The notes beneath the pieces were generated by a model. That model ran no database searches. It was not told the DNA's origin and saw only the letters and a program-made list of their open reading frames with translations. Positions 1 through 64,000 of a stretch of DNA of 64,000 nt are shown here, piece after piece (position 1 is the stretch's first letter; every line of letters begins with the position of its first letter). Origin of the DNA: Minisyncoccota bacterium. Its GTDB lineage: Bacteria > Patescibacteriota > Minisyncoccia > Phycocordibacterales > Phycocordibacteraceae. A program made the position numbers and the translations under genes. The DNA lies in NCBI GenBank assembly GCA_018062445.1, contig JAGOSG010000001.1, forward strand, positions 122,426-186,425, read 5' to 3'.

Positions 1-826
1 ACACAATGCCAACCGGCCCCGTAATATTTGAGATATCCGCAGACAATGTAAACGCCTGACCAATAAGTGTCCCTAGCCCAATTATGATTCCCTTTGTTTG
101 AGTAATGGTATCGGTAACTCCTGCAACAAAAGCTTTCTCAATAGGTAGCGAGAGCGTCCCTACAAGTGCAGGAGCAATACCAATGACTAATCGTTCAGGG
201 TTTTTAGAATCAAGACCTTTAAGGGGTGTAATGGTGAAATCTTGCTGAACATTGTTTCGAAGAACGCCAACTGTAATGGGGCCCTCTGCACCCTCTATGG
301 CAGCAAGAACATCTTCAGGTTTCTCTATTTTTGTTTCAACACTATTTGAGGAGATGGAAACAATCTCATCCCCTGCTTTGATGCCCGCATTGAATGCGGG
401 GCTACTGGCAAGTACCTGTACTGCTCGTACATGCGGATCCTGTATATACTTTGCATTCTCTGTATCTCCAACGAGCGCAGGGATACCTACCATGAGTGCA
501 CTGGTAGAAAGAATTAAACCTAAGACAAGATTAGAAAATGGCCCCGCAAAAAGTGTTGCGGCTTGGAGAATTTTTGGACGCTTCGCAAATGCTCGAGGAT
601 CATCTAAACCAGCATCGTCTTCACCAACAATCTTTACGAAACCACCAAACGGCAGTGCATTAATTGTGTATTCCGTTTCTCCAATTTTCTTTCCCCACAA
701 TTTTGGAGGAAAGCCAAGACCAAATTCTGGCACTTTCATACCAGAAAGCTTTGCCACAATTAAGTGTCCAAATTCATGCCCCACAATGAGGGCAACGAGC
801 ATGATGATGAAAATGAGTATGGACAT
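1..826 (-). CDS. rseP: RIP metalloprotease RseP (site-2 protease), N-terminal part; runs off the window start
   Basis: Reverse-strand translation from ATG at 826 reads MSILIFIIMLVALIVGHEFGHLIVAKLSGMKVPEFGLGFPPKLWGKK... with the HEFGH zinc motif and a PDZ-like middle. Absent from the ORF track because it is truncated at the edge. The + ORF 252..854 is its antisense shadow. Confidence 0.75.
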   Translation of the reverse strand, partial: MSILIFIIMLVALIVGHEFGHLIVAKLSGMKVPEFGLGFPPKLWGKKIGETEYTINALPFGGFVKIVGEDDAGLDDPRAFAKRPKILQAATLFAGPFSNLVLGLILSTSALMVGIPALVGDTENAKYIQDPHVRAVQVLASSPAFNAGIKAGDEIVSISSNSVETKIEKPEDVLAAIEGAEGPITVGVLRNNVQQDFTITPLKGLDSKNPERLVIGIAPALVGTLSLPIEKAFVAGVTDTITQTKGIIIGLGTLIGQAFTLSADISNITGPVGIV

Positions 827-832
827 AAATGA

Positions 833-908
833 GCTGTCAGCTTTCAGGTTCTAGCTTTCAGCTTGTAATTCTAACCTAGAACCTAGCACCTAGCACCTAA
901 AACCTCTA
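833..908. repeat. dispersed short-repeat family, copy R1 (CAGCTTTCAGGTTCTAGCTTTCAGC...CCTAGAACCTAGCACCTAGCACCTAAAACC)
   Basis: Seen directly; tandem units of GCTGAAAGCTG (here as complement) and CCTAG(A/C)ACC. Confidence 0.65.
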
Positions 909-912
909 AGAA

Positions 913-1467
913 CTATGAAGCCAAATCAGCTTCCTTCTTCTCGGTAGCAACTTCGAGTTTCCCATTTACTTCGTCAACGACTTTCTGAACTTCTGCTTTA
1001 AGACGCTTCACCTCATCCTCACTTGATTCATCCTTCTCGATATCGGAAATTGCTTTTGTTCTGAGGGCTCGAAGTTGAATGCGTGCTTCTTCAAGTTTTC
1101 CTCGCACTAACTTAATCAACTGATGTCTGCGCTCTTCGGTAAGCATCGGAAATGATACGCGAATCCCCTTGTCGTCAGAACCTACTGAAACACCTAAATC
1201 TTCTAGTGTTATAGCCTTTTCGATAGCTTTCACTTGCTCTCTATCCCACGGACTTACATATAAGGTGCGCGCATCTTCAATGGTGATATTTGCAACCTGA
1301 TTCAACTTCATGCGAGAGCCATACACTTCAATAAAAACACCGTCCAAGAGTGCTGGTGTTGCCCGTCCCGTACGGAGACTTGATACTTCGGTGAGTAGCC
1401 AATCCACTTTCTCGAGCGCAAGTTTTTTAAATGTGTTCAGATCGTACATATAGAGCAATTGTACCAA
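913..1467 (-). CDS. frr: ribosome recycling factor
   Basis: 184-aa product with the RRF signature (..VSSLRTGRATPALLDGVFIEVYGS.. and a C-terminal KR-rich helix). True start may be MYDLN at about 1449. Confidence 0.85.
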   Translation of the reverse strand: MVQLLYMYDLNTFKKLALEKVDWLLTEVSSLRTGRATPALLDGVFIEVYGSRMKLNQVANITIEDARTLYVSPWDREQVKAIEKAITLEDLGVSVGSDDKGIRVSFPMLTEERRHQLIKLVRGKLEEARIQLRALRTKAISDIEKDESSEDEVKRLKAEVQKVVDEVNGKLEVATEKKEADLAS

Positions 1468-1504
1468 ACTTCCTGAGAGCGCACAGTGTTAGAATATAGA
1501 TAGT

Positions 1505-2650
1505 ATGACAACAGTGAATCACAAGGGGCTTCGCACATGGATTGAAATAGACCGCCGTGCCATAAGGCACAACTACAAACTCTTCCGCTCTCTCATACCC
1601 AAAACCACTAAATTACTCTCGGTTGTAAAATCAAATGCCTACGGACATTCACATATCGATTTCTCAAAAGAAGTGGAAGAGCTCGGCGTTGATTACATTG
1701 CAGTGGATTCTATCGTTGAAGGATTATCGCTCAGAAAAAATGGCATACAATGTCCCATTCTTGTATTGGGTCACACGCTCCATGTGCGCATCAAAGATGC
1801 AGCGGTTCACGATATACGAGTCGCAGTTTCAAGCATCACGCAATTACACCAGCTTCAAAAAGAAACATTTAAACGGCCACTTAAAATTCATATAAAAGTA
1901 GATACGGGGCTACATCGTCAGGGATTTACTCTTGATGATCTTACAGAAGTTCGTAAATTTCTGGAGTGGAATAAAAAAACAAAACGCGTCGTCGTTGAAG
2001 GTCTCTTTACGCACTTTGCACAAGGGAAAGACCCTCTGCATCCTCTGTACACCAAAAAACAACTTGGGGAATTTGATACATGGGTGAAAGAATTTCATAT
2101 GCTTGGAGTACATCCAATTCTTCATACTGCTGCAACGGGCCCCACGCTCGTATTTCCTGAATCACATTTTGATATGGTGAGAATTGGCATTGGTCTCTAT
2201 GGCATCTGGCCAGATGAAAAGACAAAAAAATATCTTGAAAAGAAATACACACTCAAACCAATCCTATCTTGGAAAGCAGTCGTCTCTGAAGTAAAAAAAC
2301 TTCCAAAAGGAAGTAAGATTGGCTATGACTCAACGGAAACCTTGAAACGAGCGAGTACCGTTGCTGTATGCCCTATTGGCTACTGGCATGGATTTTCTCG
2401 TGCACTCTCATCGCATGGGTTCGTACTTATAAACGGAAAGCGTGCAAAAGTCTTGGGACGAGTATCTATGGATATGATTTCTGTTGATGTAACTGGAATT
2501 AAAAATGTAAAAGTTGGAAGCATTGCAACCATTATCGGTAAAGATGGCAAAGATGAACTGAAAGCGGAAGACGTTGCAGATTCAATGAACGCATCCACAT
2601 ACGAACTTCTAACCCGCATCAATCCACTCATCAAACGACTCTATATTTAG
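1505..2650 (+). CDS. alr: alanine racemase
   Basis: VVKSNAYGHS PLP-lysine motif, 381 aa, typical two-domain length. Confidence 0.85.
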   Translation: MTTVNHKGLRTWIEIDRRAIRHNYKLFRSLIPKTTKLLSVVKSNAYGHSHIDFSKEVEELGVDYIAVDSIVEGLSLRKNGIQCPILVLGHTLHVRIKDAAVHDIRVAVSSITQLHQLQKETFKRPLKIHIKVDTGLHRQGFTLDDLTEVRKFLEWNKKTKRVVVEGLFTHFAQGKDPLHPLYTKKQLGEFDTWVKEFHMLGVHPILHTAATGPTLVFPESHFDMVRIGIGLYGIWPDEKTKKYLEKKYTLKPILSWKAVVSEVKKLPKGSKIGYDSTETLKRASTVAVCPIGYWHGFSRALSSHGFVLINGKRAKVLGRVSMDMISVDVTGIKNVKVGSIATIIGKDGKDELKAEDVADSMNASTYELLTRINPLIKRLYI

Positions 2651-2690
2651 AAGTCAGGTTTCTGGTTCCAGCTTTCAGCTTTTGTGCAAA
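2651..2690. repeat. dispersed short-repeat family, copy R2 (AGTCAGGTTTCTGGTTCCAGCTTTCAGCTTTTG)
   Basis: Seen directly, after the alr stop. Confidence 0.6.
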
Positions 2691-2714
2691 CTCCGGAGGT
2701 TACGCAAAGTGATG

Positions 2715-3083
2715 TCATTCAGGATAGACTCCATATCGTCTATCATGCTCTGCACCCGGTCGTAAATACATACCGCTGTCGTAAGGCTCTTCGAACAAAC
2801 CCTCCATAATCCGACCATTCGACCCTATATTTTTGACCCATCCTAGGACAGCTCCAATCAACGCCCCTGTTCCTGCTCCTGGCAGACTACCAACAAGCCA
2901 CCCTAATCCGGCTCCTGCGGCCGCTCCGATTGACGCATCACGTAGAACATCTGAAGCGACTATCGCATGAGATACATCTCTAGCTTCACTGAATATACGC
3001 TCGTGGTCTGCTGTAATTCTTGCTCCCCACGCCTGACGTGCTGGCCACAATCTCTCGTTGCGCTCCCACAATGTTTCGCTCAT
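2715..3083 (-). CDS. hypothetical small protein with glycine-zipper segment (GAAAGAGLGWLVGSLPGAGTGALIGAVLGWV)
   Basis: ORF only; GxxxG-rich hydrophobic stretch. No recognisable family. Confidence 0.4.
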   Translation of the reverse strand: MSETLWERNERLWPARQAWGARITADHERIFSEARDVSHAIVASDVLRDASIGAAAGAGLGWLVGSLPGAGTGALIGAVLGWVKNIGSNGRIMEGLFEEPYDSGMYLRPGAEHDRRYGVYPE

Positions 3084-3225
3084 ACATTTTTGAGATTAAC
3101 TAAGTTAGTAATTTCGACCTCACATATAGTACTTGTCAAGGTATAAAAAAGTTACTGCATCCGTCCAAACTAAAATGTGCCACACTCAGGTGTAGCACAT
3201 TTGGAGAAGTTTGCAGTTTGGTAAC

Positions 3226-3272
3226 TAGAAGCTGAAAGCTGAAAGCTGGAACCTGAAAGCTTAAATTCTTAA
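3226..3272. repeat. dispersed short-repeat family, copy R3 (AGAAGCTGAAAGCTGAAAGCTGGAACCTGAAAGCTTAAATTC)
   Basis: Seen directly, downstream of holB. Confidence 0.65.
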
Positions 3273-3958
3273 ATGCGGGTGCGAGGGAGAGTGACGGCGA
3301 GATGCCCGAGAACGGCTTTGACGGAGGAGCCTTGCTGGCGCATGTATCCTTGTGCATCAAGTAAATCACGGAGTGCTTGCGGTGAAGCTCCTTTTGTATG
3401 CACTTGCTCTAGCAATTCTTTTGCGAAGGCTCTGCCTGGTGCACGATCTTGGGTCTTTGTTATGTAGCTAGTTATTTTCTCCACCATTTTTAAACGCTCC
3501 TCGAAAGTTGCAGATAAAAATTCCCTTGCCTCTTTCTTTGCGTCCTCATCATCAGAAAGCATGTGCGCATCAGACACTGACACCGCAACGGCTCTAGATT
3601 GAAGTGTCGGCAACACATGCCCGAGTGCATCAATTGAAAAAAAGAAAATTGTGTTGCCTGTAGCCTCTTCAACAACCTTGAGAAGCGCATTTTGAGCCTC
3701 GGTCGTTGCACGACTAAATGTAACAATTAAATATTTCCAATCTTTAAGTGGCTTCAGGGAAGCGTAGGAAGAAATTTCACGAGCGTTATCAACGGAAAGC
3801 TCTGTGAAAGAAAGCACGAGCACATCAGGGTTTCCCGCAGTCTTCACCCCTCTAGTTTCCAGCATCGCCAAAACTTCAGAAGCTCCTTTGCCGGCGTTTC
3901 CTACAACAAGGTAGGCATGATGCATTTCTTTCGTATGAGCGAGTTCGGATACTTTCAT
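3269..3958 (-). CDS. holB: DNA polymerase III delta-prime subunit-like clamp-loader protein
   Basis: HAYLVVG...LLKVVEEATGNTIFFF...LPTLQSR matches the HolB/DnaX-family box pattern (ALLKtLEEPp..t.Fil...LpTI.SR). Confidence 0.65.
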   Translation of the reverse strand: MKVSELAHTKEMHHAYLVVGNAGKGASEVLAMLETRGVKTAGNPDVLVLSFTELSVDNAREISSYASLKPLKDWKYLIVTFSRATTEAQNALLKVVEEATGNTIFFFSIDALGHVLPTLQSRAVAVSVSDAHMLSDDEDAKKEAREFLSATFEERLKMVEKITSYITKTQDRAPGRAFAKELLEQVHTKGASPQALRDLLDAQGYMRQQGSSVKAVLGHLAVTLPRTRI

Positions 3959-3980
3959 GTGTGAATACTAGCATTTACAC

Positions 3981-4997
3981 TTATCTACGCTTCGTAGTCA
4001 TTGTTTTCTTGTAGGTCTCCAAATGGTCGAGTGCAATACCAGTCCCCTTTGCAACACAGAACGCTGCCTCTTCTGCAAGCACTGCGCTCACGCCAGTACG
4101 GCGAAATACCAATTCTGGTAAGTGACGAAGTTGTGATGTGCCACCAGTCATAATAATTCCTTTGTCGATGATGTCGGCGGCGAGCTCTGGTGGAGTTTCT
4201 TGAAGTACTGTTCGTATTGCCTTTATCATCTCTCTAAGCTCTCGAGAGATTGCTCGCACAATTTCATTGGTAGAAACAGTTGCGGTTCGCGGGAGTCCCG
4301 ACAATAAGTCGCGCCCCTTAATTGCCATAGAGAGCTCTTCTTCAACAGGCACTGCGGAACCAATGCCAATTTTAATATCTTCAGCCGTCTTATCGCCAAT
4401 AGCGAGATTGTAGGTTTTCTTTATGTAGTCTGCGATTGCCTGATCAATACGATTGCCTGCACATTTCACTGAAGTTGAGGCAACGATGCCCCCCAAGGAA
4501 ATAACTGCAACGTCAATAGTGCCTCCACCAACATCGGCAATCATGTGCCCTCGGGGTTCATGAATAGGAATACCTGCACCAATGGCTGCAAGAATTGGCT
4601 CCTTAATAACATACGCATTTCGAGCACCCGCTTTAAGTCCTGCCTCAACGACAGCCCGTCTCTCTGTTGAAGTAACTCCTGCAGGAACAGAAACAATGAC
4701 ATCAGGTTTAAAAAGATTCCATGCGCCTAACGATTTTTTAATGTAGTAGCGGAGCATTGCTTCCGTAACACGATAATCGGCAATGACGCCGTCTTTCATG
4801 GGTCTGTAGGCAATGATTGAATCAGGAGTTCTACCAACCATCTCTTTTGCTTCAGAGCCGATTGCCAAAATTTTACGATCGTGGACTGACACGGCAACAA
4901 CGGATGGTTCGTTCAAAACAACACCATATCCTGGCACATACACCAATGTGGTTGTGGTGCCGAGATCAATTCCGAGCCTTGGAGAAAAGAATGACAT
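3981..4997 (-). CDS. mreB: rod shape-determining protein MreB
   Basis: MSFFSPRLGIDLGTTTTLVYV... actin-fold ATPase motifs. Start trimmed to the ATG at 4997; the track ORF extends to 5120 with non-homologous leader residues. Confidence 0.85.
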   Translation of the reverse strand: MSFFSPRLGIDLGTTTTLVYVPGYGVVLNEPSVVAVSVHDRKILAIGSEAKEMVGRTPDSIIAYRPMKDGVIADYRVTEAMLRYYIKKSLGAWNLFKPDVIVSVPAGVTSTERRAVVEAGLKAGARNAYVIKEPILAAIGAGIPIHEPRGHMIADVGGGTIDVAVISLGGIVASTSVKCAGNRIDQAIADYIKKTYNLAIGDKTAEDIKIGIGSAVPVEEELSMAIKGRDLLSGLPRTATVSTNEIVRAISRELREMIKAIRTVLQETPPELAADIIDKGIIMTGGTSQLRHLPELVFRRTGVSAVLAEEAAFCVAKGTGIALDHLETYKKTMTTKRR

Positions 4998-5102
4998 GGC
5001 GAATAATTGTAGCAGATGAGGCGTACAAATGAGCACTTGACAAATACATCGATTGGAGTACAGTATTTGTTCAATCGCGCTTAGTGGAATAAACAAAAAA
5101 AT

Positions 5103-5378
5103 ATGGCTTTTGATGGACACATAGAAGTAGCAGTAGCAGAAACAAACTCGCTTTCAGCCATGTGGGACGATTTGCATTTGTGGGGAACACACCCTGACGC
5201 TGATGCGCAACCTCGATACAGCTACGAACCGAAAGGATGGAGTCCACAATATGAACCTGATGCCGAACACCCTGAAGCTACACCGTCAAAGAAAAGCGGT
5301 TGGGGTGAAGCTTTCATCGGTCTACTTTTAGGATGGATGGTGAAGCGAGCTCAGAAAAAAAACAAGAAACATACATAA
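5103..5378 (+). CDS. hypothetical small protein, C-terminal hydrophobic helix
   Basis: ORF only. Overlaps the next ORF 5333..5575 in another frame, so one of the two may be spurious. Confidence 0.3.
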   Translation: MAFDGHIEVAVAETNSLSAMWDDLHLWGTHPDADAQPRYSYEPKGWSPQYEPDAEHPEATPSKKSGWGEAFIGLLLGWMVKRAQKKNKKHT

Positions 5379-5586
5379 AACTTATGCGTTTTTTTAGAAA
5401 AGAAAAACCCGTACCTCCTGTACCTGGCAACCACGAACTGAATGTTGATTTAAAAACAGGTCTTTGGGATGGCAAAACACCGGCAGCAAGTAGACCTCCA
5501 CGAATGTTTATCGATGGTGTAGATGAACATGTACAACCGTGGCCCACTGAGCCAAAATTTGAGGAACATCTCTAAAATTTTAACTA

Positions 5587-6033
5587 TTGTCAGGATACAA
5601 GAATGAAAACATGAGTGAATCAGCAGAAGCATTTTTTGAAGAAAGAGGTCCACGTTTTAGTGGACCTCTTTTCGAACGTCAGTTAGAAATTCCAACACTG
5701 AAAATGCTCACAGGTACGAGAAGTCAACCGGCAGGCACTCACCTGTCGCGACTTCCCCACCAAGAACCGTCGGTCACCTTTGTTAGCAGAGGAATGAAAG
5801 AACCTAAAGCAAGAAACATCTTTGAGAGTACTGGACATGGGTTAATGAGAATAATAGCTCTACCAGTTGGTGCCACATTGTTTACTCTAGGAATGCTCGT
5901 TGATTCTGGACTTGCAATCGGCTTTGCTGGTGGCGGACACCTCACAGGTCCAATTGCTGCACTAGCTACCGTTGCAACAGCAACATGGATAGCGGGAGCA
6001 AAGTTGTGGGAGTTTGGAATTGGGAAAAAATAA
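5587..6033 (+). CDS. hypothetical protein with C-terminal glycine-zipper membrane segment
   Basis: ORF only; GLAIGFAGGGHLTGPIAALATVATATWIAGA. Confidence 0.35.
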   Translation: MSGYKNENMSESAEAFFEERGPRFSGPLFERQLEIPTLKMLTGTRSQPAGTHLSRLPHQEPSVTFVSRGMKEPKARNIFESTGHGLMRIIALPVGATLFTLGMLVDSGLAIGFAGGGHLTGPIAALATVATATWIAGAKLWEFGIGKK

Positions 6034-6043
6034 AGAGAGTTAA

Positions 6044-7318
6044 TTACGATCTCGTAATTTTTAACCCAACGCCTGCAAGGCGTTTTTCAATAGCTTCGTA
6101 TCCCCTGTCCATCAAGTGAGCATTACCAACATGCGATGTGCCGTCAGCAATAGCAGCGGCAAGGATGTATGCCAAACCAGCGCGAATATCAGGCCCATCA
6201 ATATCGCGTGCTTTGAGTGGAGTTTTCCCTTTCACTGTGGCGCGATGTGGATTCACCACGGCAATTTTTGCACCCATACTCACAAGCTCGGTTGTGTAGT
6301 TTAAGCGACCATTAAAAATAGTTTCTACCACAGTACTCTCTCCTTCAGCCTGAGTAAGAGCCACCATCATAGGAGCTTGAGCATCTGTTGGAAAACCTGG
6401 GTATTCGTGCGTGCGTAACTTTACCGAATTGAGAGTTTGAGGTGCTCGGATAGTAATTGAATCTTTTCCTACAGTAAGCATGGCACCCATCATGTGAAGA
6501 ATTTCAAGCACTGCATCTAAATGTTCTGGAATAACACCAGTGACAGTAAGCTCTTCGCCTGCAATTGCACCGAGAGCAAGAAAAGTTGCTGCTTCAATGC
6601 GGTCAGGCACTATGGCAAATGCCGATGTTGGTTGAGTAAGAGTTGAGGGATGAATAATAATGGTTGGAGTACCTGCTCCTTCAATATTTGCACCACATGA
6701 TTTTAAAAATTCAGCGAGAGCAACAATCTCTGGCTCCATCGCACAATTTTTTAAAGTAACCGGAGCTTTTGCCAAAGGTGCTGCCATCATGAATGTCTCT
6801 GTTGCGGTTACTGAAACAATCCTGAAAAATATTTCCCCGCCAGAAATACCGTTTGGTGCTGAGAGCGTGTACGAATCTCCACTTTCCAAATAACTAGCAC
6901 CGAGCTTTTGAAAGCCAGAAATAAAAATATCAATAGGCCTCTCCCCAATCACATCACCCCCAGGATGAGGGAATGTGACGCTTCCTAGGCGTGCGAGCAA
7001 GGGCCCAATGAGCACAATCGAAGCACGCATTGATTTTGCGAGTACGGGATCCAAAACACTTCCCGACAAGCCCTTTGCGCTTACTGTAAGCTCACTACCT
7101 TTGTGAGTAACAAACGCACCCAAGCCCTCAAGTATCCGGCCGAGTGAAGTAACATCTGCAATGTTTGGAACATTGGTAAACTTTGACTCCCCTTCAATGA
7201 GAATAGCTGCCGCCATCACCTTTAGAACATTATTTTTTGCACCATACACAGGAATAGAGCCCTTGAGGGTTTTCTTTCCTGCTAGGCCTTCGATGGTGAA
7301 CACATTTTTTGATGTCAT
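6044..7318 (-). CDS. murA: UDP-N-acetylglucosamine 1-carboxyvinyltransferase
   Basis: 424 aa, colinear with MurA/EPSP-synthase fold (MTSKNVFTIEGLAGKKTLKGSIPVYGAKNNVLKVMAAAIL...). Confidence 0.9.
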   Translation of the reverse strand: MTSKNVFTIEGLAGKKTLKGSIPVYGAKNNVLKVMAAAILIEGESKFTNVPNIADVTSLGRILEGLGAFVTHKGSELTVSAKGLSGSVLDPVLAKSMRASIVLIGPLLARLGSVTFPHPGGDVIGERPIDIFISGFQKLGASYLESGDSYTLSAPNGISGGEIFFRIVSVTATETFMMAAPLAKAPVTLKNCAMEPEIVALAEFLKSCGANIEGAGTPTIIIHPSTLTQPTSAFAIVPDRIEAATFLALGAIAGEELTVTGVIPEHLDAVLEILHMMGAMLTVGKDSITIRAPQTLNSVKLRTHEYPGFPTDAQAPMMVALTQAEGESTVVETIFNGRLNYTTELVSMGAKIAVVNPHRATVKGKTPLKARDIDGPDIRAGLAYILAAAIADGTSHVGNAHLMDRGYEAIEKRLAGVGLKITRS

Positions 7319-7339
7319 TGGCTCTATTGTACACGAATG

Positions 7340-7422
7340 CCTCAGGTTCTAGGGACTAGGTTTTAGGTTATAGCTTTTCTGACCAAAAGCTGGAAGCTGA
7401 CAGCTGAAACCTGTAAGCTAAT
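7340..7422. repeat. dispersed short-repeat family, copy R4 (CCTCAGGTTCTAGGGACTAGGTTTTAGGTTATAGC...AAGCTGGAAGCTGACAGCTGAAACCTGTAAGC)
   Basis: Seen directly, between divergent murA and priA. Confidence 0.65.
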
Positions 7423-7425
7423 ACT

Positions 7426-9357
7426 ATGTTCATCGTCCGTGTCATGCCCATAGCACGAGGGGTTTTTCGGGATCACCTAACATTCTTTTCTCGTGACGCT
7501 ATACCTGCAGGCATGATAGTAACTGTCTCCGTTCGTAATAGATCACTCCCTGCACTTGTTATTGAGAGTCGAGACGCGCGTGAAGAAAAACTCGATCTTC
7601 GTAGTGCTGATTTTTCATTAAAGAAAATCTCACCAAAAACAAAACCGAAACGCATTGTCACGAGTGCATTTGTTGCGGCGGTGAAAGATGCGGCGCTCTG
7701 GCATGGGGTACATGAGAGCGTTATGTTTGCAACGCTTACATCACAAGTAATTTTGACCGCTTCCAATAAACTCGAAGCCGTTCTTGAGCCAACAGCCGAG
7801 CTTAATCTCGAAACCGAGCCTGTCGTGCGCGCAGATCTTTTGGTCTTGCAAGCTGAAAAAGAAGAACGTGTTCGAACTTATAGAAATCTTGCTCGAGAAT
7901 CATTTGCTCGCGGTGAATCGGTCATGATTATAGTACCTACGGTTATTGAGGCAGAACAGATGGAAGAAAATTTGAAGCGTGGAATTGAAGACCATGTACT
8001 TCTACTTACCAGTGAAGTAAGTAAGAAAAAAATAATTGAAGCGTGGAATCGATGCAGTACCGACACAAAACCAGTGCTCATCATTGGAACTGCCTTCGCA
8101 CTTTCTGCACCACGCGTGAACATTGGCACAATAGTTGTTGAACGTGAAAGTGCGCGTGGATACCGAGGATTTTCCAGGCCTCATGTAGATGTACGCAGAT
8201 GCGCGGAATCCCTCTGCAGAAGAATGGGTGCGAGACTCATACTTGCAGATTTTCCGCTACGCATAGAAACACGCTATCGAGTAGATGCACATGAAATGGA
8301 CGAGCTAGCGAGGTCCCAAGTAAGACCAAGCGGAACTGCCGAGATATCAATTGTCGACACGAGAAAAAAAGAAATACCATTAGAGCAAACATCGAAAAAA
8401 GTTAGACGGGTCTTTACTGCACTCACTGAGGAAACAAAAGAAAAGATACATCGCGAAATACTTCGCGGTGGTCGTGCAATTGTTTTTGCAGCACGGCGTG
8501 GTATTGCCCCTCTCACTGTATGCAATGATTGTGGCACTCCAGTAACTGACCCTCACACTGGCGTACCAATGGTTCTCCATAAAACTGCCGATGGTAATCA
8601 ATTCATGTCACACCGAAGCGGTGCGACATTACCATCAGAAACACCTTGTAAAACATGCAAAGGGTGGAATTTGGTGACCTTAGGTATTGGAGTTGAGCGA
8701 GTGGCAGATGAGTTAGCGAAAGCATTCCCTGATTCCCCACTTATCACATTTACAAAAGATAGTGCGCCCACACATCGCGCAGCAAAAAAACTCTCGGAAG
8801 AATTTTTCTCTACCGCAGGGACAATACTCGTTGGTACTGAGCGAATGCTTCCATATCTAAAAAAGCCAGTAGAAATTGTGGCCGTGGCTTCGCTTGACAG
8901 CATGCTCTCTATTACCGCATGGCGCGCACACGAACACACTCTTTCTATTCTGTTCTATCTTCAAGAACATGCCGAGTTAGAGTTTATTGTAGAAACACGA
9001 AAACCAGACAGTGAAGTAATGAAAACTTTTGCCTCTGGAAATCCTGCGGATTTTTACCGTGGAGACATTAGGGAACGCGAACAATATGGATATCCTCCGT
9101 TCACTACCTTTATAGGGCTTCTATGGAAAGGAACAAAAGTAAGTGTAGAAAAAACTAGTCTTGCTATAACAGAAATATTTTCCGACATTGACTTAGTTGG
9201 ACCCCTTCCTCCTATAGCAGTTGGGAAAAGTGAGTGGAGTGCCCGCGCAGTCATACGTATACCACGGCGCGAATGGCCAAATATCACGCTCACCGAGCGT
9301 ATCCGCGCATTACCTCCTAATATAGAGATAACCGTAGATCCTGATGAGATAGTCTGA
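7426..9357 (+). CDS. priA: primosomal protein N-prime (PriA)-like replication restart protein
   Basis: 643 aa; cysteine cluster CNDCGTPV...CKTCKG typical of the PriA zinc-binding insert; N-terminal 3-prime-DNA-binding-like region. Helicase motifs look degenerate. Confidence 0.6.
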   Translation: MFIVRVMPIARGVFRDHLTFFSRDAIPAGMIVTVSVRNRSLPALVIESRDAREEKLDLRSADFSLKKISPKTKPKRIVTSAFVAAVKDAALWHGVHESVMFATLTSQVILTASNKLEAVLEPTAELNLETEPVVRADLLVLQAEKEERVRTYRNLARESFARGESVMIIVPTVIEAEQMEENLKRGIEDHVLLLTSEVSKKKIIEAWNRCSTDTKPVLIIGTAFALSAPRVNIGTIVVERESARGYRGFSRPHVDVRRCAESLCRRMGARLILADFPLRIETRYRVDAHEMDELARSQVRPSGTAEISIVDTRKKEIPLEQTSKKVRRVFTALTEETKEKIHREILRGGRAIVFAARRGIAPLTVCNDCGTPVTDPHTGVPMVLHKTADGNQFMSHRSGATLPSETPCKTCKGWNLVTLGIGVERVADELAKAFPDSPLITFTKDSAPTHRAAKKLSEEFFSTAGTILVGTERMLPYLKKPVEIVAVASLDSMLSITAWRAHEHTLSILFYLQEHAELEFIVETRKPDSEVMKTFASGNPADFYRGDIREREQYGYPPFTTFIGLLWKGTKVSVEKTSLAITEIFSDIDLVGPLPPIAVGKSEWSARAVIRIPRREWPNITLTERIRALPPNIEITVDPDEIV

Positions 9358-9447
9358 GGAAGCTGCCAGCTGTCAGGTTTCAGCTGTTAGCTTTTTGGAC
9401 TTTGAATTTTAAGCTGGAAGCTATAAGCTAGAAGCTGAAAGCTAATA
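9358..9447. repeat. dispersed short-repeat family, copy R5 (GGAAGCTGCCAGCTGTCAGGTTTCAGCTGTTAGC...AAGCTGGAAGCTATAAGCTAGAAGCTGAAAGC)
   Basis: Seen directly, between priA and def. Confidence 0.65.
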
Positions 9448-9450
9448 TAT

Positions 9451-9996
9451 ATGATTGACCCGATAGTTATCAAAGGAGCAAAAATCCTTAAACAAAAAAT
9501 GAAAGAGGTTCCAAAAAGTCTTTTTGGAACAGCGGAACTCCGAGATATTTTGCACCGCATGTCTCGCTCGCTTCGAAGTACTTCACATGGCGTTGCAATA
9601 GCTGCAAATCAAATAGGTATTCCCTATCGTATATTCGTCGTACGAGGATTTGTTCTTGAAAGCAAAGACAGAAACGATATCGCCCTCAAACCAGATGATG
9701 ACGCCGACTATGCATTCATTAATCCTAAAATAGTAAAAATTTCGAGGAAAAAAGAACTCCTTGATGAGGCATGTCTTTCAGTACCAGGGTTTCATGGCAC
9801 CATAAAGCGCTCTCTTCAAGCAACGGTGCGTGCATATGATATTGAGGGTATTCGCTTTGAACGAGGTGGCAGTGGGCTACTTGCGCAAATATTCCAGCAT
9901 GAGACAGATCATCTTGAAGGAATCCTCTATGTAGATAAAGCAGTGGAGGTGCTAAAAGCAAAAGAAGAAAGCGAGCTAGAAAAAGAAGAAAAATAG
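9451..9996 (+). CDS. def: peptide deformylase
   Basis: GVAIAANQIG, EACLSVPG and QHETDHLEG motifs. Confidence 0.85.
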   Translation: MIDPIVIKGAKILKQKMKEVPKSLFGTAELRDILHRMSRSLRSTSHGVAIAANQIGIPYRIFVVRGFVLESKDRNDIALKPDDDADYAFINPKIVKISRKKELLDEACLSVPGFHGTIKRSLQATVRAYDIEGIRFERGGSGLLAQIFQHETDHLEGILYVDKAVEVLKAKEESELEKEEK

Positions 9997-10023
9997 AAAC
10001 ACCGCATCAATACAATTAATTGC

Positions 10024-10887
10024 ATGGCACAGAAAAGTAAATTACGAATAGTATTTTTTGGAACTCCCTCTTTTTCAACATTTGTACTTAATGAACTTGA
10101 GAGTGCTGGAATACTCCCTGCACTCATTGTGACTGTTCCAGATAAACCAGCCGATAGAGGACTCCTTATGAAAGCGTCCCCAGTAAAAGTGTGGGGCGAA
10201 GAAAGAAGCATTGATGTGCTTCAACCTGAACGTTTAGATTTTTCAGATCCTGCCGCGGACATTATTTTAAACAGTGAGTGGGACATATTTATTGTTGCGG
10301 GATATGGAAAACTCCTTCCATCTGCACTTCTCGCGATTCCAAAGTATGGAACCTTAAACGTGCATCCATCACTATTGCCAAAGTTTCGTGGCCCGTCCCC
10401 TATTGAAAGCCAAATACTGACTGACGCAAAGGAAATAGGTGTGTCCATTATTCTTCTTGATGAAGAAACCGACCACGGCCCAATACTTGCACAAGCTTCT
10501 ATTACCCCAGAACCATGGCCGTTTAGGAGAAACATGGTTGAAGATTTGCTGTGGCACGAAGGTGGAAAGCTTCTTGCGGAATCTATTCCACTCGTTGTCG
10601 ACGGTTCACTCAAGGCAGAGGCACAAAACCATACAGAAGCTACCTTCACTCCTAAACTAAAAAAAGAAGATGGACTCATTGACCTCACTGGTGATGCCTA
10701 CCAAAACTACCTTAAGTTCTGCGCATACGAAGGTTGGCCAGGCACATATTTTTTTGTGACACGCAATGGAAAAGAAGCACGGATAAAAATTATAGATGCA
10801 AAATATGAAGCTGGTGCATTCACACCCACTCGCATCATCCCTGAAGGAAAAAAAGAAATGGACTACGCAGACTTTCTACGTTCATAA
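10024..10887 (+). CDS. fmt: methionyl-tRNA formyltransferase
   Basis: IVFFGTPSFS...LNVHPSLLPKFRGPSPIESQIL formyltransferase core. Adjacent to def, the classical def-fmt pair. Confidence 0.85.
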   Translation: MAQKSKLRIVFFGTPSFSTFVLNELESAGILPALIVTVPDKPADRGLLMKASPVKVWGEERSIDVLQPERLDFSDPAADIILNSEWDIFIVAGYGKLLPSALLAIPKYGTLNVHPSLLPKFRGPSPIESQILTDAKEIGVSIILLDEETDHGPILAQASITPEPWPFRRNMVEDLLWHEGGKLLAESIPLVVDGSLKAEAQNHTEATFTPKLKKEDGLIDLTGDAYQNYLKFCAYEGWPGTYFFVTRNGKEARIKIIDAKYEAGAFTPTRIIPEGKKEMDYADFLRS

Positions 10888-10922
10888 TTTCAGCTACCTT
10901 TCATGTTCTGAAACTAAAACCC

Positions 10923-10964
10923 CTGTATAGTATAATTTAACGACCGTTAAATTATACTATACAG
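10923..10964. repeat. 42-bp hairpin palindrome CTGTATAGTATAATTTAACG-AC-CGTTAAATTATACTATACAG (copy 1 of 3); likely bidirectional terminator between convergent fmt and minus-strand small ORFs
   Basis: Perfect 20-bp arms with a 2-nt centre; followed by ACTTTTTT on the + strand. Confidence 0.6.
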
Positions 10965-11130
10965 ACTTTTTTCGATGTTTACCGCCTTGAGGATGATAGG
11001 AGCTTCCTTGGCGTCGTACCAATGCTATGAAAAGCGTGGCTATTTTGTCTGCAACTTCTGGTTCAAGGCTTGGATCAAATGGATTGAGCGTAGTTGGACT
11101 GAGTACTTCCTCTTTCTTTCCCTCTCCCAT
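10957..11130 (-). CDS. hypothetical small protein (about 57 aa, MGEGKKEEVLSPTTLNPFDPSLEPEVADKIATLF...), not in ORF track
   Basis: Hand translation of the reverse strand; stop codon lies inside the palindrome. Coordinates approximate. Confidence 0.3.
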   Translation of the reverse strand: MGEGKKEEVLSPTTLNPFDPSLEPEVADKIATLFIALVRRQGSSYHPQGGKHRKKSV

Positions 11131-11144
11131 ATTTTTGTTATATA

Positions 11145-11312
11145 AAAATCAAACTACTTGTCTGTGATCAAGATTTCAAATTCTGTTGCACTCACCTCAT
11201 GTATTCGTGCTTTTTGACCTGGATGGAGGTGTAATCTTTTTTTAATTTCTACAGCCTTGTCGGCCGTATCAGTCGTGATGTAGTGCCATTCTGTACTTGC
11301 GGGATTTCCTTC
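11145..11312 (-). CDS. hypothetical small protein (about 55 aa, MSNEGNPASTEWHYITTDTADKAVEIKKRLHLHPGQKARIHEV...), not in ORF track
   Basis: Hand translation of the reverse strand. Coordinates approximate. Confidence 0.3.
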
Positions 11313-11399
11313 GTTAGACATATTTTGTAGTGTTAGCCTTTAATAAAATATTATACCTTGACTAAGATGAGTGTCAAACAGTCAGTTTTAATATATATC

Positions 11400-12725
11400 T
11401 TAGCTAAGATATTCTCTAGTGAGATTTCGAATACCATTTTCTGTCACCAACACATCATCCTCTATGCGCACTCCACCGTAAGGCGCGAGGCGGTCAATAA
11501 GCTCCCAGTTGAAGTGTTTTGCAGTATCACCGCTTCTATGTGGACGAAGCAACATTTCAATGAAATACACACCTGGCTCTATGGTAAACACCTGCCCTAC
11601 TTCCACAACTCCCTTCGTTCGCAAATTTTTCGTATCTGGCGTATCTTTTGAATCTCTCTTTACTCCCCCAACATCATGCACTTGGAGTCCGAGCATATGT
11701 CCTACACCATGCGGAAAAAAGACTTTAGTTAGCCCGAGTTCGGAAGCTTCTTTCCCGTCAATTTTAAAAATACCGAACGAAAAAAGTAAGTCTCCAATTT
11801 TGAGGTGTGTTTCTTTTTGTAAGTCAGCAAAAGAAAGTCCTGGTTTTACGAGACCGCAAAGTTCCTGTTGTATTTTTTCAACTCCAGCAAGAAGTTCAAC
11901 AAAAAGAGGGTCGGCATCGGGTGCCACATATGTGCGCGTTATGTCTGATGCATAACCCAGATATCTTGCACCTGCATCCAGTAAAAGCGACTTGCCACTT
12001 TTTGGTTCTTTTCGTTTTCCTTGGTAGTGGAGAATTGAACCTTTTTCATTAAGAGCCACAATAGTTTCATAGGGCAACTCATACTCCACACCTCCCACTG
12101 CTTTCATATACGCCTGATGAATTTCAAGCTCTGATGCACCACCAAGAAATACCTCATGAGCACTCTTGTGTCCCTCCGACGCAATCCTATTCGCCTCGCT
12201 AATACAAGCAATCTCATATGGGGTTTTATAGCTCCTCTCCGTATCCAAGCGAGCAATAAGTTCGTCTGGGTTTATCGCTTTTTCATCAACCCCGTGCGCC
12301 TTCGCTTCAGCTGGATTATCCCCCATATACAGAAAACTTTTTATGTTCGATTTCGTAAGTCGAACATTTAGTTCTTTCCATGCGGAGTCAGGAGAAAATA
12401 CTTCAATGAACTCGAAATCGGAAAGCCAAAAAGGACTCCCAAGAGAAGCTTGCTCATGCCAATAATCATCAGGCTTAACACGAACCAAAAGAGGTTTAGT
12501 CCCTTTTTGAATTAAAAGAAAACTACCTGCTTCATTTAAAGGTGCGAAGTGTGCAAAATGCGGGTACGCACGAAACGGCGCATCTTGGTCATCGGCATAG
12601 TATCGAAGCGGAGTGCCGGAATAAATAATAAGCGCATCAAATCCTGAAACAGAAAGAATATCTAACACCTTTTGTTTTTGCTCAGTAATGTGAGCAGAAT
12701 AGAGAGAAAGAATCTCGTCTTTCAT
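11400..12725 (-). CDS. pepP: Xaa-Pro aminopeptidase (M24B family)
   Basis: HGVGHMLGLQVHDVGG metal-binding signature plus a creatinase-like N-domain; 441 aa. Confidence 0.8.
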   Translation of the reverse strand: MKDEILSLYSAHITEQKQKVLDILSVSGFDALIIYSGTPLRYYADDQDAPFRAYPHFAHFAPLNEAGSFLLIQKGTKPLLVRVKPDDYWHEQASLGSPFWLSDFEFIEVFSPDSAWKELNVRLTKSNIKSFLYMGDNPAEAKAHGVDEKAINPDELIARLDTERSYKTPYEIACISEANRIASEGHKSAHEVFLGGASELEIHQAYMKAVGGVEYELPYETIVALNEKGSILHYQGKRKEPKSGKSLLLDAGARYLGYASDITRTYVAPDADPLFVELLAGVEKIQQELCGLVKPGLSFADLQKETHLKIGDLLFSFGIFKIDGKEASELGLTKVFFPHGVGHMLGLQVHDVGGVKRDSKDTPDTKNLRTKGVVEVGQVFTIEPGVYFIEMLLRPHRSGDTAKHFNWELIDRLAPYGGVRIEDDVLVTENGIRNLTREYLS

Positions 12726-13093
12726 GAACCTCCAAACCCTCGGAAAAAATCTTTTATTTTTGTAGCACCACGGCGCATGAGCGTGCGCTTACGTCCGAAA
12801 GTTTTTCGGATTTCCCTTCGTGCTTCTTCAACTGCTACTTCAACTGCGTGATGGAGTGTTTCTTCTATCGCTTCCGCACGCACAAAACCACCAGCAAACT
12901 GCAAATTGATTTCAGCACGAAATACATCACCGGTTTTTTGTCCGCGCGTAGTTGTGGCAAGTTCTATATCCGCCATCGTGCTCGTATCTTTAGAATCGAG
13001 AAGATGTTCAATTTTACGCACCTTTTCCGCGACAAACTCACGGAGCTCTTCCGTTAAAACTACTGAACCGGTGGCTTTGAGATTTATGTGCAT
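12722..13093 (-). CDS. hpf: ribosome hibernation-promoting factor / RaiA family
   Basis: 123 aa; HINLKATGSVVLTEELREFVAEKVRKIEHLL... beta-alpha-beta pattern of the YfiA/HPF family. Confidence 0.75.
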   Translation of the reverse strand: MHINLKATGSVVLTEELREFVAEKVRKIEHLLDSKDTSTMADIELATTTRGQKTGDVFRAEINLQFAGGFVRAEAIEETLHHAVEVAVEEARREIRKTFGRKRTLMRRGATKIKDFFRGFGGS

Positions 13094-13102
13094 ACTTCCA
13101 AG

Positions 13103-13348
13103 TTATCTCTTATAAACTAATATCATCTTACTACGGGACTCAGAACCTTTTGTTATCATCACATTTTTCCTTGGCACACTAAAATGCTCTGCGATGAGCT
13201 GACAAACTTTCACATTTGCCCTGTTGGCTTCGGGTGGTTCCTTTACGCTAATTTCAAGCACTCCTTTCTTTCCTTCAGTAATACCGTCACGTTTTGCATT
13301 TGACGTAACACGTACACGAATCACCGTGGGTTCAATAGGACTTCTCAT
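13103..13348 (-). CDS. DUF167 (YggU-like) family protein
   Basis: 81 aa; IRVRVTSNAKRDGI...GVLEISVKEPPEANRANVKVCQLIAEHFSV fits the YggU pattern. Confidence 0.55.
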   Translation of the reverse strand: MRSPIEPTVIRVRVTSNAKRDGITEGKKGVLEISVKEPPEANRANVKVCQLIAEHFSVPRKNVMITKGSESRSKMILVYKR

Positions 13349-13405
13349 AACAATTAGCGCTGATTTTCAACATAGAGCCTTAACTCCATTGTAGCTCTTC
13401 ACTGC

Positions 13406-13437
13406 TAAAAATCGAGTAGTTGCCTACTCGATTTTTA
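13406..13437. terminator. intrinsic terminator hairpin AAAAATCGAGTAG-ttgc-CTACTCGATTTTT
   Basis: Perfect 9-bp stem flanked by an A-run and a T-run. Confidence 0.55.
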
Positions 13438-13458
13438 GATGAAGCACCTTGTGATGTA

Positions 13459-14217
13459 TTACTTCCAGAAATTGAAATGGAAGCGATCCTTGAAAGACTG
13501 TATTCTTTCTTTGAATATTTTTCGACCATTTGTATCCTCTCGAACTATCACAACCTTTGTAGCAGTGAGAACCTTTGTAGTGCTGTCGTAGGTACCTGAA
13601 ACCTTCGCTTGATCAGCCACTTTGATATTTGCGAAAGCAAAAGCAACATCGCCGTTAGTAATTACAGAATTTGTTGCAAGCTTTACAGTAATAAGACCTT
13701 CAACACCCTTGCTATCCAGTACGAATTTCATATTCGCTGTGTCAATACTTTGCACGCTACCGTTAAATGCTCGGGTATTTTCTGCCTGTACAGAACGCGA
13801 CCAATCTTTAACAGACTTAGCGTCTACGGTTAGTCCTGAGGTTCCTGTATTGAGGACTCCTCTGAAACTCACGTAGTCACCAGGGGAAATCGTTGAGAGT
13901 GACGACGATCCATCAGCACGATGCGTAAAGACAGTACTTGCATTTGTACGAACAGTCCACGAGAGTACTGTTGCACCAAACGCAGTCTCTGCACTAATCA
14001 CTGAACCAGATACAGCAGTGACTTTTGCCCCGCGAACAAGCACCGAATTATTATCTTCGATACGAATTTCAAGAGTTGAGCCAACCGCGTGTGGACCTGA
14101 CTTCTTATTACCTTCATTCCCATTTGCCGAAGCAAGAAAAGGGCTAATAAATAAGGAACCGAGCACGAGTAGTGCCACTGGCACTACGAGGGCGAAACGT
14201 TTAGAGATAGTGTACAT
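13459..14217 (-). CDS. hypothetical secreted protein (N-terminal signal peptide)
   Basis: MYTISKRFALVVPVALLVLGSLFISPFLASANG signal-like N-terminus; beta-rich repeats. Confidence 0.45.
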   Translation of the reverse strand: MYTISKRFALVVPVALLVLGSLFISPFLASANGNEGNKKSGPHAVGSTLEIRIEDNNSVLVRGAKVTAVSGSVISAETAFGATVLSWTVRTNASTVFTHRADGSSSLSTISPGDYVSFRGVLNTGTSGLTVDAKSVKDWSRSVQAENTRAFNGSVQSIDTANMKFVLDSKGVEGLITVKLATNSVITNGDVAFAFANIKVADQAKVSGTYDSTTKVLTATKVVIVREDTNGRKIFKERIQSFKDRFHFNFWK

Positions 14218-14335
14218 ATTTTTATGTGTGCACGCATACTGCGTGTCTTTTAGAATTAACGGCCTGTCATTCAGACCTACATACTAAGACGCTCGACCAC
14301 ACAGTCTCTTACTAGAACCCATCTAAAAACCGCCT

Positions 14336-15205
14336 TTAATTGACAGTACCAATCTCTACACTAAGACTCTCTGTTGCTTTTCGTGAAGCTTGCGCAAAAT
14401 CAGCTCCGCTCGATGCAAAGATAATACTTCTTGATGCACTAATCATCATTCCAAAACCCTTGCTGTCTTTTCCCGCCATGACTGTCTTTTGAATATCTCC
14501 ACCTTGCGCCCCAACTCCCGGAATCAAAATGGGCATGTCGCCAATAACGGATCGCACCTCGGCAAGCTCTTCAGGATAGGTTGCACCAACCACTACACTA
14601 CAGTTTTCATTTGCATTCCATGAGCTTGCGATATTTCTTGCTACCACCCTGTAGAGTGGCTCTCCAGAATCAGTAACTTTTAAATTTTGAAATTCTTCTC
14701 CTCCCGAATTTGAAGTTTTCACCAAAACAATAACCCCCTTATCTTTACGATCAAGAAATGGTTGAACTGCTTCTTTTCCTAGATATGGATGGATAGTAAT
14801 AGCATCTGCCCCAAGCTCATCAAAAACGGCCTTTACATAGTAAAGGTTGGTATTACCAATATCAGCTCGCTTTGCATCTAAGATAATTGGAATTTCTGCA
14901 TACGCATCCTTGATGTGTGCCACTGTTCGCGCAAGGGCTCGTGCTCCGGCTTCTCCATGTGCTTCATAAAATGCCACATTTGGCTTATACGCGCACACAA
15001 GATCAGCGGTGGCATCTATAATTTCTCTATTGAAGGTAAAAAGAACCTCTTCAATTGATGAATTTTCTGCCTTGAGAATATCGGGGATTTGTGAAAAATC
15101 GGGATCGAGGCCAACACAGATCATGCCAACCTGCGACCAGCGATTGTGTATTTTTTCTATAAAAGTGGCTTCTTTCATAAGTCTTTTGTAAAAAAGAAGG
15201 TTCAT
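14336..15205 (-). CDS. pyrF: orotidine 5-prime-phosphate decarboxylase (type 2)
   Basis: ICVGLDP ... DAKRADIGNT substrate-binding motifs; 289-aa long-form OMPdecase. Confidence 0.75.
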   Translation of the reverse strand: MNLLFYKRLMKEATFIEKIHNRWSQVGMICVGLDPDFSQIPDILKAENSSIEEVLFTFNREIIDATADLVCAYKPNVAFYEAHGEAGARALARTVAHIKDAYAEIPIILDAKRADIGNTNLYYVKAVFDELGADAITIHPYLGKEAVQPFLDRKDKGVIVLVKTSNSGGEEFQNLKVTDSGEPLYRVVARNIASSWNANENCSVVVGATYPEELAEVRSVIGDMPILIPGVGAQGGDIQKTVMAGKDSKGFGMMISASRSIIFASSGADFAQASRKATESLSVEIGTVN

Positions 15206-15243
15206 TATACGAGTAAGACCGTATACCTTGCGCCCATGATACT

Positions 15244-15444
15244 ATGAATGAGTATAATTATTTAATAAATAAGCACCACACTATGGAGCCAGTTATAGGA
15301 TATTGCGTTAAGTGTAAAGAGAAGCGTGAAATGAAGGACGCTGAGGAGGTCGCTATGGGTAAAACCGGAGACCGCCGTGCCATGAAAGGTACCTGCACCG
15401 TATGTAGTACGGGTATGTACAAGATTCTCGGCAAGGCAAAATAG
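15244..15444 (+). CDS. small zinc-ribbon protein (CxxC...CxxC; DUF5679-like)
   Basis: GYCVKCKEKREMKDAEEVAMGKTGDRRAMKGTCTVCSTGMYKILGKAK. Probable true start is the ATG at 15284. Confidence 0.5.
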   Translation: MNEYNYLINKHHTMEPVIGYCVKCKEKREMKDAEEVAMGKTGDRRAMKGTCTVCSTGMYKILGKAK

Positions 15445-15454
15445 TTTTTAACTC

Positions 15455-15490
15455 AAAAAACACCCGCACCTACAGTGCGGGTGTTTTTTG
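15455..15490. terminator. bidirectional intrinsic terminator AAAAAACACCCGCAC...GTGCGGGTGTTTTTTG
   Basis: GC-rich 9-bp stem with an A-run upstream and a T-run downstream. Confidence 0.65.
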
Positions 15491-16360
15491 TTTATGCTGA
15501 CTCAATAACAACACACCTAAAAACATAGGTACGAATGCAAAAACTTGCCATACGGTTGGGACTGCATTCAAAAGTACATAGGCAAAGATTAACGTAACGA
15601 GAGGCGAAAGACTTGCTAGGGCGTTTGCCTTCGTAACACTAATACGGTGTATACCTTCTATCCAAAGAATTTTGCTAAATCCAAAAAGAAAAATACCGTT
15701 AATCAAAAGAACCCATAAGATTCCGCCATCAAAATTAATACTGAGAGGATTTGTGCCGAAGGCATACGCAAGGCAAAAAACTGCGACAGTTGTAACAACA
15801 CTACGAACAAACATAATGCTTTCACTAGATACTTCCCTCCTTGCCCTTCTTTGTAATAAATTACCAAAGGGTGCAATCAAGGATGCTCCAAGAATAAGAA
15901 GATCCCCTATTTGGAATGCGTGTATATTAGGATAGAGAATTACTCCTGCGGCAAAAATCATTAACACAGCTCCAATAAGATGGACTGGTGGGATATGTTC
16001 TTTTCTAAATAAATGAAAAAAACAGTAACTAAAAAATAATTCCGACAGTGCAATAATGCTTGCGTTCCCTGCGCTCGTATACTGCAAACCAAAAAAGAAA
16101 AGTATGTAGTAAAGGAAACCTAAAACAAATGCGGTAAGAAGTACATCTTTCATTGCGCGAGGATTCCATACATCTGACCACTTTCCACGCACAGTAAGTA
16201 GAACGCCAAACACAACAGATGCCAGAAGAGTACTCCAACCCAAAGACACTAGCGGTGTGAGTGAGGTGAAAGAAAGAATGGTAATAACAGGGAAAGCTCC
16301 CCATAAAACCGCTTCAGAAAGAATGCATAAATCGCCAACGCGTTGAGATCCAAGTTTCAT
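15470..16360 (-). CDS. EamA/DMT-family transporter
   Basis: 296 aa, about 10 predicted TM helices in two EamA-like halves. Confidence 0.7.
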   Translation of the reverse strand: MKLGSQRVGDLCILSEAVLWGAFPVITILSFTSLTPLVSLGWSTLLASVVFGVLLTVRGKWSDVWNPRAMKDVLLTAFVLGFLYYILFFFGLQYTSAGNASIIALSELFFSYCFFHLFRKEHIPPVHLIGAVLMIFAAGVILYPNIHAFQIGDLLILGASLIAPFGNLLQRRARREVSSESIMFVRSVVTTVAVFCLAYAFGTNPLSINFDGGILWVLLINGIFLFGFSKILWIEGIHRISVTKANALASLSPLVTLIFAYVLLNAVPTVWQVFAFVPMFLGVLLLSQHKQKTPAL

Positions 16361-16410
16361 AATCTCACTAGTATATATGGATACAGAAAGAAAATGATAG
16401 GATTAAAAAC

Positions 16411-17124
16411 ATGGAAATAATCAGGAACCTAAACGAGGAGGTATTGAAACAGAAAGCTGGTGCGTACTTCTCTTCCCTACTCATGAAAATGGAGAGCGAG
16501 CCTGCTTTGATTCTTTTTTCGAGTGGCTCTGCCCTTGGAATCCTTATGCATGTCACCGCACCTGAAAACACATCCAACCTTACACTTGGTGTTTTAGATG
16601 AGCGATTTACGAAAGATCCAAAAGAAAATAATTTTGCAACTCTGAAGGAAACAAACTTCTTTAAAAACGCAGTAACAAGAGGCGCGCGTGCCATTGATAC
16701 AAGTATGCGATTTGAAAGAGTCGAGACACTAGCAACCACTATGGAGCAGGCGTGGAGGAAATGGATTGAGGAAAATCCAACAGGACATATACTCGCAACA
16801 TTCGGCATGGGTGTAGATGCCCATACTGCGGGCATTATGCCGTATTCGGAAGATACGGGAATGTTTGAGATACTTTTTGAAGACGAAAGGAGGGCTGTTG
16901 TTGGGTACGATGCTCGTGGAAAAAATCCCATACCACTTCGAGCAACCGTCACACTCCCCTTTCTACGCAAACACATTACGGGAGGAGCGGGCTATATAAC
17001 TGGAGTGAATAAAAAACCAGCCCTTGAACGCACACTAGCCCAGAGTGGGACATACGCGGAAACACCCGCAAGAGTGTTCAGTGATATACCCGCATTCGCT
17101 CTCTTTACAGACATCATGCTCTAA
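16411..17124 (+). CDS. 6-phosphogluconolactonase / glucosamine-6-P isomerase family protein
   Basis: GMGVDAHTAGIMPYS resembles the GxGxDGHTAS(L/I)FP motif of Pgl/NagB. Minus-strand ORF 16368..16976 is its shadow. Confidence 0.5.
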   Translation: MEIIRNLNEEVLKQKAGAYFSSLLMKMESEPALILFSSGSALGILMHVTAPENTSNLTLGVLDERFTKDPKENNFATLKETNFFKNAVTRGARAIDTSMRFERVETLATTMEQAWRKWIEENPTGHILATFGMGVDAHTAGIMPYSEDTGMFEILFEDERRAVVGYDARGKNPIPLRATVTLPFLRKHITGGAGYITGVNKKPALERTLAQSGTYAETPARVFSDIPAFALFTDIML

Positions 17125-17532
17125 AAAATAAGCGTGATATCATTATTTTCATAAAGTGACATATGTGGCTACTTTATTAAAATAATCTATACACCATGGA
17201 TTTCGTACAGTTATTTCAACAGTTTTTTTCTCTCATTGTGCAAATAGTTCAATTTTTTATAAACCTCATCCTGTTCATTCTTTCACTTCTCACGCCTATC
17301 GTGAATGCCATACTTGCCGCATTCCAATAACACAAAACTATGTTTGACCTCTTCGGCATAAGAAAGCGGATGGCTCGCGAACAAGAGCTCTACCTTGAAG
17401 AGCTAGCAACTGTAGAAAATAGCACTACACAAGTGAATGAAAAGACGGACACCCAGTGGTCTACGGTAAATCAGCTCGACGGACTAAAATAGATTTTAGA
17501 AAAAAACTTTTTAAAAAATCTCCTGACGGAGT

Positions 17533-17907
17533 TTATATTTTGTGTATTCGTGATTCAAGAATCTGCACATCAATACTGTATGGCTTTCTAAATGTAATTA
17601 GGTGATATAAAAAATAAGGCACCATGTCTAAAAAGAAGTGAGGAACAGCCATAACAAAAAATTTATTAAGGTTCCCAAAATCATAGTGAACCTCAACTAA
17701 GGAACCTGATTTTATTGCGTGAATGTGTCTAAATGTCCCTGGTGTTCTATAGTTTGTTTTTCTATTGAGTGCGTGAAAAACCTTCACAAAATGTACTTCG
17801 TATTCATCAAAAACTGTAGAATCCACAATCAGTAGCTCTCGATGAAAAATGCGAGATGCCCCTATAGACTTTGTCTTTAACTCTCGATATACATCGGTGG
17901 CATTCAT
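17533..17907 (-). CDS. hypothetical protein
   Basis: ORF only. Confidence 0.35.
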   Translation of the reverse strand: MNATDVYRELKTKSIGASRIFHRELLIVDSTVFDEYEVHFVKVFHALNRKTNYRTPGTFRHIHAIKSGSLVEVHYDFGNLNKFFVMAVPHFFLDMVPYFLYHLITFRKPYSIDVQILESRIHKI

Positions 17908-17975
17908 AGCGGTAGTGTCGATTCTATCACGAATACCAATACTCTAATTCCCCACCCTCTAGTGTAGAGATGCAG

Positions 17976-19124
17976 TTACTGAGATTTATAAGAAGCAACG
18001 ACCAAATTGATTACACTAGTCGGTATGGTCTCTCTCCCTTCAAACCAGCCCCGAGCACGTTGAACGTCTTCCTTTGAAAGGGTTTTTTGAAGCTCATCAA
18101 AGAAGTTACTGGCTTTCCCTGCATGAATATCAGTAAGAATTTTTTCTACACTAGTACCAGCGCGTGACTCCTGCAGCATGCCATCAACCGCAAGCATCGA
18201 AAGTGGGGCGAGCACGTAATGTCCATACTGATAATCGAGGTTCGGAGAACCCGGCGCAACAATCACACTTTGCCTAATTTTCTCAAAGGCTTTTTGATTA
18301 TTAAAAGGCGCTTCTTTTATAAGTGAAAAGTTTTGAGTTCTAAGCGCCGTATGAACACCATAGAGATACACAATACGTCCTGATCGCTCTGCAGAAGTAG
18401 TAAATGCTGTTTCTGCCCAAGTAGCCTCAACCTCCTGCCAATCTTCTTCTGTAAAGGGCGACTGTAACTTTTGATAAGGTAGTGCGCCATTCTGATGCCT
18501 GTTGTAAAGGTGCATTACTGCGTGAATGAAGAGTTCCTCTCCGCGAAGACTATCTGATGTGCGCACGAAAGCACTAACTCTTGCGCTTGGGTCTGGATAC
18601 ACATGTGTAGCATCTTCGTCTGCATTTCCAGCAAGGCCTGCAGTAATAAGAACCACATGCGGAACCCGTTGTTCTTTAGGAATATCATTAAACAATTTCC
18701 CTGTGCGATTGAATGCATTTTCAATAATGGCAACATACCGTTGTATCGAATTTTCTGTTGTGGTTACGGGATATAAAATATCTACCCTATATATGCTGTG
18801 TTTCGGCTGAATACTCTGTAGTGTGAATGCATCGGAGCGAATAAGAACGCCCGTCAAGTTTGTCTCAAATTTCGCCCATCCAACGCCAGTCTCTATGGCA
18901 CCAACAGCTTCCCAACCTTGTGGCACACACACAGGTCGGTTTTTGTGGTCAAAACTTTTGAGTATGTCGCCAGACCAGATGCGATACCCTTGTGAGCCTG
19001 CAATAGGTTTCAGATAATCAGGAACTTTGTAACATTCCCCTCTAAGAATAGGTATGAAATAAACAGTTACTGCCAATAATGCCGAGAGAGCAAGCACGCC
19101 GATGGCTATCAATACTTTCTTCAT
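17976..19124 (-). CDS. hypothetical secreted/membrane-anchored protein
   Basis: MKKVLIAIGVLALSALLAVTVYFIP N-terminal anchor; 382 aa; no family recognised. Confidence 0.45.
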   Translation of the reverse strand: MKKVLIAIGVLALSALLAVTVYFIPILRGECYKVPDYLKPIAGSQGYRIWSGDILKSFDHKNRPVCVPQGWEAVGAIETGVGWAKFETNLTGVLIRSDAFTLQSIQPKHSIYRVDILYPVTTTENSIQRYVAIIENAFNRTGKLFNDIPKEQRVPHVVLITAGLAGNADEDATHVYPDPSARVSAFVRTSDSLRGEELFIHAVMHLYNRHQNGALPYQKLQSPFTEEDWQEVEATWAETAFTTSAERSGRIVYLYGVHTALRTQNFSLIKEAPFNNQKAFEKIRQSVIVAPGSPNLDYQYGHYVLAPLSMLAVDGMLQESRAGTSVEKILTDIHAGKASNFFDELQKTLSKEDVQRARGWFEGRETIPTSVINLVVASYKSQ

Positions 19125-19131
19125 ACAAAAA

Positions 19132-19236
19132 GTATACCCCGTGAGATATGAAATTTATACTTTGGTCAAAATTATTTTCTTCTGCGAGGATCCAGCACAC
19201 ATCGTACGTAGTGCCTTGCTATCTCATGGGGTATAC
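19132..19236. repeat. about 105-bp element with 16-bp terminal inverted repeats GTATACCCCGTGAGAT / ATCTCATGGGGTATAC (copy 1), directly upstream of the start codon of 17976..19124
   Basis: Seen directly; same arms as 36974..37079, interior unrelated. Confidence 0.6.
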
Positions 19237-19243
19237 CTCGTGA

Positions 19244-19259
19244 GGTACAGGTCTGTACC
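19244..19259. repeat. 16-bp palindrome GGTACAG-GT-CTGTACC
   Basis: Seen directly, adjacent to the element above. Confidence 0.5.
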
Positions 19260-19284
19260 ATTACCCCCGAAAGGATAGAAAAAT

Positions 19285-19330
19285 AGCTGTATAGTATAAA
19301 GTAACGACCGTTACTTTATACTATACAGCT
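19285..19330. repeat. 46-bp hairpin palindrome AGCTGTATAGTATAAAGTAACG-AC-CGTTACTTTATACTATACAGCT (copy 2 of 3)
   Basis: Perfect arms; arm-internal differences from copy 1 are compensatory. Confidence 0.6.
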
Positions 19331-19383
19331 CTAAATACTCATGATACAGGAGGTGCCTCTTACTCTTTTGCTTGTTTCTCTAT

Positions 19384-19905
19384 TTAAGCCTCACCCTGGG
19401 CTAACATGGTGAGTGTACGGGTGCGGTCGTGGTCAAGCTCAACTAAAAGAATCTGTTGCCACACTCCCCTAATCACCTGCCCCCGCTCAATAATAAGCGT
19501 TAGGTAGCTTGGGATGATTAACCCTTGGGCATGGGCATGCCCATTAACGCACTCTTGGCTCACCCCATTCTCGTCAGGTACACACAGATGCGTGTGGCGC
19601 TTCCCTTCAGGATTATTTACATCACGAATATCATTGTGGCCATACGTTTCAGCAGGATGTGCAAAGCGGTCAAGAACTCTTTGCAAATCGGGTATATACC
19701 CAAGGGTTGAGGATGGCCCAATTAAATTTGGTTCGTCCTCATTCACCCATAAACCACAAGTCGTATGGTGTGTCTGAAGTGCAAGTGTGCCTGTCTCTAC
19801 TCCTGAATCTGCAACAAATAAATCAACTTCGGGAGTAATGTTAATAAATTCCAAACGATGCTTCGTTTGATAGGTTAGAGTTTTCGTGACAGCTTTATAG
19901 GACAT
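19384..19905 (-). CDS. yjbQ: YjbQ-family (UPF0047) secondary thiamine-phosphate synthase-like protein
   Basis: ITPEV...TGTLALQTHHTTCGLWVNEDEPNL matches the YjbQ signature. Confidence 0.7.
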   Translation of the reverse strand: MSYKAVTKTLTYQTKHRLEFINITPEVDLFVADSGVETGTLALQTHHTTCGLWVNEDEPNLIGPSSTLGYIPDLQRVLDRFAHPAETYGHNDIRDVNNPEGKRHTHLCVPDENGVSQECVNGHAHAQGLIIPSYLTLIIERGQVIRGVWQQILLVELDHDRTRTLTMLAQGEA

Positions 19906-19967
19906 ATGTATTACACACTAAACCACACCAAATCTCTTTTGGTTTCAATTCATTAAGGAATTTAAGA

Positions 19968-20228
19968 ATGTATAATTCATCTATGCACTGGCAAGATATT
20001 GTTCTCTCGGTTGGTCAATACATATTTGTCATTGCCTTACTCCCTTCCGTGTTGGGAAAAGATAAACCTGCTCTTTCTTCGAGCCTGCTCACGGGCACCG
20101 TGCTTGGAGTTTTTACTGCTGTTTACGCAACCCTCGGTCTATGGAGTTCTACAATTGCCTCAACCTTAGTTACGGCAACATGGTTTTTACTCGCATGGCA
20201 ACAGTACAGAAAAAAAATGAAGAAATAA
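19968..20228 (+). CDS. hypothetical small membrane protein (2 TM)
   Basis: ORF only; hydrophobic. Confidence 0.35.
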   Translation: MYNSSMHWQDIVLSVGQYIFVIALLPSVLGKDKPALSSSLLTGTVLGVFTAVYATLGLWSSTIASTLVTATWFLLAWQQYRKKMKK

Positions 20229-20264
20229 GTTATTACTCCACTCAGCGCACAGTGATTTAAGCAT

Positions 20265-20828
20265 CTATTTCATTAATCCTTCCAGTACTCCTTCAGGAGT
20301 CACTTTTAGAAAAAGCGTTACGCCAACTGATGGCCGTGCAGTCATAGGTTCGCCCTCCTTCCGCTCAGCAAAATTTACATAAAGCTCTTTTGAATCAGCG
20401 TGTATTTCTGTAGTTTGTGGTGCAATCCTGTCTCCTACCAAAAACGCATTCGTGGTTTTGTACCCGTCAGCAGTTTTGAGTGCGACAACGACATAGTAAA
20501 AGAGTCCACTACCTCCAGTGTCTTGTGTGATAAGAAAAGCAACATCATCCATACCATCCCCATTCAAATCACCCTTCGATTCGTTTCCAAAATAGCGTGT
20601 TGTCACCTTTGAAGCAGAACCTGGCACTATAGACACCTCTGAAATGCCCTGTACCAAAACAACTTCATTTCCTTCAATCGTAAAGTGAGTATTTTTCCCA
20701 TCAAAGACAGTAAGATCTTGTGCGGGCACTGTAGACACTACTTCATTACTGCTTCTTGTAAAAAAGAAAACAGCTACGATTGCTACAGCAATAACGACAA
20801 TAAAACTGATGAGTGTTTTTTTATTCAT
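20265..20828 (-). CDS. hypothetical secreted protein
   Basis: N-terminal signal/anchor MNKKTLISFIVVIAVAIVAVFFF; beta-rich. Confidence 0.45.
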   Translation of the reverse strand: MNKKTLISFIVVIAVAIVAVFFFTRSSNEVVSTVPAQDLTVFDGKNTHFTIEGNEVVLVQGISEVSIVPGSASKVTTRYFGNESKGDLNGDGMDDVAFLITQDTGGSGLFYYVVVALKTADGYKTTNAFLVGDRIAPQTTEIHADSKELYVNFAERKEGEPMTARPSVGVTLFLKVTPEGVLEGLMK

Positions 20829-20832
20829 ATAT

Positions 20833-21162
20833 TTACATTATGACCCATTTTCTGGTTACAGAGTCATACTCCGCTATATTCTCCGCCCATCCTCCATCAT
20901 CTACAACCATAATACTAGTCACTAGTGAATCGCTTCCATTCGGAAATGTGCCTTTTCTCTGGTAAATATACTCAGCAATGTCCTTTTCTACTTTCCGAGT
21001 CCCTCTAACCTCTAGGAGATATATTCCATCTTTGTCACGTAATTCTTTTAATATTGTAGGATTTTCGCAATAGGTACTAAGTTTTGAAAGTACTTGCTCT
21101 CGAGTAAGTATACCTTCGAAACCTCTTTCAGTAGCATTATCTTGTGGACCTTCAGTAACCAT
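20833..21162 (-). CDS. hypothetical protein
   Basis: ORF only; 4-nt gap to the previous gene suggests an operon. Confidence 0.4.
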   Translation of the reverse strand: MVTEGPQDNATERGFEGILTREQVLSKLSTYCENPTILKELRDKDGIYLLEVRGTRKVEKDIAEYIYQRKGTFPNGSDSLVTSIMVVDDGGWAENIAEYDSVTRKWVIM

Positions 21163-21171
21163 ATAGAAAAA

Positions 21172-21573
21172 TTAAGAAAGTACTTGGGTGCAAAACGCAC
21201 AACGACGCGCACTTGCAGGTATCTTCGAGAGACACTCTGGGCATTTTTTTGTTGCAGGATCAGCTGGTGTGTCTTTTAGCGCATGCGCGCTGAGTACATT
21301 CATCGGCTTAACCACAAAGAAAAATACTGAACCAGCCACAAGAATGAATGATATAAGAGTATTGATAAAATGGCCGTATTTAAACTGACTACCGTTCAAG
21401 GTAAACACTAATCCGCCAAAATCAGGAACTTTTGCAATTGCAGCTATAAAGGGAGTAAGTAGGTCAGCCACTAAAGCAGTCACGATACTTCCAAAGGCTG
21501 CTCCCACCACGACACCGACTGCCAAATCGACAACATTGCCTCGCAGTAAAAACGCCTTGAATTCATTAAACAT
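21172..21573 (-). CDS. mscL: large-conductance mechanosensitive channel with C-terminal CxxC-x9-CxxC zinc-ribbon tail
   Basis: MFNEFKAFLLRGNVVDLAVGVVVGAAFGSIVTALVADLLTP is near-identical to the MscL TM1 consensus; tail KKCPECLSKIPASARRCAFCTQ. Confidence 0.85.
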   Translation of the reverse strand: MFNEFKAFLLRGNVVDLAVGVVVGAAFGSIVTALVADLLTPFIAAIAKVPDFGGLVFTLNGSQFKYGHFINTLISFILVAGSVFFFVVKPMNVLSAHALKDTPADPATKKCPECLSKIPASARRCAFCTQVLS

Positions 21574-21832
21574 AGAAATTTTGAATAAATAAAACAGATA
21601 CTCGCTGATAATAACAGATTTTTAAGTGCTTTTGTTGCTCAAAGCCCGCGCTCTATGTAAGAGTCTTTTTGAAGACACGGGGAATGCTTGTAATAGTTAT
21701 CGGACATGTACGGCTATGGGAGTACAGTCTTAAAAAAACAATATTATTAGCCATAAAATTGCCACGAGCCATGCAACGCAAATAGCCAGTTAATCAAAAA
21801 CCGGACTCCGAGTTAATAAAGCGTTACAGAAT

Positions 21833-22423
21833 ATGACTGAAACAAAGAAAAAAACAAATAGATCAAAAGAGTCTCAAGAACTCGCCCTGCACTACATGAA
21901 AACACTCGTTGAGGTGGCTCGTGAGTCATTCTTAATTCTTGACTCAAACCTTCGAGTCGTTTCGGCAAATCCAACTTTTTATGAAAACTTTCAAGTCTCT
22001 CCTGAACAAACAGAGAATGTGCTTCTCTATGAACTCGGTAATGGTCAATGGAACATTCCCATCTTAAAGAGTTTGTTAGAAGAAATTCTACCAATGAAAA
22101 AAGTAGTTAAAGACTACGAAGTAAAACACTTATTCCAAAAAATCGGAGAAAAAACAATATTGCTTAATGCTAGGCAAATAGACATTGATACGGCGCACAT
22201 GATTGTCTTGGCAATGGAAGACATTACTGTGAGAAAAGAGCTGGAGCAAAAACTAGCCGAATACACTTCAGAGCTTGAATTAAAGGTGGCAGAGCGCACA
22301 AGAGAGATTGCGGATAGAGTGAGAGACTTGGAATCCTTGAACCAAGTCATGGTTGGGAGAGAATTGAAAATGATAGAATTGAAAAAGGAACTCACTGAAC
22401 TTAGGCTCTCAGCAATAGGATAG
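21833..22423 (+). CDS. PAS-domain protein with C-terminal coiled coil (no kinase domain)
   Basis: PAS-like core followed by a heptad-rich tail; immediately upstream of the histidine kinase. Confidence 0.55.
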   Translation: MTETKKKTNRSKESQELALHYMKTLVEVARESFLILDSNLRVVSANPTFYENFQVSPEQTENVLLYELGNGQWNIPILKSLLEEILPMKKVVKDYEVKHLFQKIGEKTILLNARQIDIDTAHMIVLAMEDITVRKELEQKLAEYTSELELKVAERTREIADRVRDLESLNQVMVGRELKMIELKKELTELRLSAIG

Positions 22424-22433
22424 CTCGAGCTCT

Positions 22434-23678
22434 ATGACAGTAGTCACATCAGACATTCTTATGGATAAAGAATTACTGCACAAAAAAGAACTTGCGAACT
22501 CCCAAGCTGCTCTTCTTAATGTTTTAGACGATCAAAAAAAAGATTCTGAAAAAATACTCAAAAAGAAAGCCGTAGACGAGGCGATACTTGCAAGTATTGG
22601 TGATGGGCTTGTAGTCGTGGATAAGGAAGGAAAGATAACCTATGTGAATCAATCATTTGAAAAAATGCTTGGCTGGTCGTCTAAAGAAGTCTTGGGTAAA
22701 CGCATTGTTGCGGTAGTACCGCGTGAAGATGAAAAAGGAGAAGAGGTTCCCTTTAATGAAAGAATCTTGAACAAGGTACTCCGTGGAGAGGTAGTGGTTA
22801 CCGACCTTACTAACCCTTTCTATTATATTCGGAAAGACAAGACTCGTTTCCCTTCAAGTAGCATCGTTACTTCGATTGTACTTGACGGCGAAATCATTGG
22901 GGTCGTCGAGACATTTCGAGATATCACAAAAGAAAAAGAGATAGATAAGGCAAAAACTGAGTTCGTCTCTCTTGCTTCTCATCAACTTCGTACTCCCCTT
23001 TCTACCATCAATTGGTATACAGAGATGCTTTTAACAGGAGATGTAGGCAAACTAAATGCGGAGCAAGAAAAATACCTCAACGAAGTGTATCGCGGTAATC
23101 AACGCATGGTTGGGCTGGTGAACGCACTCTTGAGTGTCTCTCGCATGGACCTCGGAACCTTCATTTTCGAACCTGAACCAACCGACATTCCCCTACTCGT
23201 TCGAAGTGTGCTCGATGAACAAATGCCTCATATTATCCAAAAAGGTATCACCGTTTTCCCAACATTTGGAACCAACATCCCGCTCATACAGGTTGATCCA
23301 AAACTACTTAGAATGGTAGTGCAAAACCTACTCTCAAATGCTATTAAATACACCCCGGAAAAAGGGAAAATAGACCTCTCACTCACGCTTACAGATGAAA
23401 AAAAATGTCTACTATTCACGATTTCTGATACGGGATACGGCATACCAAAAAACCAACAACACAAAATTTTTCAAAAACTTTTTCGAGCTGACAATGTACG
23501 CGAAAAAGATACCGAAGGCACTGGACTTGGACTCTACATTGCAAAAGCAATCATTGATAACTCTGGAGGGAAGATCTGGTTTGAGTCGCCTGTCTCAAAC
23601 TATATCGAAGGAGAGGAAAATGTAGGCACCACGTTTTATGTCGAGTTGCCATGTAAATTATTAGAAAAGAGTAAATAA
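22434..23678 (+). CDS. PAS-sensor histidine kinase
   Basis: HisKA box FVSLASHQLRTPLSTI; HATPase_c N/G boxes LLSNAIKYT ... DTGYGIP ... GTGLGLYIAKAII. Confidence 0.8.
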   Translation: MTVVTSDILMDKELLHKKELANSQAALLNVLDDQKKDSEKILKKKAVDEAILASIGDGLVVVDKEGKITYVNQSFEKMLGWSSKEVLGKRIVAVVPREDEKGEEVPFNERILNKVLRGEVVVTDLTNPFYYIRKDKTRFPSSSIVTSIVLDGEIIGVVETFRDITKEKEIDKAKTEFVSLASHQLRTPLSTINWYTEMLLTGDVGKLNAEQEKYLNEVYRGNQRMVGLVNALLSVSRMDLGTFIFEPEPTDIPLLVRSVLDEQMPHIIQKGITVFPTFGTNIPLIQVDPKLLRMVVQNLLSNAIKYTPEKGKIDLSLTLTDEKKCLLFTISDTGYGIPKNQQHKIFQKLFRADNVREKDTEGTGLGLYIAKAIIDNSGGKIWFESPVSNYIEGEENVGTTFYVELPCKLLEKSK

Positions 23679-23688
23679 CATCTTCATT

Positions 23689-24156
23689 ATGAATCGCACA
23701 TCAAAAAAAAGCAGAACAATACTAGTGTTAGAGGACGAGCAATCCCTACTCGGCGTTATTAAAGCTAAGCTTGAAAAAGAAGGCATCCGCGTTCTTACAT
23801 CTCGCAGTGTAGAGAAGGCTTTTAGTACTGATCTCAAAAAAAGCAAATCAGGAGGTGTAACCTTGAATAGTGTTAAAACGGCACTCAAACATGTGGAGGA
23901 CTTGGAGCAGGTTGATGCTATTTGGCTCGACCACAATCTTGTAGGCGAAGAAAATGGACTTGATTTCGTGACAAAATTTAAAAGAAATGGGGGGCACTGG
24001 AGTAAGATCCCGATCTTTGTTGTATCAAATACCGCAGATCCCGATTTAGTTAAAACCTACATACGACTTGGAATAAATAAATACTATGTGAAAGCAGAAA
24101 ATCGCCTCGATACCATTGTTGCAGACATACACTCCTCTCTCGCTCATAGTACGTAA
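23689..24156 (+). CDS. stand-alone response-regulator receiver domain protein (atypical)
   Basis: ILVLEDEQSLLG ... IWLDHNL receiver-like pattern; no output domain. Confidence 0.5.
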   Translation: MNRTSKKSRTILVLEDEQSLLGVIKAKLEKEGIRVLTSRSVEKAFSTDLKKSKSGGVTLNSVKTALKHVEDLEQVDAIWLDHNLVGEENGLDFVTKFKRNGGHWSKIPIFVVSNTADPDLVKTYIRLGINKYYVKAENRLDTIVADIHSSLAHST

Positions 24157-24159
24157 GTA

Positions 24160-24561
24160 ATGAAACCAGAAACTAAAAAGAACACGATTCTCATTGTTGA
24201 GGATGAGATTTCACTCCGCAATGCACTCCGTGACAAATTCACACGGGAAGGTTTTATTGTATTTGATGCCAAAGACGGCGAAGTAGGGCTCGCCACCGCC
24301 CTTCGTGAACAACCTCAATTGATTCTTCTTGACCTCATGATGCCGAAGATGGACGGCATGACCATGCTTCATAAGCTACGCCCTGAAAATGAATGGAGCA
24401 AAAGTGTACCGGTTATACTTCTTACAAACTTTGGTGCTGATGACAAAGCAACAATGAAAGAAATAGAGGAAGACACATCGGCTTACTATTTGGTAAAATC
24501 AAATTGGTCTATGGACCAAATGGTAGAAAAAGCTAGAGAAACAATCGCTTTAACCATATAA
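24160..24561 (+). CDS. CheY-like single-domain response regulator
   Basis: ILIVEDEISLRN ... LILLDLMMPKMDGMTML with canonical receiver Asp and Lys positions; 133 aa, no output domain. Confidence 0.75.
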   Translation: MKPETKKNTILIVEDEISLRNALRDKFTREGFIVFDAKDGEVGLATALREQPQLILLDLMMPKMDGMTMLHKLRPENEWSKSVPVILLTNFGADDKATMKEIEEDTSAYYLVKSNWSMDQMVEKARETIALTI

Positions 24562-24580
24562 ATAGAGACTCACGCATGAT

Positions 24581-25039
24581 ATGCACCTAACCCCAGAACC
24601 TACAGAGCGAGGGTCCAAAAATCCTCTCCTCTACTATCTTGTTGCGGTGCCACTAACTTTGCTTATGGTAATTCCTGTTGTCATCGCAGACATCTTTTTT
24701 GAAATATACCACCAAATAGCCTTCCCTATATACGGGATACCTCGTGTAAAGCGATCTCGCTACATCCGCATTACCGATAGAGAAAAACTTCCGTATCTTT
24801 CATGGTTTGAAAAATTAAACTGCGCCTACTGCGGATATGTGAATGGGTGGTTGCATTATGCGTCAACCATTGCAGGAAGAACCGAGAGTCATTTTTGCGC
24901 AATAGCCCATCTGGAAACGCGTGGCTATATTCCATCGGAACACGAAAAATCTTTTATGAAATATGGTGATGATTCTGCACTTAAGAAGCGTTACTCCTCA
25001 CACAATTTGAAGTACGAAGATACAGGGTCTAATTCATAA
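24581..25039 (+). CDS. hypothetical membrane protein with CAYCGYVNGW Cys motif
   Basis: ORF only; one N-terminal TM. Confidence 0.4.
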   Translation: MHLTPEPTERGSKNPLLYYLVAVPLTLLMVIPVVIADIFFEIYHQIAFPIYGIPRVKRSRYIRITDREKLPYLSWFEKLNCAYCGYVNGWLHYASTIAGRTESHFCAIAHLETRGYIPSEHEKSFMKYGDDSALKKRYSSHNLKYEDTGSNS

Positions 25040-25765
25040 CCTTGGTTCGCGATATTCTCTTGCTTGAATTTCAACAAGCGTACCGGAAGGCACTGAGTCA
25101 AAAAGCTCTACAACGTCTTTATTCCTCATTCGAATACATCCGTGTGAGACAGGACTCCCAATAAGACCCTCCTCCTGTGTTCCATGTATGTAGATATAGC
25201 GAGCGTGCGAATCAACGCCTTCTCCTTTATTTATGTTTGGCTCTTCACCTTGAAGCCACATAATGCGCGTGGTTACTACATCTTCAGAGGTGTCGATGGG
25301 ATTTTTTATGATATCAATCACACGATCAGTCTGCTCGCGTGCAACAAACACCGCCCCTTCAGGTGCTCCATCCCCTATCTTTTCTTTTATCCTATGAGTT
25401 CCCCACGGCGTTCTCTCGCTTCCTTTTTGTGTACCGACACCATTTTTACTTGTTGACACTGGATATATTTTTATAATCTTGTTGTTTTGTACAACATAGA
25501 GTTCCTGTTTTTCTGGATTCACAACAATGGCATTCTGCTCGGGTTGGAGTCCAAATTGTGATGTTAATTTCTGAACGCTCTCGGTAATATCTTTTAATGC
25601 CTCCTCCTTTCGAGCATCTTCGTTTGCTGTACGCACTACTTTCTCACCAACAACTCCCACAACAACAGCTCCAGCTGTCGCTAGACCCCAACCAAGAAAC
25701 CTTCTTCTGTTAACTCCTTTCTTATCAAGAGACTCTTCACTTGGTGTAAAAGAATTTTTATCCAT
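25034..25765 (-). CDS. L,D-transpeptidase (YkuD domain) with Tat-like signal
   Basis: HGTQEEGLIGSPVSHGCIRMRNKDV catalytic His/Cys motif; RRRFLGWGLATAGA twin-arginine-like signal. Start trimmed to MDKNSF to avoid overlapping pyk. Confidence 0.7.
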   Translation of the reverse strand: MDKNSFTPSEESLDKKGVNRRRFLGWGLATAGAVVVGVVGEKVVRTANEDARKEEALKDITESVQKLTSQFGLQPEQNAIVVNPEKQELYVVQNNKIIKIYPVSTSKNGVGTQKGSERTPWGTHRIKEKIGDGAPEGAVFVAREQTDRVIDIIKNPIDTSEDVVTTRIMWLQGEEPNINKGEGVDSHARYIYIHGTQEEGLIGSPVSHGCIRMRNKDVVELFDSVPSGTLVEIQAREYREPRL

Positions 25766-25772
25766 ACGACTA

Positions 25773-27191
25773 CTACACAACTTGAATACTGCAGGTATTA
25801 GTACTCCCCGTAGTCCCGAATGGGAGACCAGCAACAAGTATAAAGGTATCTCCTTTCTTGGCACACTTTTGTTCAATAAGGATACGCTTTGCTAATACAA
25901 CAGCTTCTTCAAATTGTGTAACTCTACTCCTATCAAAAATAGGAATAATGCCAAACGAAACACTGAGCTGGTGAGCCACTGTGTTATGTGGAGTAAGCGC
26001 AATAATAGGCAGATGTGGTTTGTGCCTTGAGAGCATGCGGGCCGTACTTCCTGTTTCAGTGAGTGCAACAATCGCTTTTGCACCAAGGAGATGCGCGTCA
26101 TACGTTGCAGAGAGCGTAGTGACATCAGTTGTCGTCACTTCATTCATAGGACGGCGTTTCTCCATCGTTTCTCTATAGAAATCACTTGTCTCTGCGCGCA
26201 TTGCAATACTTGCCATGGTACGGACAACGAGCGCAGGATCATCACCTACAGCAGACTCTTGTGAGAGCATCACGGCATCTGTTCCATCAAAGACAGCATT
26301 CGCAACATCGGCAACTTCAGCGCGTGTTGGCACAGGACTTTCAGTCATTGAGTCAAGCATCTGTGTTGCAGTGATAACTGGTTTACCAAGCTTCCTGCAC
26401 ATACGAATCATTCTCTTTTGGAGAAGCGGTACATCCTCTTTGGGAACTTCTACTGCCAAATCACCGCGAGCAATCATAATGCCGTCTGTCACTGCAACAA
26501 TTTCATCTAAATTGTCTATAGCGGATTGCGTTTCAATCTTTGCAATAATGAGAGCATTGCTTTTAGCTTTAATGAGAATCTTACGAAGATCAGTAATGTC
26601 TTTTGCGGTCTGCACAAAAGAAAGTGCCACCATGTCGACATTCTTCGTGAGCCCAAATGCGAGATCGCTTTTGTCTTTTGCGGTCATGGCACCAATAGGA
26701 AGCATTGCTCCTGGAACATTCACGCCTCGGCGACTTCGAATATGACCACCTGCAACTACCTTTGTGTGAATATCTGTTCCCTCAACCTTCACCACCTTGA
26801 GTATGTACTTACCATCCTCAAGCATGATGTTCATGCCAGCCTGAACGCAAGAAGGTAGAGACGAGAGGCTTACTGAAACAATTTCTTTATCCCCCACTAC
26901 TTTCCGAGTAGTGATGGTAAATGCATCACCTGCTTTAAGCTCAACTGCGCCTTCAGAAAAATCACCGATGCGAATCTTAGGACCACAAAGATCTTGAAGG
27001 ATGGCGATGGGCTGACCCGTTACAATAGCAGCACTCCGTGCATTATCTATCCGCTCTCCATGTTCAGCATGGTCGCCGTGTGAAAAGTTAATGCGAGCAA
27101 CATTCATGCCCGCATTAATCATTGCCTCAATAACCTTTGGGTTGGTGCTCGCAGGCCCGAGTGTTGCAACTATTTTTGTTTGTTTGATCAT
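25773..27191 (-). CDS. pyk: pyruvate kinase
   Basis: MIKQTKIVATLGPASTNPKVIEAMINAGMNVARINFSHG canonical N-terminus; 472 aa. Confidence 0.9.
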   Translation of the reverse strand: MIKQTKIVATLGPASTNPKVIEAMINAGMNVARINFSHGDHAEHGERIDNARSAAIVTGQPIAILQDLCGPKIRIGDFSEGAVELKAGDAFTITTRKVVGDKEIVSVSLSSLPSCVQAGMNIMLEDGKYILKVVKVEGTDIHTKVVAGGHIRSRRGVNVPGAMLPIGAMTAKDKSDLAFGLTKNVDMVALSFVQTAKDITDLRKILIKAKSNALIIAKIETQSAIDNLDEIVAVTDGIMIARGDLAVEVPKEDVPLLQKRMIRMCRKLGKPVITATQMLDSMTESPVPTRAEVADVANAVFDGTDAVMLSQESAVGDDPALVVRTMASIAMRAETSDFYRETMEKRRPMNEVTTTDVTTLSATYDAHLLGAKAIVALTETGSTARMLSRHKPHLPIIALTPHNTVAHQLSVSFGIIPIFDRSRVTQFEEAVVLAKRILIEQKCAKKGDTFILVAGLPFGTTGSTNTCSIQVV

Positions 27192-27261
27192 GATTTCTGT
27201 CTGTTAATATAAAACAAAATAGTCTCTTTGTCCATTGAGTGGCAACCTCGGCAAATAAAAA

Positions 27262-27693
27262 TCAAGGACGTCGCTTCCCTTTCGCAAGCATCTGGCAGGC
27301 TTTCATAATTTGAAGCCCGCGCGCTTCTGATTCTGTAGCTTTCTCTACCCAACTTACAAAATCTCTCCGCTCATTTGGTGTAAGGCTACCCCAAGTAGCC
27401 TTTGCCTTAGGACTTGCTCCCAGAGCTTTGTAGAGATTCATTGGCACGAGCGCATAACAGCAAGGGCGCCTTTTTCCAGAGAGGAGCCTTGAGGGAATAC
27501 TCAGGGCTCGACGTTTGCGCGTCTCAACTTGTTTTGCCGACTCTACCCAACTAATAAAATCTCTTCGTGCGATTGGCGTAAGGCTATCCCACAACATCTG
27601 CACTTTCGAACTCGTCCTGATAACTTTTACAATGTCCGTTGGTGTCTTAGGCTCTAGTTCTCTTCTACCTGACTTAGCACTTACTTTGTTCAT
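27262..27693 (-). CDS. YdeI/OmpD-associated (DUF1801-like) family protein, internally duplicated
   Basis: Two tandem copies of W..LTP..RRDF(I/V)SWVE.A....R.RR. Confidence 0.5.
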   Translation of the reverse strand: MNKVSAKSGRRELEPKTPTDIVKVIRTSSKVQMLWDSLTPIARRDFISWVESAKQVETRKRRALSIPSRLLSGKRRPCCYALVPMNLYKALGASPKAKATWGSLTPNERRDFVSWVEKATESEARGLQIMKACQMLAKGKRRP

Positions 27694-27723
27694 ACTTTTA
27701 TTCTACCTTAAGCAGTCAGAACA

Positions 27724-27768
27724 AAAGAAAATGAAAACCCGCCAGAATGGCGGGTTTTCATTTTCTTT
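27724..27768. terminator. bidirectional intrinsic terminator GAAAACCCGCC-agaat-GGCGGGTTTTC
   Basis: 11-bp GC-rich stem flanked by A- and T-runs. Confidence 0.65.
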
Positions 27769-27814
27769 TATACATAGGATCAACTACCACCCCTTCCCAG
27801 AAAGCTTCCTCTAC

Positions 27815-28381
27815 TTATTCGTTAACGTAAGCTACTGCAGCAGATTGGAAGTATGTCGGTCCACTACCCCCTAAGTGGTTGACGAATGAGTGCGCCTTAT
27901 CTTTGAGTAACCCGTACGTTCCTTTAATTCCTCCCAAGACGACACCCTGCACAGCTGCAGCTACAAAAGCACCTGCAATGACTGGCGTCATAAACTGCGC
28001 CCCAACTCTTCCCCATGGACTTTGCCATTCAGAAATCAGCGTCACCAGACCACCGACATACATCTTCTTTGCCTTTTCCATTTCCGACATCATAGTTGCA
28101 CCAACACGAACTAAACCATGAACTGGTGTTAATCCAAGATCGACAGTCGCACCAATAACGCGCGCGGTTCCGTCTGAAGCTTCACGCACCCCAAAGGATG
28201 TCTGTTGAACATTATTTGCTCCATTGGTTTCTTGCGGCCTCCACATTAAGTCACGAGCCTCTCCAGCTCCGGAAAAGCGCTCTAACGGCAATGTAATACT
28301 TTCAGCTCGTCCGAAGCGGTTCTCTCTTCGTCCCCCATAAACTTCTCCATTAATGCTATGAAATCCCTCTAGTACAGACAT
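27815..28381 (-). CDS. hypothetical protein with glycine-zipper hydrophobic segment
   Basis: ORF only. Confidence 0.4.
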   Translation of the reverse strand: MSVLEGFHSINGEVYGGRRENRFGRAESITLPLERFSGAGEARDLMWRPQETNGANNVQQTSFGVREASDGTARVIGATVDLGLTPVHGLVRVGATMMSEMEKAKKMYVGGLVTLISEWQSPWGRVGAQFMTPVIAGAFVAAAVQGVVLGGIKGTYGLLKDKAHSFVNHLGGSGPTYFQSAAVAYVNE

Positions 28382-28808
28382 AATGATCGTGCGGTAATCG
28401 CTTATATTAATTAGTGTGAATTATAATTTTCACGGTTTTTTGTTAAGGAGGTACTATACTCTCAACGTGTAGCCTGTCAAATGCAAGCTGTGCATGCGCC
28501 GTCACTTATAGAAACCTTTCCCGAATTCACATCTAGGAAAACAAAAGTACCCCTTAAGTTAAGGCGCTCCGACCTTTTCTTTTTTAAGAAAAACTTATCG
28601 CAAAGGACACAGGCCAGCTTCACACATGACACACTTCGGAGAGTGTCTGCACAAACATGCACAAGTATCCACTGCCTCCACATTTTTTAGCACTCCTTCC
28701 ATAGATTGCATTGTTCCATGATTGAACGGAAATGTCAATAGGTGTATTTCGCTTCACCTAGAGACCGTATTAGTAACACAAGTGATGAAGTACATCCTTG
28801 CTGATATA

Positions 28809-30449
28809 TCAGGAAAAATGTAAGTTCGGCCATTCGTCTTCGAGTTTTGAAACAAGAAAGTCGCCGGATACACGCTCCGGGAAAATGACATAGTCAGCAC
28901 CGGCATCTCGAAGTACTTGCTCCTGATCGGCTTCGTCGGTACGCACCACGATTTGCGCCTTCACATTACTTATCCGGCAGGCATCAAGAAGTGCGAGGTT
29001 GTCTCTTGTCCCACCTGCTGTTGAAATAATGAGATGGGCCGTATTGAGCTGCAGGTTCGCCAGTATTTCAGAGTCACTCACATCGCCATAGAGCGCATGG
29101 TAGCCTTGCGCACGCAAGCGTCGCACCGCCGTAGGATTATAGTCAAGAACGAGCACTTCTATCTTCGCCTTTTTCAAATACTCTATGACTACGGTGCCCA
29201 CCCTGTCAGCGCCAACAACGACAACATGTCCAGACAGCGGTGGAAGAATCGCATCGGGCAATACATCAACCGCTTCTTTTCTCTGGAATCGTGCGACGAA
29301 GGGTTTCATGAATGTGTAGATAGACTCAGAATGATTCATAAGTGTTGACGAGAAGATTATAGAAAGCACAGCAGAGCCGGCAATAATTGCAAGTGCGGAC
29401 TCCGAGGCGAAACCATGTTCGACGGCCAACAGGACAACAATCAGAGAGAACTCGGATACCTGCGTCATGTTTAGAGACGTCTGGAAAAGAGTGTGTTTGC
29501 GGAATTTGAAGAAACTTAAACCAACCAGATATGCAAATGGTTTCATAAAAAGAGCGAGCGCGGTGAATCCGAAGATTATCGGCAGAGAATTTGTGATGCC
29601 CGCAAGGTCAACTTGGGAGCCGATATATATGAAGAATAATGCAACAAAGAAATCTCTGATTGGTTTTACTTTAGCCTGAATCTGAATCTGATACGGGGAA
29701 GAAGCGAGCGCAACACCTGCCAAAAATGCACCGATGACAACCGAAAAGCCAGCCAAAACCGCAACAGAGGTAAAGATAAAGCACCATGTAATAGCGGCGA
29801 GGAACAATAACTCGACAGACTTCGCCATCTTATTAAACAGGAACGGCAGTACGAAACGAGATATGAGGAACGCTGCACTAATCAAAGCTATTGCCTTAAC
29901 CGTAAATATAAGGAGGGGCATAAGAATTGCAGTGCTCCACCCGAAAGAAATAAGATTTCTAGTTATAGCAACCATCACGATAATGGCCACGAGGTCTTCA
30001 ACAAGGAGAATGCCGATGGAAAGTTTCCCATATAAAGACGCTGTATCGCGTCTTTCAGAAAGCATCTTAGCGATAACAATCGTCGAAGCGAACGCGAGCG
30101 AGATGCCTAAGATTGCCGCCTCAGTTCCAGAGAAACCAAAAAACGTTGCCAACGTAAAACCGGCGACAGAAGAGACTACAATTTGGAAAAGCGTCGCTAC
30201 GATAATAGGGCGCCCTAGAGAGCGAATCTCACTCAAATTGAGCTCCATCCCAATCAAAAACAACACGAACGCTATACCTATTTCAGGAAGGGTGTGTAAG
30301 ACAACTGAATCAGAAAGATTATATGCAGAAAGCGCCACTCCAGCTAAGAGATACGCCATAACCAAAGGAAGTCGGAATCGCATTGCTGTGTATCCAATAA
30401 CACAAGCCACCGAAAGCATAATGGCAAGCTCCAAAAAAACGCTGTTCAT
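28809..30449 (-). CDS. monovalent cation:proton antiporter (CPA2, Kef-type) with C-terminal RCK/TrkA-N domain
   Basis: About 12 TM helices plus VVVVGADRVGTVVIEYLKK...LVLDYNP Rossmann RCK domain. Confidence 0.8.
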   Translation of the reverse strand: MNSVFLELAIMLSVACVIGYTAMRFRLPLVMAYLLAGVALSAYNLSDSVVLHTLPEIGIAFVLFLIGMELNLSEIRSLGRPIIVATLFQIVVSSVAGFTLATFFGFSGTEAAILGISLAFASTIVIAKMLSERRDTASLYGKLSIGILLVEDLVAIIVMVAITRNLISFGWSTAILMPLLIFTVKAIALISAAFLISRFVLPFLFNKMAKSVELLFLAAITWCFIFTSVAVLAGFSVVIGAFLAGVALASSPYQIQIQAKVKPIRDFFVALFFIYIGSQVDLAGITNSLPIIFGFTALALFMKPFAYLVGLSFFKFRKHTLFQTSLNMTQVSEFSLIVVLLAVEHGFASESALAIIAGSAVLSIIFSSTLMNHSESIYTFMKPFVARFQRKEAVDVLPDAILPPLSGHVVVVGADRVGTVVIEYLKKAKIEVLVLDYNPTAVRRLRAQGYHALYGDVSDSEILANLQLNTAHLIISTAGGTRDNLALLDACRISNVKAQIVVRTDEADQEQVLRDAGADYVIFPERVSGDFLVSKLEDEWPNLHFS

Positions 30450-30542
30450 AGAAAGAATTATACCCTGAACAAAGCTCTATTAATACCTAGAGATATAAAA
30501 AGGAGTTTAGATTAACTCATTCGTCATTGGAGCGAACGTGGG

Positions 30543-30668
30543 CTACTTTCTTTTCTTTTTGCTTGCTTTTGTGGCAAGCATCACTTTCTTTGCCGCAAGG
30601 CGTTTTGCAGTTTTATGAGGACTTTTGTGTTTCTTGAGTGAACTTACGCCGTGGCTGTTATTTCCCAT
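30543..30668 (-). CDS. hypothetical small basic protein (41 aa, MGNNSHGVSSLKKHKSPHKTAKRLAAKKVMLATKASKKKRK), not in ORF track
   Basis: Hand translation; ribosomal-protein-like composition, no family recognised. Confidence 0.3.
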   Translation of the reverse strand: MGNNSHGVSSLKKHKSPHKTAKRLAAKKVMLATKASKKKRK

Positions 30669-30865
30669 ATGTATTTTATTAGTGAGTATACCCCATTGTA
30701 CTACCTGCGGAGCGTTCGAGCGAAATGAATCCCGATCTTGTATCGGGATTCATTTCCGAGGATGCGAACGCAGGCAACCTTAGTTACCTGCGGAGCATCC
30801 GAACAAAACAAGGCGGGGCTCCACTTACTGGATGAGGTTAAAGCCTGTTGGCAAAGCAGTTCCTT

Positions 30866-31372
30866 TTATGAGTGCCTACTATGTAAAATCTTTTCCGAAT
30901 AAGCAAGCATTATCGAAGAGAAAAGGAATACGACATGAATGATAACTTGCCACATCACATTATTGAGATTTTGATTTTCGATGTTTATAAAAATTTGCAA
31001 CAAGTGGATTCCTGATATGCCAACCAGCGCACCTGCTAATTTAACTTTAAGCGTTCCCGCATCTACCTTTGACAACCACTCAGGCTTGTCTTTGTGAGTG
31101 TCAATTTCAAGTCGACTTACAAAGGTTGAGTAACCACCGATGATAACCATAATAAGAAGGTTGGCTACCATAGTGAAGTCAATAAGGGTAAGTATGCCGA
31201 GCATTAATACTGACTCAGATATATGTCCTATCTCAATAAATAAGTGAAGGAGTTCGGTGAAAAATTTGTATGAATACAGGACACCGCCCAAAACCAACCC
31301 AACATAGAGTGGTGCTTGTAGCCAACGGCTTGCGAATATAAGCTTTTCCAAGATTATCTCTGCTTTTTTCAT
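30866..31372 (-). CDS. yqhA: UPF0114 (YqhA) family membrane protein
   Basis: ILEKLIFASRWLQAPLYVGLVLGG matches the YqhA N-terminal consensus. Confidence 0.65.
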   Translation of the reverse strand: MKKAEIILEKLIFASRWLQAPLYVGLVLGGVLYSYKFFTELLHLFIEIGHISESVLMLGILTLIDFTMVANLLIMVIIGGYSTFVSRLEIDTHKDKPEWLSKVDAGTLKVKLAGALVGISGIHLLQIFINIENQNLNNVMWQVIIHVVFLFSSIMLAYSEKILHSRHS

Positions 31373-31483
31373 ATCAATAAGAGTATAGCCTATATTGGAA
31401 AAATATTGTCAGTCACGATTTCGGGCTTTGCTCCGCTTGCAAGCCGTGTTAGTTGCACACGGCTTCCCCGCTGTCGCCTCGAG

Positions 31484-31524
31484 AAAAATGAAAAACCCGC
31501 CAACAAGGCGGGATTCATTTTCTC
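31484..31524. terminator. bidirectional intrinsic terminator AATGAAAAACCCGCC-aacaa-GGCGGGATTCATTTT
   Basis: Stem-loop flanked by an A-run and a T-run. Confidence 0.6.
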
Positions 31525-31526
31525 TC

Positions 31527-31632
31527 TCGGCTCCGCGGGTAGGACTCGCCTCTCGCACTGCTGTGCTCGAAACCTACGGTCGCTCTTCGCTCCCTGCGGC
31601 CCGCGGTTCGAGTCCGTACACACGCGGAATGC
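31527..31632 (-). ncRNA. degenerate tRNA-like element (tRNA-Asn paralog remnant); starts with a 20-nt direct repeat of the tRNA-Asn 3-prime end
   Basis: GGCTCCGCGGGTAGGACTCG (31527-31546) vs TGCTCCGCGGGTAGGACTCG at the tRNA 3-prime end (19/20). Reverse strand shows GTAGG..CCTAC T-stem, CCGCGGA acceptor strand and a 5-prime TCCGCG, but the T-loop region is expanded to about 29 nt and no anticodon arm folds. Confidence 0.3.
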
Positions 31633-31640
31633 ATAAGTCT

Positions 31641-31670
31641 AAAAAAGCCCCCATGCATGGGGGTATTTTT
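31641..31670. terminator. bidirectional terminator AAAAAAGCCCCCATGCATGGGGGTATTTTT
   Basis: GC stem flanked by A- and T-runs, just 3-prime of tRNA-Asn. Confidence 0.6.
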
Positions 31671-31676
31671 ATACTT

Positions 31677-31750
31677 TGCTCCGCGGGTAGGACTCGAACC
31701 TACAACCAACTCCTTAACAGGGAGCTGCTCTACCATTGAGCTACCGCGGA
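31677..31750 (-). tRNA. tRNA-Asn (anticodon GUU)
   Basis: Reverse strand TCCGCGG-TA-GCTC-AATGGT-AGAGC-A-GCTCC-CTGTTAA-GGAGT-TGGTT-GTAGG-TTCGAGT-CCTAC-CCGCGGA-G gives a full cloverleaf; CCA not encoded. Confidence 0.7.
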
Positions 31751-32019
31751 ATAATATTGTGTCGTCTTACGACAACACTTATTCTGCGGAGCTCAAGAAT
31801 TGAGCTACTTCCGGAGGAGCCGAGGGTCATGGAAAGTTTACTTTCATATGACCGAGACGACGACTGGAAGAAAGCCTAGCTTCTAGGCTTACCGCGGAAT
31901 ACATTCCTAAAAAAAGAACATACACCCGCAGTCAAACAGTGACCGCGGAATGTCTCACTATTCTACCCAAAATAGGCATTTACGCCAGAGCCAGCCCGTG
32001 CGCCTGCCTCCCTTCCCTC

Positions 32020-32544
32020 TCAATCTTTTGCCAACTGCCTTTGCAATTCATCTTCTATTGCATCGCTCTCGAGTGTCTTAAGCATTTCCTGTAGCTCTGT
32101 GTCTTTGGAGATATCAATACCACTCTTTTCAAGAAGAAGTGTCTGTAGGTAAATCAGCTTTGTAATTTCACTTTCAGCGTATGTGTTGATATAGAGTTCC
32201 ACCTCTTCTCGAAGTTCGGCAATTTTAGTTTCGCGATTTTGGGATATAAGAACGACAATGGCAAGGAAAATCGCTTCGAGTGACACTACCATAGTAAGAA
32301 GACCGAAAGGAAAAGGATCACGCACGGGAATATGTGGAAATACGCCAGAATTCCATGTAATCCAAAACAAAAAGAAAATTCCATTGAGCCCAAGGAAAAA
32401 AACAGTGCCGAACGATTCGGTTAACCAATCCGCGATCTTATCGGCTAGATTTCTTTTAGCATTTGCCCGTGCCTTAAAACTTTGAATCGCAGTTCGCCTA
32501 CGCGACACTCTTTCATGATGAGATGAATGTTTTAGATTGCTCAC
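32020..32544 (-). CDS. DUF1003 family membrane protein
   Basis: VVSLEAIFLAIVVLISQNRE matches the DUF1003 core (SLEAIFLSTFVLISQNR). Confidence 0.6.
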   Translation of the reverse strand: MSNLKHSSHHERVSRRRTAIQSFKARANAKRNLADKIADWLTESFGTVFFLGLNGIFFLFWITWNSGVFPHIPVRDPFPFGLLTMVVSLEAIFLAIVVLISQNRETKIAELREEVELYINTYAESEITKLIYLQTLLLEKSGIDISKDTELQEMLKTLESDAIEDELQRQLAKD

Positions 32545-32556
32545 GAATGATTTGTA

Positions 32557-32838
32557 TTACCGATGAAGCCAATTCCAGATTTTTGCGAAGATAAATCCAA
32601 CTACCGCACCCATCACAAAAGTCATGAGCACCAAGGAGAGCGAAGCGACGAGATTAAAGGTGTCTACAAGATACACTGCACGGATCATGTGTAGCCAGAA
32701 AATAAAATCAAGTACTGCTTGTGCTACCCCGAGTGCTACCAGTGCTGACCAAAGAACATGAACGCCCCCAAAGAAGACGCCGAGAGCAAGTGCTGTTTTT
32801 TTAGGATTAAGCTGTGTCATAAAGATAGATATATACAA
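32557..32838 (-). CDS. hypothetical small membrane protein (3 TM)
   Basis: ORF only. Confidence 0.4.
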   Translation of the reverse strand: MYISIFMTQLNPKKTALALGVFFGGVHVLWSALVALGVAQAVLDFIFWLHMIRAVYLVDTFNLVASLSLVLMTFVMGAVVGFIFAKIWNWLHR

Positions 32839-32865
32839 TCTTATAAAGCTCTTTTAATTATACTC

Positions 32866-33879
32866 CTATTCTCCCGTGTACTGCCCGAGAGTTGCGAGTG
32901 AGTTCATATGAGCACGCTTAATAAATACCTCCTGTGCAGAAGCCACATTCTCAGCTTTTCCAGCCCAGAGTTTCAACGCACTTGCCTGAAGTGCCCGACC
33001 ATAGGAGAACGAAAGCTTCCAAGGAAAGCTCCCTAGCTTATTCATGGCATCAAGATTTGCTGTTGCCTCTATCTCACTCTGACCTCCGGAGAGAAATACC
33101 ACACCAGGGAGATTTAATGGAAGTATCTGCTTAAATAATTCAGTGGTTGCTTTAGCAACTTCTTCGGGTGTTGCCACAACACCACCCTCCTTTCCAGGGA
33201 CGATCATGTTTGGTTTCAGAATCATTCCTTCAATCGCTACACCTGCATTATTCAATTCCTCAAAAACGGCTTTGAGTGTGCGTTCCGTAACTGCTCGACA
33301 CACCTCTTGTGTGTTTGACCAATCCATCAATACTTCAGGCTCAACGATAGGAACTATTCCTACTTCCTGACACAGGAGTGCGTACGAGGCGAGTTGTTTT
33401 GCATTCTCTCGAATCGCACTATCTGTTGGTATACCCTCTCCGATAGTGATAACACCCCGCCATTTTGCAAAGCGTGCTCCGAGCGCTACATATTCAGGAA
33501 GTCTTGCCTTCAATCCCTCCAAGCCTTTTGTTACTGTTTCAGCGCTATCACCAATCTTCTCTACTCCTTCGTCAACCTTAATACCCGCAATCACACCACT
33601 GTCGTTCAATACTTTCACTAAAGTACGCCCGTCTGAAGCATTTTGCCGAATAGTTTCATCAAATAAAATGACACCAGAAATATACTTGCCTATATCTGGT
33701 GCAGTAAATAACATCTCACGATATGCTCGGCGATTATCTTCGGTTACTGGAATACCGAGTTTCTCAAACTTCTTATTAATATTTCCAAAACTCTCGTCCG
33801 CTGCGAGAATCCCTTTACTGGGAGCAACCATAGCAAGTGCTGTTTCTTTTAATTTTGCTCGTGTTTCGTCTGTAAGCAT
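32866..33879 (-). CDS. fba: fructose-bisphosphate aldolase, class I
   Basis: GILAADESFGNINKKFEKLGIPVTEDNRRAYREMLFTAP aligns with the class I (Schiff-base) aldolase N-terminus. Confidence 0.8.
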   Translation of the reverse strand: MLTDETRAKLKETALAMVAPSKGILAADESFGNINKKFEKLGIPVTEDNRRAYREMLFTAPDIGKYISGVILFDETIRQNASDGRTLVKVLNDSGVIAGIKVDEGVEKIGDSAETVTKGLEGLKARLPEYVALGARFAKWRGVITIGEGIPTDSAIRENAKQLASYALLCQEVGIVPIVEPEVLMDWSNTQEVCRAVTERTLKAVFEELNNAGVAIEGMILKPNMIVPGKEGGVVATPEEVAKATTELFKQILPLNLPGVVFLSGGQSEIEATANLDAMNKLGSFPWKLSFSYGRALQASALKLWAGKAENVASAQEVFIKRAHMNSLATLGQYTGE

Positions 33880-33897
33880 ATGTTAAAAAGTTACTTT

Positions 33898-34860
33898 TTA
33901 TGATGAATAAAAATCTCCTCGTGGGTCACGCCTATGGTGCGTTGTCATGTAACGCACCGTGCCTGACTTTCCACGAATGACTAATGAGTGCGTAACCGCT
34001 TTACTCTTCGTGAAGCGAACGCCATCCAAAAGCGGACCATCAATGACACCTGTTGCAGTAAAGGTGAAATCATCACTCTTCACTAAATCGTTAGTGCTAT
34101 AAATTTTCTTTTCATTCAAACCTGCTTTTTTAACTAAATTTCTCTGATGTTCATCTTTTGATTTAAATCTACATAACAATTCTCCGCCAAGTGCTTTAAC
34201 GGCGGCGGCGGCAAGTACTGACTCAGCAGAAGCGCCAATACCCATAAGAATGTCGATTCCGGAATCAAACATTGATGGCGCAATGGCACCCGCAACATCA
34301 CCATCAGTAATAAGACGAACCCTGGCACCAGATGCACGAATTTCTTTTATAAGTTGCGTATGCCTCTCCCTATCAAGAACAACGACAGTAATATCACCTA
34401 CCTTTTTACCAAGTGCTTTTGCAACTTTTTTAATATTCACCGATACACTGGCGTCAAGACGAATTACTTTTCGAGCTTTTGGTCCTACCGCAATCTTCTC
34501 CATATAGGTGTCAGGCGCTCCAAGCAATGTGCCTTTGGGGCCAGCCACAATAACAGAGAGTGCGTTGTATCTTCCGTATGCCACGCTATCGGTGCATTCA
34601 AGCGGATCAACTGCAATATCCAAGACTGGCTTCCCTCCTTTACCTAGTTTCTCACCTGTATACAGCTCTGGGGCTTCGTCTTTACTTCCCTCTCCAATAA
34701 CAACACGCCCAGTAAAATTAATTTCATTAAATGCAGTGCGCATCGCGTCCACGGCGGCGCCGTCAGCTTTGAGTTTGTCACCTTTACCAATCCAATGTCC
34801 TGAAGCAACAGCAGCAGCTTCAGTTACTCGCACGAATTCAAGAGCTAAGTTTCTGTCCAT
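33898..34860 (-). CDS. glpX: fructose-1,6-bisphosphatase class II (GlpX)
   Basis: MDRNLALEFVRVTEAAAVASGHWIGKGDKLKADGAAVDAMR GlpX N-terminus; 320 aa. Adjacent to fba (gluconeogenic pair). Confidence 0.85.
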   Translation of the reverse strand: MDRNLALEFVRVTEAAAVASGHWIGKGDKLKADGAAVDAMRTAFNEINFTGRVVIGEGSKDEAPELYTGEKLGKGGKPVLDIAVDPLECTDSVAYGRYNALSVIVAGPKGTLLGAPDTYMEKIAVGPKARKVIRLDASVSVNIKKVAKALGKKVGDITVVVLDRERHTQLIKEIRASGARVRLITDGDVAGAIAPSMFDSGIDILMGIGASAESVLAAAAVKALGGELLCRFKSKDEHQRNLVKKAGLNEKKIYSTNDLVKSDDFTFTATGVIDGPLLDGVRFTKSKAVTHSLVIRGKSGTVRYMTTHHRRDPRGDFYSS

Positions 34861-34866
34861 AATAAA

Positions 34867-34903
34867 TCAGCTTTCAGGTTATAGGTTCCAGGTTCCAGCT
34901 TTT
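34867..34903. repeat. dispersed short-repeat family, copy R6 (CAGCTTTCAGGTTATAGGTTCCAGGTTCCAGCTTTT)
   Basis: Seen directly, upstream of glpX. Confidence 0.6.
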
Positions 34904-34951
34904 AAATAAATATGAAAAAGGGACACGGGAATCATACCACTCACCTCACAG

Positions 34952-36202
34952 TTAAGTAACAACGAGGCGCTTCGGCAAAACAAATAAAACTGCCCATGCA
35001 AACAGCGCCAGAACCATACCTACAACAAAGGGCATCTGAAGGCCAAAAAAGCCAGCACCAACGCCTGCAACCACAGGAGCCACTCCTTGTGCCAGAGCTT
35101 GAAGTGAGCCGTTAATTCCCATTGCTGCACCTTGCTTTTCACCTGACACTCCCTTACTTATAAGAGCTGCGAGATTTGCAACAGAAAGCCCATTACCTAC
35201 AGCAAGCAATGGTAATACTACATATAAGAGCGACGCAGAGGGTACAAACCCATACGCAAAAATAGCTGCTCCAACCAAAATAAGCGATACGCGGAGAATT
35301 GCTCGCTCATTATATTGTTTTGTAACAATACGGAGCACGACTACTTGCGTGAATATAATCCATGCTCCAGTAATACCAAAAAATATACCGACTGCGCTCG
35401 CAGTAAATCCAAAACGACTTACTAGCAATATTCCAATGAATGCCGTAAAGAATCCAAAACCAAGCTGAAGCAAAAATGATGAAAGATACACGGGACGCGC
35501 ATCTACATCTCTAAACGCAGTTTGAATGTTCCGAACACCTTTAAGAAAATGGAAATCATGAGAACCATCTCCCTTTCTTGTTTCAGGAAAGAATAGAGAA
35601 ATAAACATCAAATTCACAACACCAAGCGCACCCGCAAGCCAAAAAGGCGCAGAAGCAAACCCTGTGAGATGTAAAATCCAACCTCCAAGAATAGGACCAA
35701 TGATAAACCCGAGACCAAATGCTGCACCAACGAGCCCAAAGTTCTTTGCTCTGTCCTTCGGTTCGGTTACATCAGCAATAGCGGCTTGGGCTATTGAAAA
35801 ATTAGCGGCAGCAAGCCCTGCGACTGCACGAGACAAGAAAAGAAGTGGCAATGAACCAATGACAATGGCGAAGCCAAACATAAGTTGAGCAACGGCGAGT
35901 ACACCAACACCAAATGTGAGTAAGCGCTTCCGCCCATACGCATCAGAAAATTCTCCGAGGATCGGCGCTGCTATGAACTGCATGAGTCCAAAAATGCCAG
36001 TGAGCAAACCTGCAATGAGGTACTGCGCGCTCGTGCCAAATCCATGAAGAAGAAACGAGGGTGACGAAGGATCAGTCAGAATGATAGGAATAATAGGAAA
36101 TATCATCCCGATGCCGATCATGTCGAGAAGTAATGTAACGAAAAGTATAGGTAGAACTCGCCTTGTTTTTACAACTGACATCAAAAGAGTATAGCAAATC
36201 AC
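34952..36202 (-). CDS. MFS transporter
   Basis: 12-TM, 416 aa; GR(K/R)-type loop motif. Confidence 0.75.
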   Translation of the reverse strand: MICYTLLMSVVKTRRVLPILFVTLLLDMIGIGMIFPIIPIILTDPSSPSFLLHGFGTSAQYLIAGLLTGIFGLMQFIAAPILGEFSDAYGRKRLLTFGVGVLAVAQLMFGFAIVIGSLPLLFLSRAVAGLAAANFSIAQAAIADVTEPKDRAKNFGLVGAAFGLGFIIGPILGGWILHLTGFASAPFWLAGALGVVNLMFISLFFPETRKGDGSHDFHFLKGVRNIQTAFRDVDARPVYLSSFLLQLGFGFFTAFIGILLVSRFGFTASAVGIFFGITGAWIIFTQVVVLRIVTKQYNERAILRVSLILVGAAIFAYGFVPSASLLYVVLPLLAVGNGLSVANLAALISKGVSGEKQGAAMGINGSLQALAQGVAPVVAGVGAGFFGLQMPFVVGMVLALFAWAVLFVLPKRLVVT

Positions 36203-36220
36203 CCTTTATACTGGAGAAGT

Positions 36221-36847
36221 ATGTTTGACCTTACAAAGCAGGAACTCGCCACCTTAAAAAAACTCTCAACTCCAATTAAGATTCAGGATTTTTTAGATAC
36301 CCTTCCTATCAACTACGAAAAGAAAGGAGAAACACATATGTCGCCACGAAGGGTACTTCGTGAGAAAAAAGCACACTGCATTGAAGGAGCGCTCTTAGCA
36401 GCTACGGCACTGTGGATCAATGGTGAAGAACCCCTCCTTATGGACCTTACTGCAGCGCCCGAAGATGATGACCATATTGTTGCTCTCTATAAAAAAAATG
36501 GCTACTGGGGTGCAATTTCAAAAACAAATCATGCAACGCTCCGTTTTAGAGACCCTATATACAAAACACTTCGTGAACTCGCACTCTCCTACTTTCACGA
36601 ATGGTTTCTCGATGAGAACGGACTCAAGATGCTCCGAAGTTATTCAAAACCACTTAATTTGAAACGACTCGGCACCGCTTGGGTTACCGCAGAGGAAGAT
36701 TTGTGGTACCTCGATGAACATTTAGATACCTTGCCACATTTTTCACTTCTACCAAGGGAAAATAAAAAACACATCCGCCCTGCAGACAAAATGGAGAGGA
36801 CTGCTGGCAACCTTCGTGAGTGGAATAAGAAAAATAAAAGAACATAG
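36221..36847 (+). CDS. transglutaminase-like cysteine peptidase superfamily protein
   Basis: AHCIEGALLAATALWINGEEP (Cys motif) and DHIVALYKKNGYWGAIS (His motif) resemble the transglutaminase-core Cys-His pair. Confidence 0.45.
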   Translation: MFDLTKQELATLKKLSTPIKIQDFLDTLPINYEKKGETHMSPRRVLREKKAHCIEGALLAATALWINGEEPLLMDLTAAPEDDDHIVALYKKNGYWGAISKTNHATLRFRDPIYKTLRELALSYFHEWFLDENGLKMLRSYSKPLNLKRLGTAWVTAEEDLWYLDEHLDTLPHFSLLPRENKKHIRPADKMERTAGNLREWNKKNKRT

Positions 36848-36892
36848 AAAACACACCGAACAACACCATGGCCTATTCTTCAATTATGATTT

Positions 36893-36927
36893 ATATATCC
36901 CTAATTCGTGCGAATTAGGGATATATA
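36893..36927. repeat. 16-bp-stem inverted repeat TATATATCCCTAATTCG-tg-CGAATTAGGGATATATA (possible weak terminator)
   Basis: Seen directly; no T-run follows, so terminator function is uncertain. Confidence 0.35.
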
Positions 36928-36973
36928 AAAATGCAGAGATGTGGATACATATAGGATTGGTTTTTTGTTGCAT

Positions 36974-37079
36974 GTATACCCCGTGAGATGGTAGATCAGA
37001 GAATACGCACTAGCGAAAATTTTGATGTGATAAAAATTCTATCCTTTTCCACACGAACATAGTATCTCATGGGGTATAC
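36974..37079. repeat. about 105-bp element with 16-bp terminal inverted repeats GTATACCCCGTGAGAT / ATCTCATGGGGTATAC (copy 2), ending 9 nt before the ATG of 37089..37394
   Basis: Seen directly; arms identical to copy 1, interior unrelated. Confidence 0.6.
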
Positions 37080-37088
37080 TACCCGCTC

Positions 37089-37394
37089 ATGAGCGAACTA
37101 CAATTTCCTGACATACAGCCCAATATTCTCGTACTTGATGACTCACAAGATACTGCAGAACAACTGAAGCAATTTGTTTTTCATGTTGAAAATGGTGATT
37201 ACTTTGCAATGCTTGCAACACTCTTAGGATTCGTTGAAGAAACAGCAAGTAAACTTGAGGAAAAAGATGAAGCGATGAAAATTGCCGAGATGCAGATTGC
37301 TCGTCTCCGCAAAAACTTGCAGTACCTTCACGAAAACTACAACATCACACCAAAGAAGAAACCTGTTATAGCTGAACCAACGCTCGACCTCTAA
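37089..37394 (+). CDS. hypothetical acidic coiled-coil protein
   Basis: ORF only; convergent with lexA. Confidence 0.4.
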   Translation: MSELQFPDIQPNILVLDDSQDTAEQLKQFVFHVENGDYFAMLATLLGFVEETASKLEEKDEAMKIAEMQIARLRKNLQYLHENYNITPKKKPVIAEPTLDL

Positions 37395-37402
37395 GAACGT
37401 GT

Positions 37403-37969
37403 CTAATATTTTCTAATCACGCCACGCACAATTGCGGCGATAGTGAGTTCGTCTTCAGGATAAATTGGCTTGTAGGCAGTATTTGCTGGCTCCAAATATG
37501 GCTTACCCTTTTTCATTCGGAAATATTTCATCGTCCATCCACCATCAACTTCAGCAATGACTATCTCCCCTTCTTTTGCGACAGTTGCTCGCTCTGCAAT
37601 AACCATGTCGCCCTCCACAATGCCCGCATCTTTCATAGAGTCGCCTTTCACTCGCAACAGATACGTCTGTTCACGATCGCGAATAAGATAGTCATCTAAT
37701 GAAATACTATCAAGTACCTCCTCTTCAGCAGTTGCAGGCATGCCAGCTTCTACAAGACCTAAGATTTTTATTTCTCCCAAGACTGTTGTGGGAATAAGAC
37801 GCCCTCGGCGGTCTTTCTTTAACTGTCCTCGGCGCACTAAACGCTCAACCAATTTGAATACAGAATCCTTGGAACGCAGACCTGTGATATCCATTATTTC
37901 GGCATACGAAGGCATGCGCCAACGAGACCTATAAAATTGGAGAATCTCTCTCAAATATGAAGTATCCAT
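37403..37969 (-). CDS. lexA: LexA repressor (S24 peptidase)
   Basis: N-terminal winged helix plus VKGDSMKDAGIVEGDMVIAE Ser-Lys dyad region; 188 aa. Confidence 0.85.
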   Translation of the reverse strand: MDTSYLREILQFYRSRWRMPSYAEIMDITGLRSKDSVFKLVERLVRRGQLKKDRRGRLIPTTVLGEIKILGLVEAGMPATAEEEVLDSISLDDYLIRDREQTYLLRVKGDSMKDAGIVEGDMVIAERATVAKEGEIVIAEVDGGWTMKYFRMKKGKPYLEPANTAYKPIYPEDELTIAAIVRGVIRKY

Positions 37970-37983
37970 TTACACAGTATAAG

Positions 37984-37997
37984 CGAACGAACGTTCG
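37984..37997. promoter_or_regulatory. Cheo-type SOS box CGAACGAACGTTCG (CGAAC-N4-GTTCG) 15 nt upstream of the lexA start
   Basis: Matches the CGAACRNRYGTTCG LexA operator consensus; position fits autoregulation. Confidence 0.6.
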
Positions 37998-38034
37998 CCG
38001 TGCAAGGAAGTTATACACTCCTCACCTAACGACT

Positions 38035-39120
38035 TTAATTAAAGACCTTAGAAACAAGCTTCTTGAGCTGGGTGCGCAAATTAACTACAGGAGCATTTGC
38101 ACCTACATAACGCTCAACATTGCCCGCAAACATATCAGCTGAATGTTCCCACGAAAACGTAAGTGCTTTTTCACGACACTTCTCTCGCGAGAGTGTTAAA
38201 CATTTTTTAGCAGCCTCAGTGAGATCATCGCTCAAAAATCCATCGATTCCATTTTCAATAACATCCTTTGGTCCCATAACATTGTGTGCGGCAACTGGAA
38301 GACCACATGCAAGTGCCTCAAGTACCACTAAACCAAATGTTTCAGTACGCGAAGGAAAAACGAAAACATCAGACGCTGAGAGAATGTCGATAAGCTCCTG
38401 CCCTCGCTTGTAACCAAGAAATACATTTTTCTTACCATACCTTCGTTCCAATTTTTTTCGCTCTGGCCCATCCCCTATCACCAGTTTTGTACCAGGAAGT
38501 TCCATGCTCAAAAATTCCTCAACACTTTTCTCTTTTGCAATTCTTCCAAAATATACAAACACCGGGTGAGGAAATTTTACCTCTGCTCTCTTTTCTTCAT
38601 TTGGCTTGAAAACAGTAGTATCAATACCTGGTGGCCATAGAACAACATTCTTAAAATTATGCGCCTCGAGCTCGGCCTTTAAAGTATCATTACTTGCCAT
38701 AACCGCCTCAGCGCTACTATGAAACCAAGACATGTACACTCGAGAAAAAACGGCAAGCAGTGTCCCCCCAAATATGTAATGAGGAAGGTATCGGGGAAAA
38801 TTGGTGTGATATGAGGTAGTGAATGCAATACCTCTCCCCTTTAGCAATGATCGAGCTGAAAGCCCCAGTGTCCACTCAGTTGCAATATGCACATAGTCTG
38901 GCTGAACTGAATCAAATATCTTTTTCATTTTCCTATCAGGAAAAAATGTCATAGAGATTTCTGGGTACAGCGGAAATGGGAACGCAATAAAAAGTCCTGG
39001 ATGCACAACAGTAACTTCGAAATCACGCTCTTTAAGATATGGAATAGTTCGCTCAAAGAGCGTTACCACTCCATTCACCTGCGGCGCCCAAGCGTCAGTG
39101 ACTATAATGAGTTTCTTCAT
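38035..39120 (-). CDS. glycosyltransferase family 4 protein
   Basis: GT-B fold; C-terminal half shows the GT4 E-x7-E-like region (FPSRTETFGLVVLEALACGLPV). Confidence 0.75.
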   Translation of the reverse strand: MKKLIIVTDAWAPQVNGVVTLFERTIPYLKERDFEVTVVHPGLFIAFPFPLYPEISMTFFPDRKMKKIFDSVQPDYVHIATEWTLGLSARSLLKGRGIAFTTSYHTNFPRYLPHYIFGGTLLAVFSRVYMSWFHSSAEAVMASNDTLKAELEAHNFKNVVLWPPGIDTTVFKPNEEKRAEVKFPHPVFVYFGRIAKEKSVEEFLSMELPGTKLVIGDGPERKKLERRYGKKNVFLGYKRGQELIDILSASDVFVFPSRTETFGLVVLEALACGLPVAAHNVMGPKDVIENGIDGFLSDDLTEAAKKCLTLSREKCREKALTFSWEHSADMFAGNVERYVGANAPVVNLRTQLKKLVSKVFN

Positions 39121-39245
39121 GCAGTAGAAATTATTTCAGGAAAAATACCGCCAACGGGTTTACTTATTCAATGATACCTTGAATTCTCTTAGAAAAAAAT
39201 GATTAATCTTTCATTCCCAAACTCACCTATGTTACACTTTGATTA

Positions 39246-40649
39246 ATGTCTGACTTAGGAGAAAAGTGTGGCGTTTTTGGAGTTTATGGGAAAGGAATGG
39301 AGGCTGCGCGTCTCACCTTCTTCGGACTCTACGCCTTACAGCATCGAGGTCAAGAAAGCTCTGGGATTGCCACATCAAACGGAGAAACTATTTTCTGTCA
39401 TAAAAAAATGGGCCTCGTCGCTCAAGCGTTTGCCGAAAAAGACATTCAACGCCTCGTAGGTCACATTGCTGTTGGACATAACCGCTACTCAACTTCAAAA
39501 TCTTCACAGCTCAAACACTCGCAACCTACACATATAGAAGATGTTGGCCTCACCTTAGTACATAACGGCAACATTCCTTCAACTACTCTTCTTGAGAATT
39601 TCCTTGCTTCAAAAAATATTGCCTACAAAACACTTTCTGACTCTGAAATGATTGCAGAGGCCATTGCGGTCCATATGCGCGAAGGTTCTACTCTAGAAGA
39701 CGCTGTCCCAAAAACATTTCCCCTCCTTACAGGGGCATTTTCTATTCTATTAATGGATAAACATAACCTCGTCGCCATCAGAGATAATTACGGTATTCGT
39801 CCACTCTCTATAGGTACCTTAAATGGTGGGTTTGTTTTTTCATCGGAAACATGCGCATTCCATCCCATTGGAGCCGAGGAACTCCGTGATGTACGCCCTG
39901 GAGAAATGATTATAGTAAATGAGAGCGGTATGCGTTCTGTTCAAATTGCGATGGGCATTCAAAAGCTTGATATATTCGAATTCGTGTATTTTGCACGGCC
40001 AGACTCAGTACTTCTTGGCAAGTCAGTCTATGGTGTTCGTAAAAACTTTGGTATTGAACTTGCGAAAGAGTTTCCATTAGACGCTGATGTGATTATTCCA
40101 GTTCCAGAAACAGCAATGCCTGTTGCGATAGGCTACTCTCAAGCATTGGGGATTCCGCTTGAAACAGGGCTCATAAAAAATCGCTATATACACCGCACAT
40201 TCATTCAACCAGAACAACATATTCGTGAGCAGGGCGTAAAAATAAAACTCACCCCACTACCAGAGGTCATCAAAGGGAAGAAGGTTGTGGTCATAGATGA
40301 CTCAATAGTTCGCGGGACAACTTCTAGGCAAATTGTGCAAATGCTTTTCGAAGCAGGAGCGAAAGAAGTAAACTTCCTCGTCAGCTCACCTCCTGTACGA
40401 TTTCCTGATTTTTACGGTATTGATACACCAACCCAAAAAGAGCTCATTGGCGCACAAAAAACACCTGAAGAAATACGAGAATACCTTGGTGCAACACGAT
40501 TACACTTTCTTTCATATGACGGCTTGATTCGTGCAACAGGTCTACATCCCGATATGTTTTGCACTTCATGCTTCACTGGCGAATATCCAATAGATATTAA
40601 AGAGCGCGTCACTGAAATTCATTCACTTCCTACTGCGAAACTTTTTTGA
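39246..40649 (+). CDS. purF: amidophosphoribosyltransferase
   Basis: N-terminal Cys nucleophile (KCGVFGVYG), Ntn glutaminase domain and PRTase motif VVVIDDSIVRGTTSRQIV; 467 aa. Confidence 0.85.
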   Translation: MSDLGEKCGVFGVYGKGMEAARLTFFGLYALQHRGQESSGIATSNGETIFCHKKMGLVAQAFAEKDIQRLVGHIAVGHNRYSTSKSSQLKHSQPTHIEDVGLTLVHNGNIPSTTLLENFLASKNIAYKTLSDSEMIAEAIAVHMREGSTLEDAVPKTFPLLTGAFSILLMDKHNLVAIRDNYGIRPLSIGTLNGGFVFSSETCAFHPIGAEELRDVRPGEMIIVNESGMRSVQIAMGIQKLDIFEFVYFARPDSVLLGKSVYGVRKNFGIELAKEFPLDADVIIPVPETAMPVAIGYSQALGIPLETGLIKNRYIHRTFIQPEQHIREQGVKIKLTPLPEVIKGKKVVVIDDSIVRGTTSRQIVQMLFEAGAKEVNFLVSSPPVRFPDFYGIDTPTQKELIGAQKTPEEIREYLGATRLHFLSYDGLIRATGLHPDMFCTSCFTGEYPIDIKERVTEIHSLPTAKLF

Positions 40650-40691
40650 GTAGATTTGAGACGCAGAATTTACGACCCAAAAGATAAAAAC

Positions 40692-40739
40692 GCCATATCT
40701 TATAGGCATATTCGCACGAATATGCCTATAAGATATGGC
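40692..40739. terminator. 23-bp-stem perfect hairpin GCCATATCTTATAGGCATATTCG-cac-CGAATATGCCTATAAGATATGGC between convergent purF and the methyltransferase
   Basis: Seen directly; A-rich upstream, T-containing downstream. Confidence 0.55.
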
Positions 40740-40768
40740 AACGTTTACTATCGTTTCTAATAAAAAAA

Positions 40769-41674
40769 TCAATTAGACCACCTCGCAAAAATTCCTGCAG
40801 GCAATAGACGTCCACTACTCGACTCTTCAATAGTTAATTCTCCTAGCTCCACACCTCCGCCATTTTTTTCAATAATTGATTCTAGGTTGTGTGCAAACGC
40901 AAGCGATGAATACCCCGCAGCGTATCCGCTCACCAGTATGAATATAGGCTTGTCTGACAGAAGTGCTTTACAGAGTTTCATAAGCGTTAGAAAGTTCTCC
41001 TCGATTTTCCACAACTCATCTTTTGGTCCATGGCCAAAAGCAGGAGGATCCATAATAATCGCGTCGTAAGTATTCTTTCGCTTTGCTTCCCTCTCCACAA
41101 ACTTCATTACATCCTCCGTAACCCAACGAATTGGTTTTTCATTCAAACCAGAAAGTTTTGCATTCGCCTTTGCCCATTCAATCGCTGTTTTTGATGCATC
41201 AACATGTGTAACTTGCGCACCAGCTTTTGCGGCAGCGAGCGTTGCCCCACCTGTGTATGCGAAGAGGTTTAATACTTTAGGTGCCTGGTTCCAGCTGTCA
41301 GCTGTCAGCTTCTGCTGAATCCATTGCCAATTAGGAACCTGCTCTGGGAAAAGACCAGTATGCTTGAAAGAAGTAGGGCGAATAATAAAATTCAACTCAC
41401 CAAGTTCAATGTGCCATTCTTTTGGGAAATCCTTTCCGGTATGCCAATCACCTCCCTTTGTTTTGCGTTCGTACCACGCATCTGCTCGCTTCCACTCCTC
41501 ATCTCCTAGATGCTTCTCCCACAGTGCCTGCGGATCAGGCCGAGCCAGCACTATGTTCCCGTACCTTTCGAGCTTCTCTTCCCGACCAGAGTCAAGAAGT
41601 TCATAATCTTTAGAAGGCTTTGTCGTCAATATGCTGTGTAACATTTCCTCCATGCTACCCCATGAATGCACCAA
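40769..41674 (-). CDS. class I SAM-dependent rRNA methyltransferase (RlmI/YccW-like)
   Basis: VLNLFAYTGGATLAAAKAGA motif I, IIMDPPAF motif IV. Contains the in-frame dispersed repeat at 41283..41315. Confidence 0.7.
   Translation of the reverse strand: MVHSWGSMEEMLHSILTTKPSKDYELLDSGREEKLERYGNIVLARPDPQALWEKHLGDEEWKRADAWYERKTKGGDWHTGKDFPKEWHIELGELNFIIRPTSFKHTGLFPEQVPNWQWIQQKLTADSWNQAPKVLNLFAYTGGATLAAAKAGAQVTHVDASKTAIEWAKANAKLSGLNEKPIRWVTEDVMKFVEREAKRKNTYDAIIMDPPAFGHGPKDELWKIEENFLTLMKLCKALLSDKPIFILVSGYAAGYSSLAFAHNLESIIEKNGGGVELGELTIEESSSGRLLPAGIFARWSN
41283..41315. repeat. dispersed short-repeat family, copy R7, in-frame inside the RlmI-like CDS (encodes ..QQKLTADSWNQAP..)
   Basis: CTGGTTCCAGCTGTCAGCTGTCAGCTTCTGCTG; the ORF stays open through it. 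Confidence 0.6.
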
Positions 41675-41751
41675 TTGGTAGACATCTGGAAATAATTAAA
41701 TGAAAAAACATATGAACGGGATGTTTTGTCTCCTCATAAGTACATGACATT

Positions 41752-41793
41752 CTGTATAGTTTAATTTAACGTTCGTTAACTTAAACTATACAG
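41752..41793. repeat. 42-bp hairpin palindrome CTGTATAGTTTAATTTAACG-TT-CGTTAACTTAAACTATACAG (copy 3 of 3), in a divergent promoter region
   Basis: One arm mismatch; same outer CTGTATAG...CTATACAG ends as copies 1-2. Confidence 0.55.
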
Positions 41794-41825
41794 TCCGGAG
41801 AGAACAAAATAGCTATGTTACAGTA

Positions 41826-42602
41826 ATGAAAATCACCAATATGGACGAACCAGCGCTTACTATCAATAATCTCACAAAAACCTACGCGAGCGGAACGGTA
41901 GCACTCAGCGGTGTTTCTCTCACTATTCCCACGGGCGATTTCTTTGCACTTTTGGGTCCAAACGGGGCAGGTAAAACAACCATCATTGGTATTGTCACAG
42001 GGCTCGTAAACAAGACGAGTGGTGATATTAAGGTCTTTGGCGACGATGTAACCACAAACCCTGAGAAAGCAAAAACCCACATCGGACTTGTGGGGCAGGA
42101 AGTAAATTTCAATCCATTTGAAAAACCGTTCGACATTATAGTGAATCAAGCTGGCTATTACGGTATTCCCCGCTCTATTGCTATTCCACGAGCTGAAAAG
42201 CTATTAAAAGACCTTGGACTCCATGAGAAAAAAGACCAGCGTGCCATGGCGCTCTCTGGCGGAATGAAGAGACGTCTCATGATTGCACGAGCTCTTGTGC
42301 ATGAACCAAAGTTTTTGATTCTCGATGAACCAACAGCAGGCGTTGACGTTGAACTTCGCCGTAGCATGTGGGAGTACTTAAAAGGTCTAACCGCAAAAGG
42401 AGTAACTATTCTTTTAACAACACACTACCTTGAAGAAGCAGAGCAACTTTGCAAACATGTTGCCATAATAAACAAAGGCTCCATTGTTGCCTCAGGAACT
42501 ATGTCTGAAATTCTTGCTATGCATGACGACAATGACCCTAAAGATGGTGCGTACCGCGCAGGAAAACTCGAAGAAGTATTCATTAAACTCACGCAAAATT
42601 AA
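41826..42602 (+). CDS. ABC transporter ATP-binding protein
   Basis: Walker A LLGPNGAGKTT, signature LSGGMKRRL, Walker B ILDEPT. Confidence 0.85.
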   Translation: MKITNMDEPALTINNLTKTYASGTVALSGVSLTIPTGDFFALLGPNGAGKTTIIGIVTGLVNKTSGDIKVFGDDVTTNPEKAKTHIGLVGQEVNFNPFEKPFDIIVNQAGYYGIPRSIAIPRAEKLLKDLGLHEKKDQRAMALSGGMKRRLMIARALVHEPKFLILDEPTAGVDVELRRSMWEYLKGLTAKGVTILLTTHYLEEAEQLCKHVAIINKGSIVASGTMSEILAMHDDNDPKDGAYRAGKLEEVFIKLTQN

Positions 42603-42603
42603 C

Positions 42604-43380
42604 ATGCCACTCAAAAGCACCTGGACATCCTTTTACACGATCCTCCGTAAAGATGTCGTACGAATCTTTCGAATATGGCCACAAACATTTCTTCCATCTA
42701 TCGTTACTTCGGTCCTTTACTTTTTAGTATTCGGCACCATTATTGGATCCCAGCTTGGAGATTTTAACGGCGTTTCATATATACACTTCATTATCCCAGG
42801 GCTTGTTCTGCTTGCCGTGGTAACAAACGCATTCACTAATACTGCATCAACATTCTTTCAAGCAAAGTTCTTCTCACGAAATATCGATGAAATTCTCGTC
42901 TCTCCAACTCCACCATGGGTCATCATTGGTGGATTTGTTGCTGGAGGAATGGTGCGTGGCATTTTAGTGGGACTCCTCGTTCTTACTGTGTCAGTATTCT
43001 TCGCGCTTCCTCCTCTCATGCATCCTTTTGTAATCTTACTCTTCCTCATCCTCTCTAGCATGATCTTTGCTTTAGCAGGGCTAGTGAACGGCATCTACGC
43101 AAAAAGCTTTGATGGCATTACCATAATCCCCACTTTCGTCCTCACGCCACTCATTTACTTAGGTGGTGTTTTCTACTCAGTTGCGTCATTACCTGCAATT
43201 TTTAAAGGCTTCACACTCGTCAATCCAATTTTCTATCTCGTTAATGGTTTCCGTTATGGGTTCTTAGGATTTTCCGATGTGTCTCTGTCGCTTTCAATTA
43301 GTGTCCTCCTTCTACTTGCTACTATCCTCATTGCAATCAATTGGTATCTCCTCCGAACAGGCCTTGGACTGAAACAGTAA
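42604..43380 (+). CDS. ABC-2 type transporter permease
   Basis: 6 TM; start set at MPLKSTW immediately after the ATPase stop. Confidence 0.7.
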   Translation: MPLKSTWTSFYTILRKDVVRIFRIWPQTFLPSIVTSVLYFLVFGTIIGSQLGDFNGVSYIHFIIPGLVLLAVVTNAFTNTASTFFQAKFFSRNIDEILVSPTPPWVIIGGFVAGGMVRGILVGLLVLTVSVFFALPPLMHPFVILLFLILSSMIFALAGLVNGIYAKSFDGITIIPTFVLTPLIYLGGVFYSVASLPAIFKGFTLVNPIFYLVNGFRYGFLGFSDVSLSLSISVLLLLATILIAINWYLLRTGLGLKQ

Positions 43381-43411
43381 GCGGCGCCCTTGATACACCA
43401 CCAACAACTAC

Positions 43412-43816
43412 ATGCATTGGAAGTCTTTCTATCGTCTTATCCGCTATGTTGTAGTTGGTGTTTCAACATTCCTCATCGACCTCGTTATTCTCTTTGCGCT
43501 CACCAAATTTTTTAGCGTTCCATACACCTACGCTGTCGCCATAGGATTTATTATTGGTATCAGCCTTAACTACGCAATCTCACGATCGTGGGTATTTCGC
43601 GGAACCGAGAGACATATCCATCACGGATATGTCTATTTTTTAGGTGGAGGACTAGTAAGTCTGACTGCAATACTCACATTAGTTGCTGTCTTTGTAGAGC
43701 GCTTTGGTATACCACTCATCTTCGCCCGTATAGTAGTTTCAGGAATTGTGGGATGTGGTAATTACCTCTTTAACCTCTATCTCAATTTCAAAGTAGTAGG
43801 AAAACATATACACTAG
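43412..43816 (+). CDS. GtrA-family membrane protein
   Basis: RYVVVGVSTFLIDLVILFALTKFF N-terminal motif; 4 TM, 134 aa. Confidence 0.7.
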   Translation: MHWKSFYRLIRYVVVGVSTFLIDLVILFALTKFFSVPYTYAVAIGFIIGISLNYAISRSWVFRGTERHIHHGYVYFLGGGLVSLTAILTLVAVFVERFGIPLIFARIVVSGIVGCGNYLFNLYLNFKVVGKHIH

Positions 43817-43828
43817 ACACACAACCTT

Positions 43829-44425
43829 ATGCTCCCAGACCTTTCATCCCTCATACAAACCTTCGGCTACATTGGCATCGTGGCAGTAGTATTCGCAGAA
43901 TCCGGACTTTTCTTTGGATTCTTTTTACCTGGCGACAGTCTTCTCTTCACAGCAGGATTTCTGGCATCGCAAGGATTTCTCAACATTTTTATTCTTATTG
44001 CACTTACCACAACAGCGGCTATTGCTGGCGACTCAGTGGGATACTGGTTCGGGAAAAAAGTGGGACCTTTTATATTTTCACGACCTGATTCATTTTGGTT
44101 CAGCCATAAGCGTGTTGAAGATGCCAGCGCATTCTTTGCTAAACATGGTCCAAAAAGTCTGGTGCTCGCACGGTTCATACCAGCAGTACGTACCTTCACG
44201 CCAATTCTTGCAGGAGTGGGTCAAATGAATTACCGCACTTTTCTTACCTACAATGTTATTGGTGGTGTGCTTTGGGGTACGGGCCTTCCTATTCTTGGGT
44301 ACTTCCTGGGGCGCCTCGTTCCCCACCCCGACCGCTACATTATCCCCATTGTTCTTATTATTGTCGTCGTTTCAATGCTTCCCATACTTCGAGAGGTTTT
44401 TCGCAAGAAAAAAAGCATTTCTTAA
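43829..44425 (+). CDS. DedA/VTT-domain membrane protein
   Basis: GYIGIVAVVFAESGLFFGFFLPGDSLLFTAGFLAS matches the DedA core. Confidence 0.75.
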   Translation: MLPDLSSLIQTFGYIGIVAVVFAESGLFFGFFLPGDSLLFTAGFLASQGFLNIFILIALTTTAAIAGDSVGYWFGKKVGPFIFSRPDSFWFSHKRVEDASAFFAKHGPKSLVLARFIPAVRTFTPILAGVGQMNYRTFLTYNVIGGVLWGTGLPILGYFLGRLVPHPDRYIIPIVLIIVVVSMLPILREVFRKKKSIS

Positions 44426-44597
44426 GTTACCCACAAGGGACTTCTCTGCATTGCTTTTATGTGACTTTCGTGTCATCATAGTGGTAAGGGTACGATTGTC
44501 TTCAACTCTCCATGGAAGCGCTCACGGAAGGCGCTTAAAAGGTTAGGCTAAGCATCAAGCTCTTGCATTAATTAGGTTAGTATAGAAAAAAAATATT

Positions 44598-44921
44598 GTG
44601 GCTAAGAAATTATATTTCGGTGGCTTGTCTTACGACACCACTGATGACAGTTTAAAAGCAGCTTGTGACCAATTTGGCGCCGTAACATCTGCAAAGGTGA
44701 TCATGGACCGCGAAACAGGTCGCTCACGAGGTTTCGGTTTCGTCGAAATGTCTTCGGACGATGAGGCGATGGCAGTTATCTCAGGGCTTGATGGTAAAGA
44801 TGTTGATGGACGCACCGTTCGCGTTTCTGAGGCTCGTCCTCAGGAAGAGGGTGGTGGCAACCGTGGCGGTGGAAACCGTGGCGGAGGTTTTGGTGGCGGA
44901 GACCGCCGAAACAGCTGGTAA
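44598..44921 (+). CDS. RRM-domain RNA-binding protein with glycine/arginine-rich tail (GTG start)
   Basis: RNP-2 LYFGGL and RNP-1 RGFGFVEM; C-terminal GGNRGGG repeats. Confidence 0.75.
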   Translation: MAKKLYFGGLSYDTTDDSLKAACDQFGAVTSAKVIMDRETGRSRGFGFVEMSSDDEAMAVISGLDGKDVDGRTVRVSEARPQEEGGGNRGGGNRGGGFGGGDRRNSW

Positions 44922-44941
44922 TTGAAGTAATTCATTACACT

Positions 44942-44981
44942 CAAAAAAGACCTGAGCATTCCGAGCTCAGGTCTTTTTTAT
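44942..44981. terminator. intrinsic terminator AAAAAAGACCTGAGC-attccga-GCTCAGGTCTTTTTTATTG
   Basis: 9-bp stem plus a 6-T run. Confidence 0.7.
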
Positions 44982-45052
44982 TGTCCTTTTGATACAAGAG
45001 TATCTTCTCTCCCCTACTCCGATTAATCGGAGTAGTTGTTCCAAGTATGGAG

Positions 45053-45643
45053 CTAGTCGCCTTCAAATTTTTCCGCACCAGAACACCCTGGGAAGCCAAG
45101 GTTCTTTCCAGAATAAAATTCATTCACGAAATACGGTATATTCACATCAGCAACAAGGGTGCAAACATCAGCATTAGAAATACCAAGCTTTTCTATAAGA
45201 TTCTTAGTTGCACTTCTTCGCACTTCACCTATAGGCTCTTTAAGAATCACCACAATAAAAAATGTACCTTCGGGAGAATAAAAAATTTCATAGGTGGATT
45301 CAGCGCTAGTAGTCGCGACTTCTGAATTAGGAAACCACGATAAAAAAGAACTCGGTGGTGTGGTAGAGGCAACGCCAATATCTTTCGTAAAATCTCGAAC
45401 GAATATAGACCCATCATTACTGCTCGCTATTTCAAGAGTGTTTTGAGATGGCTTCCTTGTATTCCCTACAACTGGTGTGTTGCTACCCACTTGAGAATTA
45501 GTACCAGGAAGAGTGTTGATAGGTGAAGTGCCATTTGGTCGAGGGGTCGGCACTTGTGCAAGAAAATACAAAGTTCCCGTAAACCCTATGAGAGCGAGAG
45601 TTGCTACAGCGAGAACTAAGGTGAGTATGTTTTGTCGGTTCAT
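45053..45643 (-). CDS. hypothetical secreted protein with Thr/Pro-rich linker
   Basis: N-terminal anchor MNRQNILTLVLAVATLALIGF; low-complexity linker; C-terminal globular region. Confidence 0.45.
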   Translation of the reverse strand: MNRQNILTLVLAVATLALIGFTGTLYFLAQVPTPRPNGTSPINTLPGTNSQVGSNTPVVGNTRKPSQNTLEIASSNDGSIFVRDFTKDIGVASTTPPSSFLSWFPNSEVATTSAESTYEIFYSPEGTFFIVVILKEPIGEVRRSATKNLIEKLGISNADVCTLVADVNIPYFVNEFYSGKNLGFPGCSGAEKFEGD

Positions 45644-45657
45644 GTTTTTATTAAAAA

Positions 45658-46644
45658 TTAGAATATGCAGAGATGGCCTCGGACTGCTTCTATATCCCAG
45701 TGAGGCCCACCCCCAGACACCCCTGGACGCGGTCTCTCACGGGCATACTTATTTCCACAACTATCTCTATATACTTGTGCTTCCTGCGAACCCCATCGGA
45801 CCCATTGCCCACCATAGAGAGGAGTGAAAATATTTGGATTATTACTCTGAATGCAAGCATTAAGAGTTGGGTTAAGGCGAACATCCGCTTTGAAGCCGGA
45901 ACCATGAGCACCGCCACGGTTTCCATCGCTACCAATTGCTGCAGAAGTCACAGTAAATTGAGTTCCGCACAATCTGTGAAGTTGGATCAACTGATCGACA
46001 GTTTGCATGCGTATACCTGCAAGTGAGGCACCAGATGTACAGGGGACAGCGCCTCCACATACGCCCCCCTGTTCTAATGTGCGTATCGCTGCAGCACTGG
46101 TTCGGTACACACCTCCTACTGATGCCGTTGGAGAAGGTTGTCCCGGTCCTCCTCGTGTACCACCCGTCACTCGTGGACGAGGTGCTTGTGCACCAGGTGC
46201 ATCAGGAAACGCGCCAGACACAGGAGCAGAAATACAATCAATGTGAGTCCAGATGGTAATACTTTTCCCCGTCAACACCGAAAAAGTAATATTAACCAGA
46301 AGCCATGCGGTAAGCACAATACATAAGCCGACAAACACATTAATAAACACGCCGTGCGCTTTCTTTACTTGATCTGGCTTGCTTGCTGCGGTTACATACA
46401 GAATACCTGCATAAGCAAACATGAGGGTTGCAACAATAACAGAGAAGGCAACAGCGAAGTTAATGACATTGTTTGCAAGTTCGGAAAGATCACACGCCCT
46501 ACACTCTGCTCCCTCACATTGAGGAACTAATCCCCCACCGCTCCCACTTAAGAGTGCTGAAGGGTCTTGCTGAACTGCAGCAAATGCCACGAGTGGCATG
46601 AAAAATACTATCGGAAGAAGAAGTATCAGTATCTTTCTCATCAC
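45658..46644 (-). CDS. membrane protein with VirB2/TrbC-like N-terminal topology (signal peptide plus two TM helices) fused to a Gly/Pro-rich linker and a Cys-containing C-terminal domain
   Basis: Signal peptide, then NNVINFAVAFSVIVATLMFAYAGILYV / loop / VFINVFVGLCIVLTAWLLVNITFSVL; topology resemblance only. Confidence 0.4.
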   Translation of the reverse strand: MMRKILILLLPIVFFMPLVAFAAVQQDPSALLSGSGGGLVPQCEGAECRACDLSELANNVINFAVAFSVIVATLMFAYAGILYVTAASKPDQVKKAHGVFINVFVGLCIVLTAWLLVNITFSVLTGKSITIWTHIDCISAPVSGAFPDAPGAQAPRPRVTGGTRGGPGQPSPTASVGGVYRTSAAAIRTLEQGGVCGGAVPCTSGASLAGIRMQTVDQLIQLHRLCGTQFTVTSAAIGSDGNRGGAHGSGFKADVRLNPTLNACIQSNNPNIFTPLYGGQWVRWGSQEAQVYRDSCGNKYARERPRPGVSGGGPHWDIEAVRGHLCIF

Positions 46645-46768
46645 ACAATGAGTATACCCTTGAAAAAATCTCCTCGACCTCTATATATGGTTGTGTACGA
46701 GACCTCTCCACACCTCGAAGAACCACATATTGACTTTCCTCAGAGGAAGCACATGATTCAGTGAAGTA

Positions 46769-47284
46769 GTGCATGATTATTGGTTTTCTAAAAAGAAATT
46801 GAAACATATGGATCGAGATCCAAAACCATCTTTTACAAAAAAAGCCAAGGGAGTAGGACTCGCGTTCTTAGGAGCTCTTTCGCTTGGTGGCTTTGCGGGT
46901 GATGCGGGGGCGCAGACGCAAGGGCGTCCTCTAAGCCCAGCAGAGCGATCTACACGTGAATATCAGCGCTTCAGTGCGAATAACCAAGCGGCAGCTAGAC
47001 GATCACAAGAGGCAATAAGTAGGATGGCTAGGAGACAAGCAGTTTATTGCGAGCAACTTAGACAGCAAGTAGAAAGGGATGGTTATACTGCGACCCAAAG
47101 AAGAGTAGGCGGTTCGTCATTCGCTTCGTGCAATATACGGCAATAGATCGCAAAAGAAGCAGAGAGCCCAGCAAATAGAGCATGCAGAGAAGTTGAATTT
47201 GCGAAACTAAAGAAAGAGGAGGACGAACTTTTTAGGTACTGTGAGAGCGTGAACTTCGCAGGTGAGAGATGCCGTGGTTTATAG
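46769..47284 (+). pseudogene. small secreted Cys-containing protein, paralog of 47303..47728, interrupted by an in-frame TAG at 47144..47146
   Basis: After the TAG the same frame continues IAKEAESPANRACREVEFAKLKKEEDELFRYCESVNFAGERCRGL, which aligns with the paralog C-terminus AAESPADRARRQAQDAKRQKEEDELIRYCVSVNYVGERCSGM. Confidence 0.5.
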
Positions 47285-47302
47285 AACTTACAATAAACTA
47301 AA

Positions 47303-47728
47303 ATGGGATCAAGATACGAAGGCCGGCATGATACTCAAAAGAAACCTCGGGGTGCAGCATTGCTCGCAGCTATTACCCTCGGCTTTGCAGGTGATGCGGG
47401 GGCGCAAGATGCACCACGAAGATCTTGGGAATATGGAGATATGAGTCCTACAGATGCAGCATACTGCCGAAGAGCGGCAGAAACGGAAACTAGAGTGGCA
47501 AGAGAAGGTAGGCATCCCAATATGGGTAACTTGTGTAGTTTTTATGATTTACCTGCGGATTTACGTTCAAGAGATGAGGCGTTGTATGCCAGAGAAGCTG
47601 CAGCAGAGAGCCCAGCAGATAGAGCCCGAAGACAAGCTCAAGATGCGAAAAGGCAGAAAGAAGAGGATGAACTTATTAGGTACTGCGTAAGCGTGAACTA
47701 TGTAGGCGAGAGGTGCAGTGGTATGTAA
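47303..47728 (+). CDS. small secreted Cys-containing protein (paralog family; signal ..LGFAGDAGAQ)
   Basis: Shares signal-peptide and C-terminal EDEL(I/F)RYC.SVN..GERC motifs with the upstream gene. Confidence 0.5.
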   Translation: MGSRYEGRHDTQKKPRGAALLAAITLGFAGDAGAQDAPRRSWEYGDMSPTDAAYCRRAAETETRVAREGRHPNMGNLCSFYDLPADLRSRDEALYAREAAAESPADRARRQAQDAKRQKEEDELIRYCVSVNYVGERCSGM

Positions 47729-47858
47729 AACTTTAATTACTTACTGCTTCTAAGCTCCCTAGATTTTCTAAAGGTGATTTGATATATCATATCGCTCTAA
47801 CCTAGTGGGTTACAGAATATTCTGCACTCAATGAATACTCACAATCCTTGCTTGCTGT

Positions 47859-49208
47859 TTATTTAAGAGGGGGTTTCGTGGCGGTCTTCCGAATTGCGTT
47901 AATCAAGCTGGCGGAGTCAAAATAGTTAGATAGCTTGTTTTCCCATCCAACTTTCGATGTATCTACATCTGGGTCAACTCCCCTACCTTCAACGGGCTGA
48001 TTATCTTCCCGAAGTGTAATAGAGTTCACGAGAAGCAATGAGTAGCTAGTAGTAGGGTCTATGACAGTCTTCAACGGATACGTATTTTCAACAGTACCCC
48101 ACCCTCGCGTTGTGCCACCCACCACATGGGCGCGGTTAAATTTCTTGAATGTTGCCGCAGTTAATTCTGCAGTGGACTGTGTCATTGCATCGGTAATAAT
48201 AGCGATTTCAGTGTAGCGTTCTACAAGTGGAAATTTTTCTTGAGTTGTTCGCTCCACCTGATAGTCTCCCTGATGAAATAAATCAAAAGTATATTGATTG
48301 GCTCCAACAAAAAGACCAAAGAAAGCAGGCAAAAAATCTAGTGACCCCCCAATATTTCCCCGTAAGTCCAAAACCATACTACTGAGACCCGGTGTTGTTG
48401 ATGCCGCATCAACCGCGAGCGCAAATTCACGAAGAGTTGTTGGGGATATTTTATTAATATGAAGGTACAGCGTAGAGCCGAGCGTATGAGGAAACACAGT
48501 AGGTTCTATACCTGCAGAGTCATACAATGCCTTTGAATTATTATTAGTGAGAACTGACTGTGCGTAGGTTGCCACTGCAAGCGCTGCCTTATCTTCCGTT
48601 GAAGTTGCATTGGCAAAAATCGCCGCCTTCTTCTTATATGCCACCGCCACCTCTTCAGAAGAAGCTCCTTTCTCCAGCCCAAGATTTTGATATAAATCTT
48701 TTGATGTATCAATGTTGCTTACATTTTCTCTAAGTGCCACCTCCTCTTTTTTTGAAAGAATCCCATCGCGACCTGAGGGAGGAAGGTTATAGAGAACAAC
48801 GGCACCGATATTCAGCGCTATTTGTCGTTTATTTTCAGTGGAAGTTGCACTTCTGAAGGCACCTTCAAGCATTTTTGCGGTGCCCACCCTATCAGGAGTA
48901 ACTAATACTGTTGTTGTGGCTGTAACTTTCTCGACGGAAAGTCGAAACAATTCTGGCAACTTTAAATCCGCAGGCTTCATCCAATAATTAGTAGTTATGG
49001 AGTCGTATACCTCCATATCAAAACGAACATACACATCTGCTTCTTCTGGTGTTTGGTACTGTATTGCTGACTCAAACGACTTCGCATGCGTCCACACATA
49101 TGCGCCACTGGAGGAAAGTGCAATAACTATTCCCACCAACATGAGAACCAACTGATGTCGGAGAATAAATAATCTCACTGTATGTAGTTCTGGAATATTA
49201 AAGCCCAT
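47859..49208 (-). CDS. S41-family peptidase (C-terminal processing protease-like), membrane anchored
   Basis: IITDAMTQSTAELTAATFKKFNRAHVVGGTTRGWG matches the S41 Ser/Lys catalytic region; N-terminal TM. Confidence 0.6.
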   Translation of the reverse strand: MGFNIPELHTVRLFILRHQLVLMLVGIVIALSSSGAYVWTHAKSFESAIQYQTPEEADVYVRFDMEVYDSITTNYWMKPADLKLPELFRLSVEKVTATTTVLVTPDRVGTAKMLEGAFRSATSTENKRQIALNIGAVVLYNLPPSGRDGILSKKEEVALRENVSNIDTSKDLYQNLGLEKGASSEEVAVAYKKKAAIFANATSTEDKAALAVATYAQSVLTNNNSKALYDSAGIEPTVFPHTLGSTLYLHINKISPTTLREFALAVDAASTTPGLSSMVLDLRGNIGGSLDFLPAFFGLFVGANQYTFDLFHQGDYQVERTTQEKFPLVERYTEIAIITDAMTQSTAELTAATFKKFNRAHVVGGTTRGWGTVENTYPLKTVIDPTTSYSLLLVNSITLREDNQPVEGRGVDPDVDTSKVGWENKLSNYFDSASLINAIRKTATKPPLK

Positions 49209-49232
49209 CTGTGAGATACTACCATGTGAATC

Positions 49233-50009
49233 ATGGATTATTCTTCAAATAGAGCAGTGGAAAAAGAATTTCTTCTCCAAGAAAAATATAACGGCGTAAA
49301 AAATTCAGAATATGAAACTGATGTACTCAGAATCGAGAACGGTGAACCGCTCGCCTATGTGATTGGCTTCGTTCCATTTTTAGATTGCAAGATATTTTTA
49401 GACTCACACCCATTGATTCCTCGTCCAGAAACTGAATATTGGGTAGAGAAAGTTATTGAAAAGCTGAAAGCTGAAAGCTGGCACCTGAAAGCTATCCAAA
49501 AACCGCTTCGGGTTTTGGATTTGTTTGCCGGATCGGGATGCATTGGTGTTGCAGTTTTGAAACATGCTCCAGACACAATGATGGATTTTGGGGAATTAGA
49601 AGAAAGCCACCTTCCTACTATCCAAAAAAATGTGCGCGAAAACGGAATCGATGAAACACGCACGCACATACTACGCACCGATGTTTGGGATGGCATCACT
49701 AATTCATATGACATTGTGTGCGCAAATCCACCATACCTATCAGAAAGTCGCCTTAACTTAATTGAATCCTCAGTCCTCGCCTATGAGCCTAAAAAAGCAC
49801 TGTTTGCTGACGAGAATGGCTTTGCGCTCATACGAAGATTAATTGTTGGAGCAGGGACCCACCTAAACCCTAAAGGACTTATGTATATCGAACATGAACC
49901 TGAACATGCAGAAATGATCCAAAAATGCGCCAAAGAACATGACTTTGGCGCGGAAACCAAACAAGATCAGTATGGTGTGTTGCGATATAGCGTCTTGAGG
50001 AGAGGTTAG
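49233..50009 (+). CDS. prmC: release factor glutamine N5-methyltransferase
   Basis: VLDLFAGSGCIG motif I and VCANPPYL (NPPY) motif IV. Contains the in-frame dispersed repeat at 49458..49496. Confidence 0.8.
   Translation: MDYSSNRAVEKEFLLQEKYNGVKNSEYETDVLRIENGEPLAYVIGFVPFLDCKIFLDSHPLIPRPETEYWVEKVIEKLKAESWHLKAIQKPLRVLDLFAGSGCIGVAVLKHAPDTMMDFGELEESHLPTIQKNVRENGIDETRTHILRTDVWDGITNSYDIVCANPPYLSESRLNLIESSVLAYEPKKALFADENGFALIRRLIVGAGTHLNPKGLMYIEHEPEHAEMIQKCAKEHDFGAETKQDQYGVLRYSVLRRG
49458..49496. repeat. dispersed short-repeat family, copy R8, in-frame inside prmC (encodes ..EKLKAESWHLKAIQ..)
   Basis: GAAAAGCTGAAAGCTGAAAGCTGGCACCTGAAAGCTATC; the ORF stays open through it. Confidence 0.65.
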
Positions 50010-50100
50010 CCACTAGGGTGTAGCCATTAGGGCGGTCAGATAATCAGAATCTTTCCCTAAGCCCTAGTGGCTATTGGCTCGCCCCTAGTGGCTAGCTCAT
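50009..50100. repeat. CCCTAGTGGCTA-type repeat cluster (GCCACTAGGG / TAGCCATTAGGGC inverted against CCCTAGTGGCTA x2)
   Basis: Seen directly, immediately after the prmC stop; a different unit from the GCTGAAAGCTG family. Confidence 0.5.
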
Positions 50101-50333
50101 GGCATAATAGTTCTATGCCTCCAGTAACTACACTGCCTACAGATGTTGGGATGATATTTTGGTTTTTCTTTGCAATTGCTCTGGTAGTAACCGCGTACTT
50201 TGTTTTTACAGAACTCTTCCACTGGCTCCGCTTTGGGTATATGTATCCTCTGGTATGGATTGCCATACCGGTATACCTGATAGGCATTGTTATCCTCATC
50301 GGTGGCATGCTCACAGGTATTGGAGCTCTATAA
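50067..50333 (+). CDS. hypothetical small membrane protein (2 TM)
   Basis: ORF only; hydrophobic. Confidence 0.35.
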   Translation: MAIGSPLVASSWHNSSMPPVTTLPTDVGMIFWFFFAIALVVTAYFVFTELFHWLRFGYMYPLVWIAIPVYLIGIVILIGGMLTGIGAL

Positions 50334-50336
50334 CAT

Positions 50337-50903
50337 ATGTCATACAACCCCTTTGAACTCAAAGATTTTAGAGATGGCGAGCGTGTAGTCGCGTTAGTCC
50401 GTCATCATTGGTTTGTATTATTCCGTGAAGTTTTCTGGCTCGGCATTCTATTTATTGCCCCATTCTTTTTAATACCAATAGCATTTGGAATTTCTGCGCA
50501 AGGAGGAGGGCTTCCATCCGTACCACCTGGCGTAGTAATCTTTTTTGCTTCTCTTTGGACACTCATGATTTGGCATCTCTTATTTGCACGTTGGACAGAT
50601 TATTACTACGATATTTGGATAATCACCAACTGGCGCATTATTGATATAGATCAAATCGGATTTTTCAATCGCAATGTTGCGACACTCCTAACACTTGATC
50701 ATATTCAAGATATAGAAACGCATGTTGATGGTATTGTGGGCACCATACTCAATTTCGGAAGTATCAAAGTGCAGACAGCCGCAGCAAAAGCGGAATTTCT
50801 CATGAGTGAGATCCCAAACCCTGTCAGTATAGAGAAAATTATTCGAGAGGCGCAAGAAGAAAAAATTCGTGTATTCGGTGCAGCACCTACGACGCATGGG
50901 TAA
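50337..50903 (+). CDS. bacterial PH-domain (bPH_2 / YdbS-YdbT-like) membrane protein
   Basis: Two N-terminal TM helices, then DIWIITNWRIIDIDQIGFFNRNVATLLTLDHIQDIE beta-rich PH-like region. Confidence 0.55.
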   Translation: MSYNPFELKDFRDGERVVALVRHHWFVLFREVFWLGILFIAPFFLIPIAFGISAQGGGLPSVPPGVVIFFASLWTLMIWHLLFARWTDYYYDIWIITNWRIIDIDQIGFFNRNVATLLTLDHIQDIETHVDGIVGTILNFGSIKVQTAAAKAEFLMSEIPNPVSIEKIIREAQEEKIRVFGAAPTTHG

Positions 50904-50909
50904 ACTAAA

Positions 50910-52127
50910 ATGACGATTGATCCTTACAAAGGCGTTCGGGATTTTTATCCCGAAGACGAACGAATACAAAAACACATTTTTGGTGCCATGCGCCGTGCAT
51001 CAGAGTCTTTTGGCTATGAAGAGTACAATGCCTCTATTTTGGAGTCGACAGAGCTCTATATGGCAAAAACGAGCGAGGAAATAGTAAATGAACAAACATA
51101 CACATTTACTGATCGTGGCGATCGCTCAGTTACACTGCGCCCCGAAATGACGCCAACCGTTGCGCGTATGGTGGCGAGCCGTAAACGAGAACTTGGCTTC
51201 CCTCTTCGTTGGTACTCCATTCAAAATTTCTTCCGCTACGAGCGACCACAGCGAGGACGCTTGCGTGAGTTTTGGCAGTTAAATGCCGACCTATTTGGTG
51301 TCACAGGAATAGACGCAGATGTGGAAATCATCGCTCTTGCCTATCGCGTCATGATGGAACTCGGTGCATCCGACACTGACTTCATAATAAAAATTGGGAG
51401 CAGATCAGCATTGAACGCCGAACTTGCTCGTCGTGACATCCCTGCAATAAACCACAAAAAAATCGCTGCGCTCATGGACAGGAAAGGAAAAATTCCGCAT
51501 GAGGAATACGAGGATGAGATGAGCGCTCTTGCTGGTGGTTCATTTGATATTCATGAGAGTGAAGATATTGCAGAAACTCGGAGGCGTTTGACAATACTCG
51601 GCATCACCAATACTGAGTTCAATCCTGAAATTGTGCGTGGTTTTCAGTATTACACTGGCATCGTTTTCGAAGTATTCGATACTAATCCTGAAAACAAACG
51701 TTCTATGTTTGGCGGTGGTAGATATGACAACCTTGTAGGCCAGTACGGCTCTGAAGAAGTACCTGCTGTTGGATTTGCTATGGGCGATGTCATTGCAAGA
51801 GATTTCTTAGAAACACACAACCTTATGCCTGCCCTCACTCCCGCAACGCATCTCTATCTTGCACCTCAAAGTGAAAGTGAATCTGAAAATGTTGCGAGTG
51901 TTGCAGATACTCTACGGAAGAGCGGGGTAAATGTTGCCGTTGGCATAAAGCATGAAAAAATAGGTGACCATATAAAAACAGCACTGAAGCTTGCTATACC
52001 CTACTTTGCAGTCTACGGAGAGAAAGAAAAAGAATCTGGCACGCTCACCATCAAAACCCTCGCCACCAGCTCTGAAAAAACACTCCCCCTCCAAGATGTT
52101 GCTGTTTCCCTAAACGCTAAACACTAA
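50910..52127 (+). CDS. hisS: histidine--tRNA ligase
   Basis: GVRDFYPEDERIQKHIFGAMRRASESFGYEEYNASILE motif 1 region; class II core plus C-terminal anticodon-binding domain; 405 aa. Confidence 0.85.
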   Translation: MTIDPYKGVRDFYPEDERIQKHIFGAMRRASESFGYEEYNASILESTELYMAKTSEEIVNEQTYTFTDRGDRSVTLRPEMTPTVARMVASRKRELGFPLRWYSIQNFFRYERPQRGRLREFWQLNADLFGVTGIDADVEIIALAYRVMMELGASDTDFIIKIGSRSALNAELARRDIPAINHKKIAALMDRKGKIPHEEYEDEMSALAGGSFDIHESEDIAETRRRLTILGITNTEFNPEIVRGFQYYTGIVFEVFDTNPENKRSMFGGGRYDNLVGQYGSEEVPAVGFAMGDVIARDFLETHNLMPALTPATHLYLAPQSESESENVASVADTLRKSGVNVAVGIKHEKIGDHIKTALKLAIPYFAVYGEKEKESGTLTIKTLATSSEKTLPLQDVAVSLNAKH

Positions 52128-52146
52128 ACGCTATCCCCTGTTCGCT

Positions 52147-52719
52147 ATGCGCCGAATCACCCTCGACATTGAAACCACAAATGCCGCCATCGGTGGCGCA
52201 TTCGACCCATCAACCATGAACCTCACCGTTGCTTGTATTCATGACACAGAAACGGATTTATTTACTTCCTACGAAGTAGAAGAATTGCCAAAACTCTGGC
52301 CTATTCTAGAGCGAGCGGACTTGCTTATCGGCTATAACTCAGACCATTTTGATATTCCTATTCTCAATAGATATTACGCGGGAGATCTTACAAAAATTAG
52401 AAGTTTGGACCTGCTGGCGGAAATAAAGAATGTACTCGGAAGACGCATCAAACTTGATTCAGTCGCTTCGGGAACCTTGGGTAAAAAGAAAAGCGGTAAC
52501 GGACTTGATGCCATAAAGTGGTGGAACGAAGGCAAGAAAGAAAAAGTAATTAAATACTGTATTGATGATGTCCGTATCACAAAAGATATTTACGAATACG
52601 CTCTCAAAAACGGGAAAGTAACGTATTCGGATTTCGGAAAGAAAAAAGACATCACGCTCGACACTAGTTCTTGGGAATCAAAAAAAGCATCGTCAATCAC
52701 TCACACACTACCTTTCTAA
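52147..52719 (+). CDS. DEDD-family 3-prime-5-prime exonuclease-like protein
   Basis: Exo I-like LDIETT and Exo II-like YNSDHFDIPIL motifs; 190 aa. Confidence 0.55.
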   Translation: MRRITLDIETTNAAIGGAFDPSTMNLTVACIHDTETDLFTSYEVEELPKLWPILERADLLIGYNSDHFDIPILNRYYAGDLTKIRSLDLLAEIKNVLGRRIKLDSVASGTLGKKKSGNGLDAIKWWNEGKKEKVIKYCIDDVRITKDIYEYALKNGKVTYSDFGKKKDITLDTSSWESKKASSITHTLPF

Positions 52720-52720
52720 C

Positions 52721-52755
52721 AAATAAAATCACTGCTGTGGCAGTGATTTTATTTG
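52721..52755. terminator. bidirectional terminator AAAATCACTGC-tgtg-GCAGTGATTTTATTTG
   Basis: 11-bp stem flanked by A- and T-runs, between convergent genes. Confidence 0.65.
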
Positions 52756-53861
52756 TTACCGCGTAGAGCTTCAAGACCCTTGTAAACACTCGCGGCCTGC
52801 GTATCTGTGGGAACGTGAACATCCGAAAGATTCTGTCCTGCAAAAAGAAACATTCCGCCTGCAATCGCAAGAAGAACAAGTCCCCCGCCAACCATTTCGA
52901 GATATTGGATACGAACCTGAATAAAAACCGCGAGGAATAAAAGAATGGCTATGATTGTCATGAGCGCGCCGATGATATACCACAGTGTGTACGTTGGTGA
53001 TGTAACGGCAACAGCCATAAACATTATTGCGCGGGAAGCAAAGCTCGGAGGCGTGACATAAGAAGGTGTTTCACCGGTCGACACACTCTCTACCTCAGAT
53101 GCAGTGACTACATTTGGCGTACTTGACGATGCGGGAGTCTCCGAAACTGTCTCGGCGCCGAGAATGCTAGAAGGTGTAGCAGGTGCATTCAACCCAAGAG
53201 TGTTTATTGGAACAGATGTCGCAAGTTCGTTTGCGGGTACATCACCAGAAGAAGGCGGTGAATTGGCAACGAGAGGCTTCACTTTTTCATCGAGAGGTCG
53301 AGAGAAGAACTGCACTACAAATGTCGCTTCTTTCCCTTGGTACATGCCCTGTGCCACCGCAATTCCAACTCGGGAGAATTGGGCTTTCATAATGTTTGCA
53401 CGGTGCGTTGGCGATTTCATCCATGCATCTTCAACGTCTTTTGAGTCAGTAAAGTCAACCGCAAGATTTTCTCCTGCATATGTGTAGTTATAGCCGAGAG
53501 CATCAAGCCAGTACCACGGTGTCTTGCCATCTGGTGTAACGTGCGAGAAATATCCCTTCGATGCCATATCGTTTGCTTTATTCTGCGCTGCTTGTGTAAG
53601 AACAGGATCCTCAGTGAGTGTAGGAATACCATTTTGAACACGATCGTTATTTGCAAGCGCCGTCAAAACTCCTGGTAATACCGCTGCGAGGAAATTCGTC
53701 CGTAAGAAAACAATCTTCGTCTGCACGAAATATCCTCCCCACAGCAGAATAACAATCGCTAAAATAGCAACAATTGATTTCTTACTAAAACATCCTGGCC
53801 GATAGGAATTCTCGGCACACGGAATGAAGAAGACTTTCAAACCATGGAGGAATCTATTCAT
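52749..53861 (-). CDS. CAP/SCP/PR-1 domain protein, membrane anchored, with Ser/Thr/Pro-rich region and C-terminal TM
   Basis: GYFSHVTPDGKTPWYWLDALGYNYTYAGENLAVDF...WMKSPTHRANIM CAP-domain signature. Confidence 0.7.
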   Translation of the reverse strand: MNRFLHGLKVFFIPCAENSYRPGCFSKKSIVAILAIVILLWGGYFVQTKIVFLRTNFLAAVLPGVLTALANNDRVQNGIPTLTEDPVLTQAAQNKANDMASKGYFSHVTPDGKTPWYWLDALGYNYTYAGENLAVDFTDSKDVEDAWMKSPTHRANIMKAQFSRVGIAVAQGMYQGKEATFVVQFFSRPLDEKVKPLVANSPPSSGDVPANELATSVPINTLGLNAPATPSSILGAETVSETPASSSTPNVVTASEVESVSTGETPSYVTPPSFASRAIMFMAVAVTSPTYTLWYIIGALMTIIAILLFLAVFIQVRIQYLEMVGGGLVLLAIAGGMFLFAGQNLSDVHVPTDTQAASVYKGLEALRGNK

Positions 53862-53952
53862 TGCTGAAGATTATACAATTAAAACAGAGGTAGGGCAAGT
53901 ATTGCCCTACCTCTGTTTACTAATCCTGTGGAAAAACCACAGACTCTATGTA

Positions 53953-56900
53953 TTAGTGCGCCGTACCACGCAAAATAGCGTTGACGTTCGCAATGGTTAC
54001 TGTGTCTACGTCAAACGATTGGAGGAGTGAGATAATCGATTGTATCTGCCCGTCCGTGAGCGTCTGCACGCCACTACCAGCTGTTTTAGGGGCCATTCCC
54101 TTATTGAGCTCTCTGCGAGTAAGAGAGCCGACATAGCCACTCTGTGGCGTGATGCCGTGACTAGCTTGGTATTTCTTTACCGCGGACTGCGTCAGAGATC
54201 CGAAGTATCCTGTCGGTGCGTTGACAACAAGGAACCCTTCCGCGATAAGAATTTTCTGAAGCTCCGTCACATCATCGCCCTTCGAGCCAAGGGTAAGATT
54301 CTGCGTGAAATTATACGCTTCGGCACCTAAGACCTGTCCTCCTGTAGTACCTCCGACAGCGCCACCAGTACTTGGAACTGCACCACCATTATTCGCCAAA
54401 GCTACTAATGGACCTCCTCCACCACCCCCTCCTCCTCCCGAAGAGGTTGATATCGCAGTCTGCGTGTAGGTAATGAAAGCCGTGAAGTGTTTCGTCCAAA
54501 TGACCAAATCGCTACCGACATCTATCTTACAATCACCACCCGCAACGAGTGCATCGCCTACTGTCTGGCTATCAGCACTACACACAGTAGTTATTTTCGT
54601 AAAGGCACCAGAACGCGACCAACCAGCGAGCTTACCAGCCTGACCAACAAAAACGAGTCGAACTCCCTTGTCGAAGGTCAGTGCCTTATTAACTGCACCA
54701 ACCTCTATTGCCACCTCTGATACACTCGTACCAGAATCTGGGGTGATGGTATATGCCATGGTAGCGGTTGGCGAAAGCAAGACTCCGTCCCATGTGTCGG
54801 GACCTGTAACAACAACACCAGCTGGAATGTTCACATTCACCGTGCCAACACTCGTCGTTGTCGTTGCTACGGTAGTCGCTGAAATGGTTGTCGAAGCCTG
54901 ACCTCCTGATGTGGTAGTCGTGTAGCGCAGTGTTGTCATCGCTGCATCTTTCCACCATGGAGAGAAGGAAATATCACCCAAAAGGTTATCTGTCGTTGGA
55001 CCATTTTCACTTCCCCAATAGTTGCTGGTTGCATTAAACGAACCAGTCATGTCAGATCGTATTTTCAATATAATCTTGTCCGTCGCCATGTTTGTGAACA
55101 CATTGTCGTTCATATTAAGTGTACTCCCGGTGAAATTAGGCTGACCAGCCCACGTTGTTGCGCCGACAGCAGAGTAGTATGAAGTATCCCAACTCTTATT
55201 CCCATCAAATGTATTGTCGGTAATGTTGACTGTCCAATTGCTTAGGAAGCTATCGAAGGTCACACCTGAATTTTCGAATTTATTATTCGTTACTGTTGCT
55301 GTGCGAGTAGCCGTGGCTCCATTGTTGTTAAAGTAGACACCAGAACCATACTTACTGATGTCATTATGAAGGCTACCATCAGGGTCCGTGTAGTCTGCTG
55401 CTGTAGGAAGTATGCTCAAAGGAATGGGCATGAAGCGATTGTATTGAGCGATGAAATTGTTGCCGAGTACTTCAATACCCTTATTCGGAGAGAGTTTGTT
55501 CATAATACCAAGACCCTGAATCGTCACATTATCTGAGAAGACAGTGATCAGGTTCTGAGTCGCCCAAGCCCCGTTTGCGGTCTCCTGCGTACTGTAGATG
55601 TTAGCAACTGTATCTACTGCGTTCGTAATAGGCTGCCCGCTTGCGTTCAAGCCTTGCAAGGTAATGTTATTTTTCGTGATTGCTAAATACCAACCAGTTT
55701 GTCCAGAAACGGATGTTGCATCATCTTTAATCAGATTGTAATCACCTGGTAGGATATTGACCGTACCACCCTCAACGATGCGCGCTATTCCCTCTGCTAT
55801 TGTTTTCTTTGGACTACGCGCAGTTCCGTCACCACTCGTGGAAACACTCCCGTCAATATAGACGATGGAGAGTACTGCAGGGGAACTTCTTTGATCCTCA
55901 ATAAATGCATTATTATTAGCGGCACTCATCGACAGAATGTTTGCATAAGCAGTAGTGGGAGCCATGGAGAGTATGGCGATGTCGTAAACGTTGGCTTGTG
56001 CGCCGAAGCCCCATGTATTGCCCGTCATCGTTATATCACCTCCCTCAAGCACCCAACCCTTCGTGCCATAGACGAAGTTGTTAGAAATGGTCCCCGTGGT
56101 AGGGCCCGTCAGATAGCCAGGTTGGCGCAAAGCATAAATAGTGTTTCCATCAATTTGGATGCCTGTAAGACCTCCAGTAAACACCATGGCGCGACTAACA
56201 TCGCCGTCGCCGATAACAAATTGTCCATGTATTGAGCTATTTTTTATCGATGTGTTACTGGCGCCGATATAGAGAAGATTTTGTAAGCCAGTTTTGTCGG
56301 TTTTTACAAGCTCAATATTCTGCAAAGTAAAACCACTAGCAAGAATCTTAAAGAAGTTTTCACCAACAGTGATATCACCTTGGATAAAAGTAGAACCAAC
56401 TCCTGCACCGGTGATGGTGAGATCAGTTTTAGTGATGTCTATCTTGCTGGTGAGTGTATAAGTACCTGTCGCTACAGTAATCGTGCCACCCGACGGAACC
56501 GCATCAACAGCAGCTTGAATGGTCGCAAACGGATGGGTCACAGAACCGTCATTTGAATCGTTACCACCTGGTGCGACATAGACACTTGAGAGAACAACAT
56601 GAACGATGTCGCCCGTACTACCGCTCGCAGCATTTACCCATGTGCCGTTTGCCCCTCCATCGTATGTCCAGCTCCAGTCACCTTCAGGTGCCGTAGAGTA
56701 ATCATAGGAACCTCCAGGAAAGTAGTTTTGGACCCAGAGAGAAGTCATTGAGCAAGAAATAGAATTGCAATCTTGTGCTGGGGCCGTGCCCGTTGTTCCC
56801 CAGACTCCTGCATCCCCGAAAGTACCAGTCAACACCCCGCGTGTGCCACCAGTCATAGTGCCAGTAACTATTTCAGGCAATGCTATGCCACTTTGTGGGC

Positions 56901-57225
56901 TTTTGCCGTTCGCACCACCGAATGTCGTGAATGTGCCGACATCGTCCGCCTGTGCACAATAAATGCCACTCTCCTCCCATATCTGGATATGCCTCGTGAA
57001 ATTGTCGAGAGCCCAATCACCAAAAAAACCTGAGTCCGGGTCGTTAGCAATTTGCTGAGTCACGTCTACGAGAAGTGACGCACCGACACCGCTAGTACAA
57101 GATGTCGCCGCATGCGCAACCGGTATGGAAACAAAAAACACTCCGGCAAAAAGCATGAGTAGTCCAATTACGGCAACCGAAACAAAGTTCTTTCTAATAA
57201 GATGAGTGGAAAGTGAAGAATACAT
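53953..57225 (-). CDS. giant (1090 aa) secreted cell-surface protein: right-handed beta-helix repeats, Gly-rich linker, C-terminal peptidoglycan-binding domain
   Basis: N-terminal signal/anchor; many NNTI/GTNN pectate-lyase-like beta-helix turns; GGGGGGGGG linker; C-terminus LTLGSKGDDVTELQKILIAEGFL...YFGSLTQSAVKKYQASHGI resembles PG_binding_1. Confidence 0.7.
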   Translation of the reverse strand: MYSSLSTHLIRKNFVSVAVIGLLMLFAGVFFVSIPVAHAATSCTSGVGASLLVDVTQQIANDPDSGFFGDWALDNFTRHIQIWEESGIYCAQADDVGTFTTFGGANGKSPQSGIALPEIVTGTMTGGTRGVLTGTFGDAGVWGTTGTAPAQDCNSISCSMTSLWVQNYFPGGSYDYSTAPEGDWSWTYDGGANGTWVNAASGSTGDIVHVVLSSVYVAPGGNDSNDGSVTHPFATIQAAVDAVPSGGTITVATGTYTLTSKIDITKTDLTITGAGVGSTFIQGDITVGENFFKILASGFTLQNIELVKTDKTGLQNLLYIGASNTSIKNSSIHGQFVIGDGDVSRAMVFTGGLTGIQIDGNTIYALRQPGYLTGPTTGTISNNFVYGTKGWVLEGGDITMTGNTWGFGAQANVYDIAILSMAPTTAYANILSMSAANNNAFIEDQRSSPAVLSIVYIDGSVSTSGDGTARSPKKTIAEGIARIVEGGTVNILPGDYNLIKDDATSVSGQTGWYLAITKNNITLQGLNASGQPITNAVDTVANIYSTQETANGAWATQNLITVFSDNVTIQGLGIMNKLSPNKGIEVLGNNFIAQYNRFMPIPLSILPTAADYTDPDGSLHNDISKYGSGVYFNNNGATATRTATVTNNKFENSGVTFDSFLSNWTVNITDNTFDGNKSWDTSYYSAVGATTWAGQPNFTGSTLNMNDNVFTNMATDKIILKIRSDMTGSFNATSNYWGSENGPTTDNLLGDISFSPWWKDAAMTTLRYTTTTSGGQASTTISATTVATTTTSVGTVNVNIPAGVVVTGPDTWDGVLLSPTATMAYTITPDSGTSVSEVAIEVGAVNKALTFDKGVRLVFVGQAGKLAGWSRSGAFTKITTVCSADSQTVGDALVAGGDCKIDVGSDLVIWTKHFTAFITYTQTAISTSSGGGGGGGGGPLVALANNGGAVPSTGGAVGGTTGGQVLGAEAYNFTQNLTLGSKGDDVTELQKILIAEGFLVVNAPTGYFGSLTQSAVKKYQASHGITPQSGYVGSLTRRELNKGMAPKTAGSGVQTLTDGQIQSIISLLQSFDVDTVTIANVNAILRGTAH

Positions 57226-57573
57226 ATAAATAAAACGATACTAAGTCTTAATAAATAGTCAGCAATAAGGGGATAGAATAACCCTATTTGGAGTATGGGC
57301 GTGTATTCTCCGTGGGTCAAGGAAGAATAAGCCATTTGAGAAAATGCTTTCTGAGCCCTACCACCTAGAAAAGATAGCCTCACGGCCGAATGTCCTTTAG
57401 ACCAGAAAAACCGAACAAATCAAGCTTCAGGAAGCGCAAGGGACAGGTATTCCGCCTGAAGGACCATCAAGGTCCTTTAAATATACAAAAACAATACAAA
57501 ACAAAAATGTATCTTGTGTCAAGATGTCATTTGACACAAATTGAGGAAAAAAACGATATACAATTAGATTCTA

Positions 57574-58410
57574 ATGAAACAAATTCTGTTTGCGATTCTT
57601 CTCCTTGTTATGTGCGGATGCGTCGCCGAAACAGCATTCGCAGAAAATTCTATTCCAGCGGGTTTTTCTCCAAGCTCTCTTTGGCTTTCAAAAGCATCAG
57701 TGACCGCAGGTGACACAGTTCACATCTTAACGACAGTTTATAACAGCACATCTAAAAAAGTCGCGGGAGATGTAATATTTTTGGTGGATGATGTAGATGT
57801 GGGTACCGCGCACTTTGAACTTCCTGCTGGAGTAGCAGAGGTGGTCTCCGTGGAGTGGAGAGCGAAAACAGGAAACCATGTATTCAGAGCACGCATCGAA
57901 AATGGAACTGACGCAAACTTAAAACAAACGGTATCATTGTCGAGCACCGAAACTGGGGGAATAACATTCACTGTTGTTGCGGCGCCCCCACCACCTGTAG
58001 CCATTCAAGCCTTTAATAGCGCCACAAAAGCAATAACTGACGCCGCATCAAGTAGCGCCCCCGTTATTTCTTCAGTCCTCGGAGCAGTCTTCAATGAGAC
58101 GGAAAATCTAAGAAAGGGGGCTGTTGCATCGCTTGAAAACGCTCTAGAAAATGAAGAAACTCCATCACAAGAAGCCGAACAAAAAAACTTAGTCCTAGGA
58201 GCCGAAACATATCGTGCACCAAATAATGCAAATACTCTAACTGCGTCAATAAGCACAGCGCCAACCTCATCAGGATTTATGCGCGTTCTTCAAACCATTC
58301 TTCTCTTTTTAGTGAGTTATCAATGGGTTTTCTATCCACTCTTGATTTTGCTTCTCCTCGCAATTTTATATGTCATAGGGAAAGGACTATCCAGAAAAAA
58401 ACACACCTAA
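57574..58410 (+). CDS. hypothetical secreted protein with C-terminal membrane anchor
   Basis: Signal peptide MKQILFAILLLVMCGCVAETAFA; C-terminal TM plus KKH. Confidence 0.45.
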   Translation: MKQILFAILLLVMCGCVAETAFAENSIPAGFSPSSLWLSKASVTAGDTVHILTTVYNSTSKKVAGDVIFLVDDVDVGTAHFELPAGVAEVVSVEWRAKTGNHVFRARIENGTDANLKQTVSLSSTETGGITFTVVAAPPPPVAIQAFNSATKAITDAASSSAPVISSVLGAVFNETENLRKGAVASLENALENEETPSQEAEQKNLVLGAETYRAPNNANTLTASISTAPTSSGFMRVLQTILLFLVSYQWVFYPLLILLLLAILYVIGKGLSRKKHT

Positions 58411-58481
58411 AAATACTAGCTTCTAGGCGACGCTTCCGTCGGATCCGAAGGGATCATAGAGGTTCTAGGTGTTCGCTTTAA

Positions 58482-58522
58482 TTTCTGAAAGCTAGAAGCT
58501 AGCCCCTAGCACCTAAAACCTT
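58482..58522. repeat. dispersed short-repeat family, copy R10 (TCTGAAAGCTAGAAGCTAGCCCCTAGCACCTAAAACC)
   Basis: Seen directly, between convergent genes. Confidence 0.6.
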
Positions 58523-58523
58523 C

Positions 58524-59348
58524 CTAAATCGGTGCAAGAAACATCAATATCGTAACTGCAACGAGTACTCGGTACACTGCAAACACATACAGCGGATGCG
58601 TTCTGAGGAATTTCAAAAGTATATGAATAGCGGCAAGACCACTCAAAAACGCAACAAGACTTCCAATGACGAGCGGAGCACCGATAGCATCAAACCCACC
58701 CACTCCGGCAAGCTCCAATAATTTTCTAGAACCCGCACCAAGAATAATAGGCACCGAAAGAAGAAAACCGAATCGTGCAGATGCCTCGCGAGATAATCCA
58801 AGAAACAAACCACCTGAAATAGTCATACCTGAACGACTCATGCCAGGGACAAGAGCCAGTGCTTGAAAAAGACCGATGAGTATTGCTTTCCAAAAACCCA
58901 CCGCCTCCATACCTGTCTGTGCTCCGTAGCGCTTTGAAACATATTCAGCCAAAAGAAAAACTACCGACCCTACGATGAGCGCGTACGCAACAAGGTGTGT
59001 GTTTCGAAACACCGTGTCCATGGTGCTTTCCAAAAAAAGCCCAAAAAATACTGCGGGCACCGTTCCCACAATAAGCGCTAACAAAAGTCGTCCATCCTCC
59101 ACTCTGACAGGTTTTCCTATCACCTTCTTAACTGCGGTATGTGCCAACGTAAGTAAATCTTTGGAAAAATACACAACGACTGCCAGAATAGTACCCAACT
59201 GCAAGACCGAATCAACAGCGAGACTATTTACTCCCGTAGCACCAAGGAGTTCGCGAGCGATTATAAGATGCCCTGAGGAAGAAATAGGGAGAAACTCAGT
59301 TATGCCTTCAACGAGGCCTAAAATACTAAAAATCACCCAGTCGTACAT
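58524..59348 (-). CDS. uppP: undecaprenyl-diphosphatase
   Basis: GLVEGITEFLPISSSGHLII signature; 8 TM, 274 aa. Confidence 0.85.
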   Translation of the reverse strand: MYDWVIFSILGLVEGITEFLPISSSGHLIIARELLGATGVNSLAVDSVLQLGTILAVVVYFSKDLLTLAHTAVKKVIGKPVRVEDGRLLLALIVGTVPAVFFGLFLESTMDTVFRNTHLVAYALIVGSVVFLLAEYVSKRYGAQTGMEAVGFWKAILIGLFQALALVPGMSRSGMTISGGLFLGLSREASARFGFLLSVPIILGAGSRKLLELAGVGGFDAIGAPLVIGSLVAFLSGLAAIHILLKFLRTHPLYVFAVYRVLVAVTILMFLAPI

Positions 59349-59396
59349 GATATTCTGTATGATATCCTATAATTTAATACTAACTAGAGAACCTCT

Positions 59397-60092
59397 ATGG
59401 AACAAAAACAAAATCTTTCTATCCCCATTGCTATCGTACTTGCTGGAGCCTTAATTGGTGGCGCACTCTTTTTTATTGGTCGCACTGACGCACCAACCAC
59501 AAACACGAATACAAACACACCCTCCGTTGCACAAAAAGATATTCCAGGCGTAACTTCCGCAGATCACATCATTGGTAGCATCGATGCACCAATAGTTATT
59601 GTTGAATACACCGACCTTGAGTGTCCATTTTGTAAACAGTTTGACGGCACCATGAAGCAAGTGGTCAAAGCATATGGCGGTAAGGTTGCATGGGTCGTCC
59701 GCAACTTCCCTCTTCAACAGCTCCACCCTAATGCACCAAAAATTGCTCTCGGAGCGGAGTGTGCGGCGGCGCTTGGTGGCAATGAAACATACTTCAAATT
59801 CCTTGATTCTGTATTCACTCAAGCACCAATCAATACTTTCTTCGATATTACAAAACTTACTGCAACTGCAGAGGGAGTTGGAGTTGATGCGAAGAAATTT
59901 AATGCCTGTGTTATCGCTGGAACCTATCAAGACAAAATAAGCAAAGAATTCAATGATGCCGTTGCTGCGGGAGGTCAAGGAACTCCCTTCTCGGTAGCCA
60001 TTACAAAGAATGGGAAGCAATACCCTATTCCTGGCTCTCAACCATTGGAACAACTCAAAACAATCATTGATGGAATCTTAGCGGGAAAGTAA
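59397..60092 (+). CDS. DsbA-family thiol:disulfide oxidoreductase
   Basis: N-terminal anchor, thioredoxin CPFC active site (YTDLECPFCKQF). Confidence 0.75.
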   Translation: MEQKQNLSIPIAIVLAGALIGGALFFIGRTDAPTTNTNTNTPSVAQKDIPGVTSADHIIGSIDAPIVIVEYTDLECPFCKQFDGTMKQVVKAYGGKVAWVVRNFPLQQLHPNAPKIALGAECAAALGGNETYFKFLDSVFTQAPINTFFDITKLTATAEGVGVDAKKFNACVIAGTYQDKISKEFNDAVAAGGQGTPFSVAITKNGKQYPIPGSQPLEQLKTIIDGILAGK

Positions 60093-60099
60093 AAAGATA

Positions 60100-60137
60100 G
60101 CTGTCAGGTTCCAGGTGTCAGCTTTCAGCTTTGAATT
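60100..60137. repeat. dispersed short-repeat family, copy R11 (AGCTGTCAGGTTCCAGGTGTCAGCTTTCAGCTTTG)
   Basis: Seen directly, directly followed by a canonical terminator. Confidence 0.6.
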
Positions 60138-60172
60138 AAAAAAGAACGACCCAAAGGGTCGTTCTTTTTTAA
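60138..60172. terminator. intrinsic terminator AAAAAAGAACGACCC-aaa-GGGTCGTTCTTTTTT
   Basis: 9-bp stem plus a 6-T run, immediately after a dispersed-repeat copy. Confidence 0.7.
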
Positions 60173-60993
60173 AGCCCTAGGCGGTAGATGTCGAAAGAGT
60201 TTTCGCCTTCGAACATGTCGGAAGGGTTTGGAAGATACATACGCTCCCTTAGTATTTCAGCACTCGCATCATTGATAAGTCGATGAAATACTTCGAAGTC
60301 TTCTTCGCATTCCTTAAAATCCAATACGTAGCGACGCATTTGCGATGAGCCGTCAGCATTCTTTCTTTTTTTACACTCGTACACAATAAAACGCCGAACT
60401 GGTCTGCCAAAAAGAGCCCCGACGGTGTAGTAGTTAAACATTGCCTGCAATACAAACAAGGGTTTAGTGACACCGCTCTTACTAAACGAGTCAACAAACT
60501 TATGATCCACAATGTCGACCGCTCCTTTTTCAACTCGAGACTCAACCACGAGATCAGAAATCGCTTTCACTGGGAGCGGTAGTCCTGGAACTTCCGCCAT
60601 ACCCATGACTTCAATTCCTAAAACCTTATGTTTAGGAGGTCTCTCAAGGTAGAAAGAGATTGCCTGCAAGTAGTCCTTTTCCATCGACAGCCTCTTCTCC
60701 TTTTGTGCTCGTTTACTTTTAGCTTTACCAAATTGCACTTCAAAATCTGCAATGTTTCGAAGATACTCAAGCCCCAATGCAACAGACGCCTCTTTAGAAA
60801 GCCCGCTATAAAAATGCTGAAGCGCTATATGCCCAGAGCGTCCAATGATGCCAGCAGGCGTTGATGGAGTATCTCGCACATTTTCAACATAGCGCTTGTA
60901 CCACGCTAAAGGGTTCCTCAAAAACGATATCAAAGACGAGTGACTCCAGTGCTTGATTGGATATGCAGGTTTCTTACTCGAAGTCTTTTTCAC
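60169..60993 (-). CDS. hypothetical protein, possible PD-(D/E)xK (Cas4/RecB-like) nuclease fold
   Basis: Weak motif resemblance only: N-terminal SHSSLISFL..W..Y, ISDLVVE (motif II-like D), DIVDHK (motif III-like D-x-K), C-terminal Y..Y. Confidence 0.35.
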   Translation of the reverse strand: MKKTSSKKPAYPIKHWSHSSLISFLRNPLAWYKRYVENVRDTPSTPAGIIGRSGHIALQHFYSGLSKEASVALGLEYLRNIADFEVQFGKAKSKRAQKEKRLSMEKDYLQAISFYLERPPKHKVLGIEVMGMAEVPGLPLPVKAISDLVVESRVEKGAVDIVDHKFVDSFSKSGVTKPLFVLQAMFNYYTVGALFGRPVRRFIVYECKKRKNADGSSQMRRYVLDFKECEEDFEVFHRLINDASAEILRERMYLPNPSDMFEGENSFDIYRLGL

Positions 60994-61031
60994 TCACTCA
61001 TTATACCTGGAGTACTTTTATCAGTATTTTT

Positions 61032-61247
61032 CTACCTCCCCATCAGACGGTCTCCGACACCCGCCACTAACATGAAAACGGTTGCTCCAGTAGCTAGAAT
61101 AGTTACGATGAAAAGTGGGATGGTGCACCCAACAGCGAACAACACCTTATTACGATACTTACCACCTACACGTTCCGAAGCGATGGTAGAAATTCCAGAA
61201 ACGAGAGGCTGGCGACCATCCGATCCTCCTTCAATAAGGCGAGACAT
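61032..61247 (-). CDS. hypothetical small membrane protein
   Basis: ORF only; overlaps an opposite-strand ORF of similar size, so it is uncertain which strand, if either, is real. Confidence 0.25.
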   Translation of the reverse strand: MSRLIEGGSDGRQPLVSGISTIASERVGGKYRNKVLFAVGCTIPLFIVTILATGATVFMLVAGVGDRLMGR

Positions 61248-61294
61248 AATATAAAATCACTAATAGATTCTAGAAAATACAGTTACTAGAGAAT

Positions 61295-62584
61295 TTAATA
61301 GCTTCTCAGCTTCTTTGCTTTGCCGTGGGTGCGGATTTTTTCGAGTGCTTTTGCCTCAATCTGACGAATACGCTCACGGGTCACACCGAACTCCTGCCCC
61401 ACTTCTTCAAGTGTGTGATAAATACCATCCTCTAAACCGTGGCGCATTGCAAGAATCTTTCTCTCTTTTGGTGTGAGGTCGCCTAAGATTTCATGGAGCT
61501 GTTCAACAAGAATACGATGTGCTGTTTCTTGGTCAGGTGTTGGTAGAGAATGATCTGCCACGAAGTCACCGCGAGCAGAGGCATCGTCATCGTCTGATGA
61601 GCTGATAGGTGCTTCCAAAGAAAGTGTTTCTTGGTTGATTTGCTCAATCTGATATACCTTCTCCACATCCACACCCATTTCTGCAGAAATTTCTTCAGGC
61701 ATTGGATCACGACCCAAGTCTTGCTCGAGTCGTCGAACTATCTGCTTGTACTTAGCAATCGTTTCCACCATGTGTACAGGAATACGGATAGTGCGTGATT
61801 GATCAGCGAGAGCGCGAGTGATAGCTTGCCTGATCCACCATGTTGCGTAGGTTGAAAACTTAAATCCCTTTTCGTAGTCGAATTTATCAACCGCTTTGAA
61901 GAGGCCAAGATTCCCTTCTTGAATGAGGTCGAGGAGCGATAAGTCAGATGAGCGAGATGCATACTTCTTTGCAATAGAAACCACGAGACGCAAGTTTGCA
62001 CGAGCAAGAAGATTTTTTGCTTCTTCATCACCTTCGGTAATTCTCTTTGCAAGAGCTCGCTCTTCAGGACCCGTGAGCAGTGGATACTGACCAATTTCAC
62101 GGAGGTACATTTGTATAGAGTCATGTGCTGAGCCCTCACCGCGATAGCCTCCACGCATCACTACTTCATCAGGAACTTCCTCAAGCATTCCACCTGATTC
62201 CAAGACATCAATACCTGATGTTGAAAGACGCTCGTAGAGTTCTTCAAGGAAGAAAACATTCTCTTCAATGGTGGGAAATTCTTTTAAAATTTCGTTGTAG
62301 GTCACGTACCCTCGCTCCTTACCTTTTGCAACAAGACGCACAGCCTTTGACTCCAAAAGTACCAAACTCTTCTTTGAGACTGCTTTTGCAGGCTTTGGTG
62401 CCTTCACTTTTACAACCTTCTTTTGAGCAGGTTTTGCCTTACGAGAAGCCACCTTCTTAGAAGACTTTGGCTTTTGTTTTGGCTTTGAAGTGGACTTGGA
62501 AGCCTTACGTAAAGGCGCCTTCTTACGGGCGACTGATTTTGCTGGCTTCTTTGCCTTCTTTGTTATTGTTTTTTTCTTTGCCAT
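61295..62584 (-). CDS. rpoD: RNA polymerase sigma-70 factor RpoD with about 100-aa lysine/alanine/proline-rich basic N-terminal extension
   Basis: Regions 1.2-4.2 conserved ([11 protein letters not shown]..., region 4 helix-turn-helix); N-terminus [30 protein letters not shown]... Confidence 0.9.
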
Positions 62585-62608
62585 ATCAAATATTAGTAGA
62601 CTTTATCC

Positions 62609-64000
62609 TTAGTGGAGCCTGAGCGCAAGCGCATTTAACTCCTTCATAAGTGCTTCTGTTTGAACTCCATCATGTGCAGTTTCTGCCACTCGGAGCAGTG
62701 CCACAACTTCACGATACCGTTCATGACGTGATTCCTTCAATAACGCTTCATATACTTCCTTGACTGCCTCCCTGCGGATAGCTTCATCATCGTGACTCTC
62801 AAGAAAAAAGTCCGCCTCGAACAATGCTGCACTTGTGTCAGTAGATTGGCCCAGCAATTCTTCTGTTCGCTCTTCACCAAGAGCTCCTTTAAGAGCACTG
62901 AGAGCTATATCAGCGGACTCTTTGTCTTTCTTTTCTGTGAATAGAAGAAAGAGTCCATATACAAGACGCTCGAGCACATCACTCCGTGACAAGAAAGGCT
63001 CTCTGGAAGCGTTGGAGGTTAGCAGTTTAGAGTTAGCAGAAACGCTCTGGTCTTTTGGTGCAACTTGTCCACCGTCTACTTTCTTCAATTCTGCAATCAC
63101 TGCATCTTCTCCAACCTGCAATACTTCTGCAACTCGCTTTATAAAATGTGCCTGATCTATTTTATGTGGAATCATCGCGACATAGGGCAGTACCGTACGT
63201 GATACCTCTAGACGAAATGTGCGTGGGTCATACTTAGCGTCTGCGATGTGTGCAAGATAAAAATCAACAACATGGAGCGCACTCTTTACTGCACCCCTAA
63301 ACACATCTTTATTTTCAAGCAGAATGTCAGCTGGGTCTCTCTCGGGAGGAAGTTTAACAATCTTCACATTCATACCTGCCTGAAGTGCAATACTTGCAGC
63401 GCGACCTGCAGCTGAGATGCCAGCTCTATCGCCGTCATATGCTATGAGGAGGTTCTGCGTGTAGCGCTTAATAATTTCTACATGAGGAAGCGTGAAAGCG
63501 GTGCCTGAGGTTGCAATGGCGTTATGGTAGCCCGCCTGATGCGCCATAAGGAGGTCTAGTTGTCCTTCAACAAGAAGTGCTGCGCCAAGCTCACGAATGC
63601 CTTCACGAGCCTTATCAAGCCCATAGAGAGCGCGTGACTTATCAAACACAGGTGTCTCTGGCGAGTTCAAATACTTCGCTTGCGGATGCTTTTCATCATC
63701 CTCAAAAATACGACCAGAAAATCCGATCACCCTCCCTGAAATATCTTTAATGGGAAACATAATACGACCACGGAAACGGTCATACGATCGGGAGTTAGCG
63801 GTCGGCAGTTCGCTGTTCGCAGCTTTTTCTGCTATCTGCACACTGCCATCTGCCTTCTCCTGTTGCTTAACTAGTCCCGCACGCTCAAGAAGGGCATCAT
63901 CAAATTTCTTACCAAGCAAAAAATCACGAAGTTCGTGCCATGCATTTGGTGCGTACCCCAAAGACCACAAAGAGATAGTCTCTTCGGTCAAACCACGCGT
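62609..64000 (-). CDS. dnaG: DNA primase (5-prime end lies beyond the window)
   Basis: TOPRIM region (LLVEGQLDLLMAHQAGYHNAIATSGTAFT; IAYDGDRAG) and RNA-polymerase domain. Frame stays open to the window edge (..TRGLTEETISLW); the zinc-finger domain must lie upstream. Classical rpoD-dnaG arrangement. Confidence 0.8.
   Translation of the reverse strand, partial: TRGLTEETISLWSLGYAPNAWHELRDFLLGKKFDDALLERAGLVKQQEKADGSVQIAEKAANSELPTANSRSYDRFRGRIMFPIKDISGRVIGFSGRIFEDDEKHPQAKYLNSPETPVFDKSRALYGLDKAREGIRELGAALLVEGQLDLLMAHQAGYHNAIATSGTAFTLPHVEIIKRYTQNLLIAYDGDRAGISAAGRAASIALQAGMNVKIVKLPPERDPADILLENKDVFRGAVKSALHVVDFYLAHIADAKYDPRTFRLEVSRTVLPYVAMIPHKIDQAHFIKRVAEVLQVGEDAVIAELKKVDGGQVAPKDQSVSANSKLLTSNASREPFLSRSDVLERLVYGLFLLFTEKKDKESADIALSALKGALGEERTEELLGQSTDTSAALFEADFFLESHDDEAIRREAVKEVYEALLKESRHERYREVVALLRVAETAHDGVQTEALMKELNALALRLH

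Follow-up and report, generated by a model that had tools for sequence, protein, structure and literature searches.

TAACTGA direct repeats are known from marine Beggiatoaceae, some Cyanobacteria and Bacteroidetes (MacGregor 2015, PMC4679880). Other heptamer repeats have been described in Xanthomonas (GGGAATC) and in Nostoc and Calothrix, among them GGGGA(T/C)T and three tandem heptanucleotides of Calothrix termed STRR (PMC4692102; bioRxiv 10.1101/2022.06.06.494920). The 64-kb window analyzed here, that is, the whole stretch of DNA under study, from the MAG of a tiny-genome Paceibacterota (CPR) bacterium, contains short cassettes that form a lineage-specific family of short interspersed heptanucleotide repeats. 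The Beggiatoaceae, Nostoc/Calothrix and Xanthomonas heptamers (PMC4679880, PMC4692102) are closer counterparts of these cassettes than REP hairpins or CRISPR.

The unit of the main family comprises seven bases, A-[G/C]-C-T-[G/A]-N-[A/C], and five imperfect units make up a cassette of ~35 bp. We found 13 main-family arrays in the window (Table 1), 11 of which have five units, beside one array of the CGCTAAA type and an inverted CCCTAGT/GGCTA pair. A1 is retained in 53 of 55 units, and C3 and T4 in all 55; units inside a given array are nearly all different, while the core and the five-unit length are common to the arrays. TRF returned a period of 7 at every locus, with copy numbers clustering at 4.1-5.3, and comparison of periods 4-12 revealed enrichment for period 7 only, so the near-hexameric unit proposed in the initial annotation is in fact a heptamer. 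Several of its other claims held: all of the loci that it listed carry the repeat, copies occur in both orientations (arrays on + and -, and diverging pairs), and they belong to a genuine dispersed family of short repeats that is not a CRISPR. The family is also far denser than chance, as had been suspected. A 32-nt degenerate pattern (ASCTRNM x4 + ASCT) matched nine times in the window compared to 0 in 100 dinucleotide shuffles, and 21 runs of at least three units with a [GC]CT core were observed where a 3rd-order Markov model predicted 2.7 (maximum 7). The repeat is indeed present at 828-909, 7340-7423 and 9357-9447, but each of these loci consists of two diverging arrays rather than the single one annotated. 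Another array, belonging to a different family, occupies 52108-52149, and a 31-nt mini-element interrupts the left arm at 58417-58479. An irregular period-7 stretch also lies inside dnaG at 63793-63863.

Table 1. Coordinates, strand, units and surroundings of the repeat arrays in the window.
Feature	Position	Strand	Units	Surroundings
Main-family array	829..863	-	AGCTGAA AGCTAGA ACCTGAA AGCTGAC AGCTCAT	3′ end 2 nt before rseP start codon (826)
Main-family array	874..908	+	ACCTAGA ACCTAGC ACCTAGC ACCTAAA ACCTCTA	3′ end faces stop codon of frr (913..1467, -); diverging pair with 829-863
Degenerate main-family array	2652..2690	-	AAGCTGA AAGCTGG AACCAGA AACCTGA	3′ end faces alr stop codon (2650)
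Main-family array	3230..3264	+	AGCTGAA x2, AGCTGGA, ACCTGAA, AGCTTAA	3′ end faces stop codon of DNA pol III delta'-like gene (3269..3958, -); terminator-like hairpin on inner side
Main-family array	7341..7375	-		Ends just upstream of extended -10 (TGTACAAT) of murA (6044..7318, -), which is leaderless
Main-family array	7388..7422	+		3 nt before start codon of 643-aa gene (7426)
Main-family array	9358..9392	-		Begins directly past stop codon of 643-aa gene (9357)
Main-family array	9412..9446	+		4 nt before def start codon (9451); diverging pair with 9358-9392
Single main-family array	34866..34900	-		5 nt before glpX start codon (34860)
In-frame cassette, RlmI-like methyltransferase	41277..41311	-	AAGCTGA CAGCTGA CAGCTGG AACCAGG CACCTAA	
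In-frame cassette, PrmC/HemK	49462..49496	+	AGCTGAA AGCTGAA AGCTGGC ACCTGAA AGCTATC	
CCCTAGT/GGCTAnn inverted pair	50005..50096	50005-50032 on -, 50055-50096 on +		Between PrmC stop codon and extended -10 of 72-aa gene
C[GC]CTAAA-family array	52108..52149	+	CCCTAAA CGCTAAA CACTAAA CGCTATC CCCTGTT CGCTATG	
Left (reverse) array	58417..58479	-		278-aa gene/BacA gap; split by 31-nt mini-element (58427-58457)
Main-family array	58490..58524	+	AGCTAGA AGCTAGC CCCTAGC ACCTAAA ACCTTCC	3′ end touches BacA stop codon (BacA 58524..59348, -)
Main-family array	60096..60130	-		3 nt after stop codon of DsbA-like gene (60092); canonical bidirectional terminator hairpin at ~60140-60170, beyond the array

The 3′ end of each intergenic array lies within ~0-20 nt of a start or stop codon. 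For all 13 arrays of the window, and for nearly all of those in relatives, the nearer gene border is the one on the 3′ side, and paired arrays are always (-)(+), diverging, in ~9 independent gaps. Arrays are located 2-8 nt from the start codons of rseP, the 643-aa gene, def and glpX. Half of all arrays point toward the stop codon of a convergent gene. Cassettes are restricted to a small number of permissive places: intergenic gaps, in which they lie flush with a start or stop codon and point their 3′ end outward, and the linkers between domains in a few proteins, where they are in frame. The diverging pairs often bracket a real terminator or promoter. In the cases of murA and the 72-aa gene, the upstream array stops precisely at the extended -10 and so covers ~-13 to -48. 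The host genome is poor in Shine-Dalgarno sequences (9 of 67 genes) and mostly leaderless, with TAnnnT found 5-9 nt before the start codon in 33 of 67 genes; three of the four genes whose start codons closely follow an array have no such -10. A scan for sigma-70-type promoters revealed no enrichment over shuffles.

The two copies lying within the RlmI-like and PrmC genes are in frame and precede SAM motif I, as initially reported; they lie in the linker of each protein and share orientation and reading register. They encode KLTADSWNQAPK (segment KLTADSWNQA) in the RlmI-like protein and KLKAESWHLKAI (segment KLKAESWHLKA) in PrmC, each segment lying 3-8 residues before the motif (VLNLFAYTGG and VLDLFAGSG, respectively). 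Relative to E. coli HemK, which has a gap there, the PrmC cassette is a 9-aa insertion, and it is missing from more distant PrmC orthologs. The segments are lineage-specific, a question that the initial annotation had raised. The 35-bp RlmI-like cassette is of the AAGCTGA type in the window genome, (AAGCTGG)x4 in the relative L127 and of the ACGCTAA type in L126, three genomes that share ~88% DNA identity and whose RlmI-like proteins are ~95% identical. In L124 the PrmC cassette is reversed (GAGAGGT GCTAGGT...) and encodes LGARFQLLGG. Across Paceibacterota, RlmI-like linkers show period 7 in 7 of ~62 distinct sequences compared to a null of 0.13% (P ~2.5e-12), with units that differ between lineages and a near-perfect example, (AAAAATC)x4, in L170.

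When two main-family arms were folded as a pair, their stability did not exceed that of dinucleotide shuffles (z -0.37 to -1.34), and arrays occurring singly had less structure than shuffled sequence (z > 0). Nor is there covariation at the G/C position between the arms; in the frr/rseP gap all units of one arm have AGGT, and most of those in the other have AGCT. A hairpin is thus not the mode of action of the main family. The outcome differs for the cluster of a separate unit (CCCTAGTGGCTA) pointed out earlier, which is real: this CCCTAGT/GGCTA inverted pair (50000-50100) forms a very stable hairpin (-53.5 kcal/mol, z -6.6). The 58455-58530 pair has a z of -2.9.

Orthologous intergenic gaps stay occupied by arrays, while families swap and single arms come and go. 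In the frr/rseP gap, the window genome and L206 carry ACCTAG/AGCTGAA, L207 carries GTAGAAT/TCTACTT, and the left arm is absent in L329. In the DsbA/PD-(D/E)XK gap and the gap downstream of PrmC, the family of the window genome differs from that of L122/L124 and from that of L125. The arrays of L206 flank an ancestral terminator hairpin, which stands alone in L207 and L208, and L208 has no period-7 array across 21 kb of syntenic DNA, its gaps measuring 25-44 bp. Small insertions are nested in arrays, namely a 57-bp insert that keeps the frame and a 31-nt element of which there are four copies. Two arrays are identical between the window genome and L206 over 61/61 and 42/42 nt, the latter being 7388..7422, compared to 44% identity at fourfold-degenerate sites (n = 990). 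Since the 5′ end of rseP, which adjoins a conserved array, also exhibits raised synonymous identity (0.74), a recombination tract is possible. Elsewhere, the degenerate pattern matches arrays in >119 species of many phyla and >120 viral contigs, most of them close to perfect and varying in length from 5 to 23 units.

We tentatively favor, as the best explanation of these data, a heptanucleotide repeat family propagated by recombination and probably recognized by a protein. Single arrays would be copied into, or exchanged between, permissive places through a process of the recombination kind, either insertion or gene conversion, and such copying or exchange of one array at a time would account for the occupied places of relatives with their family swaps, flips, arm losses and absences. 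We infer protein recognition because of the fixed length and the invariant periodic core; the protein could be the copying agent itself or else a DNA protein that binds heptads. The majority of copies are probably passengers that the host tolerates, with some perhaps recruited as 5′-leader or promoter-proximal sequence in this genome. No transposase or recombinase was found among the window ORFs scanned, and neither target-site duplications nor excision footprints were observed. The strict outward orientation and tight codon abutment are unexpected under random insertion and speak against recombination, as does the array identity with L206 in excess of fourfold sites, which favors function. 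The presence of several families in one genome is awkward for any model with a single recognizer.

Those signs of function would be expected if the cassettes were cis-regulatory heptad arrays, each offering five binding sites to a sequence-specific protein and so governing how the abutting gene is transcribed or translated, whether as DNA (like ribbon-helix-helix heptad operators, or by marking a gene boundary or acting as a roadblock) or as RNA (a Shine-Dalgarno-independent 5′ leader, as suggested for TAACTGA repeats). The invariant core, the fixed number of units, the strict orientation, the proximity to start codons and to the extended -10 of murA and the 72-aa gene, the conservation in L206 and the low structure of single arrays all agree with such a role. 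In this Shine-Dalgarno-poor, mostly leaderless host, the three array-preceded genes lacking a -10 may need another initiation route, and a like proposal exists for TAACTGA and Nostoc heptamers (PMC4679880; bioRxiv 10.1101/2022.06.06.494920). We nevertheless regard this reading as rather unlikely: the stop-facing half of the arrays has neither promoter nor start codon, the L208 lineage runs the same genes array-free, families replace each other in one gap and coexist, the in-frame copies follow no obvious regulatory logic, and the promoter scan did not exceed shuffles. No candidate binding protein was found either, an RRM gene occurring also in the array-poor L132. Ordinary microsatellites, born of polymerase slippage, which is known to favor 7-nt units, and homogenized in place without function or mobility, are improbable. 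Among the long simple-sequence repeats of bacteria, heptamers show the strongest over-representation (Mrazek 2007, cited in PMC4679880, PMC4692102), the near-perfect arrays found elsewhere fit slippage, and the lineage-own RlmI-like units, some near-perfect (L127, L170), resemble within-array concerted evolution. However, the window arrays keep core and length while their units diverge, 13 arrays of one family are spread over 64 kb under an orientation rule, a 7-nt repeat within a gene should be strongly counter-selected, and slippage cannot replace a whole family between 88%-identical genomes.

The REP/MITE-like nature advanced initially failed on structural grounds. REP/REPIN- or MITE-like palindromes would terminate or stabilize transcripts through hairpin pairs, the doublet being mobilized by a RAYT/IS200-type transposase. 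Inverted doublets do occupy intergenic gaps, singles could be decayed partners, two pairs (50000-50100 and 58455-58530) fold beyond shuffles, and REPINs are inverted REP doublets in lineage-specific families (PMC3116915). Yet the cassette is a tandem repeat rather than a palindrome, the two arms of a pair come and go separately and lie on either side of a terminator hairpin that was there before them instead of creating one, and the window yielded no Y1 transposase. Together with the fold z-scores and the missing covariation, these observations largely refute this reading for the main family and leave it highly improbable. CPR bacteria are reported to depend on DNA uptake, and the window contains a pilin-like gene; uptake signal sequences built up by biased uptake and recombination in a naturally competent CPR bacterium could explain lineage dialects, the occurrence of inverted pairs close to gene ends and the in-frame copies where a protein permits them, and dialect-like family switching and in-frame copies at tolerant sites are seen. 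Known uptake signals, however, each consist of one 9-12-bp motif, recurring about once per kb, instead of a 35-bp heptamer array, and would not be expected to obey a strict orientation to gene borders, which makes this origin scarcely credible.

Like the cassettes, TAACTGA repeats are short heptamer runs (2-6 there), intergenic and mostly a few nt upstream of start codons; in forward orientation they put stop codons in all three frames, a few copies fall within ORFs, where the positions are peripheral or tolerant, and protein binding or translation has been proposed as their role. They differ in having one exact unit and almost only direct repeats (one indirect), stop-facing copies and diverging pairs being unreported there, whereas the CPR family has a degenerate A-S-C-T core, five fixed units, half of its arrays stop-facing and several families. 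The Xanthomonas, Nostoc and Calothrix arrays are likewise intergenic and over-represented genome-wide, some as inverted repeats, and those of Nostoc cluster near start codons and promoters. They are G-rich (G-quadruplex-prone) or long, near-perfect and variable in length, in contrast to the short, constant-length, imperfect cassettes, which are not G-rich and have prominent in-frame copies in conserved housekeeping enzymes. REP, BIME and REPIN elements (Bertels & Rainey 2011, PMC3116915) are also short, lineage-specific and extragenic, often inverted doublets but singles too, with new elements inserting into or beside existing ones. REPs are imperfect palindromes in themselves and REPINs fold as hairpins, whereas the tandem-heptamer arms pair no better than chance and behave independently, and no RAYT was seen. 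Rickettsia palindromic elements (Ogata et al. 2000) reportedly sit in frame at tolerant sites of conserved proteins, an occupation like that found here, but they are palindromes of 100-150 bp. In Nostoc, very small dispersed repeats (Elhai et al. 2008; cited as SDR in PMC3116915) are said to be nested inside tandem heptamer arrays, an arrangement that the 31-nt and 57-bp inserts resemble. Finally, the ribbon-helix-helix protein omega of pSM19035 cooperatively binds arrays of 7-bp units, direct and inverted, that overlap promoters. Those operators serve a few plasmid promoters and a known repressor, whereas the heptamer cassettes constitute a chromosome-wide family with copies also at gene 3′ ends and within genes.

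A scan of the whole window at lags 4-12 gave lag 7 as the sole signal, and Tandem Repeats Finder returned a period of 7 at each site, with consensus units AAGCTGA/AGCTTTC, AACCTAG and similar. The initial annotation had listed near-hexameric repeats; a repeat is present at every locus that it named and the observation is real, but the unit measures 7 nucleotides, not 6, and several of the loci resolve into two arrays. Placed in register, 55 units read A-[G/C]-C-T-[G/A]-N-[A/C], with A1 in 53 of 55, G (33) or C (22) at position 2, and C3 and T4 in all 55; the runs were found by their [G/C]CT core, and this search criterion leaves A1 and the variable positions as the only independent observations. 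Exactly five units, about 35 bp, make up 11 of the 13 main-family arrays in the 64 kb (Tandem Repeats Finder copy numbers of 4.1-5.3 for full arrays), nearly all units within one array differ from one another, and all but two of the arrays (11/13) are intergenic. The repeat is too dense for chance, as had been proposed: a 32-nt degenerate pattern matched the window 9 times versus 0 in 100 dinucleotide-preserving shuffles, and a looser three-unit pattern matched 21 times versus 2.7 expected. We also agree that this is not a CRISPR array, the 7-mers being contiguous, with at most two arrays per locus and no regularly spaced identical repeats of 24-48 bp with unique spacers. Rfam covariance models run on the window matched no repeat; only a tRNA-Asn reached gathering score.

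When the forward strand of an array is defined as the strand reading A-S-C-T-R, every intergenic array points its 3′ end at the nearest gene border, about 0-22 nt away (mostly 2-8 nt), and in each case the 5′-side border lies at a greater distance (24-146 nt). The 3′-side borders are either same-strand start codons (rseP, murA, the 643-aa gene, def and glpX) or opposite-strand stop codons (frr, alr, holB-like, the 643-aa gene, bacA and dsbA-like), five arrays lying 2-22 nt upstream of start codons and an equal number facing stop codons. Because the 3′ end always faces the nearest border, all pairs diverge, (-) then (+), a rule obeyed in about 9 independent gaps of the window and of relatives; co-directional, convergent and divergent gaps all carry arrays. 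Since the arrays lie as close to stop codons (2-7 nt) as to start codons (5-8 nt), their geometry is not specific to promoters. Reading the array as a sigma-70-type promoter (CTGACA as -35, nAAGCT as -10) fitted one site, 7397-7425, and the promoter-like total did not exceed that of shuffles. A rule by which the arrays act as all-frame stop cassettes was rejected as well: it is true of the main families, but the GTAGAAT/TCTACTT pair of L207 (L followed by a number designates loci from relatives' genomes) has the opposite polarity.

The initial annotation had likened the repeats to REP or MITE elements. With z -0.37 to -1.34, the three main-family pairs were no more stably folded than dinucleotide shuffles, single arrays (z +0.3 to +1.2) were less structured than theirs, and the G/C position showed no covariation between arms, one arm of the frr|rseP gap being all AGGT and the other mostly AGCT. 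Because the pairs fold like shuffles and the arms lack covariation, a REP/REPIN-type reading falls for the main family, the unit of which is not a palindromic hairpin, and a hairpin or terminator role was rejected on the same folding results. The pair at 58455-58530 is an exception among pairs (z about -2.9), and a separate canonical terminator lies at about 60140-60170. Strong folding is confined to the CCCTAGT/GGCTA pair of another family, for which the segment 50000-50100 forms a very stable hairpin (-53.5 kcal/mol, z -6.6). A Pfam scan of about 40 window ORFs revealed no RAYT (Y1 tyrosine transposase) domain, and none is listed in the precomputed Pfam annotations of genes from those related loci that had them. 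These analyses demonstrate dispersed cassettes of five heptamer units that share an invariant core, keep to an outward orientation and do not require a hairpin.

The repeat had also been reported within two methyltransferase genes without breaking the frame, and both copies, in PrmC/HemK and in an RlmI-like protein, are indeed in frame, in the linker directly before motif I. They share the same orientation and the same reading register, encoding KLKAESWHLKA in PrmC and KLTADSWNQA in the RlmI-like protein. A perfect forward repeat would put a TGA into every reading frame; where it would fall in frame, both genes have TGG instead. The recurring peptide pattern K-L-x-[A/P]-x-[S/T]-x-x-L-x-[A/P] is no more than a three-frame read-out of the DNA core. 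Aligned with E. coli HemK, the PrmC segment falls in a 9-residue gap, the PrmC cassette occurs only in orthologues with at least about 70% identity, and the length of the RlmI-like linker is hypervariable across 120 orthologues. Orthologue alignment bore out that the 11-aa segment is lineage-specific and not ordinary conserved coding sequence, and the refuting condition set out in the initial annotation did not hold. Judging from these alignments, the two segments appear to be absent from the orthologues of other lineages and to lie at structurally tolerant sites, in the manner of Rickettsia palindromic elements.

Even among close relatives, the in-frame copies vary. L125 keeps the PrmC cassette, in L124 its five heptamers are reversed and encode LGARFQLLGG, and in L122 it carries a nested 57-bp insert that also shows in the protein alignment of PrmC homologues P0003 and P0006 and has no other DNA copy in about 1 Mb of related sequence. 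The 35-bp RlmI-like cassette is of the AAGCTGA type in the window, (AAGCTGG)x4 in L124 and of the ACGCTAA type in L122, in proteins about 95% identical; the ACGCTAA type also dominates the intergenic gaps of L122. Period 7 was detected in 7 of about 62 distinct RlmI-like linkers from 80 metagenomic orthologous loci (null 0.13%, P ~2.5e-12), with lineage-specific units such as AAACTAC, ACGTTAT/GCGCTTC, AAGAATG/T, AAAAATC and others. In-frame, lineage-specific linker copies are demonstrated: DNA-level repeats write lineage-specific peptides into conserved translation-related methyltransferases, a practical caveat for CPR gene calling and protein alignments. A candidate for a third cassette, in frame and in a linker between domains, is an irregular period-7 stretch in dnaG upstream of the primase catalytic core domain.

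Two further heptamer families in the window share the S-C-T-R core with the main family. A 31-nt mini-element, unrelated to the heptamers, is dispersed and lies inside or adjoining heptamer arrays; its sequence allows two small stem-loops, of which one has the loop CTTCGG.

Coordinates of in-gene copies, additional heptamer families and nested elements in the window and in loci from relatives' genomes
Feature	Locus	Coordinates	Strand	Context
Main-family in-gene copy	window	41277-41311	-	in the RlmI-like methyltransferase gene
Main-family in-gene copy	window	49462-49496	+	in the PrmC/HemK gene
Alternating CCCTAGT/GGCTAnn pair	window	50005-50096		hairpin from within the PrmC stop codon to the extended -10 (TGGCATAAT) of the gene for a conserved 72-aa protein (50115..50333)
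C[GC]CTAAA-family array	window	52108-52149		contains the stop codon of HisRS as well as the start codon of the gene that follows
31-nt mini-element (ATGATCCCTTCGGATCCGAYGRRGCRTCGCC)	window	58427-58457	-	nested in an array; orthologous L125 array without the element
31-nt mini-element	L329	9933-9963		nested in an array
31-nt mini-element	L206	18938-18967		
31-nt mini-element	L124	13495-13520		
Irregular period-7 stretch	window	63793-63863		inside the dnaG ORF (62609..63991, -); units ending GCAGA on the - strand
57-bp in-frame insert encoding PPRGLQFVSNRFALGQIGS	L122	10258-10314		nested in the PrmC heptamer cassette of L122

Syntenic loci from six related genomes were compared. DNA identity is about 88% among the window, L126 and L127 (the latter two from close relatives) and about 75-78% between the window and L125 or L206, with only 44% at fourfold-degenerate sites. 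The same gaps bear arrays in L122, L124, L125, L206 and L207, with differing sequences. The frr|rseP gap contains a near-identical pair in the window and L206, the quite different family GTAGAAT/TCTACTT in L207, and in L329 one intact arm, the other being missing. Downstream of PrmC, and in the gaps between the 278-aa gene and BacA and between DsbA and the PD-(D/E)XK gene, families differ among the window, L122, L124 and L125. In L206, a terminator hairpin lies between the arrays of the holB|alr gap, and L207 and L208 have the hairpin by itself; the window shares this hairpin and has in addition, between its two arrays, a small Gly-zipper gene (2715-3083, -) lacking in L206 and L329. No period-7 array was found in L208 over 21 kb of the same gene order, where the gaps measure 25-44 bp. 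Between def and the 643-aa gene, L206 (7627-7902) and L329 (7521-7796) contain a GIY-YIG gene, and the window an array pair. The comparison demonstrates kept positions with turnover of family and orientation, loss and gain of single arms, and absence from one syntenic relative. The likeness to MITEs did not survive it, as arms are gained or lost separately and bracket ancestral hairpins or a whole gene, and no duplication was seen at array borders. To judge from the aligned loci, this DNA carries the traces of copying, exchange and loss that act on single arrays.

The genes flanking the arrays are housekeeping genes (rseP, frr, alr, holB-like, mreB, murA, def, fmt, glpX, prmC, hisS, bacA, dsbA-like, rpoD and dnaG). 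The PrmC protein matched contig JAGONU010000060.1 of MAG GCA_017992865.1, and homologues of PrmC, the RlmI-like protein and MurA carry the names Paceibacterota, Patescibacteria, Kaiserbacteria or Parcubacteria. A cyanobacterial origin, which the heptamers had at first suggested, was rejected on the evidence of these homologues. Among the 67 window ORFs of at least 100 aa, Shine-Dalgarno-like motifs precede 9, and 33 have a TAnnnT hexamer with its end 5-9 nt upstream of the start codon. The corresponding count is 9 for a control window placed another 20 nt upstream, and the spacer lengths peak sharply at 6-9. With so few Shine-Dalgarno motifs and TAnnnT before half of the genes, leaderless mRNAs seem to be the rule, and the genome looks predominantly leaderless and Shine-Dalgarno-poor.

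Several other features of the window were recorded. Outside the arrays, the palindromes CCGG, ACGT, GATC and CTAG are under-represented (O/E 0.45, 0.46, 0.61 and 0.68, respectively), which may reflect restriction-modification pressure unrelated to the repeats; AGCT is not avoided there (O/E 0.94), and a role of the arrays as restriction-site decoys or in site avoidance was rejected on that ground. A glycine-rich RRM-domain RNA-binding protein is encoded at 44598-44921, its RGG-like tail being a period-15 repeat (44853-44884). This gene adjoins the RlmI-like gene in several relatives, array-rich and array-poor alike, and is thus uninformative as a candidate partner of the arrays. The peptidoglycan-binding-domain protein encoded at 53953-57225 (-) has 1090 aa, versus about 644-647 aa in the syntenic loci L122, L124 and L125.

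We tentatively favor, at somewhat under even odds, a repeat family propagated by recombination. Cassettes would spread by insertion or gene conversion, their periodic core would be recognized by a protein, and start-proximal copies might have been co-opted in a leaderless, Shine-Dalgarno-poor genome. That the heptad arrays are instead primarily functional is possible but rather unlikely. The window and L206 are identical at 61/61 nt in frr|rseP and at 42/42 nt upstream of the 643-aa gene, versus the 44% measured at 990 fourfold sites, which is suggestive of function for at least some copies; synonymous identity is, however, also raised in the first 60 codons of rseP (0.74), so that a local recombination tract is possible at frr|rseP. 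Plain slippage microsatellites would share the period, but the window arrays, with differing units and a fixed five-unit length, are unlike slippage-type simple-sequence repeats, which are near-perfect and variable, and we regard this explanation as distinctly improbable. REPIN-like hairpins and DNA uptake sequences receive little weight.

A bolder version, which we hold to be improbable, would make the cassettes a dedicated gene-boundary system of this Paceibacterota clade, its five-heptad arrays being read by one or more putative proteins and renewed by templated conversion. Such a system could account for the constancy of core, length, orientation and position despite changes of variable bases and family, and for the single register shared by the RlmI-like and PrmC linkers. 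If true, the arrays would label start and stop codons at their outer edge in a leaderless, Shine-Dalgarno-poor genome, serving for example as promoter-proximal operators, roadblocks or Shine-Dalgarno-independent initiation pads, read by one protein or a small set of co-evolving proteins. Because an ultra-small, streamlined CPR genome has little non-coding DNA, making each 35-bp cassette conspicuous, because the grammar is unusually regular (five units, invariant core, outward orientation, abutment to codons), and because many related metagenomic genomes make gains, losses, family swaps and flips traceable at orthologous sites, comparative and population genomics could put selfish spread, slippage and protein-binding function to the test.

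As a kind, dispersed intergenic heptanucleotide repeats are already known; observations of such heptamers in cyanobacteria, Xanthomonas and Beggiatoaceae go back decades. Among the long simple-sequence repeats of bacteria, heptamers show the strongest over-representation (Mrazek 2007, as cited in PMC4679880 and PMC4692102). The TAACTGA repeats of Beggiatoaceae occur in sets of 2-6 directly upstream of start codons and provide stops in all frames; ribosome-binding sites are rare, copies within ORFs occasional and the function unknown (PMC4679880). Xanthomonas GGGAATC repeats occupy the same gene gaps in related strains with extensive sequence variation, some of them inverted (PMC4692102), and Nostoc heptamers cluster near start codons and promoters (bioRxiv 10.1101/2022.06.06.494920). 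Our degenerate pattern matches more than 119 species of many phyla and more than 120 viral contigs, but most of the matches listed are near-perfect runs of 5-23 units, which makes them ordinary heptanucleotide microsatellites; units of this type are widespread, and these matches reveal nothing specific to the window's family. We found no description of such repeats in Patescibacteria in the literature. New are the phylum, the fixed five-unit imperfect cassette, the outward-facing arrangement and the cassettes that recur in frame in the RlmI-like and PrmC linkers, these last sharing with Rickettsia palindromic elements a lineage-limited, in-frame insertion at an apparently tolerant site. With the TAACTGA, STRR and Xanthomonas type, the window arrays have in common a 7-nt period, a dispersed, mostly intergenic distribution far above chance, proximity to start codons, and the occupation of the same gaps in relatives with variation.

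Follow-up and report, generated by a model that had tools for sequence, protein, structure and literature searches.

REPs are described in one account (PMC3733652) as short, dispersed extragenic palindromes that sit where neighbouring genes run in one direction or converge, for the most part past the ends of coding regions, and that plausibly form RNA hairpins with a proposed role in termination and mRNA stabilisation. The REP/BIME elements of Proteobacteria are imperfect, have one end tagged by an unpaired GTAG or CGTC, usually occur more than 100 times per genome and are linked to RAYT (Y1/HUH) transposases, whose genes they often flank. In bidirectional intrinsic terminators the hairpin is combined with an A-tract, a G/C clamp and a T-tract, and ordinary intrinsic terminators are short, GC-rich, above all at the base of the stem, and unrelated in sequence. 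Terminator-like hairpins after genes are also formed by inverted pairs of the uptake sequences of Neisseria (DUS) and Haemophilus (USS), sequences that occur hundreds to thousands of times, mostly as single copies. Patescibacteria are ultra-small bacteria with tiny, streamlined, repeat-poor genomes and are thought to rely on DNA uptake, and to our knowledge next to nothing is known of their transcription signals.

Here we analysed a 64-kb stretch of DNA (64,000 nucleotides, the window) from a Minisyncoccota bacterium, in which a 42-bp palindrome, called P, recurs at gene boundaries. The motif CTGTATAGT-N24-ACTATACAG has three exact matches in the window (10923-10964, 19287-19328 and 41752-41793) against none expected, and no match was found in 100 dinucleotide-preserving shuffles, so the three hairpin palindromes that an earlier note on this DNA had reported were borne out, as were their near-perfect arms of 20-22 nt and their centres AC, AC and TT. 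The 9-mer half-site does not occur in the window outside these palindromes, a search with the 20-mer arm that allowed three mismatches returned only the three known copies, and a covariance model run on the window with filters off found the same three (64-71 bits) with a next-best match of 19 bits.

Copy 1 (10923..10964; like all palindromes here, without assigned strand) has perfect 20-nt arms around the centre AC and lies between convergent genes, fmt on the plus strand and a small ORF plus a peptidase gene on the minus strand, 35 nt past the fmt stop codon. Its sequence including the flanks (10916-10971) is AAAACCC[P]ACTTTTTT, the copy was flagged as terminator-like on both strands, its RNA folds at -23.7 and -24.7 kcal/mol (z about -8), and its site has syntenic copies in four other genomes. 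Copy 2 (19285..19330, 42-bp core 19287-19328) reaches perfect 22-nt arms around the centre AC and lies between tandem minus-strand genes, 55 nt past the stop codon of a YjbQ-family gene; its inner variant AAAGTAACG is compensated on the opposite arm and recurs in the ortholog at locus L016. An A-run at 19279-19283 gives it a U-tract on the minus (gene) strand, the only strand with a terminator-like flag, and its folding energy is -30.6 kcal/mol (z -8.1). Copy 3 (41752..41793) has 20-nt arms with one mismatch (T41765/C41780) around the centre TT and lies between a divergent SAM-methyltransferase gene (-) and ABC-transporter ATPase gene (+), 32 nt ahead of the ATG at 41826. It has a T-tract on neither side, a terminator-like flag on neither strand and a folding energy of -19 kcal/mol (z -4), and its site is found with the identical mismatch in L041 and in a perfect version in L042. 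Overall, RNA folding energies ranged from -19 to -31 kcal/mol (z -4 to -8.7). These gene contexts (convergent, tandem minus-strand and divergent) agree with the earlier note, whose view that copy 1 looks like a terminator is supported on both strands.

The same 42-mer was found in five closely related Patescibacteria/Paceibacterota assemblies at 5-18 copies per genome, counts that are pattern-based and lower bounds. The window plus these five assemblies gave 66 non-redundant copies, so the lack of further copies, which the earlier note had named as a refuting outcome, was not seen. Many copies lie at syntenic sites, and most sites are syntenic across species. A metagenome scan with only the left arm fixed gave bimodal matches: in 34 of them the right arm was complementary (0-6 mismatches), and the other 14 were chance matches with 10-14 mismatches in that arm. 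The three window palindromes are real copies of a small intergenic hairpin-repeat family in one narrow group of Patescibacteria; the family is new, the type of element familiar. A literature search for the P sequence returned nothing relevant. An Rfam scan of the window brought only a tRNA to threshold, and around copy 1 there were only sub-threshold matches to generic hairpins (miRNA precursor).

Both sides of the stem have changed together at 8 of its 20 pairs, a covariation that was reached in none of 500 shuffles, and 95.5% of stem cells pair across the family. Among 43 orthologous pairs, identity was 96.3% in the arms, 61.6% in the 2-nt centre and 71.6% in the flanks of +/-50 nt, and the flanks change about 7 times faster than the arms. 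Twelve of 20 arm positions are invariant among 38 distinct sequences, and 21 of the 66 copies are gap-free perfect palindromes with complementarity up to the 2-nt centre. Wobble-type arm mismatches placed G.U on the transcribed strand seven times and on the other strand twice, which is weak evidence. Covariation, arm conservation and a polarised helix extension (described below) support the proposal of a constraint on the hairpin as such and not on a symmetric protein site, and the absence of covariation in additional copies, which would have spoken against it, was not seen. The claim that both arms always change together has to be softened slightly: at arm position 10 of copy 3 the A-to-T change is compensated, but the change at position 14 of the same copy is not. 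Arm-to-arm template switching could, moreover, produce such "compensatory" changes free of selection.

All 66 non-redundant copies are intergenic. With crude longest-ORF gene calls, the 52 P-bearing spacers were 31 tandem, 15 convergent and 6 divergent, compared with 99, 33 and 42 among other spacers of at least 80 nt, which makes P spacers more convergent and less divergent (p = 0.087); this mainly tandem and convergent extragenic siting is also that of REPs. P lies 35-130 nt past stop codons. Most window genes have a -10-like box about 7 nt ahead of the ATG and no Shine-Dalgarno motif, so P lies upstream of the promoters and not in 5' UTRs. A conserved P in a divergent promoter region or 30-150 nt upstream was seen for parB (just upstream in four genomes), recR, holA, ychF and an exoribonuclease gene. 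The genes neighbouring P are heterogeneous housekeeping genes with no common functional theme.

The helix often runs on into the flanks as AAAACCC[P]GGGTTTT, at copy 1 and about a dozen other sites. This extension averages 1.46 bp compared with 0.55 in the control (p = 8e-6), and it is polarised (C:G 42 vs G:C 6; A:T 37 vs T:A 7), in the form that gives each strand a U-tract 3' of its hairpin, as is expected of terminators. The core stem is AU-rich (26-31% GC), and C:G predominates among the base pairs added at its base. Of all sides, 28.5% had at least 6 T in the 8 nt after the hairpin, compared with 9.1% in the nearby background (p = 1e-9). The hairpin-then-T-tract arrangement of intrinsic terminators is present at copies 1 and 2 and absent at copy 3; T-tracts are three-fold enriched in the family and do not track gene direction. 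T-tracts on both sides occur at 5 of 15 convergent sites and at 1 of 38 other sites (p = 0.005), while 24 of 30 tandem sites have a tract on exactly one side (sense 11, antisense 13). Across all copies there was no association between the T-tract and the direction of the incoming gene (p = 0.26-0.5), and the rule that the tract follows the incoming gene is thus not supported across the family. A T-tract is missing from some conserved copies that sit between divergent promoters, copy 3 and the parB site among them.

Judging from these sequence features, we lean slightly towards the reading that P is a dispersed uni- or bidirectional factor-independent terminator stem at gene boundaries, acting mainly at the RNA level in a narrow Paceibacterota lineage. 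Its transcript would form a 19-20-bp AU-rich stem with a 4-nt loop (G-R-Y-C). Where the flanks supply the C/G clamp and T-tract (AAAACCC[P]GGGTTTT), P would terminate transcription, bidirectionally at convergent genes and unidirectionally elsewhere. The tandem copies with an antisense-side tract, about half of them, sit just upstream of the next gene's promoter, and there P may halt divergent or antisense transcripts that enter the upstream gene. P resembles bidirectional intrinsic terminators in its A-tract, clamp, hairpin and T-tract and in the two-sided tracts at convergent genes, but it differs from ordinary terminators in that its 19-20-bp AU-rich stem is conserved in sequence across sites and species, in that the tract lies antisense at half of its tandem copies, and in that some copies are tract-free. 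Two points count against this reading: ordinary short GC-rich terminators are also present in the genome, which leaves a conserved 42-mer without an obvious need, and complementarity up to the 2-nt centre is a trait more often of palindromes that act at the DNA level than of RNA hairpins.

It is possible, if unlikely, that P acts as double-stranded DNA, namely as a site or cruciform bound by a protein that is symmetric and sequence-specific, for instance a global regulator, an insulator, a roadblock or a nucleoid protein. The symmetric changes would then be mutational, made at positions that the protein does not read by arm-to-arm template switching, which corrects quasi-palindromes. The invariant arm positions, the slowly evolving arms and the perfect palindromes, with their centre limited to AT, AC or GT, are consistent with such a site, although pairing selection alone can also slow the evolution of a stem. 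The conserved copies in divergent promoter regions or 30-150 nt upstream of many start codons would suit such a site as well, as would a copy upstream of a winged-helix-like gene and a pair of variants on either side of a PaaX-like gene. However, 15 of the 52 P spacers are convergent and have no promoter to regulate, and the genes around P have no functional theme in common. A double-stranded site also leaves the polarised extension by C/G clamp and T-tract unexplained, and no candidate binding protein was identified.

We regard it as rather unlikely that P is a selfish or mobile REP- or MITE-like hairpin copied by a trans-acting enzyme (e.g., an HUH/Y1 transposase), mostly without host function and only occasionally exapted as a terminator. 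The triple-compensated inner variant AAAATCACG/CGTGATTTT recurs at several non-orthologous sites and genomes, and its recurrence points to copying between sites rather than independent mutation. A composite of about 100 nt around P is common to a subset of non-orthologous sites, and orthologous sites (rplI, recR, parB, msrA) are filled in some genomes and empty in sister genomes with 88-97% identical proteins. However, filled and empty sites differ by ragged indels of about 90-100 nt or by unalignable flanks and not by a clean 42-bp unit, and no target-site duplications or direct repeats flank the copies, so the check for a MITE suggested in the earlier note came out negative. Beyond a few base pairs the flanks are not inverted repeats (median z 0.47), there is no GTAG or CGTC tag, copy number is low, and most sites keep their synteny between species and evolve under purifying selection. 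Genes bracketed by two P copies encode a PaaX-like protein and small unknown proteins, not transposases. Neither an IS200-type transposase nor a RAYT-like gene was found by tblastn in the collected P loci, which cover partial genomes and were searched with an approximate IS200-type TnpA query (weak evidence), and palindromic copies are absent from viral contigs. P is like REP/BIME in its intergenic siting, hairpin covariation and terminator-like contexts, but it is a near-perfect symmetric 42-mer without a tag and with 5-18 copies per genome; the flanks of the 66 copies hold no recurrent tetranucleotide, and P itself begins with CTGT and ends with ACAG. No literature linking REPs or RAYTs to the Candidate Phyla Radiation was found. 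Hairpin-forming repeats also occur in intergenic regions of sponge mitochondria, where they are regarded as selfish invaders (PMC2800124). As far as that source describes them, such organelle repeats and P are alike in colonising the intergenic regions of small compact genomes, but they belong to other genomes and sequences, and P is mostly syntenic, conserved and T-tract-associated.

A more speculative extension, to which we give little credence, is that P is more than a reused terminator stem and that a dedicated protein recognises the hairpin in a genome-wide "punctuation" system of a largely leaderless lineage; an HUH enzyme that has become domesticated, or a factor that binds RNA or DNA by its structure, could be this protein. 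This six-frame-stop hairpin would stop divergent antisense transcription immediately upstream of promoters and sense transcription at gene ends. If a dedicated binding or mobilising protein exists, REP-like biology would be extended to a new phylum.

An RNA processing or stability element, either an RNase III cleavage mark between cistrons or a protection of 3' ends from exonucleases, is in our view very unlikely. The perfect 19-22-bp duplex fits the size of an RNase III substrate (20 bp), many conserved copies have no sense-side U-tract, P lies 35-130 nt past stop codons, and at some loci P is the apex of a longer hairpin built by inverted heptad arrays. However, RNase III is barely sequence-specific, so the conserved sequence is unexplained, the enrichment and polarity of T-tracts are not accounted for, and copies between divergent, apparently leaderless promoters may escape transcription entirely.

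Several other candidates were rejected. A DNA uptake sequence fails because CTGTATAGT occurs in the window only within the three palindromes, never alone, with 10 one-mismatch matches against 11 expected and 5-18 copies per genome. A palindromic transcription-factor operator, for which one would expect a coherent set of downstream genes and independent variation of non-contacted positions in the two half-sites, does not fit the heterogeneous neighbours, the 29% of P spacers that are convergent and the variable positions that covary between arms. P is not parS, since it has no match to the 16-bp TGTTNCACGTGNAACA-type palindrome, which clusters near the origin, and its copies span 289-619 kb of a 749-kb contig; canonical parS, with up to 2 mismatches, was not found in the approximately 570 kb searched. 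A tagged REP was discarded for want of the GTAG/CGTC tag and for a copy number of 5-18 per assembly compared with usually more than 100, and a MITE for want of target-site duplications and defined insertion boundaries. As the flanks are non-complementary beyond a few base pairs, P is also not taken to be the middle of a larger inverted repeat or of a MITE bounded by terminal inverted repeats. The TATAGT/TATAAT boxes in P do not make a canonical sigma-70 promoter, as the best -35 matches at the required spacing in the flanks are mostly 1-3 of 6, and no start codon lies at leaderless distance. TIGR arrays of CPR bacteria have tandem stems, two spacers and box C/D motifs next to a tas gene, whereas each P stands alone as a perfect hairpin whose 2-nt centre leaves no room for spacers. 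Integron attC and dif (inner ATTTAAC/GTTAAAT, TGTATA motif) differ in layout, and the inner variants break the motif. A phage origin was dropped since the viral-contig scan gave only non-palindromic chance matches.

Being placed at gene boundaries, the P family offers concrete, testable landmarks of transcript ends in uncultured organisms and could improve the annotation of operons and terminators in these metagenome-assembled genomes. It is also a clean natural case of stem covariation together with presence/absence turnover among close relatives.

Two further palindromes in the window fall outside the P family. One is a perfect 40-bp palindrome (36890..36929; 19-nt arms, apex TTCG-tg-CGAA) that scores 16.8 bits against the P model and has a related copy at L024 4269-4308 with three compensated differences. 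The region 36760-37100 was rejected as the ortholog of the P-bearing alkA site in L024, as the regions fail to align and give no clean empty site. The other is a perfect 48-bp palindrome (40692..40739) with 23-nt arms and the apex CG-NN-CG as in P. It sits where purF and a methyltransferase gene converge, the P model gives it 19 bits (E 0.03), and its ortholog at L041 21-58 has a compensated change. Finally, a 57-aa ORF on the minus strand (10957..11130, from the ORF list) converges on copy 1, and the right arm of P contains its TAG stop. Both L014 and L015 conserve the region, a -10-like TATAAC stands 6 nt ahead of the ATG in the alignment, and we infer that this ORF is a candidate gene.

The palindrome family, here called P, has arms of about 20 nt around a 2-nt centre. 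Its pattern, CTGTATAGT-N24-ACTATACAG, had three exact matches in the window, at 10923-10964 (copy 1), 19287-19328 (copy 2) and 41752-41793 (copy 3), and none across 100 dinucleotide-preserving shuffles of the window, so the three palindrome copies reported in the earlier note are real. The arms are perfect in copy 1 and in copy 2, where they extend to 22 nt at 19285-19330, and copy 3 has a single uncompensated arm mismatch, T41765 opposite C41780. Neither a 20-mer arm search allowing 3 mismatches nor an unfiltered scan with a family-derived covariance model found any further copy in the window. In the model scan, copies 1-3 scored 64-71 bits, and the runners-up, two long palindromes outside the family at 40692-40739 (19 bits) and 36890-36929 (17 bits), have only the CG-NN-CG apex in common with P. 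Folded as RNA, the three copies gave -19 to -31 kcal/mol (z -4 to -8.7).

P was then traced in other genomes by two scans of different design. The species scan covered one genome per species with the outer 9+9 bases specified, and it gave 38 loci, 32 of them in four Patescibacteria/Paceibacterota assemblies (VMHB01, JBBAAE01, SCTS01 and JAZJYZ01) and 2 on single contigs labelled Saccharibacteria and Simkania; in all these the inner 24 bases were palindromic too, with 0-3 arm mismatches. Matches in Spirulina and Ferruginibacter were non-palindromic, with 4-8 mismatches. The metagenome scan specified the left arm and centre and left the right arm free, and its result was bimodal: 34 matches, all from two metagenomes, had a complementary right arm (0-6 mismatches), and 14 had 10-14 mismatches. 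Of 3 matches in viral sequences, none was palindromic. After duplicate removal there were 66 P copies, with 5, 10, 12, 16 and 18 per assembly as lower bounds. Flanking proteins of the P-bearing genomes share 88-97% identity, which marks these genomes as close relatives. Genes on the short P-bearing contigs labelled Simkania sp. (L011) and Candidatus Saccharibacteria (L007) show about 94% identity to their counterparts in the Paceibacterota assemblies, so both contigs probably belong to this lineage and were misbinned.

Every P copy was intergenic, in sequence that is about 82% coding, both as judged from crude ORF calls. The ORF and neighbour analysis agreed with the contexts first proposed for the window, with copy 1 between convergent genes, copy 2 between tandem genes and copy 3 between divergent ones. 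Many P sites were syntenic across genomes, including those of copy 1 (downstream of fmt), copy 2 (upstream of a 382-aa gene) and copy 3 (in a methyltransferase/ABC-transporter divergent spacer), and others lay upstream of parB, ychF, recR, holA, pheS and an Rv2179c-like exoribonuclease gene. The protein adjoining copy 2 has an identical counterpart encoded on a GCA_017992865.1 contig and in several metagenome assemblies, and the window appears to come from a Patescibacteria genome. The genes neighbouring P had no functional theme in common, and tandem, convergent and divergent spacers numbered 31/15/6 with P versus 99/33/42 among the remaining spacers 80 nt or longer (p = 0.087).

Analysis of 38 distinct P sequences showed standard pairs in 95.5% of cells and two-sided changes at 8 of the 20 stem pairs (44 cells). 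This covariation was reached by none of 500 shuffles and was destroyed when the pairing was slid. The covarying arm positions were 2, 3, 9, 10, 14, 15, 17 and 18, of which 10, 14, 15, 17 and 18, with their partners, were specified in neither collection scan. Invariant were C1, TATAG (4-8), TAA (11-13), T16 and C19, and G20 was present in all but one sequence. Between orthologous sites (43 pairs), identity was 96.3% in the arms versus 61.6% in the centre dinucleotide and 71.6% in the 50-nt flanks on each side, so by sequence comparison the arms are under purifying selection relative to these internal and external references. Of the 66 centres, 43 were AC/GT, 21 were AT and 2 were AA/TT, which means that centre differences are almost solely transitions. 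Arm-to-arm template switching at quasi-palindromes is a mutational route to symmetry and could be the source of the double changes, but since it would leave the pace of arm evolution unreduced, selection has to be invoked as well. The covariation and the arm conservation together support the proposal of the earlier note that the hairpin itself is constrained.

In each P arm, every one of the three frames also meets a stop codon (TAG 6-8, TAA 11-13 and TAA 16-18), and the variable positions 9-10 and 14-15 are the gaps separating these codons. All six frames are closed by the palindrome in 65 of the 66 copies; three-frame stops within 20 nt occurred in 3.6% of composition-matched shuffled arms. 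A 57-aa ORF on the minus strand (10957-11130) that converges on copy 1 terminates at a TAG within P.

The flanks of P pointed to transcription termination. The palindrome extended into site-specific flanks by a mean of 1.46 bp, versus 0.55 by chance (p = 8e-6), and the extension pairs were polarised (C:G 42 versus G:C 6, A:T 37 versus T:A 7), giving AAAACCC[P]GGGTTTT; with no other polarity would transcripts of both strands carry a U-tract 3' of the hairpin. The 8 nt after the hairpin contained at least 6 T on 28.5% of sides, versus 9.1% in nearby background (p = 1e-9). T-tracts on both sides occurred at 5 of 15 convergent sites versus 1 of 38 others (p = 0.005), and 24 of 30 tandem sites had exactly one. 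A terminator consensus scan of the window raised flags for both orientations of copy 1 and for the gene strand alone of copy 2; copy 3 drew no flag. Mainly on the polarised extension, the T-tract enrichment, the two-sided tracts at convergent sites and these scan flags, we read P as a terminator stem, and we put it somewhat above even that P is, as its most likely role, a reusable terminator or insulator hairpin.

The side of the T-tract fits this reading poorly, since across the whole family it did not track the direction of the incoming gene; among tandem sites, 11 had it on the sense side and 13 on the antisense side. P of the antisense class, meaning the tandem-gene copies with an antisense T-tract, might stop divergent transcripts from the promoter of the next gene. 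The layout of this class is CTTAAATCAAATAA, 15-20 A-rich nt, P, nTACAAACAAGAAAAAGCTGGCACCTG, AAACCTG-type heptads, a -10-like box and ATG. For 49 long window ORFs (e.g. 28812-30476, 17979-19154 and 52752-53870), the 45 nt preceding the first ATG were examined: TAnnnT, often gTATAAT or gTATACT, ended 5-10 nt before the ATG in 29, and a Shine-Dalgarno-like motif was present in just 7. These counts suggest that promoters abut start codons and that this genome mostly produces leaderless mRNAs, which would place P just upstream of the next promoter and outside the 5' UTR. Our literature search surfaced no description of leaderless mRNAs in Patescibacteria. A composite with a length of at least about 100 nt (CTTAAATCAAATAA, A-rich stretch, P, TACAAACAAGAAAAAGCTGGCACCTG, heptads, start codon) is common to a subset of non-orthologous P sites, among them locus L040 (1440-1700), L017 (1300-1580), L027 (5215-5480) and L043 (3800-4000); its T-tract is on the antisense strand, and it precedes recR, holA, rplI and an exoribonuclease gene.

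P might instead be a DNA palindrome bound by a protein. This would accommodate divergent-spacer copies without T-tracts, e.g. copy 3, which termination does not explain, and a DNA-level reading also draws support from the complementarity of P, which continues up to the 2-nt centre; the T-tracts and polarised extension are the features for which we prefer the terminator reading. Another rival is that P is mainly a selfish repeat. Orthologous spacers without P exist in sister genomes: the rplI site has P in VMHB01 and is empty in three others, and empty states were also seen at the recR, parB and msrA sites. The rplI indel of about 90-100 nt comprises P and the left module and lies at the apex of a hairpin made by inverted heptad arrays; its boundaries, filled versus empty, are ragged, with no target duplication. 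The triple-compensated variant AAAATCACG/CGTGATTTT was present at several non-orthologous sites, which implies copying of P between sites. An approximate IS200-type transposase query had no match in the partial genome sequence searched. A role for P as an RNA processing site is the rival we favour least.

In its probable mode of action, P resembles REP elements and bidirectional intrinsic terminators, but it departs from REPs in both tag and copy number. It is not a MITE (no target duplication, ragged indel boundaries) or an uptake sequence (the 9-mer half-site had no occurrence in the window outside the three palindromes), its features are not those of parS, and its architecture is unlike that of a TIGR array. 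P fits no Rfam family, and the literature search found no paper with its sequence in a relevant context and none linking REPs to this phylum. The P family is new, the kind of element is already known, and the phylum is under-studied.

In four genomes a P copy immediately precedes parB. Five parB loci (L006, L028, L036, L088 and L090) encode full-length ParB with N-terminal, HTH and C-terminal domains, and a search of about 570 kb, parB surroundings included, found no canonical parS even with 2 mismatches allowed. At L065 (10068-10811), two divergent P variants, CGATATAGT... and CAATATAGT..., flank a gene for a 193-aa protein containing a PaaX central Cas2-like domain; this gene adjoins a TrwB/HerA-like ATPase gene.

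Heptad arrays of 3-5 repeats (AAAGCTG / AAACCTG / AACCTAG, complements CAGCTTT / TAGGTTT) occur in the window at 832-905, 2654-2682, 3229-3265, 7357-7419, 9360-9444, 34875-34898, 49460-49493, 52110-52133 and 60099-60132, directly after stop codons and directly before start codons. Within a spacer, the left array is inverted relative to the right one, and the two can pair as a long imperfect hairpin. In related genomes the same arrays flank genes, with P at the array apex in some loci. The heptad-related motif AGCTGGCACCTG had 20 matches (up to 2 mismatches) versus 3.8 expected. Together with the apparently leaderless promoter layout, these arrays may be this genome's more unusual features.

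The palindromes at 40692-40739 (23-nt arms) and 36890-36929 (19-nt arms) are perfect, with a 2-nt centre and a P-like WWCG-NN-CGWW apex. Their respective counterparts in related genomes, L041 21-58 and L024 4269-4308, show differences that are compensated across the two arms, and have the centre switched between ca and tg. The related genomes also contain very long palindromes, perfect, with 2-nt centres and sequence unrelated to P, at L032 3071-3128 (28-nt arms) and L024 2153-2200 (23-nt arms).

Follow-up and report, generated by a model that had tools for sequence, protein, structure and literature searches.

A short non-coding element occurs twice in the window, that is, the whole 64-kb stretch of DNA that was analysed, each copy lying immediately upstream of a gene (Table 1). 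The gap between the arm end and the ATG is 7 nt for copy 1, which precedes a 382-aa secreted protein gene, and 9 nt for copy 2, which precedes a 101-aa gene, in agreement with the preliminary description, which had placed both element ends within 10 nt of a start codon. In both copies the paired arms are 17 bp long and face outward, with the sequence TATCTCAYGGGGTATAC (reading outward). The sequence GTATACCCCGTGAGAT is found on the plus strand at 19132-19147 and 36974-36989, and the reverse complement, which differs at one base (CATGGGG instead of CACGGGG), at 19221-19236 and 37064-37079; a scan of the 64-kb window with up to three mismatches returned six matches against 0.18 expected, and none of 100 shuffles reached six. 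The interiors of the two copies are unrelated in either orientation. The inverted repeats around unrelated interiors described earlier are therefore real, with the correction that the arms measure 17 nt instead of 16 and the interiors 71 and 72 nt.

A third, decayed arm abuts copy 1 and forms, together with 19220-19236, an imperfect 28-bp palindrome similar to the junctions of tandem elements. The 16-bp palindrome previously noticed beside copy 1 exists as a 7-2-7 inverted repeat at 19244-19259, but it overlaps the decayed arm and is not kept in the homologous module of another locus, L026. A LexA-like protein encoded beside copy 2 has its own canonical CGAAC-N4-GTTCG box.

Table 1. Coordinates of the two elements, their parts and the adjacent features in the window
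Feature	Position	Strand	Remarks
382-aa secreted protein gene, downstream of copy 1	17976..19124	-	
Predicted -10 hexamer TATACT of the 382-aa gene	19131..19136	-	Arm end plus one flanking T; ATG 6 nt on (19124-19122)
Copy 1, long-class, 105 bp	19132..19236	.	GTATAC + CCCGTGAGATA, 71-nt interior, TATCTCATGGG + GTATAC
Copy 1 terminal repeat, gene-proximal, G-type, CCCCGTGAGATA	19137..19148	+	
Copy 1 interior, 71 nt	19149..19219	.	No conserved column, no excess folding; only homologue is the L026 interior
Copy 1 terminal repeat, distal, A-type, TATCTCATGGGG	19220..19231	+	Followed by TATACC, not a -10 hexamer
Third arm, decayed, GTATACCTCGTGAGGTA	19231..19247	+	Abuts copy 1
Perfect hairpin 3' of UPF0047 gene	19284..19335	.	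Second repeat family; putative anchor of the exchanged upstream module
Copy 2, long-class, 106 bp	36974..37079	.	Clean insertion relative to L241-L244, 100 bp plus second GTATAC
Copy 2 terminal repeat, distal, G-type, CCCCGTGAGATG	36979..36990	+	Last base differs from consensus A
Copy 2 interior, 72 nt	36991..37062	.	98.6% identity to L046 (69 aligned nt); unrelated to every other interior
Copy 2 terminal repeat, gene-proximal, A-type, TATCTCATGGGG	37063..37074	+	
Predicted -10 hexamer TATACT of the 101-aa gene	37075..37080	+	Hexamer and downstream flank match the L241 empty site
101-aa gene, downstream of copy 2	37089..37394	+	

Family architecture and promoter position

The arm pair was found in 51 genome loci, all belonging to MAGs of the Parcubacteria type, ultra-small and uncultivated bacteria of the candidate phyla radiation. 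A single-arm scan of metagenomes matched 120 loci, including roughly 30 or more paired elements, while the arm scan of viral contigs gave chance matches only. About 80% of true arms are paired. Two elements reside in the 64-kb window and at least nine in the 1.06-Mb MAG VMGC01. The elements are non-coding and are located between housekeeping genes, either alone or as two to three copies in tandem.

Counts of interiors, arm types and gene positions refer to a set of 88 unique elements, in which the terminal inverted repeats comprise 12 bp (CCCCRTGAGATA / TATCTCAYGGGG), or 17 bp with GTATAC, giving element ends of the form GTATACCCC ... GGGGTATAC. The total length ranges from 45 to 123 bp and falls into three discrete classes of ~47, 69 and 106 bp, with interiors of ~12, 35 or 72 bp and without any common sequence in the classes. 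Arm sequences hardly vary among more than 170 copies, and hosts with as little as 52-62% identity between orthologous proteins have identical arms, whereas the interiors have diverged completely. In 70 of the 88 elements a single fixed base distinguishes one arm from the other. Pairs of two A-type arms never occur (0 observed versus 14 expected, p ~6e-10), at least one arm always being G-type, and the variable stem position is G.U, A.C or G-C, never A-U.

All-against-all comparison of the 88 unique interiors revealed none common to two elements of one genome; the matches were limited to orthologues, tandem duplicates and three cross-genome pairs, and the nine interiors sampled in VMGC01 were all distinct. 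The interiors display no 10-11 bp periodicity, and the three spacings are not in helical phase with one another. Folding of the interiors does not exceed that of shuffled sequences, the whole-element z-scores of -3.3 to -5.5 being owed to the arms alone. An Rfam search of the element matched no family.

Ordinary promoters in these genomes feature TRTGnTATAMT 6 nt before the ATG without a Shine-Dalgarno site, and no clear -35 box was seen in them. The TATAMT box lies 6-9 nt before the ATG, implying leaderless mRNAs, and Shine-Dalgarno sites are almost absent from these organisms. A start codon lies within 16 nt of 63 of the 88 unique elements, on both sides in 16 of them, with a modal arm-to-start-codon gap of 7 nt, and a single element (1/88) is located between two gene ends. 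The TAnnnT hexamer is present in 78% of gene-proximal arms versus 22% of distal arms. Judged from sequence and spacing, TATAC(T) of the arm most probably is the -10 box of the downstream gene, with transcription predicted to start at about the ATG and the arms lying outside the mRNA. The 112 proteins encoded next to elements are spread over 98 Pfam families with no recurrent regulator gene, and these genes are not a regulon.

Filled sites, empty sites and movement between genes

At the site of copy 2, the window and locus L046 are filled, reading gcatGTATAC, 100 bp and GTATACtacccgctcATG, whereas locus L241, whose 101-aa protein is 97% identical, is empty and reads gcatGTATACtagctactcATG. L242, L243 and L244 are empty at this site as well, so that L241-L244 have a single GTATAC where the window and L046 have two. 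The search for empty sites in relatives, suggested in the preliminary description, thus uncovered relatives with the same flanks and a single GTATAC in place of copy 2, the outcome named there as the mark of pure mobile insertion. A second set, at another gene, consists of filled L147 and L013 and empty L010 and L018. These two sets are the total, and precise deletion could also leave an empty site. Some element ends read CTATAC...GTATAG or GTATAC...GTATAAT, showing the outermost base to be part of the target and the duplicated core to be TATA.

Whole elements including the interior are homologous beside non-homologous genes in three cases, namely copy 1 and L026 (73%), L063 and L077 (86%), and L158 and L168 (81%). 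The module at 19128-19339 has 73% identity to its L026 counterpart, which is situated 5' of another gene, PheS. Breaks in homology coincide exactly with arm edges. Upstream of orthologues of the 382-aa gene there is either a single arm, an arm in decay or nothing but GTATACT. The distal half of copy 1 looks like the product of ectopic exchange, with the hairpin repeat and the arm as anchors, rather than of simple insertion. Tandem elements have one GTATAC in common, and the outer palindrome half is perfect in 15 of 90 distal arms and decayed in some others. Elements at orthologous promoters can have opposite G/A polarity (L013 versus L147, L014 versus L026), and no inverted interior was detected among five orthologous pairs with alignable interiors. 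Neither the 64-kb window nor the genes flanking the elements yielded a transposase or recombinase, and autonomous copies were not encountered either. Direct observation covers the anatomy, the position at promoters, the existence of filled and empty alleles and the transfer of complete elements from one gene context to another.

Origin and maintenance of the elements

Both copies probably belong to a small non-coding, MITE-like mobile family of the Parcubacteria group that inserts in the TATA of -10 boxes and rebuilds the box. Such an element would consist of the 12-bp terminal repeats, an unconstrained interior and a duplicated TATA usually placed inside the palindrome GTATAC. As TATA is mostly found in -10 boxes, and most first genes appear leaderless with this box 6-9 nt before the ATG, the element would land there. 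Insertion would duplicate TATA and leave the original downstream bases (C/A/G then T) in place, rebuilding an intact -10 hexamer at the gene-proximal end, now after the GGGG of the element. A working promoter would be retained 7-9 nt upstream of the ATG, allowing the gene to survive, with the arms acting as upstream promoter DNA outside the mRNA. The earlier suggestion of a MITE repeatedly landing at gene starts is borne out as to mobility, by the empty sites, the second filled/empty set and the recurrence beside unrelated genes, but its position would not be a matter of luck, the target being TATA, usually within GTATAC, the putative -10 box.

The one-base difference between the two arms was counted for mobility, as transposable elements commonly have unequal left and right ends. 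Copies of an ordinary MITE family have a common interior, and the lack of any shared interior within a genome counts against the MITE-like reading, as do the discrete length classes without common sequence, the absence of A/A arm pairs, the lack of a transposase or recombinase gene in the window and of any autonomous copy, the small number of filled/empty sets and the exchange-like distal half of copy 1. Near-invariant arms combined with fully diverged interiors are more than neutral decay of old insertions can account for, and call for in-place selection or some mechanism as yet unknown. The arms are presumably recognised by a transposase or recombinase, and this enzyme or another conserved protein may maintain selection on them.

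Translational control, proposed in the preliminary description, would have the element transcribed as a 5' leader in which the paired arms hide a GGGG ribosome-binding site. A 17-bp arm stem is possible and the whole-element z-scores are in keeping with it, but this riboregulator is very improbable. Shine-Dalgarno sites are hardly used, and as the arm end supplies the likely -10 box at a distance of 6-7 nt from the ATG, transcription probably leaves out the arms, so sequestration of a ribosome-binding site fails. Arm type is unlinked to gene direction, the G.U-capable strand being independent of gene orientation (A 20, G 16), and 16 elements serve genes on both sides. The wobble pair is never replaced by A-U, although A-U would pair, and the interiors fold like shuffles. 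The leaderless geometry, the lack of an Rfam match and the missing A-U at the variable stem position led to rejection of a cis-regulatory RNA class. The preliminary description also offered a looping operator. It is somewhat unlikely that the arms are operators to which a conserved DNA-binding protein of the host binds as a global regulator, with two inverted 12-bp boxes, one just upstream of the -10 box and the other ~24, 47 or 84 bp off, controlling a set of leaderless promoters through cooperative binding or looping. The invariance of the arms beside diverged interiors, the pairing of most true arms at discrete spacings, the constant presence of a G-type arm (fitting one strong and one weaker site) and the location of a box at -24 to -13 of a real promoter all favour operators. 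Arms seeded by a mobile element could also have been co-opted later, as has happened to binding sites of domesticated transposases. Against this, the adjacent genes form no coherent regulon, the sites are near-invariant rather than degenerate, the spacings have neither a common helical phase nor periodic interiors, and the LexA-like protein by copy 2 has a box of its own. Occupancy differs between close relatives, those of the copy 1 gene missing the distal arm and having a decaying proximal one, and clean insertion alleles bear both arms together with duplicated TATA, whole elements moving between genes.

The arms as sites of a site-specific recombinase, rather than a transposase, appear quite unlikely. 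The 28-bp palindrome TATCTCAYGGG-GTATAC-CCCRTGAGATA would then represent the tandem and circle junction, with an 11-6-11 layout resembling a tyrosine-recombinase core, and short cassettes would be integrated, excised, inverted or swapped at GTATAC promoter boxes; a strand-specific hairpin (G.T on one strand, A.C on the other) might act, as in integron attC and CTX-phage attP. Consistent with this are the palindrome at tandem junctions and its perfect outer half in some distal arms, the common core, which both junctions have and the empty site has in a single copy, the homology breaks at arm edges, the flipped polarity at orthologous promoters and the variable interior, whose length is the sole constraint. 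Nevertheless, no recombinase gene was seen in the window or near any element, steric constraints disfavour circles of 40-100 bp, neither of the integron core motifs (RYYYAAC, GTTRRRY) nor any cassette array is present, and the five alignable orthologous pairs contain no inverted interior. The dif/lox-like 11-6-11 palindrome is confined to junctions between tandem elements and to decayed outer halves. It is unlikely, too, that a conserved, possibly domesticated recombinase or transposase recognises the arms to insert, excise, invert and swap promoter-upstream cassettes at leaderless -10 boxes. If it did, the cassettes with interiors of ~12, 35 or 72 bp would constitute a promoter-shuffling system that is to promoters what integrons are to genes, explaining both the perfect arms with unique interiors and the differing cassettes at orthologous promoters.

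Comparison with known systems

In the Correia elements the duplicated target is TA, and the element ends are able to complete a -10 box. These elements (CREE/NEMIS) of Neisseria are non-coding, roughly 100-150 bp long, bounded by terminal inverted repeats and located mostly just upstream of genes (PMC10969869). They exhibit outward promoter activity at the ends, more than one length class and in-place inversion (PMC10969869). The Parcubacteria elements are alike in being small and non-coding, with terminal inverted repeats, a gene-upstream location, promoters at the ends and several length classes. In contrast, Correia elements have a conserved interior and occur in one genus, while here the interiors are unique, the arms extend across the Parcubacteria group and the target is TATA/GTATAC in the -10 box of leaderless genes. 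Membership of the Correia family was rejected on the Parcubacteria MAG hosts, the lack of an interior consensus and an arm unlike the Correia repeat.

To our knowledge, no partner transposase for the Parcubacteria elements is known. Piggybac-type elements (piggyBac) have the 4-bp palindromic target TTAA, precise excision and ends starting CCC, and the likeness to piggyBac/IS1380 may serve as a lead by analogy only. MITEs are defined by terminal inverted repeats, target duplication, small size, no coding capacity, several copies and presence/absence polymorphism (PMC11602168). All these features were found in the Parcubacteria elements, including target duplication with single-target empty sites. 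The common internal sequence of MITEs was not, as there is no interior consensus, and the arms are conserved far beyond those of usual bacterial MITE copies.

REP/BIME/REPIN sequences likewise combine short conserved inverted repeats, paired at preferred spacings, with two slightly different repeat types, tandem clusters and less conserved spacers. They differ in lying mainly after genes or between convergent genes and in being species-specific and RAYT-dependent; membership was discarded because a gene start adjoins 63 of the 88 elements, one lies between gene ends, and the elements are common to distant hosts. Integron attC and the folded attP of CTX phage resemble them in conserved inverted ends, a variable, length-limited centre and mismatch-made strand asymmetry, but have different core motifs, whereas the Parcubacteria element precedes genes and carries a promoter box. 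With the ends given above, neither RYYYAAC nor GTTRRRY, no integrase and no cassette array, attC membership was rejected as well.

Putative mobile promoters are homologous upstream regions before unrelated genes, defined by similarity alone (PMC3575422). Homologous upstream regions beside unrelated genes are a feature of both, and the Parcubacteria elements differ in showing a defined structure, target and duplication.

Paired arms and their distribution

The element consists of two inverted arms enclosing an interior. As the preliminary description had observed, GTATACCCCGTGAGAT opens both copies in the window and its reverse complement, with one mismatch, closes them, and the interiors of the two copies are unrelated in either orientation. 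Six arm matches with up to three mismatches occur in the window against 0.18 expected. The true length of the conserved arm is 17 nt, reading TATCTCAYGGGGTATAC outward, and its end lies close to an ATG in both copies, as had been stated. Copy 1 is adjoined by a third, decayed arm; the "16-bp palindrome" recorded beside this copy exists as a 7-2-7 repeat overlapping the decayed arm, but it is not kept in the homologous module of L026 (L handles denote the genome and metagenome loci compared with the window).

A genome scan (one genome per species, both arms required at 60-90 bp apart, 13 of the 17 arm positions fixed in advance) yielded 51 loci, all from Parcubacteria-type MAGs (Kaiser-, Nomura- and Komeilibacteria and Paceibacterota). 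Some of them bear a Saccharibacteria label, which looks unreliable given how nearly identical they are to MAGs of Parcubacteria. The elements measured 95-112 bp in total, though 90-120 bp was permitted, and the four arm positions left free by the scan were also conserved (T/A, A, Y, G). In a less biased single-arm metagenome scan, about 80% of the true arms were paired, three discrete length classes emerged (45-48, 68-74 and 95-123 bp; modes 47, 69 and 106), and the 12-mer CCCCRTGAGATA of the partner arm was better preserved than the outer hexamer. The literature searched contained no report of the arm sequence or of MITEs in the candidate phyla radiation (CPR).

Coordinates of the elements and neighbouring features
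Feature	Locus	Coordinates	Remark
Copy 1, arms	window	19132; 19221	7 nt to ATG of gene 17976-19124 (-)
Copy 2, arms	window	36974; 37064	9 nt to ATG at 37089
Third, decayed arm	window	19231-19247	
Region upstream of 382-aa gene	window	19384-19905	
44-bp hairpin	window	10923-10971; 19284-19335; 41752-41795	
Tandem short repeats	window	~7386-7425; 9411-9450; 34861-34900	gene starts 7426 (+), 9451 (+), 34860 (-)
101-aa gene	window	37089-37394	
Indel	window	37381-37403	
Indel	L046	2069-2598	~530 bp longer than window
ORF at indel	L242	1309-1698	
ORF at indel	L244	1315-1692	
LexA-like gene	window	37403-37969 (-)	
SOS box	window	~37984-37997	
Exact tandem duplication	L008	2048-2271	
Exact tandem duplication	L043	392-678	
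Exact tandem duplication	L018	1528-1662	
DnaA box-like interior	L031	1382-1451	
DnaA box-like interior	L034	4718-4788	
DnaA box-like interior	L036	5938-6009	
DnaA box-like interior	L051	4332-4401	

Promoter position and insertion at the -10 box

Almost no window gene has a Shine-Dalgarno site, and many first genes carry TATAAT, TATACT or TACAAT 6-9 nt upstream of the ATG, so leaderless initiation is predicted to be the rule here; with all loci pooled, TAnnnT is most frequent 6 nt upstream of the start codon. Promoters without an arm, in the whole window and L001-L175, show TRTGn-TATAMT and no clear -35 box. Judged from these sequences, most operon-first genes in these bacteria are predicted to be leaderless with an extended -10 box alone, and leaderless promoters in CPR were unreported in the literature searched. 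Tandem repeats of the AAGCTGGAAGCTG / AACCTGGAACCT type, another promoter-upstream motif, lie directly 5' of three window genes, and a similar GCTATAAGCT repeat precedes a LemA gene in L024.

The TATAC of the arm and the base after it make up this -10 hexamer. TAnnnT is present at 78% of gene-proximal arms (TATACT 65, TATAGT 12, TATAAT 6) and at only 22% of distal arms, where TATACC predominates. Arm end and start codon are most often 7 nt apart, with a sharp peak at that distance; a gene start lies within 16 nt for 63 of the 88 unique elements, on both sides for 16, and just one element lies between two gene ends. The flanked genes are varied housekeeping genes, such as those of RecJ, DnaE, PheS, SerS, PrfB, SecD and L32, and the 112 flanking proteins represent 98 Pfam families, which therefore constitute no regulon. 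The arms thus appear to be promoter DNA rather than leader RNA. The alternative of a riboregulator hiding a ribosome-binding site, offered in the preliminary description, is rejected, since Shine-Dalgarno sites are nearly absent and the arm ends as a -10 box just before the ATG. In addition, the arm type (G or A at one variable base) is independent of gene direction (A 20, G 16), the single variable stem position is G.T, A.C or G-C and never A-T, interiors fold no better than shuffles, and the element has no Rfam match.

Comparison with relatives revealed the same flanks without the element, which bears out mobile insertion, the MITE half of the same description. L241, nearest to the window at the copy 2 gene (protein 97% identical), is empty and reads ...ggattggttattttttatagcatGTATACtagctactcATG, whereas the filled allele of the window and L046 reads ...ggattggtt..ttgttgcatGTATAC [ CCCGTGAGAT-interior-TATCTCATGGG GTATAC ] tacccgctcATG. 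Relative to L241, copy 2 is a clean 100-bp insertion with GTATAC at either side. Nor is the element present at three remoter orthologues (77, 72 and 65% identical), where GTATACT stands 6-8 nt upstream of the ATG in every case. A second set concerns an L32-like gene, empty in L010 (ctgTATAATcctcgcactATG) and L018 and filled in L147 (ctgTCTA[CCCC...GGGG] TATAATcctgcgaatATG) and L013. End variants (CTATAC...GTATAG; GTATAC...GTATAAT or GTATAGT) indicate that the outermost bases are those of the target; the duplicated core is therefore TATA and the terminal repeat 12 bp, and a 6-bp direct duplication of GTATAC as such was dropped. The MITE reading is thereby refined: TATA of the -10 box as the target of the element, with the box rebuilt after insertion, is supported.

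The 101-aa protein downstream of copy 2 is 97% identical to that of the WC880 MAG and 87% to that of Greene0714_7, while the flanking DNA and Greene0714_7 share 97.6% identity; such mosaic ancestry suggests recombination with a breakpoint near copy 2. Between the 101-aa and LexA-like genes the window and L046 differ by an indel, and remoter relatives have an ORF of 125-129 aa there.

Copy 1 history, arms and interiors

Among orthologues of the copy 1 gene, L052 and L054 (proteins 90 and 76% identical) keep only the proximal arm upstream, L239 and L240 (94 and 78%) a decayed arm, L245 (96%) an arm remnant fused behind another gene, and L053 (59%) GTATACT only. The window and L052 become homologous again precisely where the proximal arm has its inner edge and at a 44-bp hairpin repeat; what lies between these points in the window, 131 nt with the third arm, distal arm and interior, matches the PheS module of L026. 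In the simplest history, an old insertion would have lost its distal half, and ectopic exchange anchored in the hairpin repeat and the arm would then have restored a full element. All relatives examined (L052, L054, L239, L245) show rearrangement upstream of the 382-aa gene, with a variably present UPF0047/YjbQ gene, a SnoaL-like gene inserted in some, and the arm as the constant boundary. The perfect hairpin, CTGTATAGTATAAWKTAACGNYCGTTAMWTTATACTATACAG, forms a second repeat family, found in L026, L052 and L239 too; each window copy lies just past a gene end and the differences are compensatory, and its probable role is that of a conserved bidirectional terminator or REP-like element.

The arms are almost invariant and the interiors fully diverged, and the same arms occur in hosts with orthologues only 52-62% identical. 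No two elements within a genome have a common interior, and elements at orthologous promoters may differ in interior, size class or G/A polarity (PrfB in L008 versus L073; L042 versus L129; L013 versus L147). Of 88 elements, 70 combine a G-type with an A-type arm, 18 have two G-type arms and none has two A-type arms, against 14 expected (p ~6e-10). Together these features suggest that many old single-copy lineages move conservatively (by cut-and-paste), and that the arms are under selection in place through a putative protein that reads them. That the arms are sites of a site-specific recombinase is also in play, as tandem elements have one GTATAC in common and thus form a 28-bp palindrome, TATCTCAYGGGGTATACCCCRTGAGATA, of 11-6-11 layout at their junctions, a perfect outer half being present at 15 of 90 distal arms and a decayed one at several more. 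The 64-kb window codes for RpoD (61295-62584) and for housekeeping proteins of the ordinary kind, and no transposase or recombinase is among them. Whole elements, interiors included, recur beside unrelated genes in window copy 1 versus L026 (before PheS; 73%), L063 versus L077 (86%) and L158 versus L168 (81%).

In L008, L043 and L018, whole elements or their first part are duplicated exactly and in tandem, one duplication in L043 flanking a run of N; this may reflect true slippage at the arms or assembly artefacts of the repeat. Elements between divergent holB-like and DUF1003 genes have interiors with DnaA box-like TTATCCAC / TATCCACA, and one more copy lies just outside L031.

Several other readings were rejected. 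One was that the element is a LexA/SOS operator: a LexA-like gene adjoins copy 2, but a canonical CGAACgttcGTTCG box of its own precedes it, and the genes flanked by elements are not repair genes. The LexA-like protein has a Peptidase_S24 domain and a weak LexA DNA-binding match, and its SOS box, beside a TATACT -10 box, implies that classical SOS autoregulation seems present in this Parcubacterium. An inward-reading, sigma-32-like CCCCAT -10 box conflicts with the outward position beside the ATG, and a -35 or other interior motif was dropped since none of the columns compared across elements is conserved or exceeds 0.33 bit. ARAGORN and Rfam spoke against a known RNA or tRNA-like family, their only find being one tRNA-Asn elsewhere in the window; a structured interior was dismissed on folding energies equal to those of shuffles. 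A signal for DNA wrapping or looping was discounted, as 10-11 bp WW (helical) periodicity is absent and proximal and distal halves are equal in AT content. CRISPR-like captured spacers were discarded because 53 sampled interiors (3.4 kb, concatenated) had no match in 50,697 phage records, viral contigs contain arm matches no more often than chance predicts (AC follows in 4 of 63), and interiors are not derived from neighbouring DNA. Arm polarity is not tied to replication direction, as both polarities occur inside 1.5 kb in L005.

Significance and relation to known systems

Parcubacteria have tiny, streamlined genomes; to our knowledge, almost nothing is known of their regulatory or mobile-DNA biology, and genetics is lacking. 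The element family is common to the whole group and marks about 1 in 20 promoters. Because the box is rebuilt, the element can occupy the most critical promoter box, making promoter regions hot spots of exchange between genes and lineages. Perfect arms set against unique interiors point to a putative protein reading a 12-bp sequence at many promoters, a concrete pull-down target that might also serve as a tool and marker in work on Parcubacteria.

The element is neither a regulon operator nor a known RNA, its position is unlike that of REP/BIME, and it differs from integron attC in sequence and array structure. With MITEs the element has in common its terminal repeats, duplication of the target, a small size, several copies per genome and presence/absence polymorphism. 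A shared interior is lacking, no autonomous partner is known, and some of its properties are genuinely odd. Closest in working are the Correia elements of Neisseria, small inverted-repeat elements just upstream of genes, with outward promoters and possible in-place inversion (PMC10969869).
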